Position numbers and translations under genes: made by a program
The notes under the pieces: generated by a model
The model's input: only the letters and a program-made list of their open reading frames with translations
Database searches by the model: none
Told to the model about the DNA's origin: nothing
Part shown: piece after piece, positions 1 to 60,789 of the stretch
How positions within the stretch are numbered: position 1 is the first letter of the stretch
Layout: every line of letters begins with the position of its first letter
Origin: a virus
Taxonomy: Duplodnaviria; Caudoviricetes
Virus record (IMG/VR): IMGVR_UViG_3300033485_000012
Span: 1-60,789 of that record
Length of the DNA: 60,789 nt
Direction: 5' to 3' (one strand)

Positions 1-474
1 AAGGTCTCTACAAATCAAGAGTCTTTGGACGCCGAACGCGACCGACCCAGCCGCCAAGCCATCCGTAACGGATGTGGCATTGACAAGAAGGCGGAAGGCG
101 TGGTACTCCGTCCGCTGAAGGAGCTCACCGATAACCGCGGCAATCGAATCATGTGCAAGCACAAGCGCGCAGATTTTTCCGAGCGCGCATCGAAGGCGGA
201 CACTGTAGCACCAGAAAAGGCCAAAATCCTCGCAGATGCACAAGCTATCGCAGAAGAGTGGGTGACGCCGATGCGCCTGGAGCATGTTGTCGACCACCTT
301 AAGGCCGAACTTCAGCGCGAACTGACAATGGCGGACCTCTCGACCTTAATCCAGGCCATGGTCGAAGATGTGTTTCGTGAGGGGGCCGGAGAAATCGTCG
401 AGAGCAAGGAGGCCCGCAAGGCTGTTGGTGCGAAGTGTGCTATATTGTTCCGACGTGGAGCTCAATCTGACTGA
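1..474 (+). CDS. RNA ligase (Rnl2-like), C-terminal part; likely begins before the window
   Basis: EGVVLRP...NRIMCKHK..F.E resembles nucleotidyltransferase motifs IV/V of Rnl2-family ligases. Confidence 0.6.
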   Translation, partial: KVSTNQESLDAERDRPSRQAIRNGCGIDKKAEGVVLRPLKELTDNRGNRIMCKHKRADFSERASKADTVAPEKAKILADAQAIAEEWVTPMRLEHVVDHLKAELQRELTMADLSTLIQAMVEDVFREGAGEIVESKEARKAVGAKCAILFRRGAQSD

Positions 475-664
475 ACAAGAAAAGGATTGGATGTCTAGGA
501 TGCCTTGGGAGTCGCTGGCGGTATGTGCCAAGTATGGCGTTAAAGAAACAGGCCGCTACGTGGCCGAACATCCGACACGTCCTCCGCGAATTAGGTTGTG
601 GATTCTGTCAGACTACATCAAAACTATGACATTGCCCGAGTTCTTGGAGGCTACAAATGGCTAA
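455..664 (+). CDS. Small protein with C-terminal 'MxLxEFL' box
   Basis: GTG start at 455 in the frame of ORF 368..664; ends PPRIRLWILSDYIKTMTLPEFLEATNG. Confidence 0.6.
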   Translation: MELNLTEQEKDWMSRMPWESLAVCAKYGVKETGRYVAEHPTRPPRIRLWILSDYIKTMTLPEFLEATNG

Positions 665-896
665 ACGTCAATGGAAAACATCCGTCACAATGTCGCGCGA
701 GATTGATTTAGGAGATGACTACCTCTTCAAACAAGTGATTGAGTCGGACGGCACGTCCGCGTTTTTGGGATCGATGGTGCTTTGGAGGGGCTGGCATACT
801 GCTTGGCTCAAAAATGTGCGAGGTGTTTCGTTGTTCGAAGTCAAGGTGATCGCAGAAGAGCACCTGAAGGAAGTTAGGTCGATGTATGCAGAGTAA
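657..896 (+). CDS. Hypothetical protein
   Basis: ATG with GGAGG SD, overlaps the upstream stop. Confidence 0.6.
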   Translation: MAKRQWKTSVTMSREIDLGDDYLFKQVIESDGTSAFLGSMVLWRGWHTAWLKNVRGVSLFEVKVIAEEHLKEVRSMYAE

Positions 897-916
897 CATT
901 CCAGCCGAGGCCATAC

Positions 917-1123
917 ATGGCAAAACATAAGTGGAAGAACTCTTGGCCAGGAAATTGCTGTCTTAAGTGTTGGGCGCCGGACCCGTTCGAAGACGACGAC
1001 GGGCTCGTCCCATGTCCGGATTGCGCCAACGCCCTAACCAACGGATGTAAGAAATGTTGTTACACGGGATGGGCTCCGAATCCGAGCAAATCGTACGATG
1101 AAGAGTGTCCGGTGGGACCGTGA
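917..1123 (+). CDS. Cys-rich (Zn-finger-like) small protein
   Basis: CxxC pairs; GAGG SD. Confidence 0.55.
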   Translation: MAKHKWKNSWPGNCCLKCWAPDPFEDDDGLVPCPDCANALTNGCKKCCYTGWAPNPSKSYDEECPVGP

Positions 1124-1389
1124 TCAAAAGATTCGCCGTGAGCAAGCCGGAGGTGACAATGTATTTTTACCAACCCACTCCGACTTGTCCGTATTGGACT
1201 TATAGTTATGAGTCGGGCACCACCACCGCCTCTCCCGATGAGGACGTGGCGTTCAAGCAGATCAACAAAATCCTCGGATGGCTCAATTGCGACCCGCCCA
1301 TTCCGGCCGTCAAAGCGTGGTTGACTTCAGAGTACAATCAGAGTATGACGCTGGAAGAGTTCTTGACTCAAACTGGAGTGTTGCAGTGA
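1120..1389 (+). CDS. Small protein with C-terminal 'MxLxEFL' box
   Basis: GTGA start/stop coupling; ends AVKAWLTSEYNQSMTLEEFLTQTGVLQ. Confidence 0.65.
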   Translation: MIKRFAVSKPEVTMYFYQPTPTCPYWTYSYESGTTTASPDEDVAFKQINKILGWLNCDPPIPAVKAWLTSEYNQSMTLEEFLTQTGVLQ

Positions 1390-1558
1390 ATACAGAATAT
1401 TGGGTCGCACTGCTGGTCGTGGTCGTCGGTGTGATTTTGGGCGAAATCAAGCGTAGATGTGACGCCGCCTACGAAGCCGAACGTGACCGGCGCAGAGATT
1501 GCCGCGGGTATACCGCGATTGATTATGTATTTGATGCCATTGAAAGGAAACGTCGTCC

Positions 1559-1933
1559 ATGTTCAAGATAGAACGAGACCTCGAGCTGGCATTGGATCCG
1601 CGCACCACATCCGAGGTTTTGGTGGGTTTATCCAAGAGTCGAGATGTTTACACCAGATTTAAGGTGGTGCAGCACCGCAATACACCACCGTGGGTGCTAG
1701 GGGCGATGTCTGCAGACAAGAACGCCGAAGTCAGGCAGGCTGTGGCGCGGGACCCGCGGACGGCGCCCGAAGCGCTGATGATTCTCGCAACCGACAAGAA
1801 CACCGATGTGCGGTGCGAGGTGGCGGGGAATCGGAACACACCATCCGCCGCGATCAGCCTGTTATTCAGAGATCAGAATAAGCGCGTCCGAGAGTCTGCG
1901 AAGCGATGGCTTTCACAACAAATCCCGTTCTAA
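1559..1933 (+). CDS. Leucine-rich-variant (LRV/HEAT-like) repeat protein
   Basis: Four to five ~24-aa repeats of the form VR.AVA.N.NTP..L..L..D. Confidence 0.75.
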   Translation: MFKIERDLELALDPRTTSEVLVGLSKSRDVYTRFKVVQHRNTPPWVLGAMSADKNAEVRQAVARDPRTAPEALMILATDKNTDVRCEVAGNRNTPSAAISLLFRDQNKRVRESAKRWLSQQIPF

Positions 1934-1934
1934 C

Positions 1935-2225
1935 ATGAAATACGCACCCATCAAGAAGGAGAAAATCACCCTCGCGGGGGTTCGGTATGAATTGTGTGAG
2001 TTATGCTCGTCGATCCCGCGCGACGGGCTTTACGCCATACAACTAAACGGCCTTGCGAACTCTTGGTGGAGGATGTCTGTGGATGGTCGGGTCATACGTA
2101 CAGATTCATGCCGGTCGATCCCGGAGGGATTCGAGGGCGCATGTCGAATGTGGATGGCCACGGACGAGGCATACGGTGGCATGACTTTGAAGGAGTTCTT
2201 GACATCTACGGGTGTTTTGGGGTAA
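1935..2225 (+). CDS. Paralog family protein with 'MxLxEFL' box
   Basis: Ends GACRMWMATDEAYGGMTLKEFLTSTGVLG. Confidence 0.7.
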   Translation: MKYAPIKKEKITLAGVRYELCELCSSIPRDGLYAIQLNGLANSWWRMSVDGRVIRTDSCRSIPEGFEGACRMWMATDEAYGGMTLKEFLTSTGVLG

Positions 2226-2420
2226 GGTGGCACACATGAAAGCTTCAGTGGCAGCGGCGCGACTGGCTGTACAGAATTGGCTTGACGCCAGACAGTATTA
2301 TCATTTGCCGCCACCGCACATCGAAATGTTGGTCCGCGAATTAGCGGAACATGACGGTCGACCGAGCAAAGTGACCGCAACGTTAGAGGACTGTCGCGAA
2401 GCCGCCCGTGGGAAGGCCGA

Positions 2421-2753
2421 ATGATGGCCCCCAAAACCTACAGCGGGCGCAACATGAGTATTTCGTACTTGAGCGTTACACGGACAGACACACTCGTCTT
2501 CGACGGGGTAAAATACTTCGCACAACACCTCAACGAAGAAACGGTCGGGAGTCGGCCGGTCAAGCTTTCGATTGAGCCCGTATACTATCCCGGCAACTAC
2601 AACTGGTGGAGTGTAGATCGACAAGGTCAGATAAATGCCAACAACCAACAAGTCCCACGTGTTCTAGCCGAAGGGTGCCGAATTTGGATGACGGGCTGTT
2701 ACCAAGATATGTCTTTGATAGAGTTCTTGACAAGCCTTGGTGTTTTGGGTTAG
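2421..2753 (+). CDS. Paralog family protein with 'MxLxEFL' box
   Basis: Ends EGCRIWMTGCYQDMSLIEFLTSLGVLG. Confidence 0.7.
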   Translation: MMAPKTYSGRNMSISYLSVTRTDTLVFDGVKYFAQHLNEETVGSRPVKLSIEPVYYPGNYNWWSVDRQGQINANNQQVPRVLAEGCRIWMTGCYQDMSLIEFLTSLGVLG

Positions 2754-2757
2754 AGCT

Positions 2758-3057
2758 ATGTATACATCGGACAGAATCGAATTCGAAGGTAAAGTCTACG
2801 AACTCAAATATCTACGATTGCCGTCTTGGTGCTCGAACCGCCCATCGCAACTGTCTATCCATCTACTAGACCCGATGCGCCCTTCTCGTCAACTTGGTTG
2901 GTGGAATGTAAACCGACAGGGAGAAATGTATTCTAGCTATACTCCCGCTGGCATCCCCGCCGGCCTTGCCGAAGGTTGTAAGATATGGATGATGACGGAG
3001 GATGGGTATAACATGCCTTTGATGGAATTCTTGACTAGCCTTGGTGTTGTGAGTTAG
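2758..3057 (+). CDS. Paralog family protein with 'MxLxEFL' box
   Basis: Ends EGCKIWMMTEDGYNMPLMEFLTSLGVVS. Confidence 0.7.
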   Translation: MYTSDRIEFEGKVYELKYLRLPSWCSNRPSQLSIHLLDPMRPSRQLGWWNVNRQGEMYSSYTPAGIPAGLAEGCKIWMMTEDGYNMPLMEFLTSLGVVS

Positions 3058-3067
3058 GGTGTAATCC

Positions 3068-3367
3068 ATGTCCAGTCATATTGTCATAGACGGCAACGAA
3101 TTCTCCCTAAAGGAGCACTACAAAATGTCTTGCAAAAACCCAGATCAACCCGCCATTTGTTTGTGTCCTCTTGAGGGCGCTGGCTACGGGGTACGCCAGG
3201 TACTCGCGAACAAGTTCATCAATGGATGGCTTGATGGCGGGTCGGTGCGGCTGGCTAACAGATTGGCAGCCGACGTGACAGCGTCAGAATTCCGTCTATG
3301 GGAGATGCTCTTCAACTTAGAAGAAGAGGCAAGTGGCGCCATGGAGATGTGGCGGTCGAGTTTGTAA
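3068..3367 (+). CDS. Divergent member of the same paralog array
   Basis: N-terminus I.IDG.EF.L resembles the neighbours; the C-terminal box is degenerate. Confidence 0.55.
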   Translation: MSSHIVIDGNEFSLKEHYKMSCKNPDQPAICLCPLEGAGYGVRQVLANKFINGWLDGGSVRLANRLAADVTASEFRLWEMLFNLEEEASGAMEMWRSSL

Positions 3368-3399
3368 TAGGTTTTCGGAAAATTTGAGCGGAGAGACTA

Positions 3400-3696
3400 A
3401 TGGAGCTCAAGGATCTGGGCTACGTCTTCTTGGCTGGTCGTGAATTTGTTCTATCCGAAGTCTACTCGTTGTCGGAGTCTAGAAGGGGTGAGCCGTGGGC
3501 CATACACTTACGCGCCGCTGAGAACACTCAGATGTGGTATCTAATGGAGGATAACGGTCGCGAACAGTACAGTCCACATGGAGATAAGGTCATTCCCTCA
3601 GGGTTTAAATCGGCATTGAAGATGTGGTGGGCGACAGACGGATATGGTGGTATATTTTTGATAGAGTTCTTGGCTAACCTTGATGTTATTGGTTAG
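3400..3696 (+). CDS. Paralog family protein with 'MxLxEFL' box
   Basis: GGAG SD; ends LKMWWATDGYGGIFLIEFLANLDVIG. Confidence 0.7.
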   Translation: MELKDLGYVFLAGREFVLSEVYSLSESRRGEPWAIHLRAAENTQMWYLMEDNGREQYSPHGDKVIPSGFKSALKMWWATDGYGGIFLIEFLANLDVIG

Positions 3697-3950
3697 AATT
3701 TTGTAAAATTTTTTGAGCACGCACTGGGACGCACTCTACTTTTGATACGCCCGGGTACGATGGGACCCTAAACCCCGTTTGACCCCCGGGAGGGTGGCGG
3801 GTACCCCGAGCTACCACCGGCATGCCTCTTGCACTACCACGAATCATGCCACGTACGCGCATGGATATTGCATAGAGCCACGCACAAGCCCTGTCATCCC
3901 CACCAAGACCCCTCTTGAGATCGGCGCCACCATCACCAAGGCGGACCGGG

Positions 3951-3986
3951 TTGACAACTCGTAGCGGCCCGTGTTATGTTTAAGGT
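3951..3986 (+). promoter_or_regulatory. Sigma70-type early promoter, leaderless (first of about 30 similar units)
   Basis: TTGACA-18-TATGTT, then ATG 6 nt later. Confidence 0.8.
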
Positions 3987-4256
3987 ATGAATACGATGCT
4001 TGAAGGGGTTGTCGCCAAGCTGACTCACCGCAACTGCGGTTATGGTGTGTGGGTGACTGACGTGGTTGCCCAACTTCAAGCAGAGGGATACGAAGTCAGC
4101 TTCTCGGAGTTCGCAGAGTGGGCCCTGGAAGCTCACCGGGCCGGTACCGTGACCCTTCGTAGGTGCGACTTGGTGGTTGGTCGCGACGCCTTCAAGCTCT
4201 CGGCCAGTGAAATCAAGGGGTTGGCGGGGTCGACGTTCCACACCATCGAGGCTTGA
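3987..4256 (+). CDS. Hypothetical protein (paralog of 29497..29796)
   Basis: Shared VWxxDV...WAxEAH...VTLRxCD...ASE...[FY]HTI. Confidence 0.75.
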   Translation: MNTMLEGVVAKLTHRNCGYGVWVTDVVAQLQAEGYEVSFSEFAEWALEAHRAGTVTLRRCDLVVGRDAFKLSASEIKGLAGSTFHTIEA

Positions 4257-4709
4257 CACGGTAAATCATCGAGGGTATATTTGTTGTGTAGGGTGGTTCA
4301 CAGGAGATTCACAATGCACTTCAACACCAAGCCCAGCTTCTTCACCCGCTTCGACAACATCTCCATCGCGGTCATCCTCGTGACGTTCCTCGCGCTCGCT
4401 TTCGCGAACTGCTGAAAGAGCTTGACAAACCCCACACCGCTACGTTACACTTGAGGTAGGAGAAACAAAATGCTCGCACTTGCAGCCTTCGTAGTCGGTC
4501 TCTCGGTGGTCGGTGGTTTCGGCACTCTCGCAGCGCTCGCGTTCAAGTGGAGCTGAGATGTCCCCTCAAGAATTCGTCATCGGCTTCGTGGTTGTGTTGT
4601 TTTTCGCCGATTGGCTTGTTAGTATCTGGCGCGATTAGCACCCCCACCAAGCCCAGCATCGGCGAAGCAGTCGACCCGAACGATCTCACGGAAGACGAGA
4701 GGTGGTGAC

Positions 4710-5348
4710 CTAGGGGCGATTCCCTTGGTATTGAAAAAGGTGTAGACCGGATTCCGCTAGCGTTCGGACGACCTCCAACTCCTCCCGTCGTAGGTCTTCG
4801 ACGCTAGAGGTCAGGGGAAGAGTCTTGAGCGGCTCTATGGTCAGAGCGGACAAGTCCCCTCTGAATATGAGGGCCGAGATCATGTCAGACGGTCTTGCGC
4901 CCCGTCTAGGCCTGTTGTTTCGCTTTGCCTCTGATTTGCTAACCGCCTTACTAACATGCCCTGCCAATCGCACAGAAAGGGGCCTTATGGTCGAACCTAC
5001 GTAGAAGGGCCAGCCACACACCGACAGGCAATAAATGGTGCGGCCGTCTCTGAGCCAGTGATCTCTAGGAGTGGGCGTCATCACCCTTTTAGGCGGGGAC
5101 TTGATTCGGGTTAATCCATTCATTCTGTTCTTAGTTGAGCGAAAAACGGTACGCTTTTGCTTCCGACCGCGCTTCATTACGCTTAGAATGGAGTGAACTT
5201 CATCTCCGTTATCCAAAACAGACGGCTTGTTTCTCGGAGTCAAACACTCCAAGCACGTCACCATGGGCGGAACCACCACCCTGCACCCACACTGGAGACA
5301 AAGATTCTTGAGAGCTTTAGAGGCATATCTACTTGCAAAATTGGTCAT
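4710..5348 (-). CDS. GIY-YIG-like endonuclease
   Basis: TIYCL...FYVGST.R.L..RL..H...REE motif; TATAAT 5 nt before the ATG. Confidence 0.6.
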   Translation of the reverse strand: MTNFASRYASKALKNLCLQCGCRVVVPPMVTCLECLTPRNKPSVLDNGDEVHSILSVMKRGRKQKRTVFRSTKNRMNGLTRIKSPPKRVMTPTPRDHWLRDGRTIYCLSVCGWPFYVGSTIRPLSVRLAGHVSKAVSKSEAKRNNRPRRGARPSDMISALIFRGDLSALTIEPLKTLPLTSSVEDLRREELEVVRTLAESGLHLFQYQGNRP

Positions 5349-5893
5349 GCCGTATTATACCATATGGGGGTCGACTTTCGACATTCGGTGTGTAGGGATT
5401 GCGTAACTCTTCGAATTCGTTCGAGTGAGACTCGTGACCACACGTGAAAATGGGGTCGTTTCGGGACCTAGCGGAACAGCGCGCGCCAAGAAGTCGAAAA
5501 CGTAACCTCGCGGAATTACATAGTCGCTCAACCGTGTGTTGTACAGACCCTAAAGGACTCCATATGACTGAACTAGTTGTCGAAATCAGCCTGGCATTTG
5601 TCCGGTCGGCTCTGCTTGCAAGCTTCGTGAGCTTTGTGTTATTGCTCGTCGGGAACTTCTACTCTGTTTTGAGGGACATGTGAAAGTTGGCTCAATCGTA
5701 GCCATCAAGGAAAACGGAGATCTCGGGGTTGTAGTGCAGCTCAGCAGTAAGAACCCGGATTGTCTGTGGATTCGATGGGCTACCAACCCAGAACCTATTT
5801 GGTGGGATTGCTTTTACCGTAGCGAACTCACACGGTTGCCCGGGTCGGTTCTTTAGTCTTGACGCGGTAAATCCACGCTGTTATACTTGGAGT

Positions 5894-6130
5894 ATGACCA
5901 TGCAGCTCACCAAAGTCGTCACAACGTCTTACAGCACTTCCGAAGTCAACCCCGCCCATAAGGTGTCTACCGATACGGTATACATGTTGTGCGGCCACAA
6001 ACTCTCCCGTCGAGACCTGGAAGCACTCTACAAAGACATCGGGGTTGCCCTGAACGGTTCTCCGACGGCAAAGGAGCCAATTCCAACCGAGTTCTACGGC
6101 GAATACATGGCCCGCCAGGGGAAGTTCTAA
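5894..6130 (+). CDS. Hypothetical early protein
   Basis: Own promoter: TTGACG(5859)..TATACT, leaderless. Confidence 0.7.
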   Translation: MTMQLTKVVTTSYSTSEVNPAHKVSTDTVYMLCGHKLSRRDLEALYKDIGVALNGSPTAKEPIPTEFYGEYMARQGKF

Positions 6131-6448
6131 GGCAAACCAATTCCAACCCCGTGACTATACGGGAAATTCTCCGAATCGATTTTGGGGGTTTGGAACGGCT
6201 AAGTGATGTGAGCTTGTGTGTGTTGGTGTACGAATACACTGACAAACAACAGCACCCCAGCGTGAACACCCGCTAGGGACATCTCTCGAACGTACTGCGG
6301 GCTAATAACCCATTCCATAACATAAGGCATTGTGTGGTCATGACCATATATCGTCACTGCCATACGTGACGATACATTACGACATATGGTCGCTGGGGGG
6401 GTGTTCGAGGGACTTGACAACGAATTTCGGGGTTGTTATATTTGGTGT

Positions 6449-6634
6449 ATGAACAACACGATGAAGAAACTGGAAGAGGTGATCGCATCTTACCCCGCTG
6501 GCACGATTCGCTGGGACGGTGATGAACTCGTAGGTGTGGCCGCAGACGGGGTTGTGGTGAACCTGGGTTGGCGTCAGGCTCCTCAATCCGCCATCGACTA
6601 TCTGAAGTACCATCCTTCTCCTAGCGCCTGGTGA
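6449..6634 (+). CDS. Hypothetical early protein
   Basis: Promoter TTGACA(6414)..TATATT, ATG at +35. Confidence 0.7.
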   Translation: MNNTMKKLEEVIASYPAGTIRWDGDELVGVAADGVVVNLGWRQAPQSAIDYLKYHPSPSAW

Positions 6635-6650
6635 TTCCGGGGTTGTACAG

Positions 6651-6678
6651 GCCCACCTCAGACGTGGGCTTTCTTTTT
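6651..6678 (+). terminator. Rho-independent terminator (repeated at 11411..11438)
   Basis: GCCCAC-loop-GTGGGC followed by TTTCTTTTT. Confidence 0.8.
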
Positions 6679-6717
6679 GAGCTTGACAGCCCATTCTGAG
6701 CCGGTTATTGTTTAAGT

Positions 6718-6924
6718 ATGGAAACCAAGATGACCTACACCGTTCAAGCCTTTGACGTCGAAGCTGATAGATGGAGGATCTACTTGGTCGACTCGGACTC
6801 CGCCGAGTTAGCTGTACTTGAGGTGTCTACTAGGCCCAATACCCATTTCGACATGGAGATGGGTGTTCGTGTGATTTCTGCCACACCTTCGGACCGACCG
6901 CGTTGGCCCGTCGAAGGGCTGTAG
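6718..6924 (+). CDS. Hypothetical early protein
   Basis: Promoter at 6683, ATG at +35. Confidence 0.7.
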   Translation: METKMTYTVQAFDVEADRWRIYLVDSDSAELAVLEVSTRPNTHFDMEMGVRVISATPSDRPRWPVEGL

Positions 6925-7014
6925 GGGTGCGTCCAAAATGCATCTACTTGTGCATAAGTAGATACATTTTGTCTGGAGCTTGACAACGCATTCTGAGTCT
7001 GTTAGGCTTTGAGT

Positions 7015-7521
7015 ATGAAAACCACTCTCCTCCTCTCGTTGGTGGTGTTGACCGGGTGCTCTGCCTCTGACACCGTGTGCGGTCAGTCCCTCGACTCTTC
7101 TATGTCGGATTGGCTGACAGTCGAAGCGCTGCAAGAAGCGGAGACAGCCTTTGTGGGGGGGGCTCTGTTGGTAGCAGGGGACTCCCGTCTCTCTGATGTC
7201 GGGTCAGCGTGCAAGTGGCTTCAAGGGGTCAGGGTGGTTCCGATGCCTGCCCCCACTTGGGTTGATTCTTGGGGGCGTACGGTAGCGGGGCTCGCTTACC
7301 CTGCGAAGGACTGGTCTTTGACTTGGCATGCCCCGGGTGGGGTTGTGGTGGTCGGTCGGCAAGTCGAAGGAACTTGGAAGTCATCGGCTTTGGTTCACGA
7401 GTGGATTCACATCGTACAAGGTGGGATTCCAGCTGCGCCATGTTTGGCCACAGATGACTCTCATTGCGGTTGGAGCCGGGTCGGTGGGGAATACGCTTTA
7501 ATAGACGCGCTTAGTCGTTGA
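7015..7521 (+). CDS. Lipoprotein with HExxH (zinc-metallopeptidase-like) motif
   Basis: Lipobox LTGC; ALVHEWIH plus a downstream H. Confidence 0.65.
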   Translation: MKTTLLLSLVVLTGCSASDTVCGQSLDSSMSDWLTVEALQEAETAFVGGALLVAGDSRLSDVGSACKWLQGVRVVPMPAPTWVDSWGRTVAGLAYPAKDWSLTWHAPGGVVVVGRQVEGTWKSSALVHEWIHIVQGGIPAAPCLATDDSHCGWSRVGGEYALIDALSR

Positions 7522-7551
7522 CTTCTTTCGGCGGGGTTGTTAGATTTGAAC

Positions 7552-8310
7552 ATGAGCTCTCTCGTCTTGGTGTTGATGGCCAGCCTCCCATCTTCCTTCT
7601 CTTGGTGTGGTGCAAGTGACGGTGGCTACTCGCAGTGCACGCCAGTCAAAGACCAAGGACCGTGTGGTGGATGTTGGGCTTACGCTACCGCGGCTGTAGT
7701 TGAAAACCTCATCTTCTTGGCAGACTCTTCGAACGTGCCTGACGTGTCAGAGAAGCACCTTCTCGAGAACAATCCATGGGGTTGGAGTTGCGAACTCGGA
7801 GGTGGTAGGGCGTTCGACATGTACGTTGATGGAGGTGTGGTTCTCGAAGACGGCTTGGAAGTCGATGTCCACGTTGCCAGGTGGGCAAGTCTCGGGGTGG
7901 CGCCAACGGTCGAAGCCATCAAAGCCGCCATCTTTGAGCGCGGTCCGGTATGGAGCGCCGTGTATGCAGACAGAGCCTTCCAGAATTACGACGGTGGGGT
8001 TTTCCGTGGAACTCGAACCACGGTTCAACACGCGGTCGTGCTCGTCGGTTGGGACGACAACGATGGCGACGGGTATTGGATTCTGAGGAACTCTCGCGGC
8101 CCGACTTGGGGTGACCAGGGCTACATGAAAATCGCCTACGGGGCGAACGCAGTGGGCTTCTGGGCGACTTGGGTCGAGCTGGAGCATGAAGGTCTGACCC
8201 CTGCAACAGGATGCGCTACCAGTCCGGGCGGACTGTTGGCGGTCATCGGACTCCTCGGGCTTCTACTTCGAAGGGCTTGCGCTCGCGATTCGGCGGGTGT
8301 AGTCTATTAA
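7552..8310 (+). CDS. Papain-like cysteine peptidase (C1A) with MYXO-CTERM-like anchor
   Basis: DQGPCGGCWAY (Gln/Cys), HAVVLVGW (His), WILRNS (Asn); ends GCATSPGGLLAVIGLLGLLLRR. Confidence 0.9.
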   Translation: MSSLVLVLMASLPSSFSWCGASDGGYSQCTPVKDQGPCGGCWAYATAAVVENLIFLADSSNVPDVSEKHLLENNPWGWSCELGGGRAFDMYVDGGVVLEDGLEVDVHVARWASLGVAPTVEAIKAAIFERGPVWSAVYADRAFQNYDGGVFRGTRTTVQHAVVLVGWDDNDGDGYWILRNSRGPTWGDQGYMKIAYGANAVGFWATWVELEHEGLTPATGCATSPGGLLAVIGLLGLLLRRACARDSAGVVY

Positions 8311-8312
8311 GC

Positions 8313-8780
8313 ATGAAGACGGCAGTGATTGCGGCAGTGATGTTGGCGACTATTGGGTGTAGTGGAGAAATGTCATACGTCTGCTCGGACAACGTGTTCG
8401 CCGAAGTCCGATACTCGGAGCCGGTAGACTGTACCAAGAGTCGCGAGGTGACCGACAAGGCATGGCACTTCATGGTTGAGTCCGGGCTTTGGGGTGCTCC
8501 ATATCTGAAGTCGACAGTCGTGGTGGTTCAACCCGTCAGGTGGTGGCACGACGATTTTGTCGACCAAGACGTCTCAGGTATGTTCTACCCAGGTCGGATT
8601 GAAGTCGGTCGTGACTACGGCGCCTTGGTTCACGAAATGTTCCATGCCAAAGACTACCTCGAGTTCGACCTCCCTCGGCTTCTGGCGCCAATACACTCCA
8701 ACTGGAATATTGATGGGCGATATGTGGCCGACATCAAATGGTGTGAATCTGTGACCAACCTGAAGTGTCGACTCTTCTAA
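8313..8780 (+). CDS. Lipoprotein with HExxH motif
   Basis: Lipobox TIGC; GALVHEMFH...H.NW...GRY. Confidence 0.65.
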   Translation: MKTAVIAAVMLATIGCSGEMSYVCSDNVFAEVRYSEPVDCTKSREVTDKAWHFMVESGLWGAPYLKSTVVVVQPVRWWHDDFVDQDVSGMFYPGRIEVGRDYGALVHEMFHAKDYLEFDLPRLLAPIHSNWNIDGRYVADIKWCESVTNLKCRLF

Positions 8781-9300
8781 GGAGCACGCGATGACGCGAA
8801 CGATCGTAGTGGCAGTAATGGCGACTTTGATGTTGGGTATGGACGAACAGGGCTGTGGCGGCGACTTCGACGCTGCGTTGCAGCGGTGTATCGCCCAGGG
8901 CCGATGCCAAGTCGATGGAGGGGTATGGAGGGGTATGGAGATTATGACGGGCGGAGTTCACGAAGGAACTCCCGAATCTATGGGAAGGAATAAAGTCGAG
9001 GGCTGAGTAGCTCATCTCGAATGATGTGGGGCTTTTGTTTGACACGGAATTGCTGGGTTGTTATGTTTGTGGTAGGGAGAAACACAATGACTTGCAACTC
9101 AGCCACCGAAGCGCTCAAGAACATCTTGGCTCAAATGGGTCATGTGGACTCACAGCGCACCTTCGACGACTTGACCCGGTTGGTTGAGGCGTTGGAAGCT
9201 GACACACCAATTCCCACATCTCACAAAGACGTGCGGACCCCGTTCGAGCGGGGCTTTTGAAGGACTTGACAACGCATTCTAAGTCTGTTAGGATTAGAGT

Positions 9301-10116
9301 ATGAAAATCAAGAACGGTTTTGGAGTTGAGATGGAAGTTGGACCTGGCGCTTACTTGGGTGGCGCTCACTTGCGTGGCGCTAACTTGGGTGGCGCTCACT
9401 TACGTGGCGCTCACTTGCGTGGCGCTCACTTGCGTGGCGCTAACTTGCGTGGCGCTGACTTGGGTGGCGCTCACTTGCGTGGCGCTGACTTGAGTGACGC
9501 TAACTTGAGTGACGCTAACTTGAGTGACGCTAACTTGAGTGACGCTAACTTGCGTGGCGCTGACTTGCATTACGCTCACTTGAGTGACGCTAACTTGCGT
9601 GGCGCTAACTTGAGTGACGCTAACTTGCGTGGCGCTCACTTAGGTTACGCTAACTTGAGTGGCGCTAACTTGCGTGGCGCTAACTTGCATTACGCTAACT
9701 TAAGTGACGCTAACTTGCGTGGCGCTAACTTGCGTGACGCTAACTTGCGTGACGCTAACTTGCATGGCGCTGACTTGCATGGCGCTGACTTCCCCGAATT
9801 CCAGATCACGCCTCCACACTGGCCCTTTACGGCCTACAAGAAAGTGCAAGGTGCGGTGTTGGAACTCCGTGTCGTGGGACGTCGAACGTCAAGTTTGGTT
9901 GGACGTAAGTGTCGGTGCGACAATGCGCTTGTGGTCAAGGCCTACCCACTCGGACCTGACAATACTTCGACTGAGTTCGGTTCCACGTACGACCCGAACT
10001 TCAAATACCGAGTAGGTGAAATGGTGTCGGAACCGACATACTCCGATGACATTCGGACCGAGTGTGCGCCTGGCATTCACTTCTTCATGACACGTGAAGA
10101 GGCCGAGAATTACTGA
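9301..10116 (+). CDS. Pentapeptide-repeat protein with conserved C-terminal domain (CAPGIHFF)
   Basis: About 30 A[HND]L[RSG][GDY] repeats encoded by a 15-bp tandem repeat. Confidence 0.9.
   Translation: MKIKNGFGVEMEVGPGAYLGGAHLRGANLGGAHLRGAHLRGAHLRGANLRGADLGGAHLRGADLSDANLSDANLSDANLSDANLRGADLHYAHLSDANLRGANLSDANLRGAHLGYANLSGANLRGANLHYANLSDANLRGANLRDANLRDANLHGADLHGADFPEFQITPPHWPFTAYKKVQGAVLELRVVGRRTSSLVGRKCRCDNALVVKAYPLGPDNTSTEFGSTYDPNFKYRVGEMVSEPTYSDDIRTECAPGIHFFMTREEAENY
9346..9792 (+). repeat. 15-bp coding tandem repeat (GGCGCTAACTTGCGT-like)
   Basis: Visible directly in the sequence. Confidence 0.95.
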
Positions 10117-10153
10117 GATTGACAACGCATTCTAAGTCTGTTAGGTTTGAGAT

Positions 10154-10345
10154 ATGAAAAAGTTCGAAGCGGGTGATGTGGTGTCGGTGTGTCGTTTGGG
10201 TCAGTCAACCATGGGGGTTATCACGGGGTTCTTCGATTACCCCGCTACGGGCGGTTACCCGAACGGAATGACTGATTACAGTGTGGCGCTGGTGTCGGGT
10301 GATTTGGTGTGGGTGCATGAGAGTCGCTTGCAGTTTGTTCGGTAA
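10154..10345 (+). CDS. Small SH3/KOW-like protein
   Basis: F..GD.V...G.I...Y.V pattern; promoter at 10119. Confidence 0.55.
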   Translation: MKKFEAGDVVSVCRLGQSTMGVITGFFDYPATGGYPNGMTDYSVALVSGDLVWVHESRLQFVR

Positions 10346-10843
10346 CTCAAATGAGTCACGAAATGTTGGTCAAAGTCAATTTCTTCAAGCCGTCGGGCAA
10401 GTGGTATACAGACAAAACCATAGAAATCCCCCTGGAAGCCGCACCACGAGACTTCGACATGTATTTGCCCTCCGAGCGACTGTGCGACATGGTTGCGGTC
10501 ACAGAAGGTGACACACCTTGGGGTTACCCTTCGCTGTCTACCGCAGGTAGCGCTCGCGGTACGTGCTTTTGCGGTTGTTGTTTGGCCAAGAAGTAAAGGA
10601 GGTTGATGACATGTGGTATAGCGTCGTGAATCCTAATAGCCCTGGCTTCAAGAACAAGGTCGTAGCGTCGTTCGTCACACAGAAGGAGGCCCTCGACTTC
10701 GCTTGGGAACTCGAACTCTCCATTGACTCGGGCCCGTTCTTCGCCATCAGCACCCCGACTAAGCCGAGCATCGGCGAAGTCATCAACCCGAACGACCTGA
10801 CTGAAGACGAGCGTTGGTAAATCTGGGCTGTTACACTTGAGGT

Positions 10844-11398
10844 ATGAAAATGACACGAAACGAATTCATCTCGAAGTTGGTTAAAATGGGTGCTTGCGAA
10901 GACTCTCTGGAGTGGATCGAGTCGACACCTGGCACACCAGAGGAGTTGTGGTCGAAGTGCAACAAAGCAGACTGGCTTTTGTGGTTGGTCGACAACTCCG
11001 AAAAGGTATCGATCGAGGCTGACTACGACGCGGAGAAGGCCTCGATCGAGGCCGACTACGACGCCAAGATGGCACCGATCGAGGCTGACTACAGATCCAA
11101 GATGACACCGATCTGGGCTGACTACGACGCGAAGAAGGCCTCGATCTGGGCTGACTACGAGGCGAAGAAGGCTTCGATCTGGGCTGACTTCGACGCCAAG
11201 ATGACACCGATCTTGGCTGACTACAGATCCAAGATGACACCGATCTTGGCTGACTACAACGCGAAGAAGGCCTCGATCGAGGCTGACTACGACGCGAAGA
11301 AGGCACCGATCGAGGCTGACTACAACTCCGAAAAGGTATTGATCATCCGGTCGCTAGTGTCTTGGTCAGAAGTCGAGGCGGCTCTGAACAAGATGTAA
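10844..11398 (+). CDS. Protein with 11-aa tandem repeats (paralog of 22321..22677)
   Basis: xSIxADYxAKK repeats from a 33-bp unit; flanking domains GAC..W..W and RSxVSW. Confidence 0.8.
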   Translation: MKMTRNEFISKLVKMGACEDSLEWIESTPGTPEELWSKCNKADWLLWLVDNSEKVSIEADYDAEKASIEADYDAKMAPIEADYRSKMTPIWADYDAKKASIWADYEAKKASIWADFDAKMTPILADYRSKMTPILADYNAKKASIEADYDAKKAPIEADYNSEKVLIIRSLVSWSEVEAALNKM

Positions 11399-11410
11399 GT
11401 GTGATGTCCA

Positions 11411-11477
11411 AGCCCACCTAAGACGTGGGCTTTCTTTTGAGCTTGACAGCCCGTTTTGAGGCTGTTACATTTGAGGT
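11411..11477 (+). promoter_or_regulatory. Terminator plus promoter unit, duplicate of 6651..6717
   Basis: GCCCACCT(A/C)AGACGTGGGCTTTCTTTT..GAGCTTGACAGCCC shared by both copies. Confidence 0.8.
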
Positions 11478-11753
11478 ATGGACAACATGAAATACACCGA
11501 CCAAGACGTAGCAGCAGCCTTCCACCCCGACATGCTGGCACTCATCCACAAATTCAACGAGTGGTTTGAGATGGAGGCCGCTTTGGCCGGAGAAGGCAAC
11601 GTCTACAAGAAGCGCGCCGCGTTCTTCGCAATCGCGGAACAGGTCTACGGGATTTCTGAAGTCCAGTTCGAGCGGGCGCTTGACGTTCGCCTCACCGAGA
11701 AAATCCAGGCTCTGAAGAGCGACATTGAGAGCCTGACGGTCGGAGCGCGATGA
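11478..11753 (+). CDS. Hypothetical early protein
   Basis: Leaderless ATG at +35 from TTGACA. Confidence 0.7.
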   Translation: MDNMKYTDQDVAAAFHPDMLALIHKFNEWFEMEAALAGEGNVYKKRAAFFAIAEQVYGISEVQFERALDVRLTEKIQALKSDIESLTVGAR

Positions 11754-12716
11754 AAAAGGTGCAATTTCAAGCGGGAGATATCATCGTGAACGCCGCGGTC
11801 GTCGGAGGGCACCGTTACACATACATCAACGAAGACGCCCGAGGGTTGATCTTCGGGTATCGCATCGGCTGTAAAAAGGAACAGATTTTGCAACTCGGGG
11901 AACGCGCAGCGTACGAACTCTACACGCCTTGACAACGCAAATTCACTCGGAGATACTTGAACTATGAAAACAACCTACACTTTGATCGTTCACTCTTTCA
12001 AGACTTACGTCGACAGCACAGATCTCATGGGTCTCACCCATCTCTGCCACGCTGGAGACAAAGCCGAAATCAAGTCGGATCGCGACCACAATGGGGTTTA
12101 CCGCGGGATTGGTCTCGGCCAGCTCATGGCTACCTACGACGGTAACACTTGGACACACTACTACTGATTCTCAAGTCGGGGTTTCACTTCGAAGTCATTG
12201 GGGTCGGAGTATGAAAGATCACATAAATGGCGTTCGAGTTGGAGACACACTCTTTGAGGTTTGTCCGAGATGCTACGGGTCGGGCGAACGTCATTACGAA
12301 ATAGCACCTTGGGTGCGGCCGGTGGCTGAGGTGCTGGTGCAGTTGGTTGCGGCTGAAGTTGTGGTATGTTGTGATAGGTGTAAGGGAAACGGAGTAACAA
12401 ATGTCATCCAAGCGGCCTAAAATCACCAGTCGAACAAACATCGGGTGGTATTACTCACACGTACCCAAGAAGTGCCCTCGGGTGGTTGAACAGCCCGACG
12501 TCATCGCCACACCCGGGCGGTTGGACGGGGAAGTTTCTCTCCATAAGATCCAGTGGGGATTGGGGCGCTTCGGTGTGGAGTATGGGACTCAGCTTTACCG
12601 CAAGCTTGACGGCCGGTGGGTGCAACTGACTATGGGAGAGGCTGTGGATTTAGCCGAAAAACGCTGGTTAAGCCTTCTGTCTTGACACCCACGACCGGAC
12701 TCGTTACATTCTAAAC

Positions 12717-13313
12717 ATGAAAACAACTCTGATGTTGGTTGCTGTGGTGTTGTCAGGGTGTGTAGGGCAAGCGGCGTATTACTGTGACGATCCCATTTTC
12801 GATGTGGTTGAAATCGAAGACGGCGCCGCTGTGACTTGCGAGCAAATTCACATGGCGACGCGCCTGGCTCGTGACTTGGCCATCGACTCTGGAATGATGA
12901 AGGACTTCGACGCCCGGGCTCGCGGGGTCATCGTGTATGTACGCAAAGACGTACACTGGTACCGAGAGGACGGTAGCGGGGTGTTGGGGTTGACCCACAT
13001 GTTCCCTGGCGACGGCCCTTCGTGGCCCTACGTGCAAGTAGGTGTCAAGATGGGGGCGTTGCTTCATGAAATGTGGCACGTCCAAGACGCACAGAATCTG
13101 CATGTCGGAATGCACGAAAACTGGGAATACAACGGGCGTTACGCGGTGTCGGCCCTGTATCAGCTCGAATTGACCGGCTCTTTCAATCGCGGTGCCGAGA
13201 AGCAAGATGAGACGGTACTCCCGAAGCCGATTGAAGTGGACCTTCGAGCGGCCGGTTGGGGTGATACGGTGGACTCGTGGCGCACGAAGCAACACGACAT
13301 GTACTCTAAATAG
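12717..13313 (+). CDS. Lipoprotein with HExxH motif
   Basis: Lipobox LSGC; GALLHEMWH...HENW...GRY. Confidence 0.65.
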   Translation: MKTTLMLVAVVLSGCVGQAAYYCDDPIFDVVEIEDGAAVTCEQIHMATRLARDLAIDSGMMKDFDARARGVIVYVRKDVHWYREDGSGVLGLTHMFPGDGPSWPYVQVGVKMGALLHEMWHVQDAQNLHVGMHENWEYNGRYAVSALYQLELTGSFNRGAEKQDETVLPKPIEVDLRAAGWGDTVDSWRTKQHDMYSK

Positions 13314-13767
13314 GACTTGACACTGAATTCCTAGGTCGTTACACTTGTCGTAGGAGAAAACACAATGCCTACCGTTCGACGCCCAGTTCACCCCGCCATC
13401 AAAACCACCCGCCGAGTCAACGACATTCGAATTGCTCTGGCGATGCGGCATTCGACGGCACCTCTTCCCCCTCCGATTCATTTCGACCGTTGCGACAAGT
13501 GCGGTAAACTCGAAGACTGTGATGAAATGTGCGAAGGTTCTGAGGTCTAACGTGAAACACCAACACAAAGCGGATCCCAAGTTGTCGCTCCAAAACGTCG
13601 AAGTGTGTAGGTGTGGGTGGCATCGCGTAACTAGAGGTGGCTATTGGCCGTTCGCTGAATGGAAAATCCGCCCTCCATTTGGATCTCGCCCATTCCGAAA
13701 GTTCTTGGAACGGCTCAATGGTCGATGGTAACTTGACTTCTAACCGCTAGACCGTTACACTTCAGAC

Positions 13768-14043
13768 ATGGGAGCCAAGTTCATTGGATGGATTCGCCCA
13801 GACGGATCGTTGCTCCCGTGCGGCAAGGGCGACCATCTAGGTGTCGCGAGGGCCGTGGGCGTCAGGTTCCCTGACGACTTGGGTTGGGTGCACGTCGATA
13901 TGCAGGCGTCGGGGGAGGGGTACGATGTTGCCGTGCAACCAGTCGACCGCATGACAGCTAGACAGCTCGAAGCGTTGGGGGAAGTCCACTTCGAAGCAGA
14001 TCAGTCGTTGCCGATATGGGTGTCAGACGTTGCTGTGGAGTAG
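13768..14043 (+). CDS. Hypothetical early protein
   Basis: Promoter at 13733; GWI.PDG...H motif. Confidence 0.7.
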   Translation: MGAKFIGWIRPDGSLLPCGKGDHLGVARAVGVRFPDDLGWVHVDMQASGEGYDVAVQPVDRMTARQLEALGEVHFEADQSLPIWVSDVAVE

Positions 14044-14934
14044 GAGAATACACATGAACTCAAAAGTCGCGTCGTATGAAGCGCCTAGCGGTTGGGTCGG
14101 TCACCCGGAAGGTGCCGCTTGGCCGACATCTTTGGAGCGCCTCGACTCCGATACTGAGACGGTTTGGGTCGCAACGTATTGGGACGGCACTGTTGTTCAA
14201 GCCGAGTCGTTGGGTGACATTGACCCACACTTGAACTATGACGTTTTGTCGACCTACCTCCAAGGCGCTTGACTTTCTAAGTCGAGGTTGCTATATTTGT
14301 GGTGTAGGTAACGGAAAGGTCGCAGATGCGGAAGGTATACCAGGTCGTAGACGCAAGTACGAACGAGGTCTTGGAGGGCAAGACGGCTGCCGCTCTGATT
14401 CGAGCGTGCACAGCAAGTCTCGGCGCGGCGGTTGACGCCTATTGCACCAAAGGAACCTGGTACTACCTAGCCCCCTCGGAGGTAGAGGGTTACAAACAAG
14501 ACCTCGGAGTTGCAGTCAAGCGCGTACATGTGGAAGAGGTGTAATGTGTCATACTTCGGAGAAGATGAAGAATACCCCGGGTTGGCGCGGTACCAGAGGG
14601 CTAGCGAAGAACTGCGGAATTCTCAGGCACAGTGCGCTTGGGCTGCAAGGTTGTATGTCGAGGACCTTAACCGGCCCATTCAATGGGTCCACCTCCAAGA
14701 TTTGAAAATCTTCGTCGAGCGACTCGCCAGGGCCGAGAAGGAACTGAACGACGCAGAGTTTTGCTACCGACACCTAGAGCGGGCGCATGAGCGCGGGTAA
14801 GCGGGCGGATACACAGCACCTGTACGCCCCACGTTCGAGCATGGTGCGGCGGTATTGGGGCGCGGCAGTGTTCGCGGCAGTCATCGTGTTTTACGCCTTG
14901 AAGTTGACGTGGAATGCTGCTAAAAGGAGCTGAT

Positions 14935-15282
14935 ATGAAAATCAAAACCGTCAAGCGCTATGAGCTGAGTTTACCAGAAGGATCTTCGGTGTCGGTTGGT
15001 CGTGACCTCAGAGTGTCACTCACTTACCCACAGCTGCAAGGGTTGCACAGTCTGACTTCAGAACTGTTGGGTATGGGTGTTGTGACTAACCTTCCGGACA
15101 AGCCCTCGTTCCTACCAACCATGACTACCGACGCTGTAACCCTCACTAGGAAAGGCGACTTGCTTGGAGCGATCAAAGCAGTGAGGCACGATTCCAATTG
15201 CACGCTCATGGAAGCTAAGAGGTGTGTTGAAGCTTTCTGTCGTGCCGATGACATCAAGGTCGCTTACCCCAAATTGGATTGA
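14935..15282 (+). CDS. Protein with a ribosomal L7/L12 C-terminal-like domain
   Basis: GAIKAVR..SNCTLMEAK..VE resembles the bL12 CTD motif I.AIK.VR..TGL.LKEAK..VE. Confidence 0.6.
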   Translation: MKIKTVKRYELSLPEGSSVSVGRDLRVSLTYPQLQGLHSLTSELLGMGVVTNLPDKPSFLPTMTTDAVTLTRKGDLLGAIKAVRHDSNCTLMEAKRCVEAFCRADDIKVAYPKLD

Positions 15283-16088
15283 CACGGTAAATCGGGGTCG
15301 TTAAACTTGGCGTAGGAGAAAACGCTGATGATTACCAACAACCCATTTGTGATGCACACAGATGAATCCGAAGAAAACTTCGACCCCGTCAACGGCAAGA
15401 GGTGCCAACGCTTCGTTCTCGAGGACCGGAATGACGAAGTCTTCATGTACGTGTCGCGCAAGGATCTGGAAGCTCTCCGAGAGTTGATTGACATGGCATT
15501 GGAGCGCTACTGATACTTGACGCGGTATTTCCCGCTCGTTAAACTTGGCGTAGGAGGATTCAAAAATGGAAAAGCCCACCCCGTCTCAATACTACATCGA
15601 CCGGCTGAACGAGATTGCTTCACGGGTGGGGTGGGCCCTTCCCGAACAGACCACCTCGGACCTCAAAGAGCTTGCTGCAAGGCTGGAAAAAGACAACGCC
15701 ACCCTCGTCGCACCCGTCGCACCCCGCCGTTTCTCGCGTCATATCCCGTAATACCCAGAAAGCACACACAAAATGTTCGTCCTTCACTTCAATGGTAGTG
15801 TCCAGTCGTTCCCCACTCTCAAGCGCGCGGTGAACTTTTTGTCGGATCTCCGACGCAAGGCCCCGAAGCCCTGCGGAGTCTTCATCGTGGATATGAAGGC
15901 GACCGAAGACTACACCGTGCCGCACCCCAGCGACAAGAAGAAGCCAACGGTTTTCGTGCGAGCGAATCCAACGTTGGAACTGGAGGCCATTGAGGCTCGC
16001 GAGGTCGCTGGGCTGAAGACGGCCTTCTCTCTCGCTACCGGGTTGACCGCCGAGTAACCCTCACCAACCAGCAATCACACCTACAGCT

Positions 16089-16132
16089 TATGCGCGCCCA
16101 CCCTCTCACAGTGTAGGCGCGCATAGTTATTT
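16089..16132 (+). terminator. Terminator-like hairpin
   Basis: TATGCGCGCC...GGCGCGCATA followed by a T-rich tail. Confidence 0.6.
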
Positions 16133-16545
16133 AAAGGGCTTGACGTGGAAATTCGAAGCCGTTACACTTGGTGTATGAAGATTCCAATCAATGCCATACC
16201 GGTTGAGTCGAGCGACGCTCCTGTTGCTGTCATCATCATACCGAATGCGACAGAGTGCTACTTCCGCACCGACTGGCGCAAGACAGATGACTTTGATCAA
16301 GCGCCGAATCGTAATAAGAATTGACTTGGCGGTTTTAGATTGCTATACTTGTGATGTAGCGCTTCTGAAAGGTGTCAAATGCAAGTCAAACTCTTGCGCG
16401 ATGTCACAATGTATTCCGGTCCAAATGGACCCCAGACGTTCACCGCCGATACCGTTTTGGATGTCACCCCCATTAGCCTGACCATGTTCAAAACCACATG
16501 GGGCTACCTGTACCGCAACGACTGCGTTGTAATCGAGACAAAAAC

Positions 16546-16887
16546 ATGAACCGCCCAGACTTCTTCGAGCGCGCCCAAACAGAGCAGAACCTTCCGCACT
16601 ACCCCGGCGCTTCCGAGTTCGAGATGGCGACTCTCTTGGGGTTGGCGCTGTCGCGCCCCTGGCAGACCAAGGGCGAGTTGGCGGGTTCGGCCCTGACCAA
16701 TCTCGGGCGACCGGTCACGGACCTTCGCCCCATCCTTCGGTGCATCGATGGGTTGGTGTCGACGCACATGCTACACCGACACGACTTCCGCTTCGAGGTT
16801 ACACCCATGGGACGTCAGACATTTGACGTACTGCGAAACAAGAGCATGGGGGCCCTCAAGATGTTGCTCTATGGGGTCGGTCAATGA
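16546..16887 (+). CDS. Winged-helix-like DNA-binding protein
   Basis: T..EL......I..LV...L......F.VT..GR pattern. Confidence 0.45.
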   Translation: MNRPDFFERAQTEQNLPHYPGASEFEMATLLGLALSRPWQTKGELAGSALTNLGRPVTDLRPILRCIDGLVSTHMLHRHDFRFEVTPMGRQTFDVLRNKSMGALKMLLYGVGQ

Positions 16888-17307
16888 CTGCCATCGAAAT
16901 GGAGGCCGTGCTCAAGACGGTGTCCGAGCTCCAAACCAGGATCGACGCGCTTGAAAAGGCATTGTACGACGCGTGTTTGGAGAAGCATTTGCACGGGCAC
17001 ACTACGACCATTATCTCAACTGCAATCAAGTTGAAGGTCCCTGGCGTCAAAGAGTTGGTGGGCTGATGTCGCGGATCTACTCACCTTCGGGGCTCGTGGT
17101 GGGGAGCACCCGGGATTACGTCGAAGTGCGCCGACTGCGAGCGGCGTTTCCTGTGTGCGTCAAGGTAGTTAGCGACAACACCAAAAATCTAACCGAACCT
17201 ACCCAAAACCGCTTGCAGTCTCGTGAAAGACGTGGTATGCTGATTCAAGGTAGCGAAAACCAAGTTACCTAGTAGTGAGTGTAGTTTAACGTAGTGGTAA
17301 AACGAAA

Positions 17308-17432
17308 CAAATACCGTGAGATGCACGGGAATTCAAGCCTGTGGAGACGCTGTTATTAGCGCCGTAGAAGTAGGAAATAAGAACTCGCTAAGACCTACGA
17401 CGAGTAGGTTTGAGCAGGTTTGAATACATCGG
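17308..17432 (+). ncRNA. Orphan TnpB omega-RNA-like scaffold, copy 1
   Basis: ACCGTGAGATGCACGGGAATTCAAGCCTGTGGAG-hairpin-GAAGTAGGAA-hairpin; promoter TTGCAG(17213)-17-TATGCT; 3' end approximate. Confidence 0.6.
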
Positions 17433-17669
17433 AGTAATACATGACGGTATACACTGTAAGACTCAAGCCTCCCACAGACGTCGACCTGCGAGGTCGTTCT
17501 GATGTTGCCGCCTTGTTCAGTGGGCCTATCGATGTCCGAGTTAAGTCGGGTTCGAGGGGTTACGCGGCAATCAAGGGGCTTGCGATGGTTCCTTGGATTT
17601 ACGTTCAACCCTTCGCCGCTACCGTAATCGACGCTTGACAACCAAACCCCAACCCGTTACACTTCCCAT

Positions 17670-17960
17670 ATGAACACGATGCCACTGGAAGTCTTGGAAG
17701 CTTCGTTGAATGAAGGTCGCTACACCTCACTCGGGGGTTACCCGAAGTGCCTGATCATCAAGAACAACCAGTGTTTGTGTTGGGATTGCGTAAAAGAGAA
17801 CGAGGCGGAGATCCAGGAGTCCCTCGCGATGGGCGAGACCTCAAACACCTACTATCCTCTACAGGCTGAGGTGAACTGGGAAAATTCCGAGCTGTATTGC
17901 GACGAATGCGGCGAGCGGGTCGAATCGGCGTACGCAGAACCCACGGAGAACACACAATGA
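17670..17960 (+). CDS. Conserved hypothetical Zn-binding phage protein
   Basis: GGYP..CxxC...NWE..L.CDxCGER.ESAY; promoter at 17635. Confidence 0.7.
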   Translation: MNTMPLEVLEASLNEGRYTSLGGYPKCLIIKNNQCLCWDCVKENEAEIQESLAMGETSNTYYPLQAEVNWENSELYCDECGERVESAYAEPTENTQ

Positions 17961-18511
17961 TTCGCGAATTCACTCGGGAGCAAGATGGCAAGTGGTGCTC
18001 GATCAAAATCAAGCTGAGCGACCCCCCGCTGACCCCCGAATTGTCCATTTCCGGCTCCTACGGGTCAATCGTGCCGCGTAAGACAGCCGAAAAGATGGCG
18101 CTTGATTATTGGGTCTCGTTCTTCGAGGATTCGCCCGGTGAGATCTACGGCATGGGCGAACGCTTCGGGAAGCATTTTTGCAACGCCAAGCAAGCGGCCA
18201 AGTTCGTTCTCGAGATGGACGGACCGTTGCATGGGTTGGACGTCGAATGTAAATTCGGCAATATCGTCTATCTGACCGAGGGTTGCGGCCAGTGCACCGA
18301 CGAACTAGTCAAGTGGTTCCCCGAAGTCACCCCCTACCTCAAGTTTCACTTGAACGACATGCAAGTCGGGTGCGAACACCAGCGCCAGAATCTCCGCGGT
18401 TGGGAAGTCGGTGAGGTGTGTGGGGAGTGTGGCTACGCGTACGGCTCGAAGTGGCTCCACATGGAGTTGCCCGAGTCCGTCATCGACTGGGCCGTGACCT
18501 TCAATGGGTGA
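17957..18511 (+). CDS. Hypothetical protein
   Basis: GGAG SD; GCGQ...HLNDM..GCEHQ..CxxCGY.YG..W. Confidence 0.7.
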   Translation: MIREFTREQDGKWCSIKIKLSDPPLTPELSISGSYGSIVPRKTAEKMALDYWVSFFEDSPGEIYGMGERFGKHFCNAKQAAKFVLEMDGPLHGLDVECKFGNIVYLTEGCGQCTDELVKWFPEVTPYLKFHLNDMQVGCEHQRQNLRGWEVGEVCGECGYAYGSKWLHMELPESVIDWAVTFNG

Positions 18512-18902
18512 CCGGTTCTTCGTGGTGCCGTCAACCGGCCACTTCGGCGACCGGTCGGTTGTGGCAAGCTCCCATCGCTCGATAGAGGCCGCGCAGAAGG
18601 CTTGCAAGGCGGGATTCGAGGTTCGGGTGGGGAACAAGGTCAAGGGCGAAGCGTGGTTTCGGTCCGCGACCCGGATTTACTCGAAGGTGAATTTCGAGTC
18701 GTTTCCGGTTGACTCGATAATGCCGCGTTGATATGTTTGTGGTATGAAGACAATGACCGACGCGGAAATGAAAGCGGCTTTCGAGGGATTCTGGAACACC
18801 CTGACCAACACGCTCCCCGAAATGTCCCTCGAGACCTTCATTCTGATCCGAACCCAGACCTTCGCCGCATTCAAGGCTGGTCACGAACTGAAGTAGGTGT
18901 AA

Positions 18903-18987
18903 GCCCGGGTGATGAAACGGTAGCCATAGTAGACTTAAAATCTACATCTCCTTACAGAGAGTGCGAGTTCGAGTCTCGCCCCGGGCA
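18903..18987 (+). tRNA. tRNA-Leu(TAA)
   Basis: Acceptor GCCCGGG/CCCGGGC, GTAGA-CT-TAA-AA-TCTAC, long variable arm, TTCGAG; no CCA encoded. Confidence 0.9.
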
Positions 18988-20177
18988 CTGTAAAACTCTA
19001 ACAATCGAGTGACTAATGGTCATAGTTCAAGTCGTATCTAGCAGCGGAGCGCAGTCTTACTTATGCGACACGCAGACCTGCTTTCCGCACTTCGTTGTGG
19101 ACTTGCACGACGCGTCCAAAATGGATGATGCTGTTGCGGCACGGTGGGTCCACTGGCTCAACTACAATCTCACGCGACATACCGCTTCCGTGTTGCGCGC
19201 CACAGAGTGACTTGTTATAATTGAACATGAAAAACAAGAGAGACATCGACTTCGACCTTACCATGGCGGGTATCTTCGGGTTCCTCGGTTTGGCACTTGC
19301 AGTTTTGGCTCTGTTGGCGTAAAAGGAAACACACAATGGCTACCTACCGCGCTTCAATTCAGCCCCACGAAGTTGACGCTCTTCCCATGATCCTCGAGAT
19401 CGAAGCCGACACCGATGCAGCGGCTCTTGAGCGCGCCATCAAGTGCACCGTCGACCCCAAGCGCGTCATCGGCCTCAAGCGACTGGACTGGGTTGATGTG
19501 TTGGAGGGGGCGAAGGTTGAGAATCTGGCGCAGTTGCATTCGTTCCGGGCTACATTGTCATGGCGTCATTGTGACGTCTTCAGGAATCTTCGTTTTGGAG
19601 CCACCTCCCCTGTCGCGGCTTACAAATACGCATTCGAAGCTTGCGATGGCGACGAAACAGTCACTGAGTTGATGCAGAAGGCGGGCGACACCTGGAAGAT
19701 TGTCAAGTTCGCAGACATGTGACTTGACTGCAAAGACGAGGTCGTTACACTTCGGTAAGGAGACACGATGAAAACTGTAGGCGACCTCGTCAAGCAACTC
19801 TGCAAAATCCACCCGTCGACCCCCATATCAATTGACTTGAGTGCGTTCGACCTCGACATGGGGGTTGTGGTCAGGGTCAAGACGATTTCTTCGAAACACG
19901 GACAAACCGCGGTTTTGGTTGTCGAGGCGGAACATGAATGACCTGCAAGTAGGATGCCATCTAGAGAAGCTGTATGCAACATACCTTCGCCGTCTCGAAC
20001 TCTTGATCGCAAATGAAGCCAAACCCGACTCACCCGCCATGTCGTTCACCTCCTTCAAGGTGCTTTGGGGTCGTTGGATTGACCGCTACTCACAGGGCGA
20101 GGACTCCCCGGAAGCTTGGGGCGAATGCTTCCTTGAACACGAGTTCGGACCGTTGGTGTAAATAATATAGTGATTCC

Positions 20178-20251
20178 GGGCCTATAGCTCAATCGGTTCG
20201 AGCCAGCGCCTCATAAGCGCCTAGATCTAGGTTCGAATCCTAGTGGGCCCA
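20178..20251 (+). tRNA. tRNA(CAT), Ile2- or Met-type
   Basis: GGGCCTA/TGGGCCC acceptor, GCGC-CT-CAT-AA-GCGC, GTTCGAATC. Confidence 0.85.
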
Positions 20252-20582
20252 TGCAGTAATCAACGCAGCAACCCAAGGAAAATTATGTCCACACTTGAAA
20301 CCGTTTTCGTGGCGCAAGTCGGCAAGGTCGGAACCCCGTTGACGTCGGGTGAAGTGTATGAGCGAGACCTCCCGTCGTGGGCCAATGAAATCGGTTGGGC
20401 TGATGGATCGGCCGCAGAATGGTCGCCAGGCGTTCTAGATGCCTCCAAGGTGCGCGCGTCGACACTTCTCGGAGTTCGGTACCTGTCCGAAGGACGAGCA
20501 AATGTGTTCCAAGTAACACGTGAAAGGGCTTGACGGAGTGAATCAAAGTCGTTATGCTTGGTGAAGAAGAAAGGGAATTCAA

Positions 20583-20915
20583 ATGCATGCAATCATCCTC
20601 GATGACTTGACCGAACGCCACGAACAGTTCACCGCCCGCTACCCAAGTTATGACATCGCCCACTGCTACAATGTAGCCCAGTTCGTGCATCACCTCGTAA
20701 CCTATCCTGGACATATCGACTTGGTGTCTTTGGATCACGACCTTGGCAATGAATTGGACGTTGGAAACGGCATGGATGCGGCGAAGGTTCTCGTCAATTA
20801 CATCGACAAAGACACCACTCTGCGCGTGCACTCCTTCAACACTCCCAGGGCACTGGCTATGCTCGAATTCTTCAAGGCTTGTGGATTCTTCGGCTGTGGG
20901 CTCGCGAGATTGTAA
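20583..20915 (+). CDS. Cyclic-phosphate-processing receiver-like domain protein
   Basis: ILDD...VSLDHDLG...G.D.AK...VHS.N motif set; lies inside the tRNA cluster. Confidence 0.7.
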   Translation: MHAIILDDLTERHEQFTARYPSYDIAHCYNVAQFVHHLVTYPGHIDLVSLDHDLGNELDVGNGMDAAKVLVNYIDKDTTLRVHSFNTPRALAMLEFFKACGFFGCGLARL

Positions 20916-20922
20916 GAAGTAA

Positions 20923-20993
20923 TGGGACTTCGTCCAATGGTAGGACAACGGACTTTGACTCCGTTTATGTAGGTCCGAATCCTACAGTCCCAA
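20923..20993 (+). tRNA. tRNA-Gln(TTG)
   Basis: TGGGACT/AGTCCCA, ACGGA-CT-TTG-AC-TCCGT; variant T-loop TCCGAAT. Confidence 0.85.
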
Positions 20994-20999
20994 TTGTGA

Positions 21000-21071
21000 A
21001 CACCAATAGCTCAGAGGTAGAGCGGGGCACTTACACTGCCTAGGTCGGGGGTTCGAAACCCTCTTGGTGTA
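21000..21071 (+). tRNA. tRNA-Val(TAC)
   Basis: ACACCAA/TTGGTGT, GGCA-CT-TAC-AC-TGCC. Confidence 0.85.
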
Positions 21072-21075
21072 TGTA

Positions 21076-21149
21076 GGTCCGGTCGCTCAATCGGCAGAAG
21101 CAGACGGCTTAGAATCGTCACAGTGGGGGTTCGAATCCCCCTCGGACCA
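21076..21149 (+). tRNA. tRNA with TAG (Leu) anticodon and short variable loop
   Basis: GGTCCGG/TCGGACC, GACGG-CT-TAG-AA-TCGTC, GGGGG-TTCGAAT-CCCCC. Confidence 0.8.
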
Positions 21150-21167
21150 TGGTTGACAAAGCAGTGC

Positions 21168-21241
21168 ACACCCGTAGCTCAGTTGGTTAGAGCGCGCGCC
21201 TGATATGCGTGAGGTCGGTGGTTCGAGTCCACCCGGGTGTA
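21168..21241 (+). tRNA. tRNA-Ile(GAT)
   Basis: ACACCCG/CGGGTGT, CT-GAT-AT loop, GTTCGAGTC. Confidence 0.9.
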
Positions 21242-21282
21242 AGTAGGTCCAGCGACTTTTGGACTGGATAAGGAGTAGGTAA

Positions 21283-21906
21283 ATGCTAAATTACAGTGCA
21301 GTAAGAAGGGCCATTCAAGTCAATGGCGAGGTAGAGCTCCCACGACACAAGAACCCTAAAAAGCGTCGGTTCGATGAAGAGATGTTGTGGGCGATTGTGG
21401 GCAATAGCGACACCCCGACTAGCTTTTGTAGAAAAGATGGCAAGGCGTATCTAGTTCTAAGTCAAGACAAGGCGCTTCAAGCAAAACTCTACTCGCGTCG
21501 CGGTTGGGTGCCACCCAGAAAACAAAGATCGAACTTCACGGAAGAGGGCCTACGAGCCATCGTATCTAAATACAACCGCCCCGTTGATCTCGAAATGGGC
21601 GATCATAGCGCTCAAGTTATTCTAGCCAAACCGAAGAATCGAGCCCTTCGAGCTAAGCTGTATGCGGAACGCGGGTGGGTCGCGCAGCCCCATCGAACGC
21701 CTATCAAAACCACAGAAGCGGGTTTTCGAGCTATTCTGGCCGAGTATCCCACCTCAAAAGACTTCCGTAAAAGCGACCGGAGCACTTACAAGTTGCTGGC
21801 AAGTAGCGCGAGACGTGCAATGCACGTCAAGTTGTACGCCGAACGCGGCTGGAAGGTTCGTGCCGCTAGACCCAAGAAGCCGAAGTCGGTCGAATCCGAG
21901 ATTTAG
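21283..21906 (+). CDS. Basic protein with three ~55-aa repeats (putative nucleic-acid binding)
   Basis: KLY[SA]xRGW...EEG.RAI repeats; AGGAG SD. Confidence 0.65.
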   Translation: MLNYSAVRRAIQVNGEVELPRHKNPKKRRFDEEMLWAIVGNSDTPTSFCRKDGKAYLVLSQDKALQAKLYSRRGWVPPRKQRSNFTEEGLRAIVSKYNRPVDLEMGDHSAQVILAKPKNRALRAKLYAERGWVAQPHRTPIKTTEAGFRAILAEYPTSKDFRKSDRSTYKLLASSARRAMHVKLYAERGWKVRAARPKKPKSVESEI

Positions 21907-22320
21907 GAAGAAGTCGACCTGTCAGACTGACCCCCCCATTGACTTTTTCTTAGATCAGCGTAAAATACCCCTATGGATCCCAACATCAAACTGCTTGTCG
22001 ACATTGTTTTCTACAGCGCCGTGGCATTCTGCGCTGTTGCCGCGCTTTCTTCTCGACGCAATTGAACGGAGATTTGACAATGGACATGTTCCCGATGTAT
22101 TACCTGTTTGGCGTCATTTCCCTCTCCATCGGGTTGGCGATCAACCTCGATCTCTACCTTCGTCACACTCGTTCACTTCAGCGGCGCGCATACAACTTGG
22201 ACGCATGGGAAGACGACCTCCTTCGACGAGAAGAGGACCTCTGCGAACGGGAAGCTGATTTGATGCAGCAAGAGACTTACGCAGTTCATGACGGACTAAC
22301 CCGAGCTGGAAAGTGACCCG

Positions 22321-22677
22321 ATGACTCGAAAAGAACTAATTCAGCTTTGTCGCGAGCACGGCGCTTGTCGACGCGGAATCCGATGGCTCTCTCGCCACCA
22401 GAAAAGCCCGCGAGAGTTATGGGCCACATGCAGCGACCTCTCTTTTTTGTGGTGGTTCTCTCTTGAGTTCGGCCTCTTGACCGTCAACGAACAGAGCGAG
22501 GTCGACCGATTCGAAGAAGAGTCTGTCAAGATCTATCGTGGTGAGCGACATCAGTTATGCGGCGCTAGGTTCTGCCAACTCGACAGAGCCTCTTGGGCGC
22601 GACACGAAACTCGATGTTGCGACAAGCTTCGAAGTGTGGTAAGTTGGGCTGTAGTGGTGGAGATCCTCAATAACTAG
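22321..22677 (+). CDS. Hypothetical protein, paralog of 10844..11398 lacking the repeats
   Basis: MTR.E.I....GAC..I.W....P.ELW..C...RSVVSW. Confidence 0.7.
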   Translation: MTRKELIQLCREHGACRRGIRWLSRHQKSPRELWATCSDLSFLWWFSLEFGLLTVNEQSEVDRFEEESVKIYRGERHQLCGARFCQLDRASWARHETRCCDKLRSVVSWAVVVEILNN

Positions 22678-23384
22678 AAAGAGCAGAATCGAGCCAACAA
22701 TGCCCAATAATACCTACATCACCCCCAATGACCCCCATGACGTGATTCTTTGCATTGCACAGGGTCTGGCACTAGTCGCCCTGATCGCCCTACTCTTCTT
22801 GGTGCTGACATGACCCCGATGGGTGCCAAAACGACAACTCACAGCGTTACAGTATCACCGCCCGAGAATTCGAACCCTACATTGGACTCGCTAAAATCCT
22901 TGTACAGTGGCCCCATTACCATTGCCGTACAGGCAACTTCGACAATCGAAGCGCTACGAATGGCACGGGCCATGCTTCCTTGGAAGCTACACCCCTGGAC
23001 GTTCGACATGTCAGCTGGTGTACGATGACCCCTATGGAGGCCTACAAAGCCTACATCGTCCAATGGTCTCCTCCAAGAGGGCATAGACTCCACTTCTACG
23101 CTCGTGGGTGGACTCCGCTCACTCGAACGCAATTTGAGGCGGAATGCGCTGCATGGGACATGGAGCCGCTACGACTCTTGACGCGGTTGTTGCTAGAAGA
23201 GGGCCGGTCGTGATTAATTCCATCGCGTGCTTCATCATGTTGTGCGCCATCATGCCTATGGTCGTTGTATTCGCACTATGGGCGACAATCGAGATCTACT
23301 CGTGGGTGTCCGGTAAAAAGTGACCCCTGGGGTCGAAAATAGGGGTGTTGTTTGGAAACACCCCTATGGATCGACTTTTTTGGA

Positions 23385-25832
23385 TTACAGCGTAACCGTA
23401 ATAGGCAACAACACACCCGTTCCAGCCACTTCGACCGTCAAGGTGATTTCGCATACGGGGCCATTGATGGCCACCGATACCGAAGACACACCTCGGAATG
23501 ACGGATCTCCTACGAATAAACTCTTGCAGGCATCAAGAATGTCTTGGGCTGAAGTGTCGGCCACTGAAATCCCAACAGAAACGGGCAATCCGTAATCCGG
23601 GTGCCCCAAGACGCTTCCCCTACGCGTAGCAATGGCCAGACGAACCTTCTGAACAATGTTGTTCAACCCAACAGCCAATGGAGCTTCACCGGTGTCGGTA
23701 ATGACCAAATCCCCACTGGAGTCGAGCAACAGATCGATTCCACCCACTTGCAAGTATGGGTCCGCGTAGTCTATGCCCGGAATGTCGATTGTGCGAACGT
23801 CGAAGGAGTCTGGCGGCATGTCCGAAGGGATGAACAAACTCTGACGCGAATTCACCGTATTGGGCAAAAACGCCTCTAAAACCGCGTTAGCGGCCACTTG
23901 GTAACCGGACACGTCTCCGTCGAGATCTACGCGCCATGAAGCGCCTAGGGGGCCTATGGCTCCAATATGGAACTGCACACGGGGGGTGTTAGTGGAACTC
24001 AACCACACTGTTTGTCCTGGCGTTAGATCCGTAACGTCAGACAACAACACTGAGTGGCCGTTCCCGTTGGCTAGCAATGGTCGACTAAAACCCACTTCAT
24101 CGACATACGGACTCATCAGGCCGTTCAGTGTAGCGATTTCGTGCCATCTCGTGGCATCACCCAAGTATTGTTGGGCTAACTTTTCAAGGGTGGCCCCGTA
24201 TGAAAATGGAGCAAGGAATTTACTGACAGGCCTATGGTAGGCAATTCCACTACGTTGGGCAAGCCCAGCGACGTAGTCTTGGCTGGCGGTATTCGGCTCA
24301 GAGTCAACCCCAACTGCGCGTTTGTTGTATTCGGTTATGAGGTCGTTGAAGGCGCCACACGCTTCGAGGTCTTCGTCCGAAGGTGCATGTGGGTCAGTCG
24401 GGAGTTGGACGTTATAAACGTTTTGAACCGTAGTTGAACTCAATCCCAAATACGCCTCGAAGTCTCGGGCGATGGCGGCAATGGAGTCTCGAGCCGCACG
24501 GAAGTCTTCGGCCTGCATATTCCGGGCCAAGTCTCGCTCGTCCTCGATTCGTCTTCGAGTCGATGGGGGTAGAGGTAGGGCCGATGGGTCGATCGTATCG
24601 AAGTAGTCGGGGTGGTCCGAGGGGGTCTCAAAAATTTTGTCAATCACATAAGAGTTGTTGGATGTATTCGAAGTGCTGCCCGACCCACTCTCTCGCGCGC
24701 CGGTTGCCGTAGCTTTTTCAGTTACAGCTTGGCGGGTTACGCCGATTGGCTCTGAGGTGGTGTCTCCAATTGGCGTAGACACTTGCAAGAGCAGCGGCTT
24801 GAGATCTCGTAGGATGGCATCGGGCAGATCCAAAGCCGTCAACCCGACACCTACGGCTTCTTTGTAAAATAGAATGGACTGCCTGATCGGCTCGAAGATG
24901 GAGTTAACATCTGAGCGAAACCCCTTCAAGGTGTTGCGCACGGAGTTCAACACTCGTCGTGCTTGCTGTAGCTTGGCGAGCGCCATGGATTGGAACTGAC
25001 CGCTCGCCCAGTCCACCGGAAGAGACTGCGTGACGTTACCCCAAAAAGGAACGCGCTTCCAGGCCAACAGGCGAATCGTGTAGGCGTATTCTTGGACATT
25101 TGGAACAGACCTACGGCAACTGAAAGCCTGTGGAGTGACAAGATAGACTTGATCGTCCTTCCACATTTCAAATGCCAAAACCAACCCCTTGCCCTTGGTG
25201 GTCTTCTTGAGTGCGCAATAACTCTCGAAAAACCGCTCTAGAAGCTTGAATTGGTAATACCCCGATGAATACGACAAATCGCCCGTATCAGTCTCGGACG
25301 AAGGAATTACATTGGGACTAGAAAAAGTTCCAGATCCCAAAGATGTAGCGGAGTTGATGGTCTGTTGGGCTCCCGCGATGGTTCCTCCGAAGATCCCCTT
25401 GAAGACATCTCCGACAGGTCCACCTAAAAAGTCACTGCCGACGGACCCACGCAACGGCAACACACCTGTAGTGCCTTGCAGGTTTATGTGTTTGAAGGGG
25501 GCGCCGTTGTGCTCTTCCAAAATGCCGCCTAAGGTGGCGGTAGTGGTGATGGCGAACGGCGTATCGGTCGTCATCGCTTCGGGAGGAATCGGAAGTGTAA
25601 AGGGCGGTAGGGTGACGTCATCGAGCTGATACGAATCTCCCACCTGGCGATACAAGGCTAGGCGGTAAGGGAAAGACTTGTTCCAGCGCTCCCTCTTAAT
25701 CGAGGCGTAGCTCCAAAAGGGATCTTGGAGGGCTTTAGTGCCCATCGACGCTGTTTCGATGGCGCGATTGGTCGCGCGCGCGGCCTCTGGAAGGTCGGAG
25801 TTCTGTCGCGTATAAGTAATAGCGGATGGCAT
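23385..25832 (-). CDS. Baseplate protein (LysM-like segment and C-terminal gp25/wedge-like domain)
   Basis: TLEKLAQQYLGDATRWHEIATLNGL; GLNNIVQKVRLAIAT.RGS...HPDYG; AATCTT motif 6 nt upstream. Confidence 0.65.
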   Translation of the reverse strand: MPSAITYTRQNSDLPEAARATNRAIETASMGTKALQDPFWSYASIKRERWNKSFPYRLALYRQVGDSYQLDDVTLPPFTLPIPPEAMTTDTPFAITTTATLGGILEEHNGAPFKHINLQGTTGVLPLRGSVGSDFLGGPVGDVFKGIFGGTIAGAQQTINSATSLGSGTFSSPNVIPSSETDTGDLSYSSGYYQFKLLERFFESYCALKKTTKGKGLVLAFEMWKDDQVYLVTPQAFSCRRSVPNVQEYAYTIRLLAWKRVPFWGNVTQSLPVDWASGQFQSMALAKLQQARRVLNSVRNTLKGFRSDVNSIFEPIRQSILFYKEAVGVGLTALDLPDAILRDLKPLLLQVSTPIGDTTSEPIGVTRQAVTEKATATGARESGSGSTSNTSNNSYVIDKIFETPSDHPDYFDTIDPSALPLPPSTRRRIEDERDLARNMQAEDFRAARDSIAAIARDFEAYLGLSSTTVQNVYNVQLPTDPHAPSDEDLEACGAFNDLITEYNKRAVGVDSEPNTASQDYVAGLAQRSGIAYHRPVSKFLAPFSYGATLEKLAQQYLGDATRWHEIATLNGLMSPYVDEVGFSRPLLANGNGHSVLLSDVTDLTPGQTVWLSSTNTPRVQFHIGAIGPLGASWRVDLDGDVSGYQVAANAVLEAFLPNTVNSRQSLFIPSDMPPDSFDVRTIDIPGIDYADPYLQVGGIDLLLDSSGDLVITDTGEAPLAVGLNNIVQKVRLAIATRRGSVLGHPDYGLPVSVGISVADTSAQDILDACKSLFVGDPSFRGVSSVSVAINGPVCEITLTVEVAGTGVLLPITVTL

Positions 25833-25990
25833 ACAACAAAGATTGGAACCGACGGCAAGGGCTTCAAAAATACCCCCCCCGGGGGGGGGTCAAAAATAAC
25901 ACCCATTTTCAAAAATACCCCTATGGATGCTCTTTTTTGACCCATGGTGGTGCTTGACGGCAGAAGTCGAGAGGTGCTATTGGTTACCCC

Positions 25991-26413
25991 ATGGCAAACC
26001 TCAAATACTACGACGTAGAGCGGGAGATGTTCGGCGCCGACCTGAGAGGCACCATTCTTATACAGGACATCTCAAAAGAGATTCGTAGGATTTGCCGACA
26101 CTTTCACGTCCCGACGATCCAACACGAACTGTGGCGTGGGAGGTACTCCTTTTACGACAGAGACGGCAGGTTCATCCGATTCGCATACTGCGATACCCGT
26201 AACTGGGGAAGCGGTTACATCTTCGTATCGAGTCTCTTACACGAGATCGCACATTACCTAGACGACTGCCAGCGCTCCAAGGAAATCGAAGCCGTCTTTC
26301 GAAATGATACTCGAAATTACGTGCGGCGGTCCGCCACAATTCGACAGGCAAAGTGGCATGGGCCTAGACACCGCGCCCAAATGGTGGCATTAGTCAAGTG
26401 GTGGTTGGACTAA
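25991..26413 (+). CDS. SprT-like HExxH protein
   Basis: LLHEIAH...WHGP. Confidence 0.55.
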   Translation: MANLKYYDVEREMFGADLRGTILIQDISKEIRRICRHFHVPTIQHELWRGRYSFYDRDGRFIRFAYCDTRNWGSGYIFVSSLLHEIAHYLDDCQRSKEIEAVFRNDTRNYVRRSATIRQAKWHGPRHRAQMVALVKWWLD

Positions 26414-26771
26414 GAGGAGATCGATAATGTGCGACAGAAAGTGCGATTCGTGTAAGTGTAAGGTGGAGCTCACCCACACCCAAGCTTTGAAGGTCAGCTT
26501 GCAGCGCCGGTTGCTGCGCCTGACTCCGTGGTTGTTTCCTGCTATCTGGCTGTTCGACCGCATCGGACATCTAACCGGCATGTGGTGTTTGGGGGTGTAA
26601 TATGGCGAAGACCAAACCGAAGATCATCAAAATCGACAATTTGGAGATCACAGAGCACAAGGACAAGCTTTGGGTGTTTTTCACCAACGACGAATTCGAA
26701 GCAGCGATGGACATCGACACGGCGCAAAAATTCGCGCAGTATGTACTGGAAACTTACGGAGAGTTGGAATA

Positions 26772-27197
26772 ATGAGCCACTACAACATGCAGTATGACCC
26801 CGACATCAACGAGAAGTTCGAGAATTTCACCATCAAAGAGGTCCTTGCCGACGACGATCGCGTGCGATTCCACTCGCGAGACGGCCGAATCCTCTACGTC
26901 GAAGTCTCGACGGATTGTTGCGACGATTCTTACTTCGACAAAGATTCCATCGAAGATATGAAGTGGCTTGTGGGGCAGACTCTACTCTCCATTGAGTCGG
27001 TCGAGACAAGCGCCGAGACCACAGATCCGCGTCCAAACGACGACACCTTCTATGACTGCGGACATCAGCGGGTGTATTGCTTGGTGTTCAAGACACTCTC
27101 ATCGGAGATTTCGGTGTTGTGGCGCAATGATTCTAATGGGTGCTATTACGGCAGTGTCGAGGTCAAACTGATTGCCCCCTCACCGCTCGCCAACTGA
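26772..27197 (+). CDS. Conserved hypothetical phage protein
   Basis: DCC..S...L.G..L..IE...SNG.Y.G motif seen in phage proteins. Confidence 0.65.
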   Translation: MSHYNMQYDPDINEKFENFTIKEVLADDDRVRFHSRDGRILYVEVSTDCCDDSYFDKDSIEDMKWLVGQTLLSIESVETSAETTDPRPNDDTFYDCGHQRVYCLVFKTLSSEISVLWRNDSNGCYYGSVEVKLIAPSPLAN

Positions 27198-27236
27198 GCG
27201 CTTGCAACACCTCAAACAGTCTGATATAACACCCCC

Positions 27237-27728
27237 ATGGACCCGAAAAAGCTGGCCGCACGCATCAAAGAAGAAATCAAACGCTTGATGTCCGAGACCG
27301 AATGGGTGGACGGTGTCAGGCCGGCCCCATTCTACTTCGAGACGAAGTGTGTGGATTTGGAGATTGCCTTGACGGCGGTTGAGCCACATGCGGCGTTCCG
27401 TCAAATGCACATCTTCTGTAAGGCGTGTGGGTATGCCGCATACTACTCTGACGGAGAGCTCGGGTGTATCAACGGCAACTGCGCCAAGCGCTGGTCTCGT
27501 CAAGATATCGACACCATGGGGGCGGTGGCAATCTCCAAGGCCTTCCGCACCATGGAAGACACGACAAAAGACGGGGCGGACTGGCCCGACACCTTACATG
27601 ACGTCGTTCAAGAGCGTAAGATGATTACAGTGATGGAACCGATGACGAAAGAGGAATTCATCCGCGCTCGAGTGGAGCGCTTCTACGCCGCACGCCAATC
27701 ATTCCGGAGGGAGTTCCCATGTCGGTGA
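27237..27728 (+). CDS. Hypothetical protein with CxxC...CxxxxC
   Basis: Promoter TTGCAA(27202), ATG at +35. Confidence 0.7.
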   Translation: MDPKKLAARIKEEIKRLMSETEWVDGVRPAPFYFETKCVDLEIALTAVEPHAAFRQMHIFCKACGYAAYYSDGELGCINGNCAKRWSRQDIDTMGAVAISKAFRTMEDTTKDGADWPDTLHDVVQERKMITVMEPMTKEEFIRARVERFYAARQSFRREFPCR

Positions 27729-27952
27729 CCGCCAAAGTCTTCAACTACATCCTAAAATATCCGGGCAGCCATGTCATCGACATCGCCCGTGAATGCAAGC
27801 TGAAGCTCCGGCCGACCCTGCAAGCTCTCAGCGCTCTTATGGACTACGAATTTGTGATGCAAACAAACGATCGCACACCCAGATATCGAATCGTCGAGAC
27901 GGTTCAGGTGCTTGACCTCATTGAATGCGGTTTTCAGGTAAAAATCAAATGA
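27719..27952 (+). CDS. Small winged-HTH protein
   Basis: VF.YI...PG....IAREC.L......L..L....V. Confidence 0.55.
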   Translation: MSVTAKVFNYILKYPGSHVIDIARECKLKLRPTLQALSALMDYEFVMQTNDRTPRYRIVETVQVLDLIECGFQVKIK

Positions 27953-28812
27953 TAGACCTCGACACCCCCATTGGATACCGTTTTTCGACCGACCCTGATG
28001 TAATGGGCTACAACGGCCGCGCCGCACAAGATGCGGCGATGGCGGATTTTCAGAACTCCATGCCGTGTGTAATCAAAACTTGGCCGTCGATGCTAGAGCG
28101 TGAAAACCAGATTTGGGGACTGTTGGGGTGGCACGAGGGTGGTTATGGAGAAGGCGTTGTGGTGTACCATGAGCGCTGCGTGCAAGATGGTGGGGTGTGG
28201 CGTAAGCTGACTCAATCCGAAACAGACCATTTGACGGTGTTGTCGAATTCCAAGAAAGGTGGCGCGAAATGTTTTGGCCGTACTTGATTCTAGCTGGTGC
28301 TTGTAACGTGATGTTCACCACACTCCCCGCCCCGGTATCCATGGTGTTCTTCGGGGCTCAAGTCGCTTGTGCTTTGGGCGCCACACTCACTTACATCAAC
28401 GAACCCTTGCAGTAACCCAAGAAGTAGCGTATACGTCAATCACCCCAAACCGGAGAAGTAAAAACACAATGGCTACCATCACATGCAGCGTCCAGAACGG
28501 CTTCGAGTTCCCTAAGCAGGCGGCTTCGTTCGAGGTTTTTCTCGCTCGATGTCAGAGGTCGCTGGACTGCACCGATGACGAAGAGTTCCTGATTGCGGCG
28601 TTCCTTGATGGCGGATACGACAAGGATGTCGACTACACTTACCGCGCCATGGCTGATGTATGCGCGATGTATCCCGACTTGATTTTCGTCATGGAGGTCA
28701 CGCAAGACGGCGAACTGTTCGAGGTCGGCTACTTCCAGGGTCCTACGTGCAAGGTTGTCAAACCCGAAATCGTCGATGGCGAAGTGTTCGTGCCGTCGTT
28801 TAAGGATGCCCC

Positions 28813-29250
28813 TTGATCAACAAGCGAGCCCCGATGGAGGTCCTAGTCGGCAAGGGTATTGTTCAAGTGGCCGTGGACACCACCTACGACGGCGTAGTGG
28901 TTCCGCCGAGTTTTGTTGGCGGACACATCATGCTCAATTTCTCCTACCGATACCGCCCAGGAGATTTGACGATTGACGACTTCGGTATACGTGCTACGTT
29001 GTCGTTCAGCGGCCAGTCTTTTAAGGTGGAAGTCCCTTGGGGTTCAGTCGCGGCGATGGCCAGTCTGGTGACGGGAGAAGTGGTCGAGTTTGAGCTAGAA
29101 CCCCACGAACCGACGTTTCAACGAGCCTCGGGTGATATTCAACCTACCGAATCGACTAAATTCAAGTTGTATGTCGTGCCAGATGAACCGGGAATCCCCA
29201 AGATGTTTTCCACGCCCCGAACCGGGCACTTGCGCTTGCTCAAGAACTGA
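28813..29250 (+). CDS. sspB: ClpXP protease adaptor SspB-like protein
   Basis: GVVVP...I.LN.S....DL.ID..GI.ATLSFSG....VPW..V; C-terminal HLRLLK resembles the ClpX-binding LRVVK. Confidence 0.8.
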   Translation: MINKRAPMEVLVGKGIVQVAVDTTYDGVVVPPSFVGGHIMLNFSYRYRPGDLTIDDFGIRATLSFSGQSFKVEVPWGSVAAMASLVTGEVVEFELEPHEPTFQRASGDIQPTESTKFKLYVVPDEPGIPKMFSTPRTGHLRLLKN

Positions 29251-29496
29251 CATGCTATTCGACGAAGAACGAGACTCCCCGATGCCCGCCGACATGGAGC
29301 AAGCCACCGCCGAAATCATCGCCTTGAGAAGGATCTTACGCAACGAACGGAACATGCTCGTCAAGGTAGTGGAAGCTCGCGAAAAGTACCGGCGAGAACT
29401 CGGTACAGTGGCAAGGCGATCGTGTGAAAAAGACAAAGAAATCGCACAGCTGCGACGAGAAGTCGTTCATGTGCAGGAAGCTTGCAGTCGAAGTAG

Positions 29497-29796
29497 TTGA
29501 CATACAACAAGAAAGACAAAATGGACAAAATCTATACAAATACACTCAAGGCTTTGATGGTCGAGAGCGGCGGGGCTCCCGTATGGCTGTGTGACGTGGC
29601 GCAACGCTTGGTGGACGACGGGTTTCCCGACGAGTATTGGCGGGAGTTTCCTGATTGGGCGTTCGAGGCTCACGCGTGTTACCGGGTGACGCTGCGTCCG
29701 TGCGACGTCACATCAAGCATGTGGACTGCACAAGTTCAAGCTAGCGAGACCGTCAGTCCGAGTGGGGCTGTATACCACACTATTACGACGCCTTAA
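29497..29796 (+). CDS. Hypothetical protein (paralog of 3987..4256)
   Basis: See 3987; start codon uncertain. Confidence 0.65.
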   Translation: MTYNKKDKMDKIYTNTLKALMVESGGAPVWLCDVAQRLVDDGFPDEYWREFPDWAFEAHACYRVTLRPCDVTSSMWTAQVQASETVSPSGAVYHTITTP

Positions 29797-30176
29797 GGTG
29801 TGATGAGGTGGGCATCATGACGAGAGGGCTTAAACTTGTAGTACTTTGACTCAGGTTTACCCACAAGCGCTTGCACTTCGGGGTGTACTGGGCCTTCCGG
29901 GTTGTGGCCGAATGCCTTGCAGTGTAGCGCGTACATCACGCTATGTTTGCGGGCCTCGTCTGCATCGCCTGCGGCTTGTGCGGCCTTCGATCCTTGGAGG
30001 TGATGAGCCGCGCCCTTTTTGTGTTGCTCCACACGGTATTCATCATGTGCGCGCTGTTCGGCGTCATGCTTCGGAAGCCGGTACACCATCTCAAGCACGG
30101 CCGCGCGGCGCTCCAAGTCGTGGGCGTCGTCTGGGTGTGCGATCGTGCGGTCTTGCCATTTGTGCGATGTAGCCAT
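29793..30176 (-). CDS. Late, probably virion-associated, hypothetical protein
   Basis: Start reassigned to MATSHKWQ, 6 nt after an AATCTT motif. Confidence 0.65.
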   Translation of the reverse strand: MATSHKWQDRTIAHPDDAHDLERRAAVLEMVYRLPKHDAEQRAHDEYRVEQHKKGAAHHLQGSKAAQAAGDADEARKHSVMYALHCKAFGHNPEGPVHPEVQALVGKPESKYYKFKPSRHDAHLITP

Positions 30177-30256
30177 ACGAACAAGATTGACTCCGAAACC
30201 CGAAAGTGCCATAAGGGTCTTGCGGATGACCACCGCGCAAACAACGGAGACGTAAA

Positions 30257-31165
30257 ATGCAGCTCTCGACCAATGACACTCCATCTACTTCATATCTAGA
30301 CGCCATCTTGACATCACAAAAGACCCAGCCGGAGCACTCGCTGAAGGCGGCATTGGCCATCTCGCCTGTCATTGATACAATTCTCAAAAACAATGAAGCG
30401 ATGCGTAGACGAGAGTCCATCTACACGGAGAGGTCTACAAAACTCGTAGAGTTGAAAAAGGCCATGGAAGAGGTGCGTGCGCGCCAGGCAGGGTTGTTCG
30501 GGTGTGAGGCACAACTACGTGATATTCTTCAGACACAGTGGCAAAAGTTGGCTGAGCAGGCCGAAGCTGTCACCGAGGAACTCCCTACACGCGATATGGA
30601 TTTGGATTTCAAGTATCCACGTAAACTCAACAAAGAAGTGCTTCGATGGCGCACAGCAGACGGCTGGCCCGCCCTTGGACTTTTCCGGTTAGATGAACCC
30701 ACCTTATCTTTTGGTCGACACCTCCGAAGTCATATTTACAACGTGAGCCACCCGGAAAATATCAAATACGATCGCAAGACCAACTCCCTCACATCTGCGC
30801 ACCTGCGCGGTCGGTTTGGTGAATATTACCAAGACGTTATGCAGCATGTGGACGAGATCGCCCCAGAAATAAACAAACATATCTCGTGGAGGATGACGGA
30901 TGCAAAGATGTACGTGCGGTGTACGTTTAGCGGGTATATCCCCGAATCGGCTCGACAGGACATTCGTCAAGCAGAGGCCTCCAAATACTTCGACGGCATC
31001 TACCTGTTGACCGAGACACCAATGTGGAAAGTTGTGACTGAGGAATCCGAAGGACCCCCGCCAGCAAGAGACCCCATCGCCCTTGGTTGGGACGGCAAGG
31101 ACTTGCGAGTCATCTGCGTATTTGATACAACTTCATTGGAAGAACTCGCGCTGAAGACTCGTTAA
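30257..31165 (+). CDS. Hypothetical protein
   Basis: 302-aa ORF with GGAG SD. Confidence 0.75.
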   Translation: MQLSTNDTPSTSYLDAILTSQKTQPEHSLKAALAISPVIDTILKNNEAMRRRESIYTERSTKLVELKKAMEEVRARQAGLFGCEAQLRDILQTQWQKLAEQAEAVTEELPTRDMDLDFKYPRKLNKEVLRWRTADGWPALGLFRLDEPTLSFGRHLRSHIYNVSHPENIKYDRKTNSLTSAHLRGRFGEYYQDVMQHVDEIAPEINKHISWRMTDAKMYVRCTFSGYIPESARQDIRQAEASKYFDGIYLLTETPMWKVVTEESEGPPPARDPIALGWDGKDLRVICVFDTTSLEELALKTR

Positions 31166-31494
31166 AAAGGAGATTTATCATGCACAAAGAGAACGATCGT
31201 ATTGAAATGCAGCGACGCGCCAACAATAATCCATACATCACAAAGCGGGTGCTTGAGGCCCTTGAGTCTGGCGATGAAGCATTGGCGATTCGCGAGATCC
31301 GTCAGCTGGAGTCGAGGCGAGGTGAGGATGGTGGTGGCGGCAGCGCTGAGACCCATCTCGAGACAGTTAAGTGGCTGAAGAGGTGGACGCAAAACTCACC
31401 CAAACAAGCAGAGCGCCTTGGCGTGACAGGAGCCCCATACCCCGCCTGGCTTAAGTAGCTTGACTTCGAAGCCCTAAAGTGTCATAAAGCCCCC

Positions 31495-31740
31495 ATGGAC
31501 AACATCAAAGTTGGAATGACCGTAGCACTCACGCATTACCCGAACATCCCGCTCGTTGTTGAGGCGGTGTTTAAGAACGACTTCTACTGCGATCCAGACA
31601 AAACGACTTGGTATGTTTGTCCGCAGCGAGGGCCTATGTTCCGTGTGCGGAATCCCGTCAGCGGCAATTGGGGGAATTGCGAGGCGTGTATGTTGTGCGA
31701 ATACCGACCAGATGAGTCGCCCCACTATTTTGTGGATTGA
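31495..31740 (+). CDS. SH3-like small protein ending SPHYFVD
   Basis: Promoter at 31460, ATG at +35; IKVG..V start. Confidence 0.65.
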   Translation: MDNIKVGMTVALTHYPNIPLVVEAVFKNDFYCDPDKTTWYVCPQRGPMFRVRNPVSGNWGNCEACMLCEYRPDESPHYFVD

Positions 31741-31978
31741 CTTTCTCTGTTAAAAGAGCGATAAGGATCCGTATGAACAAGCTCACCATCGACGACGTCG
31801 TTGACATCACATGGAACTTTGGAGATCGTTTCCTTCTTCAAACTGCAGATGCGGCCTATGTTTGGTACTCTCCAGACTACGGAGGAGACAATACGATTCA
31901 TAAATATGGTGGCGATCCATCGAATTTTACGGAACCCGGCTTCGCTGGACGATACAAGGGGCAGCACACCATTCGACG

Positions 31979-32497
31979 CTATTGCGGCCCTGACGTTAAA
32001 ATCGTAGAGGATTGGTAAGCATCAATAGCGCGGTAGATCCCCAACTCGGCCCATGCGTCATGGGTCGGGTAACGCGGATCCGCGGTGACTTGCTGGTACC
32101 GGTGGGCGATTTCGTGACACAGCGCGGCAAACGATGGCCCGACTCTGATGCCGGAATCCATCTGCAGCCCAGCCACCCCGCGAGGCCCCGTGCCTGTGTC
32201 TTCTGTCCAAGATTCGGTAGACTTGACGTGGATATGTAGGTCTACCAACGCTTTGCCGATGTCGTTCCAGCCCGCGTTAAGTGTTAGGCAATTGCAAGCG
32301 GACGCCATAGCCCGTGCCAACGCGATTCGATCGGATTGTGTGCCACCCCTTTCGAAGTGACACCACATGCCATCGCGGTATTCGGGGAAAGCTTTCCAAG
32401 GCGTGTGGGTTTGGCACCACTTGACAATAAATGTCGTCACCAGTGCTACGACGATGCCTGCAGCCATACATACCCCGATGAGTTCGCCTGGTTGCAT
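31979..32497 (-). CDS. Membrane-anchored HExxH protein
   Basis: N-terminal TM helix; GVAG...I.VG...ALCHEIAH...H.AW...GIY. Confidence 0.6.
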   Translation of the reverse strand: MQPGELIGVCMAAGIVVALVTTFIVKWCQTHTPWKAFPEYRDGMWCHFERGGTQSDRIALARAMASACNCLTLNAGWNDIGKALVDLHIHVKSTESWTEDTGTGPRGVAGLQMDSGIRVGPSFAALCHEIAHRYQQVTADPRYPTHDAWAELGIYRAIDAYQSSTILTSGPQ

Positions 32498-32498
32498 C

Positions 32499-33533
32499 CT
32501 AACCCTTCAAAGCCGCCATCAGAGACCTGACCTCATCAACGTCCACATCTAGACAAAAATCCAACACGTAACCATCGCTGTAGGCGGTGGTGCGCACGGA
32601 CTTGGCGAGCTCCGAGAAGCAAACGCATCCAACAAACTTGTCGCCGCTCATGAAACCACCACCACACAGCGGACACTCGGCCGAAGCTTCTGAACGCGTC
32701 AGCGGCAACGACGGGATTTTCGGCTTCTTAGCAGAGGACTGCGCGGTGGACGGGGGAGTGGCTGCCATCGGAGCCTCCTGCGGTTGTGGTGGGTTGGCGG
32801 GGCCAGCGCCGAGAGTTTCGCCCTTGGCGACTGGGGCCGCACCGAATTGCTGCTTGGCGGCGTTACCTTGCCACAGGGCTTGCCCGGGGGCTTGCTGTTG
32901 TTGGGAGGGGACGACCGTCTTGCCTGTCACTTTTTCAGCGTGCGCATACATGGCGCTGGCCAAACCTCGACGTCGGTGCTCGGGGTCCACGTTGACATCA
33001 TCTGGATGTAAATTAGCACCTTGGTGGGTCATCAAAGCCCAGCCGACTCGCTTGCCGCCGTGCATGGCGTTGATTTGAGTCAACATCTCGCCATCACCCA
33101 AGTCGTGATGCTCGTGGGTGATTTGGTATCCAGCGTTGGCGTCCAACACCTTCTTCTGGAGTTGTGATTTAATCAGCAAATCCAACGACTTACCCAACTT
33201 CTCTAGAACAATCCCGCGCAATGCTCGGTCGAGTTTGCCCGGTTCCAGTTCGAGGGCGTTGGCTACTGCGGCGGATACGTGGTATAGGGATTCGTTGCGG
33301 AATGAATATTCTCCTACATTGCCGCTGTAAGATTCTTCAGATTTATTCAGTTGCAGTTGACTCGCCGTCCCCGGGATGTTACCTTCATGGGTGTCCAAAC
33401 AAGAAACCCACCCGATGATCGTCCGCAACTCCAACGCCGACCCCAATGACGGCTCGCGCTCTACAGCTTTTGATAGAGCGGCAGCGCCTTCAACTCCAAC
33501 CACATCGCGTAGAAAATCCATCTTCAGGGGCAA
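32499..33533 (-). CDS. Late protein with an internal GNAT-like domain
   Basis: V.VDPEHRRRGLASAMY resembles acetyl-CoA-binding motif A; C-terminal CxxC..CxC; start uncertain. Confidence 0.6.
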   Translation of the reverse strand: MPLKMDFLRDVVGVEGAAALSKAVEREPSLGSALELRTIIGWVSCLDTHEGNIPGTASQLQLNKSEESYSGNVGEYSFRNESLYHVSAAVANALELEPGKLDRALRGIVLEKLGKSLDLLIKSQLQKKVLDANAGYQITHEHHDLGDGEMLTQINAMHGGKRVGWALMTHQGANLHPDDVNVDPEHRRRGLASAMYAHAEKVTGKTVVPSQQQQAPGQALWQGNAAKQQFGAAPVAKGETLGAGPANPPQPQEAPMAATPPSTAQSSAKKPKIPSLPLTRSEASAECPLCGGGFMSGDKFVGCVCFSELAKSVRTTAYSDGYVLDFCLDVDVDEVRSLMAALKG

Positions 33534-33548
33534 AGCATTTCCGGCCCG

Positions 33549-34592
33549 TTAAGGCTCGGCTCCTTCATTAAGGGCTTGATGCTTCAAGCCGCGTTTCAAG
33601 ATGTTGATGGCTGAGTTCACGTCACGATCATGACGCGCCCCGCAATCACACACCCATTCACGCTTATTCAAACCCGCCAATCCTTTCGGACCGGTTTTTG
33701 AACCACAGACGTGGCAGGTTTGGGTTGTAAAGTTTTCCATGACCTCAGTATAGATTGCGCCGTTCCTAATGGACTTGTAACGCAACATGCTTCTGAAGTT
33801 AGACCAACCTACGTCCAACACGGACTTAGCTATGATGGTCTTGGATAATTTACTGGATGAAACGTCTCCTACGAAAATGTGGTTATATTTCTTCGTTACG
33901 TTGTTAGACAACTTGTGGTGGAAATCCTTGCGAACAGCTTTGATCTTTTGATGGATTTTACGGACTTGTTTACGCTTGTTGGCTCGTTGGGCAACAGCTA
34001 GCTTACGGGCGTACTTCGATAAGATCCGGGGATTGGCGATTTTAGTGCCATCAGAAAATGCGGCGAAGTCTTTGAGTCCTAAGTCGACACCGACAGGCGA
34101 GTCGCCTTCGCGGCTTGTCGGCGTAGGTAACCCTACCTTAACGTTCAAAAACCATCGCCCTTGCGAGTCTTGACTGAAGTTGGAGCCGAATAAGATCTTC
34201 GCCTCTGCCGGTAGCGGCCGATCGAGGAACACCCGGAAGACGTGTCCCATGAAGATGAAATCGCCATTGCGATACTTAAGTGATGCGGACTTAATCGGAA
34301 CCCAACCCAAAGATTTCCGACTCCGCCACTTCAGCCAAGGCTTTTTGCGTTGCGTGCGGCTTTGAACATATTGCCGAGCTATAGCTTGAATGGAATTGGA
34401 GTTTAATCCGAGGCCCTCAGAGCTTCCCGCGGTGAGGTGGTTCAAATCAAACTCACCTAGCCACTTACGATGCGCTTTAACTGCTTGGCGCTGCACGTCG
34501 TTGCAGTAGTTCCATACAAAGTTGACTTTACGGGCGAGTCCGTTTAGGAACCCTCCGTAAGACTTGACCCTGTAGTGGTAGGTGAGTTGCAT
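33549..34592 (-). CDS. tnpB: TnpB-family RNA-guided endonuclease (IS200/IS605-derived), no adjacent tnpA
   Basis: VNFVWNY, GVDLG (RuvC-I), DFHHKLS, TQTCHVCG...CDCG zinc finger, DRDVNSAINI (RuvC-III). Confidence 0.92.
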   Translation of the reverse strand: MQLTYHYRVKSYGGFLNGLARKVNFVWNYCNDVQRQAVKAHRKWLGEFDLNHLTAGSSEGLGLNSNSIQAIARQYVQSRTQRKKPWLKWRSRKSLGWVPIKSASLKYRNGDFIFMGHVFRVFLDRPLPAEAKILFGSNFSQDSQGRWFLNVKVGLPTPTSREGDSPVGVDLGLKDFAAFSDGTKIANPRILSKYARKLAVAQRANKRKQVRKIHQKIKAVRKDFHHKLSNNVTKKYNHIFVGDVSSSKLSKTIIAKSVLDVGWSNFRSMLRYKSIRNGAIYTEVMENFTTQTCHVCGSKTGPKGLAGLNKREWVCDCGARHDRDVNSAINILKRGLKHQALNEGAEP

Positions 34593-34855
34593 TGGTAGAA
34601 ATCATTATATCATAAGGCGCCTAGATGTCACGTCGGATTGTTCTTGCGGTGCGACGGCCACATAATGTACAATACTCCACGACAGCCCAATAAAGTATGG
34701 CACTAGAAAGACTTCCTACAACACACTGGAGAAACACAATGACTGTGCTGGATAACGGCGACTTCAGGTATGTTTTGTCCGTCAACGATTACGCTGTAGG
34801 TGTGGTCTGTCGAAGTGAGTTGACTCGACTCCCGCGGTCTGATAAGGACTAATCC

Positions 34856-35485
34856 ATGTTCACAATCCCAGCCGCAATCCTCGGAACCAAACACGATGTA
34901 ACCGTCCACGATGTGGGCGTCAATTTCGCAAGTGCCCTCTTCGGATCTCCAGGGCACTGCCAAACCCTGCCTCATGTCACAATGATTCCGATAAACTCCA
35001 TGGGAGGTTTGTTTTCGTGGACGTGGAAAATTCCGTTCGCCGACCTGGATCGTCTGGTAGAAATCTACTTGCCAAACGTCCAGTACTCCGCGCTCGAGGC
35101 GTCTTGGAATGCTTATGGCAAGCCTACGACAGTTGCACCTACGCCGACCACAGCCTCCGCTTTCAAGGTGGGCGATTTGGTCGTGTGGAACCCACAGCCG
35201 AACCGCAAAGTCTCTTCTATTTTGATTGTTGGGGCTACGTACCGGATTCTCGCTTGCACTTGGGCTGGCCCGCCGGCAGTTTGGAGCTTGGGGTATTACA
35301 ACAGCAATACACATATCGACGTAGCGGACGAGAATGAGTTGACGCTATGCAGTCAGCAACTTACATTGCCACTGGAGCCCTATACTGTTAGTAGCTACAC
35401 CCTGCCCGCCAAGAAGTGTGAATGTGGCGCGATGAAATGTAAGTCGAATATCCACTCAACTTGGTGCCAGCTGTACACACCGTAG
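34856..35485 (+). CDS. Hypothetical protein with FKVGD SH3-like domain and C-terminal Cys/His knuckle
   Basis: Upstream TTGACT promoter; CECG...HS.WC. Confidence 0.65.
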   Translation: MFTIPAAILGTKHDVTVHDVGVNFASALFGSPGHCQTLPHVTMIPINSMGGLFSWTWKIPFADLDRLVEIYLPNVQYSALEASWNAYGKPTTVAPTPTTASAFKVGDLVVWNPQPNRKVSSILIVGATYRILACTWAGPPAVWSLGYYNSNTHIDVADENELTLCSQQLTLPLEPYTVSSYTLPAKKCECGAMKCKSNIHSTWCQLYTP

Positions 35486-35704
35486 AACCGAAAGGGAATT
35501 CAATGGATCTAGATCTATGGAAGCAGCAAATGATGGTTGCTATACAGGCTGCATCAATCGTGCAGAGTTGTCACACCTACTCGCCGAGTGGTATGTATAG
35601 TCCTATCGAGCAGCACATGGCTGATTACATCGACCGCGCTAGAAAGATATCGAATCTGTGGTTGAAAACATACAACAATCAACTCCAGTGTCCGGGGGAG
35701 TGAC

Positions 35705-36529
35705 CTAACGCGGTCCGAACCCGCCGCTCTCGGGGGATTTCTGGGCCCGAGGGCTGCGCGGGTTTGACATGTCATCTGCTTCTTCATTCAAGAAGAGATA
35801 CTCTCGTTGCAACATGGCCTGTTGCGGCATTCTCACAACCCCGCGAGATCCATCGGGTAAATCTTGCTGAGATAGTCTGATTTCGTGCACCAACCGCAAG
35901 CAAACAAAGTATGGGCGGTAAGAATACCTGATGGAGCAAATCGTCCCGCTACCGGAATCCAAGTCGATGCCCGGGCGCTTCTGGCCCAGCCACTCAACTT
36001 GCCCGTCGGCCGTGACGCGGAAGTCGGTGCAGGGGGCGTATGTAATCCCACGCGCGTCGATGATTCCTTCTACCGACACAGCGGGAAACTGAAGGCGCTC
36101 CAAACCTGTTTCATGGCTTTGGATGAGTTGCCATGTCGGCACGACGATGTTTTCATCTACGTAAAACCGATCGAAAGGGCACAACGAGAATGGCGTGGTT
36201 GAGTCGTCGTAGTTTTGTGGGAAGGTTACCATGACGCTGGCGCCGGCAATCCACCCTATGTCCTTCAGACCTGGCGAGTTGGAGTTCCCCAACATCATAG
36301 CCGTGATTGAAGCCGATGGGGTGTAGATGAACCCGTTCGAGCAATTGGTATGGTGATCGTGTGGCCGACGCCCGTCCCCCAACACCGACATCCCTACTGG
36401 ACACCGCTGGCCTTTGTAGTGCACGAGCTTGATGCCAGCCCCACGGATGCGGTAGTCGAACGCGTCCGCGTCGAAGTCGATCCCGTAGTCGGGGATGTCC
36501 ATGCCAAAATTGTCGATTTTGCTTGCCAC
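35705..36529 (-). CDS. Head completion/neck protein (putative)
   Basis: FD...F...I...G..L.H....CP...C.NG.IY pattern typical of large-myovirus neck proteins. Confidence 0.55.
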   Translation of the reverse strand: MASKIDNFGMDIPDYGIDFDADAFDYRIRGAGIKLVHYKGQRCPVGMSVLGDGRRPHDHHTNCSNGFIYTPSASITAMMLGNSNSPGLKDIGWIAGASVMVTFPQNYDDSTTPFSLCPFDRFYVDENIVVPTWQLIQSHETGLERLQFPAVSVEGIIDARGITYAPCTDFRVTADGQVEWLGQKRPGIDLDSGSGTICSIRYSYRPYFVCLRLVHEIRLSQQDLPDGSRGVVRMPQQAMLQREYLFLNEEADDMSNPRSPRAQKSPESGGFGPR

Positions 36530-36530
36530 C

Positions 36531-36824
36531 TTAAGGTTTCCTAAGTAGGGCTGTCACAGCCTCGTAGCGGGGTAGAAGGTGCTCGAATGTGGCTACATCG
36601 CCGTGCTCCGACTTCGAGAGCTCGGTGAACACCATCTCGGGTTCGTTCTTTTGGGCAATGAACAAGGCGATTCTCTTGTTGGGGCCGACACCTGATGGGA
36701 TTCGTTGCCCTTTCACGCGGACGATGTGGTAGCCGCCCTTGGTGCGCATGTGGATGACGGGCACGCCCTTGAGCTTGCCGATGGTTTTTGGGGGATCGCG
36801 CAGTTGATTTTCCGGGAATTCCAT
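36531..36824 (-). CDS. Late hypothetical protein
   Basis: GAGGTG SD with AATCTT motif upstream. Confidence 0.6.
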   Translation of the reverse strand: MEFPENQLRDPPKTIGKLKGVPVIHMRTKGGYHIVRVKGQRIPSGVGPNKRIALFIAQKNEPEMVFTELSKSEHGDVATFEHLLPRYEAVTALLRKP

Positions 36825-37039
36825 GATACACCTCAAATACAAGATTAGGAGACAAGCATGACTAGACAAGATAGATATGAAAAGGAGCTTCAGAAACTCC
36901 GCGCAGACTACGACGTAGAGGCCAGCCTGGTGCACGATAGGTGTCTAATCGCTTACATGAAAGCTCTCCGGCCGGCGCTGGCGAACGTCCAAGCCGCCTA
37001 CGAGAAGGCGGCCTACGAGCTTCGCAAGAGATACAACCT

Positions 37040-38098
37040 CTAATCGCTCAAGTTCTTCTGTGACAAAAACCTCGCCGACTGACTCTCGAATGACGTAATC
37101 GCATTCCCCAAAGAGATGATCAGCGGCACAATCGCCGTGACCGATGGAGCCGCGGCAGCAGCCGGAGTGTCGGCTAGTGCGGTTGCGAGGGTCGTCAGAG
37201 CGGCTGAGATGCCGTTTAGCACGCCAGACATGGTGGAATGCATGGTTTGTTGTGCGGTGCGGTAAGTCGTGCCCATCATCGTAGCGTCGGTGGCTGAGCC
37301 CGTGCGAACGCCACTAGACTTCAATGTCAACCCACCGGATACTTGGAGGTTCCCGCTGGATCGACCTTGGATGTCAATGGTGTCGCCCACGTCAAACGAC
37401 AACTTCTTGTTTACCTTGACATTCCAGGCTTCATCCGCTTGGAATTCCAAGGTTTTATCGGCGTGGTTGAGGAACAGGTATTGGGCCGAATCTTTCGTGC
37501 CGACCTTAATCCCGCCATCAGAAAGCATTTGCAAAAAGGAGTTTGAGGCGTCTTCGTCGACCCCGTCCAGCAATTTGTTAGTCGCGTCAGTAGCTCCACG
37601 GAACTGGAACTTGAGGGCCCCTTCGGAGTCGACCGTGCAGCTCGTGCCGTTGAACTCGGCGAACAGGCTGTGGCCGTCTTCTTCCTTGGCGACCGGCGGC
37701 GAGTCTGGAATACCCCCGATGATGAATGGTTGTTGAGATTGCCCGTTGATGCACAAAATCAGCACCTTAGAGCCACTTGATGTGACCTTGTGTGTTTGCG
37801 GATCGACTACCCGTGCACGCAAAGTATAACGAAACGTATCTGCCCCACCACCGAACAAGTTCGCTATCCGGCAGTTCGGATACGATACCGTGGCGACCGC
37901 ACCCGCCCCGTCTCGAGTCATTACAGCTACGCGGTATTCTATCGCCGTTTTCGTCTTGGATTGCTTGGACGCCGGATAGATGATTTCTTCAATTTCGCCT
38001 ACACGTAGGGCGGTGTTGTCAAATTGTTGACTCTTAACCACTTGACCCCATACCGGATTCAAGAAAGATGGAATCACCGTGCCGTCGCTTAGCTCCAT
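37040..38098 (-). CDS. Baseplate spike/puncturing protein (gp5/gpV-like)
   Basis: OB-fold-like N-terminus (GSKVLILCING....PFIIG), beta-rich repeats, follows the hub gene. Confidence 0.6.
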   Translation of the reverse strand: MELSDGTVIPSFLNPVWGQVVKSQQFDNTALRVGEIEEIIYPASKQSKTKTAIEYRVAVMTRDGAGAVATVSYPNCRIANLFGGGADTFRYTLRARVVDPQTHKVTSSGSKVLILCINGQSQQPFIIGGIPDSPPVAKEEDGHSLFAEFNGTSCTVDSEGALKFQFRGATDATNKLLDGVDEDASNSFLQMLSDGGIKVGTKDSAQYLFLNHADKTLEFQADEAWNVKVNKKLSFDVGDTIDIQGRSSGNLQVSGGLTLKSSGVRTGSATDATMMGTTYRTAQQTMHSTMSGVLNGISAALTTLATALADTPAAAAAPSVTAIVPLIISLGNAITSFESQSARFLSQKNLSD

Positions 38099-40032
38099 GA
38101 CGAGCCTCCGTCGGGGGCGTTAAAGTCACCCAAAATAATAGTTTCTGTTTGACTTAAGCTTGATGGGTAGCGCGAATCCACCGTTTGAGGCGGGGCGTAT
38201 CCGATGTTATCTTCTGGCTTGACGCAGGAATACAACTCGAGTTCCGGGTTCAACGTCAAATAGTCTCCGCTCTGAGTCACCATCCGCGTTTTGCCGTCCA
38301 CCGACACGGTGCTATTGGTACGGCGGCGGGTCTCACTGGTGGTTTTTTGTGTGGGGGTGTCAGTCCGTAGGCCGTTCGACAGCGTCAGACGAGTTTCGAA
38401 GTGTTTCCTATCGCCCATCAAACCGCATATATGAGTAACACTTTCGATATGGTATACGACATCGTCTGTCTCGAAATTGTCACCAACACAAATCGGAAGG
38501 CTCGTTCCATACTTCAGCAAGCATGATCCGGTCAAAGTGAATTGCTGTCCCATCAAAAAGTCCGTGGCGATCTCCATCCACATCCCGGGCTCTTCGATGG
38601 TCGACTGAATACTAGCCGAAACGGTTTGCATGTAAATGCTCAATCCACTACGCTTGATGTCTTGTTCGTCTCGCTTTGGGTGGTATCTCACCGGTCCCAT
38701 GGTGTTGTCCATCACGTTGCCGGCGGCGGCATCTCCGTAGATGTGGACGAAATTGAGGCGGGCGGAATCGGACTTGCCTGTTTTGAGATTCTGAATCAGA
38801 ACTGGATGTGCCACCCACCGAGGAAGCTCGAGGAACCCGGTTATGCGCGAGCGGATCACCGGAGAAGCGTTCTGCGTCATGTAGGGCGTAGACAACGGCA
38901 GTGGCCGAACAATCAACGTCGGAACCACATCGCCATCAGCATTGAGGCGTAGCGTCGTATACATCTCGTTGACGGCTGGGTTCAAGAATTCGTTGATTAG
39001 CGACCATACCGTTTTGTTGTCGAAGGAGATTGGCAACGGCATGAACGTCGACAACATGTCGTTGTTGAGAAGACGGTATGACGTTGGAGATCCAAGCGCA
39101 CCTTGGGGGGAAAAGATTTCCTCTGGGGTTTGACCGCCAGAATAACGCTGGACGCCGAGGTTGAGTTCCATCAAATCCGCCACCGACGGAACCGGCTTGG
39201 CGGCGGCTCGACGCCCAGTCAATCGCAGCACCGACTTCGGCATAACATATGCATACGGTGCCGTTTCGGTCGACGTGGGGCCAGTTACGATTTGGACTCC
39301 ACCCTTGGCGGCGTGCAGCGGAGGAATCCCGCGACCCAACAACACTTCGAGGATCCGTTGGATGGCCAGCACCCCGGAAATCCCGCCGCCTACGGCTGAG
39401 ACCTGCAGAATATCCTTGAGTTGGATGTTGAGTTCCAACAAGAATTGGCCGATGGAGGGCTCTTCCACCTTGAGTGCCGGATCGTAATAAACCTTGGAGT
39501 TGAATTCCTTGTTGCCGGTGGCCGTCAAGTCGTAGCGAACGGTCCGCTTCCCGTCGTCCGATTGATTGATGTCCTGCACAATGCTTTGGACGCGACCAAT
39601 GAACTTGAGGCCGTCTGTAAACTTGTTGCAGGCCTCCAACTTCAAGATGCGGTCGAACAGATCCTTGCCTTTGGATTCGTCGTTGACAATCCACGCCATA
39701 ACCCAATCATTCGCTTGGATTTCCGACAAATAGTTTATGTCACCACCGGCGAAGGTGACACTCATAGTCGGAGTAGGCGAACCTTTGGAGTTGGAGATAG
39801 ACATCGACAACACATCGTCCGACACCACCAGCACCGGCCTTTCTCGGATCAACGACTCGACATCGGCATCGAACTGGACGTCCGCCTCGTGGCTCAGCAA
39901 CTTGCTACGAGAGAACGTAAGCGGCTGCGCCCAACGCACCACAGCCAACACCCAAAAAGGGCTGGCGGAGATGTAGTCGGGTGTAGTTTTATCCGAAAAC
40001 TCTTTGACTAATTCGAAGGTTGGCGCGGTCAT
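38089..40032 (-). CDS. Baseplate hub-like protein
   Basis: Directly downstream of the tape measure; I.VGD......YHIESV.H......F.T.L.L C-terminus. Confidence 0.6.
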   Translation of the reverse strand: MTAPTFELVKEFSDKTTPDYISASPFWVLAVVRWAQPLTFSRSKLLSHEADVQFDADVESLIRERPVLVVSDDVLSMSISNSKGSPTPTMSVTFAGGDINYLSEIQANDWVMAWIVNDESKGKDLFDRILKLEACNKFTDGLKFIGRVQSIVQDINQSDDGKRTVRYDLTATGNKEFNSKVYYDPALKVEEPSIGQFLLELNIQLKDILQVSAVGGGISGVLAIQRILEVLLGRGIPPLHAAKGGVQIVTGPTSTETAPYAYVMPKSVLRLTGRRAAAKPVPSVADLMELNLGVQRYSGGQTPEEIFSPQGALGSPTSYRLLNNDMLSTFMPLPISFDNKTVWSLINEFLNPAVNEMYTTLRLNADGDVVPTLIVRPLPLSTPYMTQNASPVIRSRITGFLELPRWVAHPVLIQNLKTGKSDSARLNFVHIYGDAAAGNVMDNTMGPVRYHPKRDEQDIKRSGLSIYMQTVSASIQSTIEEPGMWMEIATDFLMGQQFTLTGSCLLKYGTSLPICVGDNFETDDVVYHIESVTHICGLMGDRKHFETRLTLSNGLRTDTPTQKTTSETRRRTNSTVSVDGKTRMVTQSGDYLTLNPELELYSCVKPEDNIGYAPPQTVDSRYPSSLSQTETIILGDFNAPDGGSSWS

Positions 40033-42674
40033 TATTTAGGTCCCGTTGTAACGGTTGTCCCGGTGGGAGTTCCGGCCTTAGGGCCACCCAAGCTTTTACC
40101 GACGGCGCTGAGGGCGTTGGCGTGTCGAGTAAGAATGTCGGCGAACTGTCTAGAAGCCCCAGAAGCTTTGGCGGCTTCGGTCATTATGCTTTGGTAAGCT
40201 GCGGCTAGCGCCTTCTTCTCTCTATCGGTTTGCTCCGTGAAAGCGTCTTGCCATGCTAGATCCTTCTTTCTGAGTTCCCCTTCGGTCTTGAGTTCTACCG
40301 CAGCGCGCGAACCGCCCGCTACGTCAGCGACCCCCTTGCCTTTGACGGATTCTCGCCCTAGAGCGAACTCATCGCGGACGGCGCCCTTGGCGGCCCAATA
40401 ATCGTCACCCGTTTGCTTGCTGCGCACCAAACCGGCCACCTGGAAGTATTCTTCTCGTTCGGCATCCGACCATTTCATATCGGTGCCGCCGAACATTCTG
40501 AGGGCAGCCTCGCTAGCGTTGAAGTCGGACTTTTGCATCTCTTCAGCCCACAACTGGTGTTTCGACCCCTTCGTGAATCCGGTCGTGGCTACGCGGTAGG
40601 CTGAGGTTTGGCGGATGCCGCGGCCTGCGGAAAGGAGCTGCTGGCGAGCCTCGGCTTCGCTCATGCCGGGGAAGTTGTTTCGCTCGTCTTCCGTCAACGG
40701 CAACCCGGCTTCTAATTCGGCCGTCCTGGTCGCCGTCAGTTTAGTCGCCATGTATTGCTGGGCGTAATAATTGGCACCTGGTGCGGCCGCCATGACAGCG
40801 CTCAGGTTCGCGGCCTTTTGCCATCCATCTCGGTCGCCGGAATAGACCTTATCCATGGACGCCATACCTAGAATGTTCTGACGGGCCACCATGGCGCCAT
40901 CGGGCGCTTTGATCCCGTAGCTCAATACGCCGAGAGTGCCAGCACCTACAGCATTCGCCATCAGCATTTGTTCTTGTTGTTTGGCCACGTAGTCTGAAAT
41001 TAGACTGGCCGTTCCAACGTCGGATGACGCCGCGATAGTCCGGGCGATATCGACCATGTCTCTACCGCGTGTGCCACCTTCACGGCCAAACACACCGCCG
41101 AAGTGAGCCATTCCGGTCATACCGGCCGCCGTGGCTTGCAGGACCGAGTCGAACATCCCTTCTTTGCCAAAACGAGATCGACGACCACCGGCAGCGGTAA
41201 TGCCGGTCGAAGCGGCCGCCAGTTCCTCTTGCGAGAACATGTTGTAATTCGCCGCAAAAATTTCAGCGTTGCTGACGTATGTGTTTTCTATCGGCTTGCC
41301 GGTCTTGTCGCGCTTGCGGCCAGAACCGATCCCCATCGCACGCTGGAACCCTACACTACCTCGGGCATTCGCGTAGCCTTCTGTGAGGATTTCATCTCGT
41401 AAGCCTTCGGCGCGAATTTCGGCATCCTTGAATTCTTTGAGGGCCGCGTCGGTTTGTTTTACGACAAGAGGGTTGGTACGATTGCCTTTCAAAGCATCCC
41501 AAGCTGATGCGAATTGGCCATCCCAACCCGCATCCCACGCCGCCCTTCCACGAATACCTACCTCACGCATTGACGTCGGAGAGTTGAGGAGCGCCAGTGG
41601 CCCCAACGAGGCCATGATAGCGCGGTTACCCCACTTGCCATACCCTGCGTCCTTCCCTTCCCACTGCGTCTCCCACAAGCCCGCCCCGCCCGTACCTTGC
41701 GAGGCTTCCAGGTTGGCCCGCTTGGTCGGGTCCGCCTTGATGCGCGCCATGGCGCGCATGTCTGAAGTATCTCCCGCGCGCATCTTGCGGGCGTACGCGT
41801 CCCGTCCGCTTACAATATCGCCCGTGAGTTGCGACTCATACAGGGGGGCGTTATAGACACCCCTTGCTGCGCCAGTTCCCGCCCAAACCCCAGCTGCGGC
41901 CAGAGCTGAGGCCGGATTCATGAACCGAGAAATCAAAGCCCCACCCGGGAGCATTGACAGGGCTTGCTGTGCGCCAGCCGGCAAAGACGCGCCGCCGATG
42001 GCATTGAGCCCGCCACGCGCGCCAGCGAAAAGCCCCCCTAGCCCGGCACCACCACCGAATCCTCCTTGTGCGCCCATCTGCCCCATGAGTGCGGCCATAC
42101 CTTTGGCCTGATTTTGCATGGTGAAGTCGACTGGCGAGAACATTCCAGTCATACCACTGGGAGTTGGGTAAGGGACTCCGGGGAGTAATCCACCGCCGGT
42201 TGGTGCATTGTAATAGCCCGCCCGTGCGGCGCTTGGCATCGTCTTCGAAGACAAAGTTCCAGCAGCGTTTCCGGCTCGGACATACGTCTTGGCCAGGTCG
42301 TCTAGCGAATTCTTGAGGCGGTTAATCTCAGTTTGCTGACTGGAAACACCTCTGACTACAGTGTCGCCCAAAGACTTCATGGCGTTTCCGCCGTCTTGGG
42401 CTAGTTTTTGGAAGGCGGAAGCTTGGCTGGCGACCACACCGACGAATGACGTCTGTGTTTGCGGCCCGCCACCGGGTTTACTCGGACCTGAACCAGACTT
42501 ACCCACCTTGCCCGACAGCAACCCGCCGCCGCCCATACCGCCAAGGGAGATGCCATTCAAACTCTTGGCCAATTCCTGCGATTTTCTGATCAGTTGGTCA
42601 AGAGCACGTTCGACGCTGCCCATGCTTTGAGCATCGACGGCGAACCTGAAGCGAATATCGCGCTGGTCTGGCAT
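40032..42674 (-). CDS. Tape-measure-like tail protein
   Basis: ~880 aa, Gly/Ala-rich helical, follows the chaperone pair; start MPDQRD 6 nt after AATCTT. Confidence 0.65.
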   Translation of the reverse strand: MPDQRDIRFRFAVDAQSMGSVERALDQLIRKSQELAKSLNGISLGGMGGGGLLSGKVGKSGSGPSKPGGGPQTQTSFVGVVASQASAFQKLAQDGGNAMKSLGDTVVRGVSSQQTEINRLKNSLDDLAKTYVRAGNAAGTLSSKTMPSAARAGYYNAPTGGGLLPGVPYPTPSGMTGMFSPVDFTMQNQAKGMAALMGQMGAQGGFGGGAGLGGLFAGARGGLNAIGGASLPAGAQQALSMLPGGALISRFMNPASALAAAGVWAGTGAARGVYNAPLYESQLTGDIVSGRDAYARKMRAGDTSDMRAMARIKADPTKRANLEASQGTGGAGLWETQWEGKDAGYGKWGNRAIMASLGPLALLNSPTSMREVGIRGRAAWDAGWDGQFASAWDALKGNRTNPLVVKQTDAALKEFKDAEIRAEGLRDEILTEGYANARGSVGFQRAMGIGSGRKRDKTGKPIENTYVSNAEIFAANYNMFSQEELAAASTGITAAGGRRSRFGKEGMFDSVLQATAAGMTGMAHFGGVFGREGGTRGRDMVDIARTIAASSDVGTASLISDYVAKQQEQMLMANAVGAGTLGVLSYGIKAPDGAMVARQNILGMASMDKVYSGDRDGWQKAANLSAVMAAAPGANYYAQQYMATKLTATRTAELEAGLPLTEDERNNFPGMSEAEARQQLLSAGRGIRQTSAYRVATTGFTKGSKHQLWAEEMQKSDFNASEAALRMFGGTDMKWSDAEREEYFQVAGLVRSKQTGDDYWAAKGAVRDEFALGRESVKGKGVADVAGGSRAAVELKTEGELRKKDLAWQDAFTEQTDREKKALAAAYQSIMTEAAKASGASRQFADILTRHANALSAVGKSLGGPKAGTPTGTTVTTGPK

Positions 42675-42696
42675 GATTTTAAGATTGACCCTTCCG

Positions 42697-43170
42697 CTAC
42701 TCACCAAACAACATGGCAATATCCGGGGGCACTTCACGCATCTGAGCTAGCATCGATTTACTAGGCGTGCCGTCGACTCCAGGCGTCGAGTCTACTTTCG
42801 GTGGCGCCCCAGCCTTCGGAGGGCTCTTCTTGCCACCGACGACCTTGATGGCTTCGAGCAGAGCTGCGTCCTCGAGTAGCGAACTAACTGAAGCCAGGTC
42901 CGCATCTTTCTTGGCGACACGCTCCTTGCGCTGTTCGTCTGTCTCTAGTAGATCCGCGACTTCGGCGTCGCGCTCTTTGGGATCCATCTCAGAGTACAGA
43001 TCCTCGTAGAAAGCCTGTAAAACCACCTCGTCCGGCAATTCATTCACCACATGTAAGGGCGTGTGAAACTTCTGTGAATACGCCCTGGCTACACGCCGCC
43101 AACACGCCTCGTGGTCCGGTTGCTCGACCGCCTTCATTGCAGAAAGCTGTATGGCGGTGAGCAAATCCAT
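42697..43170 (-). CDS. Tail assembly chaperone-like protein (second)
   Basis: Lies between the first chaperone and the tape measure. Confidence 0.5.
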   Translation of the reverse strand: MDLLTAIQLSAMKAVEQPDHEACWRRVARAYSQKFHTPLHVVNELPDEVVLQAFYEDLYSEMDPKERDAEVADLLETDEQRKERVAKKDADLASVSSLLEDAALLEAIKVVGGKKSPPKAGAPPKVDSTPGVDGTPSKSMLAQMREVPPDIAMLFGE

Positions 43171-43174
43171 TAGA

Positions 43175-43561
43175 TCACTTCTTGGGGGTCAGCGCAGTAG
43201 CAGCGGCTTCGCCGGCCTTCTTGATATCGGCGTAGACTTTCTCTTCGAGGTCCATAATCGCCTTATATACCGCGCCAACCGGGGCTTCATCGACGAGATT
43301 GAGACCGTTGTTGGACTCCTTCCACCATGTGGGCGACGCCTCGAGGTGGTGGTAAATATACGAAATCGCCACGGCGGTATTGATGGTGCTCTCGGATGCC
43401 TCTTCAGGCTTCTCTCCAATGAGGTTCCGACGCATCTTGTCTTGGTCTAGACGGGCGCGATGGGAAAGAAGCGGGCGGGCCTTGAACACACCTTGGAATG
43501 TCTGGCCGGTAAGCTCTCCCTTGACGTCGATCGTGAATTCTGTTGCTGAGTTTGAAATCAT
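43175..43561 (-). CDS. Tail assembly chaperone-like protein
   Basis: F.G.F....L...P.WW pattern; AAGGAG SD; synteny. Confidence 0.55.
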   Translation of the reverse strand: MISNSATEFTIDVKGELTGQTFQGVFKARPLLSHRARLDQDKMRRNLIGEKPEEASESTINTAVAISYIYHHLEASPTWWKESNNGLNLVDEAPVGAVYKAIMDLEEKVYADIKKAGEAAATALTPKK

Positions 43562-43649
43562 GCGTGCTCCTTTGTTGAACGACTTGAAGATGATGATACC
43601 ACACTTCGAGGTCCTTGCAACGCGCAATCGACTGTGCTATACGTTTCTC

Positions 43650-44042
43650 ATGACCAACAACGACCGCCTACACAAACTTTACGTCGAAATCCGTGACCTC
43701 GCCGTCATCATGGACCCGTCTCAAGTGGACAACTTCACCGCCAACGTGCGGTTGATGGCCGGAGAAAACCTCTCACCTCAGGCTTGGGTGGATGGAGCCA
43801 AAGCGGCATTGGAATATATCGAGCGTCAGATTTTTGAGTCCGACACGGGGTGGATTACTACAATCAACCGCAGATGCTACCTTCAACAGACCCGGTCCGT
43901 GGTATTCCGGGAGGGTGTTACTTTTGGGGCCCGATCGGCTTTTTTTTGTTACGAACGCCTGATTTGGGACGGCCAAGAGTTTCGAGCCGAGGGCGGCTTA
44001 ACTAGCTTTCGAATGTTCCGTGCTATCGACTCGGGAGACTGA
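43650..44042 (+). CDS. Hypothetical early protein ending AIDSGD
   Basis: Promoter TTGCAA(43615), ATG at +35. Confidence 0.65.
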   Translation: MTNNDRLHKLYVEIRDLAVIMDPSQVDNFTANVRLMAGENLSPQAWVDGAKAALEYIERQIFESDTGWITTINRRCYLQQTRSVVFREGVTFGARSAFFCYERLIWDGQEFRAEGGLTSFRMFRAIDSGD

Positions 44043-44043
44043 C

Positions 44044-44355
44044 GTGAGTTCCGCAAAAGGTGGGTATCGTTCCAGTGGCGACGTTTTTGCCCTAGCGAAC
44101 TATGAAGACGCGTCTGGTGCCGATTTGGAGACTCTCTCCACCGACAGAAGCGAGCACGTTCGTTGGGCTGTGGCCAACAACCGCAACACATGGGCGTCAA
44201 CCTTAACTTACCTTGCCGAAGACAAAAGCGAAACGGTGTGGGCTGAAGTCGCTCGAAATTCAAATACTCCACCTGCTGTCAGACTTTGGCTCAAAACTCG
44301 CTTTCAGGGAATGACTCTAGAGGACTTCTTGGAAGCGATTGACTCAGGAACTTGA
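44044..44355 (+). CDS. LRV-repeat protein with 'MxLxEFL' box
   Basis: VRWAVANNRNT...NTPPAVRLWLKTRFQGMTLEDFLEAIDSGT. Confidence 0.75.
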   Translation: MSSAKGGYRSSGDVFALANYEDASGADLETLSTDRSEHVRWAVANNRNTWASTLTYLAEDKSETVWAEVARNSNTPPAVRLWLKTRFQGMTLEDFLEAIDSGT

Positions 44356-44357
44356 AG

Positions 44358-44651
44358 ATGAGCTCCCAACGATATCAAGACTATCTTAAGGCCGATTCCG
44401 CCGACACCATCGAGTCGGAATTGGATGTATTATCCACCCATCCCAACCCAGACGTGCGATGAGGTGTAGCGAGCAACCCAAATACGCCTAGAAGCACTCT
44501 AGCGTATATGGCTTTGGATGCGAACCCCACCGTTCAATGGGCCGTCGAGCGCAACCCCCACACCCCACCAGCGGTGAAGCTGTGGCTGCAAACTGGATAT
44601 GGTGAGATGTCACTCGAAGAATTCCTTAAAGCTGTTGACTCGGGAGACTGA
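44358..44651 (+). pseudogene. LRV-repeat/'MxLxEFL' paralog with an in-frame TGA at 44460
   Basis: ...PDVR*GVASNPNT...PPAVKLWLQTGYGEMSLEEFLKAVDSGD; the stop aligns with a Trp in the paralog. Confidence 0.75.
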
Positions 44652-44652
44652 C

Positions 44653-44889
44653 GTGAACCACCCATCCGTGATGGAACCTTTCATCAAAACATACGACTTA
44701 CTCTCCGAGGCCGAGTCCGAAGTCGACCCAGCGCAGTTGACTTCTCTAGCGACATGTCGCAGCTACGTTATCCGACAGGCCGTCTTCGACAACCCGAACA
44801 CTCCTCCGGCCGTGAGGTTGTGGTTGCGGATCGGGTATGGCGAAATGTCTTTGCAAGATTTCCTTAAAGCTGTTGACTCCGGGACCTAA
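44653..44889 (+). CDS. LRV-repeat protein with 'MxLxEFL' box
   Basis: NTPPAVRLWLRIGYGEMSLQDFLKAVDSGT. Confidence 0.75.
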   Translation: MNHPSVMEPFIKTYDLLSEAESEVDPAQLTSLATCRSYVIRQAVFDNPNTPPAVRLWLRIGYGEMSLQDFLKAVDSGT

Positions 44890-44907
44890 ATCCGGCATAC
44901 ATCTCCC

Positions 44908-45279
44908 ATGCGCCTGCCCGTGTCGTTCAACATCCTCCGCAAAATCGCCGCAGAAAGCCGCGCGGATTGCCCCGACTTCCACCACGTAGCTGTCGTAATG
45001 CGCGGTGGGGTGATTCTGGCGATGGAGTGCAACCGCGTGGGCCACCACGCCGAAATACGGGCACTTGAGCAGCTGTGGCCGTCGGACCGGGCTGGTGTTA
45101 AAGTTTTGTCGTTGAGATTCACGTCGTCCAGGCAAGTTTTAACTTCAGCAAAGCCGTGTAGTGAGTGTGAGACGTACATGAGGCGGTACGGAGTCAAGAA
45201 AGTCGTGTATTCAAACGAAGACGGAACGTTATCCACGGTCGAATACCTCAAAGGAGCTCAAAATGATTCGCTCGCCTGA
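44908..45279 (+). CDS. Cytidine/dCMP-deaminase-superfamily protein
   Basis: HAE...PCSEC zinc motif. Confidence 0.8.
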   Translation: MRLPVSFNILRKIAAESRADCPDFHHVAVVMRGGVILAMECNRVGHHAEIRALEQLWPSDRAGVKVLSLRFTSSRQVLTSAKPCSECETYMRRYGVKKVVYSNEDGTLSTVEYLKGAQNDSLA

Positions 45280-45700
45280 TTTGTCCATTACACAGCTCGA
45301 AGCACTTGAATTGCTTTTGAAGATCAACTATAGCCGCAATGTGCGCTCACAACTCGAGTGGATGGTGGAGTCTCCAGTCGACCTCGATGGCGTGTTGGCG
45401 GCCATCATGAAGCTGACCGACCAATACAACGACCGCAACACCCCCATGGTGGTGGCACGGGTCTTGGCTGAAGAGGGAATGGGGCGCACCAAGATGGCGC
45501 TCAATGATGAGAGATTCGACTATTACGTCAAGCTCGCAGAGATGGTTGTGACAGACGACGATTTTCCTGGTGTGGCGCGCGGAACTGTGCTAGAGGTTTT
45601 GCCGAAGCTGAAGTCTACGCAGTTCAAAATCCAGGCGGAGCTCAAAAACGCCGAAACAGTGCAAAAGCGCCGCAATCCGAATAAGGTTGTATTGAATTAA
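45263..45700 (+). CDS. Hypothetical protein
   Basis: AGGAG SD. Confidence 0.7.
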   Translation: MIRSPDLSITQLEALELLLKINYSRNVRSQLEWMVESPVDLDGVLAAIMKLTDQYNDRNTPMVVARVLAEEGMGRTKMALNDERFDYYVKLAEMVVTDDDFPGVARGTVLEVLPKLKSTQFKIQAELKNAETVQKRRNPNKVVLN

Positions 45701-45710
45701 AGGAAAAGTC

Positions 45711-46082
45711 ATGGATATCAACATCAAGAGCAAGTTCAATGTAGGCGACAAGGTGAAGTCGAAGTACTACAACTTGGAAGGGACCGTCACGTCGATCCGA
45801 ACTGTCGTTTCCTATACGGCGGCATGGAGCGACAACACCTACGGAACGATATTTGAAGACCATCTAGAGACGGTCAAGTTGGTCACCCCAAAATTCAAGG
45901 TCGGAGATCTGGTGGTTCTAAAAAACACCGAAAAGATGGCAGGGCGCGAATTCGGAGAAATCATCTGTCATAAAGATACAATGTGGGGGATTATGCTGAC
46001 TCCAGCTATATATCGATACATCTACAACGAGTCCGACATGCTGCCATACACTCCGACCTCACCCCACTACTTCCAGGATTGA
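45711..46082 (+). CDS. Tandem SH3/KOW-like protein ending SPHYFQD
   Basis: Two KF.VGD.V modules. Confidence 0.7.
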   Translation: MDINIKSKFNVGDKVKSKYYNLEGTVTSIRTVVSYTAAWSDNTYGTIFEDHLETVKLVTPKFKVGDLVVLKNTEKMAGREFGEIICHKDTMWGIMLTPAIYRYIYNESDMLPYTPTSPHYFQD

Positions 46083-46084
46083 CC

Positions 46085-46480
46085 ATGAACATCCCAGACT
46101 TTTTTCCGGTTGGCTCTCTTGTAATAGATATTCACTATCCAGAATTCCCGTACGAGGTCCGAGCCGTAGACATCCGCGTGACAGAAAAGGGCGCAACCGT
46201 GCTGTACTGCTTGCTGGAGGCGAGGTGCGATAAAGACACGCCATACGAGTTTTGTCGCACACTGTACTCGGGTGACATTGCGCCTTACGTAAAGTTCAAG
46301 GTGGGCGATCAAGTCGTCCACCACCGAGGCGGGGATGTAGGAGTGGTGACGCAGATCCCATCCGGATTCGCACCCAGTCGCCTGTACACCGTGCGACATG
46401 CCGCTAGCCGGTGCGCCTACTATTACGAGGGCGAGCTTCGAGGCGTCGCTAGCACTTCACCCCATGACTGCCAGGACTAA
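46085..46480 (+). CDS. Tandem SH3/KOW-like protein ending SPHDCQD
   Basis: FPVG..V and KFKVGD.V modules. Confidence 0.7.
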   Translation: MNIPDFFPVGSLVIDIHYPEFPYEVRAVDIRVTEKGATVLYCLLEARCDKDTPYEFCRTLYSGDIAPYVKFKVGDQVVHHRGGDVGVVTQIPSGFAPSRLYTVRHAASRCAYYYEGELRGVASTSPHDCQD

Positions 46481-46882
46481 ACATGCACACTCCACAATAT
46501 TTCCCAATCGGAACTCTCGTAGTCGAAGCTGGCTATCCAGACCGACCACTAGAGGTTAGGGGGATTGACATCAATATGACGCGAGCCGGCACGAGAATCT
46601 ACTACTCCTTAGGTAGTCCGCATCACTACATCTACCTGCCAGCAAAAGATGTAGAACTATACCGAGAGCGAGATTGACATGCACCAGACTACAATCGACC
46701 ACAAATTCAGTGCCGGAGAGCGTGTGGTTGTTCCAACAAAATACGAGCCGCCAGACAAGGGTGAAGTTGGAGATATTACAGTCCACCTACGGAGCAGTGG
46801 CCGCTGCCAAGTATTCTACATGGTCACCCTTGACGACGGCCGAAAACACCCCTACGAAGAGTCTCAACTTAAGCCGGAGTGA

Positions 46883-47347
46883 TTGATGTCCAACCACTTC
46901 ACGGTGTACGCAGATGGCTCCAGCGGGGCTGGTGGCGGCAAACCCATAGGGTGGGGGTACGTGGTGGTCTATAACGGTTTCGTCGTCACGGCAGGCAAAG
47001 GCGGCCATCCTAGCGGCACCAACGGACAGGCCGAGCTCATGGCGGCGCGGGAAGGACTCCGAGCTTTGGTGTTTCACCCAATGTTTTTGGAGATCTCGTC
47101 ACACATCATCGAGCTCGTTTCAGACAGTCAAGTCACGCTAGGTCTGGCCAACGGTTCGATGAATGCATCCAAAAACGTTGCACTGGCAACACATTTGCGC
47201 GATATTTGCATCAAGTACAGTGTTCGCACTAGGTGGGTGAAGGGCCACAACGGCGAGCCCGGTAATGAAATGTGCGACAAGCTCGCAGGTCTCGGAAAGG
47301 CGGAGGCGAAAAGGTTGTTGGACTCCGCAGGAGAAAGTCATGAGTAG
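46883..47347 (+). CDS. rnhA: Ribonuclease HI
   Basis: YADGS, TN..AEL.A, SDSQ, WVKGH.G..GNE.CD.LA. Confidence 0.92.
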   Translation: MMSNHFTVYADGSSGAGGGKPIGWGYVVVYNGFVVTAGKGGHPSGTNGQAELMAAREGLRALVFHPMFLEISSHIIELVSDSQVTLGLANGSMNASKNVALATHLRDICIKYSVRTRWVKGHNGEPGNEMCDKLAGLGKAEAKRLLDSAGESHE

Positions 47348-47757
47348 GACATACCGCCTTCGTCACGAACCCTCGCTGGTTGCCCATAAGTTCGCTGACG
47401 GCAACCTCAGAAAATACTACTCAACCAAAAACGATCACTTGGCGTCGGCGATCGTGCATGGTGTTTTCGGGTATCCGTGTAATGCGATAACACCGCACAC
47501 GCATTTCGGCGGATGTCTATCTCAAATTATTCCAGGCTGGGGAATGCGCGGACAAATCATTCTTAAGTTGGCAGGAGATCGGCCACTATCGATAGCTCCG
47601 ATGTATATTCACGAATACGCCAATCACGGACGCAAGGCCAGAAAAATGACACACTACGGCAAACATTCCGTCCGACAAAAAGTACGAAGGGCGGTGCGTG
47701 ACGGCGACTTCGAAGGGGATTGGGATACCGAGCTACACGACAAGCCCTGGAGCAAAC

Positions 47758-48144
47758 ATGACCACTGAAATCCAATTTCAGGAATGGCCTAAATGTTCTA
47801 AGTGTGGACATGCCAACCTCAAAATTGCCGGTCATGTCTGGCTTCTTGGCTCCGACCACGCTGAGATCTGCGAATATTTGACGTTTCGAGGCGTCACGGC
47901 GCGTCAAATAGGGTGGGCTTCTATTAAGGCCGAACACCCGCGGTACGTTCAGGTGGTGTTTGATTTATGCAAGATCGAATACCGATCGTTTGCGGTGTCG
48001 TCGATCGCCGGCAACTACGTGGAAGTGTTCGCTCCCATTAAAGTCGCGGCGCTGGTAAAAATGTATTACTCCGACAAGTCGCCTTATGGCGGAATAGACT
48101 TAGGTGAATTCCTGAAGAGTGCAGGGTGCGGCAGTGGAACCTGA
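47758..48144 (+). CDS. Zn-finger protein with variant 'MxLxEFL' box
   Basis: PKC.KCG..H.EICEY; ends YYSDKSPYGGIDLGEFLKSAG. Confidence 0.7.
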   Translation: MTTEIQFQEWPKCSKCGHANLKIAGHVWLLGSDHAEICEYLTFRGVTARQIGWASIKAEHPRYVQVVFDLCKIEYRSFAVSSIAGNYVEVFAPIKVAALVKMYYSDKSPYGGIDLGEFLKSAGCGSGT

Positions 48145-48508
48145 ACACTATTTCGTGTCGTACCCCAAATGCCCTAAGTGCGGGAAGGACAATAAGAGGT
48201 TTCACGGCTTCGAACACGTAGAAATCTGTGAATACTTCTTGTTCAGGGACGTTACGGCGCCACAAATTAAGTGGCTGCCTTTAACAAGGAGACAGCAAAT
48301 CAAGTGTATTAAAGCGGCCTTTGATATGCTCCACATCGAACATCGCTGCTTTAAGATGCGGTCTAATTCTGGGTGGGCATTGTACTTGTTCGCACCAAAG
48401 ACTACAGTAGATTTGGTGAATTTGTACTACTCCGACAAGTCGCCTTATGGGGAAATGTCCTTGTCGGAGTTTTTGGGCGCTACGTTAGGTGTTACGGGAG
48501 GGTCGTAG
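48134..48508 (+). CDS. Zn-finger protein with 'MxLxEFL' box (tandem paralog)
   Basis: PKCPKCG..H.EICEY; ends YYSDKSPYGEMSLSEFLGATLG. Confidence 0.7.
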   Translation: MEPEHYFVSYPKCPKCGKDNKRFHGFEHVEICEYFLFRDVTAPQIKWLPLTRRQQIKCIKAAFDMLHIEHRCFKMRSNSGWALYLFAPKTTVDLVNLYYSDKSPYGEMSLSEFLGATLGVTGGS

Positions 48509-48968
48509 CGTTCGTATCAGGGGTTTCGTCGTTTGTGACGGATTCATCGTCGCAACGAAGCGCAATGTAAGTCACAGTGCACGACTCGGGCTGACGGTGG
48601 GCGAGTGCTGTGTTGTAGCCAGTAGGTCTGACCGAGCGGAATTTAGCCATGACTTTGTGCGTCTGGCGGTCAAGCGCCGTCATCGAAATGTACTCATGAT
48701 TCAATAGATCGGCCAGCTTCGGAACTCCGCCTTCAATATGGGGTCCGTGGTCGATTACGCGATAACCACTACAAGTGAGCGTGGTGGCATCCATAGAGGT
48801 GTAAATGGATTCAACCGGGCCGTACGAGCCTAACACAAAAATTGGTTCGACGGAATAATTCACACCCCATGAGATGTCAGTGAAAATGCCTACAGCACGC
48901 GACGTGTTGGTTGCTGGGTCGTCAAGGAAAACGACTCCTCGCGCACCTGTCATTACTTTACCCGACAT
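48492..48968 (-). CDS. Tail tube protein (putative)
   Basis: 158 aa, TGAR....VG....S....Y..EP..VLG...P.E pattern of myovirus tubes; AAGGAG SD. Confidence 0.65.
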   Translation of the reverse strand: MSGKVMTGARGVVFLDDPATNTSRAVGIFTDISWGVNYSVEPIFVLGSYGPVESIYTSMDATTLTCSGYRVIDHGPHIEGGVPKLADLLNHEYISMTALDRQTHKVMAKFRSVRPTGYNTALAHRQPESCTVTYIALRCDDESVTNDETPDTNATTLP

Positions 48969-49030
48969 TATCCTACTCCTTGCCGGTATGCCGGCGGAAA
49001 GTTTCTATGGACAAGATTGGTGCTGCGTGT

Positions 49031-49206
49031 GTTGATGCTCCAAAGGACGACACCTTTGAATTCCTGCTTCGATGCTGGCAACATCACCAGCTCCACAGGC
49101 TTGAATTCCCGTGCATCCCACGGTATTTGCGATTTGGTGGGTACGAGTCTGATTCTGTGGGCGACGATCATGGGATTAGTATACCACGTTGTTGTGAAAT
49201 CGTAAA
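49031..49206 (-). mobile_element. Internally deleted tnpB element: promoter, 15 N-terminal codons and omega-RNA-like scaffold (copy 2)
   Basis: TTTACG-17-TATACT, ATG MIVAHRIRLVPTKSQ (TnpB N-terminus-like), then the scaffold ending TCAAC. Confidence 0.65.
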
Positions 49207-49212
49207 CCCCAA

Positions 49213-49356
49213 CGCGACGCCCGCAAAAGCGAACAGTGCACCCAAGCCGGGATCCAACTTTTGAGGATCCCCGAAGCCGAATACGAATCCAACCCCACTG
49301 GAACTATCGCCAAAATTATCCGGTGGCTTGACACTCCACCCCAGCCCATGCCATAA
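49213..49356 (+). pseudogene. 3' remnant of a 52698..53903-like endonuclease
   Basis: RKSEQCTQAGIQLLRIPEAEYESNPTGTIAKIIRWL versus RKNEQCVQTGIQLLRIPEAEYETDPPGTIVKVLAWL. Confidence 0.8.
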
Positions 49357-49749
49357 GTAGCCCCAAGGAGAAATACCACATGTGCATCGAAACATTGCAA
49401 GCCCTTTTGGAGACCGCTGAACTGCGAGCAGACTTGGCCGAAGGTAAAATCAAAGCCCTTCGCATGAAGGTGGCGGTATCATTGGAAGTCGTCGAGAATC
49501 TAAAGGATCAGATCCGGCTGCTCGAGGCCGAACTCGCTGACGTACGCGAGCTCGTGCCGGTGGACCACGTAGACGAGCCCTGTGCGCTTCACAATACGGA
49601 AGGGTGCTGCCACGTGGAATGTATCGCGGCCGAGCAAACATCTGATGTCCAGGGACGGAGTGTCGGCGAAGAAACCTACAGTCAGCTCTGCGAGCGGTTC
49701 AAGAGGCAGTGGGACGTGTGCATCAAGCAAGCCAAAACGGAGAACTAAC

Positions 49750-50844
49750 ATGGACTTCCCTACACTATACAAGAAGACGGCCACTGGTGCCTTGCAGTAC
49801 TGGCGCATCTACACTGAAAACAGCACTGTCGTGACCGAATGGAGTCAAATCGACGGAGCGGCCCAGGTGACTACAGACACCATCACCAAAGGCAAAAACA
49901 TCGGACGGTCTAACGAGACCACCGCCACCCAACAGGCTGACGCCGAAGCGCTGTCTCAATGGGAGAAGAAACTCAAGAAGGGGTACTGCAAGACCTTGCA
50001 GGAGGCTATCGCCGGCAAGGTCGACGAGTGTGTTGCTGGCGGTGTATTCCCCATGTTGGCCCACAAGTACTCCGAAAAAGCCGGCAAGATCCAGTGGCCG
50101 GCGTACGCCCAACCCAAGTTCGACGGACATAGGTGTATTGGTGTAGTCGAAAATGGCAAGGCTTCGCTTTGGAGCCGGACGCGCAAGCCGATTACAGGGC
50201 TGCCGCACATCGTTGCCGCTCTGGAAAAACTCGGAGTGGATTGTGTGGTAGATGGTGAACTTTACAATCATGATTACCGACACAACTTCGAGGAGCTGAC
50301 GAGCTTCATCCGCAACGCCAACCCCAAACCGGGCCACGAAGTCGTGCAGTACCACATCTATGACGTCGTCATGGACGGATCGTTCGATACACGCCACAAG
50401 TTTATCCGGTCGCTCAACTTGACTCTCCCTCTGGTGCCGGTAGAGACTGTCGTATCGATGGACGAAGACGCACTCATGTTGGAGTTCGAGAGATTCCTCT
50501 CGTTGGGTTACGAAGGTTGTATGGTTCGTAACATGCAAGGGCCATACGTCAACAAGCGATCGGCAGATTTGCTCAAGGTCAAGGAGTTCGATTCCAGCGA
50601 GTTCAAGGTGGTTGGGATCGAAGAGGGACGTGGTAAGTTGGCTGGACACGCGATTTTTGTGTGCGACGCCAATGGCACTCAATTCCGCACCAAGATGAAA
50701 GGCGAAACGTCGCGCCTCAAAGAATACTTCGAGAACCCCACGTCGGTCATCGGACGGATGTTGGAGGTGAAGTATCAAGGCCTGACGAACAAGGCTGGCG
50801 TACCGCGCTTTCCGGTTGCACTCCGCTTTCGAGATGACGTATAA
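49750..50844 (+). CDS. ATP-dependent DNA ligase
   Basis: QPKFDGHR (motif I), DGELY, YEGCMVR, Y..KRS.DLLKVK, PRFP. Confidence 0.93.
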   Translation: MDFPTLYKKTATGALQYWRIYTENSTVVTEWSQIDGAAQVTTDTITKGKNIGRSNETTATQQADAEALSQWEKKLKKGYCKTLQEAIAGKVDECVAGGVFPMLAHKYSEKAGKIQWPAYAQPKFDGHRCIGVVENGKASLWSRTRKPITGLPHIVAALEKLGVDCVVDGELYNHDYRHNFEELTSFIRNANPKPGHEVVQYHIYDVVMDGSFDTRHKFIRSLNLTLPLVPVETVVSMDEDALMLEFERFLSLGYEGCMVRNMQGPYVNKRSADLLKVKEFDSSEFKVVGIEEGRGKLAGHAIFVCDANGTQFRTKMKGETSRLKEYFENPTSVIGRMLEVKYQGLTNKAGVPRFPVALRFRDDV

Positions 50845-50852
50845 GGACCACC

Positions 50853-51716
50853 ATGAATTGCTCAGATTTACACAAATCCGTCATGATTAAATCACTTCCA
50901 CCCCACAAGTCCGAGAATTGGTCGTTGTATCAAGGCGATTCGATTGGCATTCTCGACACCTTCAAGCCTCAAATTTTCGACATGGTATTCGTCGACCCGC
51001 CGTACTTCCTTTCGAACGGTGGATCCACGTGCCAGTCCGGGAAGCGGGTATCGGTCAATAAGGGCGATTGGGATGCCAGCAAGGGGGTCGACGCCGATCG
51101 CACCTTTGTGACATCTTGGCTGAAGGCCTGCCAACGCGTGCTGAAGCCCTCAGGAACGATCTGGGTGACCGGTACACAACACATCATCTTCAACATTGGA
51201 TTTGCTATGCAACAGCTGGGCTACAAGCTGCTCAATACTGTTACTTGGTACAAGCCCAATGCCAGTCCGAATTTGGCGTGTCGGTACTTCACCCACTCAA
51301 CCGAGATTATCGTTTGGGCGTCACCTGGCGAAAGCAAGCCTCTGAAGCACACCTTCAACTACCAGGATATGAAGGCCGTCAACGGTGGCAAGCAGATGCG
51401 TGACGTGTGGACGTTCCCTCGCACAGGTGAAGAAGAGATCTCCGACGATGGAGAGGGTCGCATGTGGAGTTTGACGGCCCCCAAGCCGGCCGAGAAGAAG
51501 TTCGGCAAGCACCCCACTCAGAAGCCCTTAGCGTTGCTCGAGCGCATTATCGCAGCCAGCACTACTGAAAACGCCCTGGTGCTCGACCCGTTCTGCGGTA
51601 GTGGCACGACCGGAGTTGCGGCGGTAGCCCAAGGGCGGCGTTTCATTGGAATTGATTCCGATCCTGACTGTATCTCGCTTACACAGAAGCGGCTGGAATT
51701 TAGCACATCACCATGA
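50853..51716 (+). CDS. DNA amino-methyltransferase, beta class (DpnA/M2.DpnII-like)
   Basis: DPPY, SVNKG.WD, HPTQKP, LDPFCGSGTTG. Confidence 0.9.
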   Translation: MNCSDLHKSVMIKSLPPHKSENWSLYQGDSIGILDTFKPQIFDMVFVDPPYFLSNGGSTCQSGKRVSVNKGDWDASKGVDADRTFVTSWLKACQRVLKPSGTIWVTGTQHIIFNIGFAMQQLGYKLLNTVTWYKPNASPNLACRYFTHSTEIIVWASPGESKPLKHTFNYQDMKAVNGGKQMRDVWTFPRTGEEEISDDGEGRMWSLTAPKPAEKKFGKHPTQKPLALLERIIAASTTENALVLDPFCGSGTTGVAAVAQGRRFIGIDSDPDCISLTQKRLEFSTSP

Positions 51717-51955
51717 TTACCTTAAAGCCGTTTTGCGAGCCGACCCAGAAGGAATATTTATCGATACCAACCGAACGGCTCGAGCAGATAGCTTCAGATC
51801 CACGACCGCTAATGCGAGGGTTCATCGAACGACATCCCAACACGCCACCACTCGTGAGGTTGTGGTTGAAGACGTACAGAGAAAGTGGTATGACTCTTCA
51901 GGAATTTTTGGAGGCAACACATGAAAAAGTCCGAGTTGCAGAAAGAGCTGAATGA
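51713..51955 (+). CDS. Single-LRV protein with 'MxLxEFL' box
   Basis: HPNTPPLVRLWLKTYRESGMTLQEFLEAT. Confidence 0.7.
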   Translation: MITLKPFCEPTQKEYLSIPTERLEQIASDPRPLMRGFIERHPNTPPLVRLWLKTYRESGMTLQEFLEATHEKVRVAERAE

Positions 51956-52697
51956 ACTTGCAGCTCGTTTGAATGACGCCAACTTCTATGGCGACGACTG
52001 GCAGGACGTAGCTGCGGTCAAAATCGACCTATTGGCCTTGGTCGACAAGTTGCAGGGTGTCAACATCGACAACGAGGACGACTATGACTAATGGTGTTAC
52101 TGACAGCAATCCGGCGTACCCCTTTGGAGTCACCGTCGAAGCGGTGCGTCAAGGCATCATTGTCCGAGGGGTGGTTTCGGATATCTACGGCAAAACACGC
52201 TACCGCATCCGCGGCGAAAGCGTGCATATCTGGTGGGTCCACGTGGATCAAATCATCGGGTATTCCGAATGACCAACATTTATTACTTCCCGAAGGTGTG
52301 CCAGAAGCACTACAAGCCGATTGTGTACGAAATCTGTCACAAGAGATATAAGGGAACCGGGGTATTGCGGTGCCCGGCGTGCTATCCAGATCAGACAATG
52401 ACTCCCGCCGTGGTGTCCGACAAGTATGTGACGGTGGATCACACGAATAGGGCCGCGGATCAACATGGTAGATGTGGGCTGGGAAGTGCCAAATTTGATG
52501 TGTCAGAGCCCGTATACGAGGAGTTTGACGACTTAGATGACGCTCGGAATTACCCCCTGAAAGAGGGTTTTGCACAGCGCCAAGTCGAGGATTGCAAAGT
52601 CGAGGCCGCGGGTTGGCCTGATTGGCCCAGGAAGATTCGCGGGGTGTGACATGCAATTAATTCGCGACATCGGGGTGTTGGGCTTCGTAACCGCCGG

Positions 52698-53903
52698 GTG
52701 GGTGTTATATGCGATCTATTTGACGGCAAATATACTGCTGGGACTGTAATGTCGGGCATCAAGCCAAATTCTCTGGCCGTGAAAGCTCCACACCTTCGAG
52801 GCGAGTGGAGCCCGGAGAATACTGTCAGTTTTGACGATGCGACGTGCGGAGAGCACACGAAGTATAAGTGGGTATGTCCTGCATTTGGACATCCGTATGA
52901 GGCGGCGCCGTACAATCGAGTCGCCAAGAAACCCAAGGGGTGTCCGGAGTGTTCTGGTCGCCGCACATCTATCGTCAATTCGCTGGCCACAAGAGCTCCG
53001 TGGCTTGAGTGTGAGTGGCACCCGGACAATAAAGAAAAGTTTCACGAAACGGCTTATTCCTCTAACAAGAAATGTAAGTGGGTTTGCCGCAAATACAAGC
53101 ATGTGTGGACCGCTACTCCCGCCAATAGAACTGGGAAGATGCGAGGCGGCTGCCCAGACTGCTCACACAGACGCGTATCTGAACTGAACTCACTAGCCAC
53201 AAGAGCTCCGTGGCTTGAGTGTGAGTGGCACCCGGACAATAAAGAAAAGTTTCACGAAGTGGCTTACCGTTCAGGTAAACGCTACAAGTGGAAGTGTTCA
53301 AAGTGTCAACACGTATGGATGGCAACTCCATGCAATCGGACTGCCCCCAACCCTAGAGGGTGTCCAAGGTGCCCAAGAAGACCTAAACCAGCATCCGAAT
53401 ACAACTCTCTTGCAACAAAAGCGCCGCACTTGGAGTGTGAATGGCATATCTCCAATCAAGTCAAATTCCGAGATATGGCATTTAGGTCTGGAGTTAAGTG
53501 CAATTGGATATGCTCCAAAGGGCACGTCTGGGCGGCACCGCCGTACAACAGAACCGCCAGGATTCCATCAGGCTGCCCAGAGTGCGCTATCACCCACTCT
53601 AAGTCCGAGTTGATCGTATTTAATGCTGTACAAGAAAAATATCCGGACGCCGTTAGCGGCCAACGCGGTCTGTTGCGTCCGAAGCAAATGGAATTAGACA
53701 TCTACATACCCTCACTCAAGAAGGCCGTAGAGTATGACGGCACGTATTGGCATTCAAAGCCCGAGGCAAAAGCAAAAGATCAGCGCAAAAACGAACAATG
53801 CGTCCAGACTGGGATCCAACTCTTAAGGATTCCTGAAGCCGAATACGAGACGGACCCACCAGGAACAATCGTCAAGGTTTTGGCGTGGCTCGCAGCCCCA
53901 TAA
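52698..53903 (+). CDS. Zinc-ribbon-repeat endonuclease (homing-endonuclease-like, PD-(D/E)xK/Vsr-type C-terminus)
   Basis: Four NSLA..P.L..EW...W.C..H.W....R...GCP.C repeats; ELDIYIP...AVEYDG.YWH. Confidence 0.8.
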   Translation: MGVICDLFDGKYTAGTVMSGIKPNSLAVKAPHLRGEWSPENTVSFDDATCGEHTKYKWVCPAFGHPYEAAPYNRVAKKPKGCPECSGRRTSIVNSLATRAPWLECEWHPDNKEKFHETAYSSNKKCKWVCRKYKHVWTATPANRTGKMRGGCPDCSHRRVSELNSLATRAPWLECEWHPDNKEKFHEVAYRSGKRYKWKCSKCQHVWMATPCNRTAPNPRGCPRCPRRPKPASEYNSLATKAPHLECEWHISNQVKFRDMAFRSGVKCNWICSKGHVWAAPPYNRTARIPSGCPECAITHSKSELIVFNAVQEKYPDAVSGQRGLLRPKQMELDIYIPSLKKAVEYDGTYWHSKPEAKAKDQRKNEQCVQTGIQLLRIPEAEYETDPPGTIVKVLAWLAAP

Positions 53904-53934
53904 ACAAGAACCCGGGTGACGCCCGGGTTCTTGT
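53904..53934. terminator. Hairpin between convergent genes (probably bidirectional terminator)
   Basis: ACAAGAACCCGGG-TGACG-CCCGGGTTCTTGT, a 13-bp perfect stem. Confidence 0.8.
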
Positions 53935-53954
53935 ACTACATTATGTGCGGAAAT

Positions 53955-56480
53955 TTATGCTGTCTGTGTAACGGCGCTGATGAAGGTCGTGACTGGGAAG
54001 AAGTACAAACATCCAGCGCGCTTAACCTCCAGTGAAATCGTACACGTCGGGCCAGAGATGCTCACGGTAATTCCGCGGTAACCACGGGGGGCATCGGACG
54101 AAGGGGCGATGAGCTTCTTGGACAAAAAGTCTTCCATCACACTTTCAATTGCTTGCACCACTGCGGTGGCGCCGACGTCTGCCACGCTCTTGCCCTTGAA
54201 TCGGCGCTCGATACGCTGAGCCAAACTGAGCGTGATCAAGTCCATAGTATAGACACCTTGGATACTGTTGTAAGTACCTGTAGCGTCATCCTGGCCGTAT
54301 GTAGTTTGATCTGATACAAACTCCCACCCCCCAGACTCGATGCGTCCCATCGGAAGCAGTCCGGCGAGAAGAGCATCTTCTACAGCAGTGTCGTCGCGGT
54401 CATCGTAAGACCCATCAGCCATCAACACACCTGAAGTGTTGACAATCTTACCAAACACGGATTTATAAAAACCCGCGCATTGCATTCCAGCGGCTAGCGA
54501 AGCGGCCATGTACGACTGGAATTGCCCGATCGTGCCGTTCGAAGTGGTCTGCTTCGTATCTTGGAACGTCATAGCAACCCGGTAAGCTGCCATGTTGCTT
54601 GCCGCAGTCTGCGCTTCGGTAAATGAAGTGTTCTTCGAGACGATTGCTTGACGATTGCGGCGCTTCTTGAACTCTGACATCGCGTACACGTGGGTACGTG
54701 CATATGCGTTGACGGAGTCGATGTCGTAGCTAGAAGCCACATCCGTGAGACCGTCTGCCTTGTCGTCGTCCGAATTCCTCGACACGCACGGCACGACGAA
54801 GTTGCAAGTAATTCGGTTCAGAGCGTCGATGCCGGCCGTGAAGTCTGCCGTTGTCGAAGCACCGCGAGCGCCGTTGGCGAGGTACGCCGTGACGGTGGTG
54901 ACCTTGGGGAGGCCTGCGTCGGCTTGGACTGCGTCATTGATCTGAACCATCGAAGACGACGTCGCGACCTTCTGATAGAACCGGTAACCGTCGATCTTGA
55001 TGCGACCGGCCTTTTCGCCGAAGGTGGAGAGAATCCCGCGGGGTATCGAAGTGTTGTCGAGGGTGGTGGAAGGAAGCTGGCCGAGGGTGGCCGTTCCGAC
55101 TGCACACGAATACCCGGACTGCGCGTTGATGTATGTCGCGAGGTCGTTGAGGGTGGGGTAGTCGCGGAGGGTGAGGTCCAGACCTGCGACCGCGTCGATG
55201 GTCGTGGTGAGCTTCGTGTCGGTCACGGTGACGGTTGCTGTGGTAGCACCCGTGTAACCAATCTTCAGGGCGATTTCGCCGCCGGCAGTCATCGACTCAG
55301 AGCGTTGGTCGAGTTGACGCGAAGCGGACAAAGTGGCCTTGTACTCAGCCGCTGAGACAATCAGCTTGGGAGCCGAGGTCTTGGACAGCCAAGTGACTGC
55401 GCCGGTGGTGCCGAGGACAAACGCCATTCGCTCCATGAGGTCTGTGCCGGTGGCGAGCTGTGCGATTTCCAGCGACTTGCCAACGCCATCCACAGGATCG
55501 CCAGCTTCGAGGCTGACAGTCACAGGCGAGTAAACGATGAGGTCGGTGACAGCGGCAATGCTGACGGCGGGCGACACGGTGACCGGCGTGGTGATGGTGC
55601 CGGGGGTTGGGGCAACTGCACCCGCGTCGCTCATCTTGACTGCGCGAAGGGTGGTTGTGGTCGAGGTCGTTACGATGTAAGCGCCGACGTTGGCTGAAGC
55701 TGCACCGACGATTGCCGAGCCGACAGGAATGACGAGCGTGTCACCAGCGACAGGCTGCACAGCCCAAGCGATAGACCGCGTGATGTCGATGACGTTGGCG
55801 CCAGCTCCACCCGGGTTCTGCGTTACGAGCAATGTACCGGCAACCGTCAGTGCGTTGCGATTGACGCCGCCCGTGGCTGCAACACCCGTGAGGCCGTCCA
55901 AAGCTGCGACGAAAGCGGTGGGGGTTGTATTGGCGGTCAGAGTCGACGTGCCAGCGACTGTAGCGCCGTTGGCGATGATGGAATAATTCACCGTGCCGGC
56001 GTTGGGGATGTAGCTGAAGCTGCCCGTGGTGGGGACTGCTTCGGCTGTGTTGGCTGCGACGGAGTACGAGATCAAGTTGCCAGTCTTGCCGTAGTTCTTC
56101 GCCTTGATGGTGGCGTAAGTCCCGGTGTAGCTGGCGAGCGACGCGTAAGCCTGAACGGACGCGTTGGTCTTGATGAAGACGAATCGCGAAGGCGAGCCGG
56201 GGATCTCGGGGTCGAGCGAGGGCTTGGCTGCAGCGCGGAAGGCGTCTACGAGCGGGCCCGAGCCGTACTTGGCCTGGACGGCGCCGAGTTGATCGGGGCC
56301 GAACTTGGCAGTGGCTTCGATGTCTGTCTCGACGCTGAAGCGGGGGCCTTGATCGGCCTCACCGACAAGAGCGATGATGCCGTTGGCTGCGAAGCCTGTG
56401 GCACCTTGCTGGACCACAGCCTGGTTGTAAGCGCCGGGGCGGATAAGATTTCCGTATTGTGTTTGGACTGACTGGGCCAT
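53955..56480 (-). CDS. Tail sheath protein
   Basis: 841 aa; RPGAY...IALVGEAD.GP N-terminus, K.YG..GN.I, C-terminal sheath-like domain. Confidence 0.85.
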   Translation of the reverse strand: MAQSVQTQYGNLIRPGAYNQAVVQQGATGFAANGIIALVGEADQGPRFSVETDIEATAKFGPDQLGAVQAKYGSGPLVDAFRAAAKPSLDPEIPGSPSRFVFIKTNASVQAYASLASYTGTYATIKAKNYGKTGNLISYSVAANTAEAVPTTGSFSYIPNAGTVNYSIIANGATVAGTSTLTANTTPTAFVAALDGLTGVAATGGVNRNALTVAGTLLVTQNPGGAGANVIDITRSIAWAVQPVAGDTLVIPVGSAIVGAASANVGAYIVTTSTTTTLRAVKMSDAGAVAPTPGTITTPVTVSPAVSIAAVTDLIVYSPVTVSLEAGDPVDGVGKSLEIAQLATGTDLMERMAFVLGTTGAVTWLSKTSAPKLIVSAAEYKATLSASRQLDQRSESMTAGGEIALKIGYTGATTATVTVTDTKLTTTIDAVAGLDLTLRDYPTLNDLATYINAQSGYSCAVGTATLGQLPSTTLDNTSIPRGILSTFGEKAGRIKIDGYRFYQKVATSSSMVQINDAVQADAGLPKVTTVTAYLANGARGASTTADFTAGIDALNRITCNFVVPCVSRNSDDDKADGLTDVASSYDIDSVNAYARTHVYAMSEFKKRRNRQAIVSKNTSFTEAQTAASNMAAYRVAMTFQDTKQTTSNGTIGQFQSYMAASLAAGMQCAGFYKSVFGKIVNTSGVLMADGSYDDRDDTAVEDALLAGLLPMGRIESGGWEFVSDQTTYGQDDATGTYNSIQGVYTMDLITLSLAQRIERRFKGKSVADVGATAVVQAIESVMEDFLSKKLIAPSSDAPRGYRGITVSISGPTCTISLEVKRAGCLYFFPVTTFISAVTQTA

Positions 56481-56508
56481 ATTAGTTCTCCTAAAGTGTT
56501 TGTGTTAA

Positions 56509-57378
56509 CTACGTGGATTGCCGTTGCTTACGTCTAGCCCATGCAGCCTTCATTGCCGCACTCTGTCTGGCGTGATGTTCTGGATTTGAAAAGGCGGCCT
56601 TCAGGATGGCGCTGTGGGCGGTACGAAGGTCGGGATCTGCCCAGGTGGCGTTCATCTTCGCTAGATATTCTGGGTTTTCTGCGAGCTTCTTCTTGGCTTC
56701 ACTGACACGAGCGCGCTCTTGGGGGTCGGAGAAACGCTCTTTAGCTGCGACACTTATCTTGGCTCGGTGCTCTGGACTAGCGCAAATAGTCTGCATTTTA
56801 GCGCGAAATTCCGGGTCAGCCCACATCGCCTGCGTTCTAATCCTCGACGCCTCTCTCTCTCGTGGATCCTCAAAACGCCGATTTTGCTTGATTCGGTTGG
56901 TGGCCCCTATTTTTTGCTTAGTCTCTTCAGAGAGCTTGAAGTTTTTCCTAAGACCTCCCTTTTTGTTACCAAGTTGAGCCAGGGACATCTTCGCTCGAGT
57001 CGTCGCGGACTTCTTCTTACCTTTACTTGCCAAAGACATCTTAGCTCGAGTCTCGGCCGACGGAGTCCATCCGGAGTTACTTCGACCCCCGTCGTTACAA
57101 TTCGTCAATTTACACCCCATCGCCCTAAAGTACGCAATCCAAAAAATCTCGGCTTGATCGAGAATGTCTTTGGAGTCTAGTTCCTGAAAAACGACCCAAT
57201 TGGGTTTTAGTCCCAGATTCAACAGGGATGTGATCCAGCAGTCCCTGTGGGCTCGATTTGTCTTTGCTTTCACGAGATGTTGCTTGTATCGGACAATAAT
57301 CGGACGCACGGTCTGACCAACATATCTGAGTTGGCCATCTCGTGGGTCCACTAATCCATATATAGTACAAGTAGCCAC
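56509..57378 (-). CDS. GIY-YIG homing endonuclease with NUMOD3-like repeats
   Basis: IYGLVDPR...RYVGQT....R...H; E..WI; S.ETRAKMS repeats. Confidence 0.88.
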   Translation of the reverse strand: MATCTIYGLVDPRDGQLRYVGQTVRPIIVRYKQHLVKAKTNRAHRDCWITSLLNLGLKPNWVVFQELDSKDILDQAEIFWIAYFRAMGCKLTNCNDGGRSNSGWTPSAETRAKMSLASKGKKKSATTRAKMSLAQLGNKKGGLRKNFKLSEETKQKIGATNRIKQNRRFEDPREREASRIRTQAMWADPEFRAKMQTICASPEHRAKISVAAKERFSDPQERARVSEAKKKLAENPEYLAKMNATWADPDLRTAHSAILKAAFSNPEHHARQSAAMKAAWARRKQRQST

Positions 57379-58091
57379 TACCCACCCATGATTCTGCGAG
57401 ACAGAACCCCGAAAATTCCGGGTTTGGCTGGTGCAGGACGAGCTGCATTGAGGACGGGTCCTGCGGGGGCGGTCGACTTCGGCGCTACGCGGCGCTTCAT
57501 GACGGGGGACAGAGACTGGGCATGCGCAGGAGCCTTTACTTGCGCCATGGACTCCTGGTACATATTGGCGCGAGCTTCGTTCTCTTGTGCGGAAGGAAGT
57601 TTGGCTTGTGGAGCTGAAGTAGTCGGAGCAAGAGCTTGACGGCTGGAATCTGCAAGGAGGTGTTGGCGAGCTTGGTGCTGGGCTGTGCCGGGGTCTGTCT
57701 TGGTCATGTCTTCTGCCTTGGAGGTCGGGACAGTATTGCCCGTGGGGGTTGGGGATTTACCGCTCGGAGGCTTCGCCGTAGGTGGCTCAGACTTCTTCGT
57801 CTTCTTCTTGGCTGGAAGCTTACCGCCCTTGTCGGCGTCAATGAAGTCCTGGCCGACATCCTTCGGAATATCCAACGTCGAGTTCCCGCTAGCGGCTGCA
57901 CCCATGGCGGCGCGCTGTGCTTCGCTGACTGGAGGCTTAGCAAGCGGCTCGGGCGTACACGAAATCGCCTTACAAGTCTTGGAAAGCTCCTTGGCGCGGA
58001 GCTCGGCAATGTCTAGCTCGAACTTCGCCAGACGTTCCTGTGTAGCTGACTTCAAAAACGCTACGGCTTCACTGGGGGTATAATCTGGCAT
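57378..58091 (-). CDS. Late Pro/Ala-rich, probably virion/head protein
   Basis: S.AQ..AM.AAA....IP..VG..F..AD.G.KLP module; GGAG SD; AATCTT upstream. Confidence 0.6.
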   Translation of the reverse strand: MPDYTPSEAVAFLKSATQERLAKFELDIAELRAKELSKTCKAISCTPEPLAKPPVSEAQRAAMGAAASGNSTLDIPKDVGQDFIDADKGGKLPAKKKTKKSEPPTAKPPSGKSPTPTGNTVPTSKAEDMTKTDPGTAQHQARQHLLADSSRQALAPTTSAPQAKLPSAQENEARANMYQESMAQVKAPAHAQSLSPVMKRRVAPKSTAPAGPVLNAARPAPAKPGIFGVLSRRIMGG

Positions 58092-58335
58092 CGACGCTCC
58101 CGAAAATGGGTACGTATGCAAGATTGGGCTTACTTCGTAGCGAGTTCGATAGGCTTGTCGTCAGGAGACGCAACGGCCGGCCAAACCTGATTGCTACCTA
58201 TATAGACAGGCATATCTTGCGGCAGAGCCTTGAGTTTCGACACCACCTCACCTACAGTCGGGGCCTTCCAAATCTTCATGACGCGCTTTACGGTTGCTTT
58301 AAGTAGTGCGGCGGCTTGCTCGGGGGTATATTCCA

Positions 58336-59196
58336 TTAGATCTCCTCGGTTTCCACGTTGAAGAATTCAAGTTTCTGACTGACAGCCTTCGGCCACACTT
58401 CTCGGACATACCCCGTCAAGGTTATGTACCTTGCAAAAGCGATTTCTTCGATCTCTTGATCGCGGTCGAAATCTGCGCTAGAAAACACCGTGCGCTCCAA
58501 TCCGCGGGCTTCGAGCAAAGTTTCTTTGTATCTCAACAAGATGAACTTGATGATGGAATGCAGCCAAGTCAACGTCGTGGGCTCTCCGGCTGTGTGCACT
58601 CCGATGCGGTAGACCTCTTTGTAAACGACCGACTCCAAGTTGAGATCGTAGGCGGGGCGTGTACCTTTGACGACAGCATTACGGAAATTCGCTACAGTGC
58701 CAGCCGCAATCCGGAAGCCATCGCCCAAGACTTCGAGGATTTCATGGGTGGCGCCAGTGGAATCCACCAAAAGCATTCCTTCGGTCAAGATCACCGGGAC
58801 TTCGACCGTGCAAATACCGGTAGACGCGTCGTACACCGGGGTGAACTGCGGAGTCAGCGCTGGCCAATCCCGGTCGTAGTCTTCTTGGGGCTCGTAGTGG
58901 ATGTCGCCGAGAGTCATTTCCGCTTCAGACGACTGGAGAAGCTGGATGGAGATCAGAGGATTTTTCGCTTCATCTAGAATCGGCCGCATCATCACTGGGA
59001 TGTCCGTTTTAAGGAACCAGTCTTTGGCTGTTTGGATTTCCTTGTGGCCGTACGACTTACACGTCAGGGCGTCGTACTTCAGGGACGCAAACACGAAGTC
59101 AAGAAGCCAGGGATTTCGACGCAGATCTCGGATACCCTCCATAATCGCTGTACGGAGGATGATATCTGCCTGAAAAATCCCGACGGCTTCGGACAT
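58336..59196 (-). CDS. Neck/tail-completion-like protein
   Basis: Position upstream of the sheath; coupled start/stop codons. Confidence 0.5.
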   Translation of the reverse strand: MSEAVGIFQADIILRTAIMEGIRDLRRNPWLLDFVFASLKYDALTCKSYGHKEIQTAKDWFLKTDIPVMMRPILDEAKNPLISIQLLQSSEAEMTLGDIHYEPQEDYDRDWPALTPQFTPVYDASTGICTVEVPVILTEGMLLVDSTGATHEILEVLGDGFRIAAGTVANFRNAVVKGTRPAYDLNLESVVYKEVYRIGVHTAGEPTTLTWLHSIIKFILLRYKETLLEARGLERTVFSSADFDRDQEIEEIAFARYITLTGYVREVWPKAVSQKLEFFNVETEEI

Positions 59197-59603
59197 TAGT
59201 AGGTCTCAGTAGGCGAGTATCCGAGCTGGTACACTCGAACTTGGGTGCCAGCACTGACGGTGACGCCGTTGGGGACGAAAAGTACCCGACCGGACCTTGG
59301 CCCGATGACCTGGAGGGCTTCCCAAGCCTGCCGCGGTACTCCGACTGCAGAGAGAGCCATGTCGAGCGAAGGACATCGTGTCCAGTAGCCGGTGGCGATA
59401 CCACCAGGAGCAGTTTCTGTGAGCGGGTCCCACAGCCAACACTGGAGTGTTCCAGCACCAGACAATGTCTGCGAAGCCGGCACGGATGTTTCCACCATGA
59501 TGGTGAGAGCCGACAAGCCCTTGAGGGGCTGACCTTCGGTGGCGAGCGTCGGGGCCGTGCCAGTGAGGTCTTGAAGGAGCGAAAATGTAGTACCTGAGTT
59601 CAT
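59196..59603 (-). CDS. Virion protein (hypothetical)
   Basis: AGGAG SD; in the late operon. Confidence 0.6.
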   Translation of the reverse strand: MNSGTTFSLLQDLTGTAPTLATEGQPLKGLSALTIMVETSVPASQTLSGAGTLQCWLWDPLTETAPGGIATGYWTRCPSLDMALSAVGVPRQAWEALQVIGPRSGRVLFVPNGVTVSAGTQVRVYQLGYSPTETY

Positions 59604-59619
59604 TTATGAGACTCCTGGA

Positions 59620-60570
59620 TTAAACAGCCAGAATATTGCCGTAGTTAGGGTAGTTATAGACTCCGTGAGATGACCGGTCCGTCCATTCAATCCACCCAGC
59701 CGAATGGAACATGTTACCCGTACTGTCCCCTGCAATTGCCAACCCGGAACCGCTTGCGGTCGTGACATCAAAGACGGTTCCCATAAGGTAGAGTAGGCTG
59801 TAGTTGCCGCCACTGCCGTTGCCCACCCAAATAGCGTGCTGATTGGGGTTATTGTGTTTCAAGTAGACAGCCCCGATCGTCAGCTTCGCGTTGGCTTCAC
59901 ACGAAAAAGTGGCCGTAGCGTTCGAGACTCCGCCCGTGCATTCGCCACGACAAATCTTGAGTTCTGTCCCCAGGTTGGCTATTCTGGCCGTCCCAACAGG
60001 ACCGGGCGAGAAGACGCGATCCAGGGACGTCTTCGCTTTGGTACACTCAATACACCAACCGGTGCCCGAGTGATTAAGAATCAGGTCGCCTTGATGCTTA
60101 ACGACAGTATCCGCATGGGAGTTGGTGACACTAAGGCACCGGCCGGCTCCGGAAGTGCCGGAAGTCGTCAAGGTCAGGTCACTCAGAAAAATCTCGGATT
60201 CGTTGGTGCCCGACACCGTCAAGACTACGCTGTTGGCTGCCGTCGGAGCAAACGACAACTTCTCGATGGAATACTTGTTGGTCTGAAAGGTTCCAGTGAC
60301 AGGGCTGATTGTGACGGTGCCGTCGATGACGATGGGACTCCGAGTGCCGGAAGTAACCCCACCAGTCACGTAAATCCCAGGCTTGAGGGTGATGTTTTCA
60401 GTCCGGTTCTCTTGAACCACGACCCACGCGGGCCAACCGGCGTTGTGTCCGGCATTCTCCGCGAGAGTGATTTGACTCTGAATCGAACCCAGATGTGGGA
60501 CGTAGTAATAATCGGGGTGTCCAACACTTCCTGCTCCACCGCCGCTGCTGCCACTCGTACGCCGCAACAT
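59620..60570 (-). CDS. Beta-helix/fibre-like virion protein
   Basis: Thr/Gly/Ser-rich beta pattern, ENITLKPGIY. Confidence 0.55.
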   Translation of the reverse strand: MLRRTSGSSGGGAGSVGHPDYYYVPHLGSIQSQITLAENAGHNAGWPAWVVVQENRTENITLKPGIYVTGGVTSGTRSPIVIDGTVTISPVTGTFQTNKYSIEKLSFAPTAANSVVLTVSGTNESEIFLSDLTLTTSGTSGAGRCLSVTNSHADTVVKHQGDLILNHSGTGWCIECTKAKTSLDRVFSPGPVGTARIANLGTELKICRGECTGGVSNATATFSCEANAKLTIGAVYLKHNNPNQHAIWVGNGSGGNYSLLYLMGTVFDVTTASGSGLAIAGDSTGNMFHSAGWIEWTDRSSHGVYNYPNYGNILAV

Positions 60571-60664
60571 ATTACAGTTTCCTCAATCCGCTGGGTAGCG
60601 AGAAAAAAGTAGTATCTGAATTCAAGGCAGACTCCCTGGTAGACTAAGCAATAGATTGTACGTC

Positions 60665-60787
60665 TTACGGCCCGTACTTTAACTGCGAGAACGAGAGACT
60701 CGTCGTGTTAACAACGATGGGTCCTGGCGTAATGAGTTGCCAGGTATGCGCTGAGTTCTTTACTTGGTCGTTCAGGCGCCACACGAA
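60665..60787 (-). CDS. 3' end of a tail-fibre-like gene (partial)
   Basis: Translates ...WQLITPGPIVVNTTSLSFSQ..., resembling the W.L.T.G.I..GTT.L.F.Q fibre module. Confidence 0.5.
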   Translation of the reverse strand, partial: FVWRLNDQVKNSAHTWQLITPGPIVVNTTSLSFSQLKYGP

Positions 60788-60789
60788 GT

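What the first reader, a model, noticed from the sequence alone, without database searches (positions are those of the whole stretch)
455..51955. About 12 different small proteins share a C-terminal 'W...Y..M[ST]LxEFL' box: candidate modular adaptor/tagging system
Seen: the ORFs at 455, 1120, 1935, 2421, 2758, 3400, 44044, 44358 (pseudogene), 44653, 47758, 48134 and 51713 all carry, at or near the C-terminus, [RK]-x-[WY]-x(3-7)-[YF]-x(1-4)-M-[ST]-L-x-[ED]-F-L, with a few substitutions. Examples: RLWILSDYIKTMTLPEFLEATNG, KAWLTSEYNQSMTLEEFLTQTG, KLWLQTGYGEMSLEEFLKAVDSG. The N-termini fall into at least four unrelated classes: LRV/HEAT repeats, a beta-rich WW-containing domain, a CxxC Zn-finger domain, and unique domains. 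They sit in four loci spread over 51 kb. Inference: a constant docking helix fused to variable target-binding domains, like F-box/SOCS-box architecture, could recruit diverse host targets (e.g. defence proteins) to one effector. A protease route is conceivable because the phage encodes SspB. Alternatively the box is a capsid-packaging or localisation signal. I do not recognise it as a described family.
Basis: partly seen in the sequence, partly recalled or inferred. Interest (0 to 1): 0.88.

Follow-up and report, generated by a model that had tools for sequence, protein, structure and literature searches.

The report
Shared C-terminal cap on many phage proteins
A large phage carries some 22 small genes whose proteins all end in the same 30-residue two-helix cap, usually on helical-repeat proteins but also on unrelated domains, which suggests a shared docking tag whose partner is unknown.

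Summary
A regex and a profile HMM find exactly 12 boxes in the window. All are on the + strand and lie 5-14 residues from a stop. Shuffles give 0.12. Half of the identical residues use different codons, so selection acts on the protein.

The box is a proline-started helix, a Tyr/Gly loop, and a short helix with a capping box (M-[ST]-L-x-E-F-L). In the LRV-repeat class it continues the repeat period in register, so there it is a specialised last repeat, not a foreign helix. The same unit also ends a beta-rich class, a Zn-ribbon class and a unique class. These N-termini are unrelated by profile comparison.

The window joins a 103-kb record into one genome of about 164 kb, with 22 box genes. Among 1.84 billion proteins, only 68 small proteins carry the box, always at the C-terminus. 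A lower-GC relative has dense arrays of box genes. Its boxes share lineage-specific residues across N-terminal classes.

My best reading (0.45) is a common docking cap that tethers variable domains to one unknown partner. No partner was identified, and the SspB route is untested.

The parts
428..664 (+). Looks like one degenerate LRV-like repeat plus the box ...RIRLWILSDYIKTMTLPEFLEATNG.
   Evidence: The LRV-like reading of the N-terminus is my reading of the sequence; Pfam found nothing.
1120..1389 (+). Box gene, class D (unique N-terminus); homologue P0046.
1559..1933 (+). LRV-repeat protein WITHOUT the box (ends ...AKRWLSQQIPF). The only clear LRV protein of the genome that lacks it.
   Evidence: Pfam LRV 55.6 bits; not hit by the box HMM
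1935..2225 (+). Box gene, class B (five-stranded beta N-domain plus box), P0003.
   Evidence: AF2 model with pLDDT 86
2421..2753 (+). Box gene, class B paralog.
2758..3057 (+). Box gene, class B paralog.
3068..3367 (+). Class B paralog with a decayed box (...EFRLWEMLFNLEEEASGAMEMWRSSL). Its relative P0041 keeps an intact box.
   Evidence: not hit by the box HMM
3400..3696 (+). Box gene, class B paralog.
44044..44355 (+). Box gene, class A (LRV repeats plus box), P0009.
   Evidence: Pfam LRV 27 bits; AF2 pLDDT 89.7
44358..44651 (+). Class A box gene broken by an in-frame TGA at codon 35, where relatives have W. The residual ORF 44508-44651 (47 aa, P0005) keeps the box.
44653..44889 (+). Box gene, class A (78 aa, P0001).
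47758..48144 (+). Box gene, class C (CxxC...HxxxC Zn-ribbon-like N-domain plus box with Y in place of W), P0074.
48134..48508 (+). Box gene, class C paralog, P0015.
51713..51955 (+). Box gene (80 aa, P0008): one LRV-like repeat plus box plus a 14-residue tail.
   Evidence: weak LRV_2 match, E 4e-4, 20.7 bits, below the 27-bit cut-off

Best explanation
The box is a helix-loop-helix unit of about 30 residues.

- Helix 1 starts at a proline and ends in [VC]-[KR]-[LMI]-W-[LM].
- A 6-9-residue loop follows, with a conserved Tyr/Gly.
- Helix 2 opens with a hydrophobic staple and capping box (M-[ST]-L-x-[ED]-F-L).
- It is followed by only 4-21 residues.

The unit is the specialised last repeat (C-cap) of a family of LRV/HEAT-like repeat proteins seen here only in one group of phages. 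The family has expanded to about 22 genes in this ~164-kb myovirus. The cap also sits on at least three unrelated N-terminal domains: beta-rich, Zn-ribbon and unique here, and HTH elsewhere.

Shown: the anatomy, the protein-level selection, the modularity, the strict C-terminal position, the restriction to one phage group, and lineage-specific box residues shared by different N-terminal classes.

Inferred: the cap is a common docking surface. It would tether many variable binding domains to one shared, still unknown partner, either a host machine or a phage assembly. The family would then be a set of interchangeable adaptors made early in infection.
For: - Presence: 12 of 12 boxes confirmed, far above chance, with 50% synonymous codon differences at identical residues.
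- Class A structure: the AF2 model (pLDDT 89.7, pTM 0.80) has helices at 11-19, 25-31, 37-45, 51-57, 63-71, 77-85 and 92-100. The two box helices therefore keep the 26-residue LRV period.
- Fold matches for class A: the best is 1lrv (Z 8.1, rmsd 6.9, 90 aligned). HEAT-like alphaRep chains align through residue 103 (Z 7.3-7.7).
- Unrelated N-termini: hhalign probability <= 1.9% between classes, against 96-98% for controls.
- Class B structure: the model (pLDDT 86) has five strands followed by the same helix-turn-helix.
- Distribution: 71 of 1.84e9 representatives reach E <= 1e-3. Of these, 68 are small proteins of 43-235 aa with the box 4-21 residues from the end. LRV_2 is found in 40 of the 68 and LRV in 30 of the 68.
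- Copy number: 22 copies in the joined genome. G001 has 7 (6 with the broader profile) and G007 has 2.
- Lineage 2: 23 box ORFs in 33.5 kb of contigs. They include 4 with non-LRV N-termini, two of them with Cys motifs like class C.
- Lineage signature: the loop ends in [YF]AG in 21 of 23 lineage-2 boxes against 0 of 30 in lineage 1. LAEF occurs in 16 of 23 against 1 of 30. Two of the 4 non-LRV boxes in lineage 2 carry [YF]AG. The G-Y-A-G codons vary synonymously.
Against: - No partner was found or tested successfully.
- Nearly every conserved box residue can be explained by folding alone: the helix N-caps, the hydrophobic staple and a buried W/Y/M/L/F/L core.
- Both AF2 models place the box in a compact single unit (pTM 0.76 and 0.80). 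It may simply be part of each fold.
- In ortholog pairs with G001 the box is only moderately better kept than the N-terminus (54-85% against 32-59%).
- In lineage 2 the codons CTT GCA GAA TTT are rather uniform (15-18 of 20). Some gene conversion, rather than partner co-evolution, could therefore explain part of the lineage signature.
- The fold-search Z values are middling for helical repeats.
Confidence: 0.45

Rival explanations
1. Structural cap only. The box is a very stable folding nucleus or solenoid end-cap that shields the hydrophobic core of small, fast-evolving proteins. It was reused by recombination because it folds well. There is no shared partner.
For: - The conserved residues fit a capping box, a hydrophobic staple and a buried core (sequence; established helix-capping rules, recalled).
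- The box is in register with the LRV repeats.
- Monomer models are compact and confident.
- The PDB matches are repeat proteins.
Against: - Lineage-specific loop residues ([YF]AG) are shared by LRV and non-LRV boxes of one lineage, although their codons differ.
- The same cap is kept on a beta sheet, a Zn ribbon and a solenoid, which offer different packing surfaces.
- The cap is the best-conserved part of the family (consensus).
Confidence: 0.22
2. Virion targeting signal. The box binds the inside of the procapsid, the scaffold or the portal. The small proteins are packaged and ejected with the DNA as ready-made effectors, as T4 internal proteins and P1 Dar proteins are.
For: - The tag is constant and terminal on many small, mostly helical proteins.
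- One array (44044-44889) lies directly beside the virion module on the other strand.
- This is a special case of the docking reading.
Against: - The genes lie on the strand and in the blocks that hold small accessory and DNA-metabolism genes, not among virion genes.
- The known capsid-targeting sequence of T4 is N-terminal and is cleaved off (recalled).
- No proteomic data exist.
Confidence: 0.1
3. Self-association. Unpaired helix-loop-helix boxes pair with each other, as single EF-hands do, and give homo- and heterodimers among the 22 proteins.
For: - The box has helix-loop-helix anatomy.
- The weak, non-significant PDB profile hits include an EF-hand protein (E 0.25).
Against: - Promiscuous pairing of 22 paralogs has no obvious use.
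- Monomer models already bury the box.
- The Ca-ligand positions 1, 3 and 5 of an EF-hand loop are L, T and Y (sequence).
Confidence: 0.08
4. Protease route. The box is recognised by the phage SspB homologue or by host ClpX, so that bound host targets are delivered for degradation.
For: - The phage encodes an SspB homologue at 28813-29250 (PF04386, 32.3 bits, above the cut-off).
- That protein ends in ...HLRLLKN. This resembles the ClpX-binding tail of E. coli SspB, which I recall and did not test.
Against: - The box is a folded hairpin, not an extended peptide.
- The last residues after the box are variable (GVLG, DSGT, NG, EATK) and do not look like a ClpX degron.
- No test was run.
Confidence: 0.04
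5. DNA-level feature. The shared 3' ends are kept alike by gene conversion or act as recombination sites, and the protein motif is a by-product.
For: - The genes stand in tandem arrays.
- In lineage 2 four core codons are rather uniform.
Against: - In the window, mean nucleotide identity of the core is 67%, and half of the identical residues use different codons.
- Leu uses six codons at one column.
- The G, Y and A codons of the lineage-2 signature vary.
- The box persists across lineages with 40-54% GC.
Confidence: 0.03

Closest known systems
LRV (leucine-rich repeat variant) / HEAT-like alpha-solenoid repeats: Pfam PF01816 and PF25591, PDB 1lrv, designed alphaRep proteins
   Same: - Class A proteins match LRV and LRV_2.
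- The box helices keep the repeat period.
- The best structural matches are 1lrv (Z 8.1, rmsd 6.9, 90 aligned) and alphaRep chains (Z 7.3-7.7).
- The box starts at the usual N-P-N-T-P-P repeat boundary.
   Different: - The second half of the box (loop plus M-[ST]-L-x-E-F-L helix) is not covered by either Pfam model. LRV_2 alignments stop at profile position 46-50 of 61.
- Box-only peptides hit LRV_2 in 1 of 12 cases, at E 0.1.
- The unit also occurs alone on non-repeat domains.
- It is far better conserved than the repeats before it.
Poxvirus ankyrin-repeat proteins with a C-terminal PRANC / F-box-like domain (search listing and abstract starts of PMC4353913 and PMC9414399)
   Same: - The architecture and genome biology match. 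A large DNA virus carries a multigene family of helical-repeat proteins.
- The repeats are variable and a short constant C-terminal helical box follows.
- In poxviruses the box docks the family to one host machine, which makes the proteins substrate adaptors.
   Different: - There is no sequence relation. No Pfam F-box or PRANC hit appeared.
- Bacteria have no SCF ligase.
- Here the box is a modified repeat of the same solenoid and also sits on beta and Zn domains.
- No partner is known.
EF-hand helix-loop-helix
   Same: - Both have an aromatic residue before a loop of about 12 residues, Gly at loop position 6, a hydrophobic residue at 8, Ser/Thr at 9 and Glu at 12 followed by Phe. The numbering is recalled.
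- The weak PDB profile hits are to an EF-hand protein.
   Different: - The hit is not significant (E 0.25).
- Loop positions 1, 3 and 5 are L/I, T/S and Y/R rather than Asp/Asn.
- The loop length varies: 47 of the 67 regex matches have one residue more than the 14 with EF-hand-like spacing.
- No Pfam EF-hand hit appeared.
SspB-type adaptor tails (the ClpX-binding peptide at the C-terminus of SspB; recalled)
   Same: Both are C-terminal constant elements that could tether a variable binding domain to one machine. The phage has its own SspB.
   Different: The SspB tail is a short extended peptide after a flexible linker. The box is a folded hairpin with no linker and a variable extreme C-terminus.

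Membership tests
LRV / LRV_2 repeat proteins (PF01816, PF25591): whole class A proteins | Pfam model match above the curated cut-off | tested here: met
   - 44020-44355: LRV 27 bits against a cut-off of 21.6.
- 1559-1933: LRV 55.6 bits.
- Of the 68 family members, LRV_2 is found in 40 and LRV in 30 at E <= 0.01.
- 44599-44889 and 51713-51955 reach only sub-threshold LRV_2 scores (17.9 and 20.7 bits against 27).
LRV / LRV_2 repeat: the box itself as a repeat | Sequence match of the box to the repeat model | tested here: not met
   - Box-only peptides: 1 of 12 hits LRV_2, at E 0.1, and none hits LRV.
- In whole proteins the LRV_2 alignment ends at the W helix, at profile position 46-50 of 61.
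LRV / HEAT-like solenoid: the box as a structural repeat | Helix pair in register with the preceding repeats and superposable on solved repeat proteins | tested here: met
   - The AF2 helices keep the 26-residue period.
- alphaRep chains align over model residues 8-103 (Z 7.3-7.7). 1lrv aligns over 1-97 (Z 8.1, rmsd 6.9, 90 aligned).
- Z values of this size are common for helical repeats, so this test is supportive only.
EF-hand | 12-residue loop with Asp/Asn/Ser ligands at positions 1, 3 and 5 and Glu at 12; Pfam EF-hand match | tested here: not met
   - Positions 1, 3 and 5 are hydrophobic, Thr or Tyr (sequences).
- No Pfam EF-hand hit at E <= 10.
- PDB profile hit E 0.25.
F-box / PRANC | Pfam F-box or PRANC match | tested here: not met
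   Neither family appears in the Pfam scans of the 10 window proteins (E <= 1), of the 68 members (E <= 0.01) or of the 12 box peptides (E <= 10).
XRE/Cro-type helix-turn-helix | Three-helix core with a recognition helix after the G-[VI]-[ST] turn | tested here: not met
   - The proteins end 4-8 residues after the second helix in most cases.
- The only hit is a non-significant Cro match at E 0.71.
- No Pfam HTH hit on the boxes.
ClpX-binding tail of SspB-type adaptors | Binding of the C-terminal element to the ClpX N-domain | not tested

The most novel reading that the evidence does not exclude
The box is a universal docking tag of a phage adaptor system. About 22 proteins per genome each carry a different binding domain (LRV solenoids of 1-8 repeats, a beta domain, a Zn ribbon, an HTH). 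All plug through the same C-terminal cap into one hub. The hub could be a host machine such as a protease, RNA polymerase or the ribosome, or the phage procapsid for packaging and ejection. This would be a bacterial-virus counterpart of the poxvirus ankyrin/PRANC family. The lineage-specific [YF]AG and LAEF residues would record co-evolution with that hub.
Probability: 0.3. Interest if true: 0.85.

Novelty: new variant of a known kind. Interest (0 to 1): 0.58.

Why it matters
Phage early regions are full of small orphan proteins whose logic is unknown. Here about 22 of them in one genome, and dozens more in relatives, share one strictly terminal, strongly conserved module on otherwise unrelated domains.

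If the module is a docking tag, finding its one partner would assign a mode of action to a whole multigene family at once. It would also give a portable tag for recruiting proteins to that partner.

If it is only a fold-stabilising cap, it is still useful. It would be a natural 30-residue C-cap that works on solenoid, beta and zinc scaffolds, which is of interest for repeat-protein design.

The box has no Pfam or PHROG model. A profile built here (alignment A1 and the 68-member set) would annotate these genes.

Tried and rejected
- Self-association: complex prediction with two copies of the class A protein P0009 (alignment A5) gave no verdict. The scores were 0.15 and 0.11 against a mark of 0.42, and the controls were not run. 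This counts neither for nor against binding.
- Fold of the class B protein: Foldseek against PDB gave nothing at E <= 0.001; the best was Ivy at E 0.12 and TM 0.45. VIA-align over 48,161 chains gave a best Z of 5.3 (Ivy, rmsd 3.1, 85 aligned) and 5.2 (an integron cassette protein). The ESM Atlas also gave only weak structural rows, again with Ivy first at TM 0.56, under its bar. I name no fold.
- PDB sequence profile of the box: 4 hits at E 0.25-1.2, none significant.
- PHROGs: nothing for the 10 box proteins at E <= 0.1 except two chance-level rows.
- Known phages: blastn of window 1-6000 found nothing. One virion-module protein (38089-40032) is 31% identical to a hypothetical protein of Myxococcus phage Mx1. 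Mx1 has no box at E <= 1.
- More distant relatives: G002-G005, G008 and G009, reached through that virion-module protein, show no box. Most of them are fragments.
- Cellular genomes: the scan with two box patterns from alignment A4 matched 37 stretches, and none was a relative. This tests only those exact patterns.
- IMG/VR: the scan with lineage-2 patterns (A7) found nothing.
- Word-index searches for N-domains without the box returned only the query for class C and only close relatives for class B.
- Literature: searches found no description of such a family. Only listings were seen. Subscription journals and supplementary files were not searched.
- Ideas dropped:
  - A T7SS-like WxG/YxxxD signal, because the spacing does not fit.
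  - An encapsulin or microcompartment targeting peptide, because there is no linker and the box is a folded hairpin.
  - TGA read as Trp in the broken gene, because TGA ends many ordinary genes here.
- Idea not tested: trans-capping of the box-less LRV protein 1559-1933 by box proteins.
- Wording: in my notes I first called 38089-40032 'portal-like'. No family match supports that, and I do not use the name.
- Alignment artefact: in A1 the first residue of two rows (48025 and 48386) is shown as M, because the tool reads a first GTG or TTG codon as a start. The true residues are V and L, in an unconserved flank.

Full report
**1. The observation**

The six-frame translation of the 60,789-base window holds 9 matches to M[ST]L.[ED]FL and 12 to the slightly looser form. 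Every one is on the + strand, and every one lies 5-14 residues before a stop codon. In 200 dinucleotide-preserving shuffles the means were 0.025 and 0.12 matches, and the maxima 1 and 2.

A profile HMM built from the 12 finds the same 12 at E <= 8.4e-12. The next hit is at E = 1.2, so the window holds no hidden weaker copies.

In the seven-codon core the mean nucleotide identity is 67%. Half of the identical non-Met/Trp residues are written with different codons, and Leu at one column uses six codons. The conservation is therefore in the protein, not the DNA.

Three details need correcting.
- 44358-44651 carries an in-frame TGA at codon 35, at a position where relatives have Trp.
- 3068-3367 is a further paralog of the beta-rich class whose box has decayed, while its relative P0041 keeps an intact one.
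- 1559-1933 is an LRV protein that lacks the box.

**2. Anatomy of the box**

The alignment shows a unit of about 30 residues. It has a proline, then a helix ending in [VC]-[KR]-[LMI]-W-[LM]. A loop of 6-9 residues with Tyr/Gly follows. Then comes M-[ST]-L-x-[ED]-F-L-x-A and a short variable tail.

By the established rules of helix capping, which I recall and did not compute, M-[ST]-L-x-E-F reads as a hydrophobic staple plus capping box. That accounts for the sharpness of the motif.

AlphaFold2 on the class A protein 44044-44355, with 34 relatives, gave pLDDT 89.7 and pTM 0.80. The helices lie at 11-19, 25-31, 37-45, 51-57, 63-71, 77-85 and 92-100. The two box helices (77-85 and 92-100) continue the 26-residue alternation of the LRV repeats.

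The best structural matches are the LRV protein 1lrv (Z 8.1, rmsd 6.9, 90 aligned, model 1-97) and designed HEAT-like alphaRep proteins, which align through residue 103 (Z 7.3-7.7). Such Z values are ordinary for helical repeats, so I use them only together with the Pfam LRV matches.

Pfam LRV_2 alignments stop at the W helix, at profile position 46-50 of 61. Box-only peptides match LRV_2 in 1 of 12 cases, at E 0.1. In the repeat class, then, the box is a specialised terminal repeat. Its second half is not described by any Pfam or PHROG model or by any PDB sequence.

**3. The N-termini really differ**

With the box removed, profile-profile comparison between the four classes gives probabilities of 0.1-1.9%. 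Split-half controls within class B and class A give 98.3% and 95.8%. The classes are:
- A: LRV repeats (44044, 44358 broken, 44653). I also place 428/455 and 51713 here as apparent single degenerate repeats. 51713 has only a sub-threshold LRV_2 match, and 455 rests on my reading of the sequence.
- B: 1935, 2421, 2758 and 3400, with 3068 decayed.
- C: 47758 and 48134.
- D: 1120.

The class B model (pLDDT 86, pTM 0.76) is a five-stranded sheet followed by helices 64-75, 79-82 and 85-92, which is the same helix-turn-helix. It has no convincing fold match.

**4. The window is part of a larger genome**

Window bases 1-220 equal bases 220-1 of IMG/VR record G006 (102,957 bases) at 99.5% identity. 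A third record, G001, bridges the far end of G006 to the far end of the window. Together they describe one circular or permuted genome of about 164 kb. This agrees with CheckV's 32% completeness for the window and with a 164,168-base contig that holds the window's proteins.

A broader box profile finds 12 copies in the window and 10 in G006, which makes 22 in the genome. It finds 6 in the 37.9-kb G001 and 2 in G007. The first profile had found 7 in G001, including the Zn-ribbon gene.

Nearly all Pfam LRV hits of G006 lie inside box ORFs; only one weak hit, in a 1111-residue ORF, lies outside.

The phage is a myovirus, with a tail sheath at 53955-56480 and a baseplate protein at 23385-25832. 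The box genes lie in + strand blocks of small genes.

**5. Distribution**

HMMER read all 1.84 billion representatives. It found 71 at E <= 1e-3. Three are long internal-repeat proteins (P0013, P0060, P0066) and are not family members. The other 68 are proteins of 43-235 residues with the box 4-21 residues from the C-terminus. No large protein and no internal box was found.

Pfam finds LRV_2 in 40 of the 68 and LRV in 30 of the 68. One member carries a resolvase-type HTH before the box.

A scan of 185,579 species genomes with two box patterns gave no relative; this covers those exact patterns only. Mx1 and the more distant relatives G002-G005, G008 and G009 show no box.

A lower-GC lineage (metagenome contigs L049-L054, 40-48% GC) shares other genes with this phage at 45-64% amino-acid identity. 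It holds 23 box ORFs in 33.5 kb, in dense same-strand arrays. They include four with non-LRV N-termini, two of them with Cys motifs like class C.

**6. A signature of common constraint**

In lineage 2 the loop ends in [YF]AG in 21 of 23 boxes, and the helix reads L-A-E-F in 16 of 23. In lineage 1 (window, G006, G001, G007) the counts are 0 of 30 and 1 of 30.

Two of the four non-LRV boxes of lineage 2 carry [YF]AG. One of them is a Cys-motif protein that also keeps the class C peculiarities (Y in place of W, Asp at the cap position). The codons of G-Y-A-G vary synonymously, with 3-4 codons per column. The four codons CTT GCA GAA TTT are more uniform, at 15-18 of 20.

Boxes on different scaffolds have therefore drifted together within a lineage. 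This is what co-evolution with one partner predicts. Gene conversion may contribute.

**7. Mechanism**

Shown: a strictly terminal helix-loop-helix cap under protein-level selection. It derives from, or is equivalent to, the last LRV repeat. It is shared by unrelated domains, expanded to about 22 genes per genome, and confined to one phage group.

Inferred (confidence 0.45): the cap is a common docking surface that tethers variable binding domains to one partner.

Rivals:
- Structural cap only (0.22).
- Virion packaging signal (0.10).
- Box-box pairing (0.08).
- SspB/ClpX route (0.04).
- DNA-level by-product (0.03).

The one complex job, on self-association of a class A protein, gave no verdict and counts for nothing.

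In ortholog pairs the box is only moderately better conserved than the N-terminus (54-85% against 32-59%). This tempers the docking reading.

**8. Comparison with what is known**

By membership, class A proteins are LRV/HEAT-like repeat proteins. The box as a unit belongs to no described family.

By architecture, the nearest analogue is the poxvirus ankyrin/PRANC (F-box-like) multigene family. Its constant C-terminal box docks variable repeat proteins to one host machine (search listing and abstract starts only, PMC4353913 and PMC9414399). No sequence relation exists.

The resemblances to EF-hands and to the first two helices of Cro-type HTH motifs are not significant, and their defining features are not met.

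Four literature searches found no description of this family. Only listings were read, and supplements and subscription journals were not covered.

I therefore could not see earlier notes or the sources of the family members.

**9. Verdict**

I rate the finding a new variant of a known kind: an LRV-type terminal repeat turned into a portable, family-wide C-terminal module. I score interest at 0.58, because the pattern is unusual and testable but the function is still open.

Noticed in passing
window 1-220 and 59616-60789; G006 (L040-L045); G001 (L022, L023): The window and IMG/VR record IMGVR_UViG_3300033485_000003 overlap by 220 bases at 99.5% identity. A third record bridges their other ends. 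The two are pieces of one circular or permuted genome of about 164 kb. The bridging record has about 4 kb more than the two ends account for.
   Followed up: partly
window 44358-44651: An LRV-plus-box gene is broken by an in-frame TGA at codon 35, where relatives have Trp. The cause could be a nonsense mutation, a sequencing error or read-through. The 47-aa remnant still carries a complete box.
   Followed up: partly
window 28813-29250: A phage SspB homologue (PF04386, 32.3 bits). Its last residues, ...HLRLLKN, resemble the ClpX-binding tail that I recall for E. coli SspB. The phage may tap the host ClpXP.
   Followed up: no
window 33549-34592 (- strand): A TnpB / IS605 OrfB-like gene (Cas12f1-like TNB domain) sits inside the virion-gene block. 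It is conserved at 61-85% amino-acid identity in G001, G007 and the metagenome contig L054.
   Followed up: no
window 45711-46882: Four adjacent small + strand ORFs share a repeated F-[KP]-[VI]-G-[DST]-x-V motif (45711, 45983, 46483, 46679). This looks like a second small paralog family of short beta domains.
   Followed up: no
window 52698-53903: A protein with four DUF4379 treble-clef zinc fingers and a weak, below-cut-off match to an REase_MTES_1575-like C-terminus. It stands next to box genes here and also in G006, G007 and G001.
   Followed up: no
window 7537-8310 and 9301-10116: A papain-family cysteine protease (PF00112, 111.7 bits) and a pentapeptide-repeat protein with DUF5758 (204 bits). 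Both lie among the small + strand genes.
   Followed up: no
window 56509-57378 (- strand): A homing-endonuclease-like gene (phrog_314) directly beside the tail sheath gene.
   Followed up: no
window 917-1123: A 68-residue ORF with 10 cysteines (...CCLKCW...CPDC...CKKCCY...) inside the first box-gene array. It has no box.
   Followed up: no
window 1559-1933: The only clear LRV protein without the box. It ends ...AKRWLSQQIPF, which resembles the first box helix cut short. It sits in the middle of the class B array and could be an acceptor for caps supplied in trans.
   Followed up: no
P0060 (369 aa) and P0066 (436 aa), from the representative search: Unrelated long proteins with internal tandem repeats containing ...GMPLDEFLQSATEG... 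or ...HQMTLEEFLPLANR.... The M-x-L-x-E-F-L helix start recurs outside this family.
   Followed up: no

Follow-up and report, generated by a model that had tools for sequence, protein, structure and literature searches.

Two gene-less TnpB-element derivatives with promoter-like sites are standalone omega-RNA modules in a large wetland phage

Introduction

A locus at about 17 kb in a phage genome fragment, which carries what looks like the guide-RNA scaffold of a TnpB nuclease and no nuclease gene beside it, raises the question of where such an RNA comes from and whether any nuclease could still use it. The fragment (below, the window, i.e., the whole 60.8-kb stretch of DNA that was analysed, an IMG/VR virus record estimated at ~32% of the phage genome) belongs to a large uncultured wetland phage, and its DNA is also present in a wetland metagenome run, possibly the source sample. 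A preliminary description, made from the sequence alone, had taken the locus (copy 1) for an omega-RNA with its own promoter and had pointed to a second copy near 49 kb (copy 2). We find that the two loci are gene-less, promoter-bearing TnpB-element derivatives, i.e., standalone omega-RNA modules, and we weigh how they might act. The coordinates are collected in Table 1.

Table 1. Coordinates of the features of copy 1, copy 2 and the resident tnpB gene in the window
Feature	Start	End	Strand	Details
Copy 1 promoter-like site	17213	17241	+	TTGCAG 17213-17218, 17-nt spacer, TG-extended -10 TATGCT 17236-17241
Copy 1 gene-less element, proposed extent	17226	17424	+	199 bp; both ends predicted
Copy 1 omega-RNA scaffold, 5' module	17311	17376	+	AUACC, stem 1 CCGUG/CACGG, invariant 19-nt core, variable hairpin, GAAGUAGGAA
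Copy 1 terminal hairpin and 3' tail	17391	17424	+	17391-17398 pairs with 17404-17411; tail GAGCAGGTTTGAA 17412-17424
Copy 1 predicted guide	17425	17444	+	TACATCGGAGTAATACATGA; position predicted from the family
Resident tnpB, short clade	33549	34592	-	347 aa; PF07282 75 bits, PF01385 54 bits
67-aa open frame across copy 2	48968	49171	-	tnpB start (MIVAHRIRLVPT..) fused to frame overlapping the scaffold
Copy 2 predicted guide	49012	49031	-	CACACGCAGCACCAATCTTG; in 5' leader of 158-aa virion-protein gene 48492-48968
Copy 2 gene-less element, proposed extent	49032	49193	-	162 bp; between TTTCAC (49199-49194) and guide
Copy 2 terminal hairpin and tail	49032	49060	-	CAAAGG-TGTCGT-CCTTTG (in MFE fold); tail GAGCATCAA
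Copy 2 omega-RNA scaffold, 5' module	49061	49126	-	match of covariance model R1
Copy 2 promoter-like site	49178	49206	-	TTTACG, 17-nt spacer, TG-extended TATACT; promoter scan 9/12 with TG, sigma-70-type

Results and discussion

Two copies of one RNA architecture

The two loci are tied together by a 39-nt core, CAAATACCGTGAGATGCACGGGAATTCAAGCCTGTGGAG, which at 17308-17346(+) is 38/39 identical to the reverse complement of 49091-49129, on the minus strand. This identity, claimed in the preliminary description, is confirmed, and at up to three mismatches the core has these two sites only in the window, against a chance expectation of 0.00 (100 shuffles). The sole mismatch, A vs G, is a loop base of the 5-bp hairpin CCGTG-NGATG-CACGG. 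The further claim that past the core the copies keep the same architecture in different sequence also holds, as both hairpins and the motif GAAG(T/C)AGGAA were found in each copy. The short hairpin 3' of the core is CGCTG..TAGCG in copy 1 vs GCTGG..CCAGC in copy 2, GAAG(T/C)AGGAA starts exactly 20 nt past the core in both, and the terminal hairpin reads AGACCTAC-GACGA-GTAGGTTT in copy 1 vs CAAAGG-TGTCGT-CCTTTG in copy 2. Besides the core, a promoter motif and an A-rich run before AUACC are common to the two copies; beyond the core and such short motifs their flanks show no significant likeness, with 240/300 shuffles scoring as high upstream and 16/300 downstream. No tnpB ORF is present at copy 1, as had been stated, nor at copy 2. 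What the copies conserve is an RNA-level architecture and not a protein. In folding predictions the three hairpins of copy 1 are all present in both the MFE and the centroid structure, and the MFE structure of copy 2 holds the terminal hairpin only, with stem 1 absent; compared with shuffled sequences, neither copy stands out in fold stability (z = -1.46 for copy 1 and -0.80 for copy 2).

The scaffold belongs to a family found at the 3' ends of tnpB genes

A motif pair given as typical of TnpB omega-RNAs in the preliminary description, the 19-mer GGAATTCAAGCCTGTGGAG followed by GAAGCAGGAA, recurs at tnpB 3' ends (genes of ~400 aa) in bacteria, archaea and further viruses. The viral collection has the 19-mer in 9 stretches and the genome collection in 70, the latter including Selenomonadaceae, Clostridia, Thermoplasmatota, Thermotogae, Actinomycetota and a cyanobacterium. 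A GAAGCAGGAA-like motif lies within 160 nt in 73/80 unique occurrences (71 of those 73 outside the window); of the other seven, four are apparently unrelated, and the remaining three have an insertion or are truncated where the locus ends. Four loci (L003, L004, L005, L007) have the core where an ORF of 387-408 aa ends, whose product shows CxxC and DRD motifs, and by Pfam all five scaffold-joined frames tested are TnpB, with OrfB_IS605 and the Cas12f1-like TNB domain in five and an N-terminal HTH_OrfB_IS605 in four. At least 1000 nt of upstream sequence is available for 41 of the 71 copies, and among these the frame that enters the scaffold is at least 250 aa long in 13, shorter than 150 aa in 26 and intermediate in 2, so that gene-less scaffold copies outnumber full ones among the 41 evaluable copies. 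The complete 206-kb phage G005, for instance, has one tnpB and four gene-less scaffolds with different flanks. A tnpB gene overlapping the scaffold, which is absent at both window copies, is a feature that defines the full element, not the RNA.

Family members share an order of parts in which (A/G)UACC and stem 1 come first, the 19-nt core and at least one variable hairpin follow, and GAAGCAGGAA, a terminal hairpin and a short tail (in many cases ..UCAC or ..UCAA) come last. Past the tail closely related copies diverge, and this divergent stretch is the guide. Both window copies follow this order, having the invariant core GGAAUUCAAGCCUGUGGAG in exact form, preceded by (A/G)UACC, and stem 1 kept as CCGUG/CACGG. 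In the family GAAGCAGGAA lies 18-57 nt past the core, with a stem between; in the window the distance is 20 nt in both copies, and the motif is exact in copy 2 and reads GAAGUAGGAA in copy 1.

A search with covariance models had been proposed in the preliminary description, and a model (R1) was built from 32 aligned family scaffolds with the window copies left out. Run on the whole window with filters off, R1 matches both copies end to end (model positions 1-88), copy 2 with 62.5 bits (E 1.4e-13) and copy 1 with 59.0 bits (E 1e-12). The family was gathered via the exact 19-mer and, therefore, the 19-mer part of these matches is circular; that collection step did not draw on AUACC, stem 1, the spacing or GAAGCAGGAA. 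Stem 1 covaries in the family, with 4/5 pairs changing on both sides in 48 cells, a level reached by 0/500 shuffles and far above that of slid controls. The CCUG:CAGG helix is invariant across the family and, since it never varies, is uninformative either way.

Rfam at gathering thresholds returned six tRNAs only in the window, and no matching family. At E<=10, copy 2 matched the Helicobacter sRNA HPnc0580 below threshold (15.4 bits vs a gathering threshold of 37, E 5.4), which is no more than a lead, and copy 1 gave nothing relevant. Both loci were unmatched by blastn in the GenBank phage collection, and no close parent element was found in viral contigs (34-mer) or metagenome contigs (33-mer). 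Two other identities were considered and set aside: a tRNA-like (T-arm) reading of the core received no support from ARAGORN or Rfam, and a nut/put-like antitermination leader, to which the promoters ahead of both copies and a 5-bp/5-nt hairpin had pointed, was dropped after the core had been traced to tnpB 3' ends.

Copy 2 keeps the start of tnpB, and copy 1 has decayed further

How the genes were lost can be read most directly in copy 2, where an open frame of 67 aa crosses the element. It opens with MIVAHRIRLVPTKSQ, which resembles the N-termini of scaffold-linked TnpBs (MILRAYKVQLDVNNKQ, MLKSFKVMLVPNKRQ, MKTYRYRLYPTEEQ and similar), and the motif [FYH][KR]xx[LIVA]xP[NT]xxQ, itself derived after inspecting these very sequences, turns up only once when the window is translated in all six frames, at residues 5-15 of this frame. 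Farther on it continues ..KSQIPWDAREFKPVE, read in the frame that gives the L003 TnpB its C-terminal tail, ..KNQIPREPREFKPVE. Copy 2 is therefore an internally deleted tnpB with ~1.1 kb of its middle gone. Pfam and PHROG give no family for the 67-aa frame, which is probably a remnant fusion and not a functional protein. The tail of copy 2, GAGCAUCAA, is similar to GGAGCGUUCAA in three family members (L083, L099, L128). The 158-aa protein encoded downstream has a weak PHROG match to a virion structural protein (phrog_985, E 2.4e-4) and none in Pfam; a tail tube label first considered for it was given up, as the profile searches support only this weak assignment.

Copy 1 has no ORF in the old tnpB frame, where the start codon is absent and TGA, TAG and TAG stops stand. 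Recoding of these stops (TGA for TGG in copy 2, TAG for TCG and CAG) was considered and rejected, given a further stop upstream and conservation at the RNA level. A U stands (GAAGUAGGAA) where 32/32 family members have C, 14 additional nt lie ahead of the terminal hairpin, and the tail GAGCAGGTTTGAA is less typical when set against family tails such as GGAGCGTTCAA and GAGCAGGTCAC. The left end of copy 1 was placed where likeness to copy 2 begins (AA.. ACGTGGTAT), and its right end by analogy with the family tail (..TTGAA). On this placement the predicted guide begins close to where the preliminary description had put it, after about 17430. As with every TnpB insertion element, the predicted guide of either copy is simply the sequence that flanks the element on its 3' side, and neither guide has a second site in the window (up to three mismatches for copy 1).

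Left of the proposed left ends stand CTCGTG (copy 1) and TTTCAC (copy 2) and, as these differ, the copies show no common TAM; each has a hairpin at its right end, and no convincing left-end hairpin was seen at either copy.

The two loci are omega-RNA scaffolds and deletion derivatives, and the reading that we favour, and regard as probable, is that they are gene-less derivatives of IS200/IS605-superfamily tnpB elements which keep a promoter and a scaffold, and whose RNA would be usable by a long-type TnpB in trans. The same loci might instead be inert scars, decaying tnpB leftovers used by no nuclease, in which the core reflects constraint in functional parents and little time for decay. Such a reading would account for the absence of a cognate TnpB from the window and from four sibling fragments, for the changed invariant base, the 14-nt insert and the three stops of copy 1, for unexceptional fold energies, and for the lack of a visible common TAM. 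It fits poorly with a core that is 38/39 identical between flanks no more alike than shuffled sequence, a pattern hard to obtain by neutral decay from one ancestor, with three helices that are intact in both copies despite different sequences, and with a promoter motif kept by both; moreover, the absence of a nuclease refers to the ~32% of the genome in view. We consider inert scars rather unlikely.

Promoter-like sites, downstream genes and sibling phages

Upstream of both copies stands ACGTGGTAT(G/A)CT, and an exact GTGGTATRCT occurs in the whole window at 17232-17241(+) and 49178-49187(-) only, which bears out the earlier claim of a promoter motif common to the two copies. A promoter-like site is present at each copy; that of copy 2 was returned by the promoter scan, and that of copy 1 scores 8/12, under the scan threshold, and was identified by eye. 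In copy 2 the A of the ATG at 49171 is the seventh base past the -10.

A different use for the elements would be as exapted promoter and leader cassettes, on which expression of the 158-aa virion protein and the 65-aa ORF would now rely, independently of any service of the RNA to a TnpB. Each copy is co-oriented with the ORF directly downstream (the 65-aa ORF at copy 1, the virion-protein gene at copy 2), with no terminator-like site between the scaffold and that next same-strand ORF at either copy, and the predicted guide of copy 1 spans the start of the 65-aa ORF (17441-17638), with its GGAG ribosome-binding site and its ATG at 17441. Two sibling phages (L012 and L013), whose orthologue of the 158-aa protein is 85-86% identical and which are both without copy 2, have their own TGGCAT(A/C)AT -10-like box before the virion gene, where the window reads TGGGGTTTA, at best a -35 for the element's -10. 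Insertion just 5' of genes is, however, common throughout the family and does not require exaptation, and the 5' flank likeness to the siblings is not significant by shuffling. We hold exaptation to be unlikely; it would be compatible with the favoured reading.

The same siblings bear on how copy 2 arrived. Their sequences become homologous to the window again at ..CAC(G/A)..GCACCAATCTTGTCC, inside the predicted guide and directly past the copy 2 tail. Taking out the element (49193-49032) joins its flanks to TACGATTTCAC|CACACGCAGCACC, and L012 has TACCATTCTAC|CACGACCGCACC at the matching place, with 8/11 bases equal left of the junction. This is suggestive of a discrete insertion of copy 2, and the comparison falls short of proving one because the upstream genes differ and the flank likeness is not significant by shuffling. 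A scan with the copy 2 leader gave no siblings beyond these two. For copy 1, no empty site was found in a DNA search of four sibling records, and protein-based scans with its 184-aa and 65-aa neighbour proteins gave no relatives.

The resident TnpB belongs to another clade

The preliminary description had also suggested looking for further copies and for a cognate tnpB. In the window neither was found: R1 has no third site there (next best E 1.9), and the only TnpB of the 60.8-kb window, the resident 347-aa protein, is of a different, short clade, with no long-type TnpB beside it. Being the sole TnpB in view, the resident protein might nevertheless take the two orphan RNAs as extra trans-guides. 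The 3' half of the short-clade omega-RNA (..GAAGGAATCCCCGTCC..GGGGAGGATGTCAA) does resemble that of the long scaffold (..GAAGCAGGAATCCCCGTCG..GAGAGTGTCAA), and in the available text of PMC10691335 standalone omega-RNAs can act in trans.

Several observations oppose this pairing. The resident TnpB is 28-30% identical to the scaffold-linked TnpBs and lacks their N-terminal motif, and its clade has G-D/N in place of the RuvC-II Glu of long-type TnpBs (branches with a rearranged RuvC-II are described as enriched in viruses in the part of PMC10691335 at hand). It also has a compact omega-RNA of its own at ~33535-33600, which ends at the stop codon with ..GGCCGGAAATGCTTTG and is followed in the siblings by different flanks (guides); the same arrangement, a compact omega-RNA at the stop codon ending ..GGAATCCCCGTCCTTTAGGGCGGGGAGGATGTCAA and then a guide, is found in its 58 viral homologues. 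Within 4 kb of these 58 loci the 19-nt core (up to four mismatches) was absent, except for one likely chance match. Finally, R1 had no match in viral records that carry the short clade, i.e., in 0/4 sibling fragments, each with one short-clade TnpB match only, and in 0/48 others (11 of these at least 90% complete), and it recovered 5/5 copies in a control phage used as positive control. We therefore judge service by the resident TnpB to be very improbable.

A possible mode of action

On the favoured reading, the parent is a type of tnpB insertion element whose omega-RNA bears the invariant core GGAAUUCAAGCCUGUGGAG, and an internal deletion took out nearly all of tnpB. Retained are the left-end promoter with its TG-extended -10, the complete omega-RNA scaffold and the right end, together with about a dozen codons from the start of tnpB, which can still be read in copy 2 and have decayed in copy 1. 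Transcription from the left-end promoter would yield an RNA made of the scaffold, ~20 nt of flanking phage DNA as guide, and the downstream phage gene. A compatible long-type TnpB, supplied by the unsequenced two thirds of the phage, by a co-infecting phage or by the host, could load this RNA. Sibling genomes that lack the element would then be cleaved by this nuclease at precisely the insertion site, and would gain a copy of the element when the break is repaired from an element-bearing genome. Homing and retention by cut and repair is a mechanism described for TnpB elements, and guides that lie at the elements' own insertion sites fit this mechanism, and not a programmable attack on the genomes of hosts or rivals. 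The modules would thus be guide-only passengers served in trans, and the activity of both, as predicted from sequence, would depend on a long-type TnpB.

Against the favoured reading count the lack of a long-type TnpB in the window and of the scaffold in the four sibling fragments, the U of copy 1 at a family-invariant C with its 14 extra nt, the differing left flanks, the left-end hairpin that was not found, and folds no more stable than those of shuffles. The differing hairpin sequences, moreover, could have been inherited from two functional parents and are no proof of selection after gene loss. A stronger version would see the loci as promoter-driven, protein-less omega-RNA genes that are maintained as a guide-only gene drive or inter-phage weapon, in which a long-type TnpB (from the unseen part of the genome, a co-infecting phage or the host) cuts siblings at the virion-gene leader and at the start of the 65-aa gene, converting or excluding them in co-infection, the elements having taken over those promoters. 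This version appears to us distinctly unlikely.

Relation to known systems and implications

A close likeness is to full-length tnpB elements of the family (L004, L005, L007, L128, L135), which have the same order of AUACC, stem 1, 19-nt core, variable hairpin, GAAGCAGGAA, terminal hairpin and tail, and the same N-terminal motif as the copy 2 remnant; unlike these elements, which encode a TnpB of 370-410 aa, the window copies are short of ~1.1 kb of coding sequence. A second comparison is with TldRs, which in some cases occur in a phage or prophage setting. In the available part of PMC10705468 TldRs are nuclease-dead TnpBs with guide RNAs that act as transcription factors. They share with the present loci a TnpB-derived guide RNA near promoters; in contrast to TldRs as presented there, a TldR-like gene adjoins neither copy, and the guides are the copies' own flanks, not a distant promoter.

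Standalone omega-RNAs of the OMEGA (TnpB/IscB) systems are a further relative. According to the available text of PMC10691335, which attributes this to Altae-Tran et al. 2021, they lack an effector or transposase gene, occur in genomes with effector-bearing loci and act in trans with compatible effectors. The window copies likewise consist of a scaffold and a flanking guide with no adjoining effector or transposase gene; what sets them apart from the OMEGA cases in that text is that no compatible effector is in view, that they lie in a large uncultured wetland phage, and that each has a promoter-like site. PATEs, gene-less IS200/IS605 elements which often carry omega-RNAs requiring TnpB in trans (Meers et al., preprint 10.1101/2023.03.14.532601, in its available part), are similar in being minimal non-autonomous derivatives that keep their ends and an omega-RNA and need TnpB (and TnpA) in trans. 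The window copies have a right-end hairpin, but a left-end hairpin and a common TAM were not found. Copy 2 looks like a simple internal deletion and not a streamlined PATE, since the tnpB start codon and N-terminal codons are kept.

Although standalone guide RNAs of this kind have already been described in bacteria, the two loci add a clean phage example of guide-only TnpB derivatives, and they show that TnpB guide-RNA scaffolds can be recognised from sequence alone. Copy 2, which retains the tnpB start, gives a direct view of how guide-only modules arise. If a compatible nuclease exists, such modules would skew inheritance when phages co-infect and would be natural guides in trans, and they would bear on how separate guide genes (crRNA, tracrRNA) may have emerged from transposon RNAs.

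Two scaffold copies compared

Within the core of copy 1, the segment AUUCAAGCCUG is able to pair with CAGGUUUGAAU in its tail, and the predicted helix of 11 bp, including one G-U pair, is found in the minimum free energy and centroid folds alike. If formed, this helix would compete with the CCUG:CAGG pairing of the scaffold family. At the matching places, copy 2 has GAAUUC..CAGGAAUUC in place of these two segments. Downstream of copy 1, a strong promoter-like site (TTGACA-17-TACACT, 10/12) precedes a CxxC-rich ORF which, despite matching phrog_18452, annotated as "DNA ligase" (E 1e-21), is, at 96 aa, far too short for a ligase. A cluster of six tRNA genes follows 1.5 kb downstream of copy 1.

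Coordinates of the features
Feature	Location	Strand	Details
Core-tail pairing, copy 1	window 17331-17341 with 17414-17424		
Promoter-like site and 96-aa ORF	window 17635-17960	+	
tRNA gene cluster	window 18903-21241	+	Leu-taa, Met, Gln, Val, Leu-tag, Ile
Resident tnpB element	window 33535-34592	-	
RF02269 match, copy 2	window 49057-49138	-	full model length
Scaffold copies in phage G005	113191, 141249, 145848, 148766, 181043		loci L003, L006, L008, L010 (two copies)

Scaffolds in other genomes

G005, a complete, AT-rich phage of 206 kb, has one scaffold-bearing tnpB and four gene-less scaffolds, the latter with differing 3' flanks. Two of these orphans keep a left part (..GATTACTGTCTTTAGGTGGTAATATGAATG); it includes a TG-extended -10 and is similar to the hairpin at the right end. 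One gene-less scaffold is directly preceded by a tRNA-like 3' end. In Selenomonadaceae and relatives (loci L075-L141), gene-less copies occur by the dozen per MAG, sharing a conserved left part, TTCCAC..GGAAACCTG.AT.TGTACCCG, joined directly to the scaffold. The insertion points of many of them lie just 3-15 nt ahead of an ATG, which places the scaffold tail (..CAGTAACGG) right next to the beginning of a host gene. In two Selenomonadaceae copies (L103 and L141), runs of AATTAGGAA-like short repeats are inserted within the scaffold.

Resident TnpB and the Rfam match

The window also encodes a resident TnpB of 347 aa, belonging to a short clade in which the position of the canonical RuvC-II glutamate is G-D/N throughout. 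It has its own compact omega-RNA, ending in ..GGCCGGAAATGCTTTG immediately ahead of the next gene. Since the flanks 3' of tnpB differ among its three nearest viral homologues (L016, L017 and L018, 82-85% identical), the element appears, from these sequences, to have been recently mobile.

In Rfam, copy 2 matches RF02269, a Helicobacter pylori sRNA (HPnc0580), below threshold (15.4 bits, E 5.4). The RF02269 family might itself represent an omega-RNA of the IS605 family.
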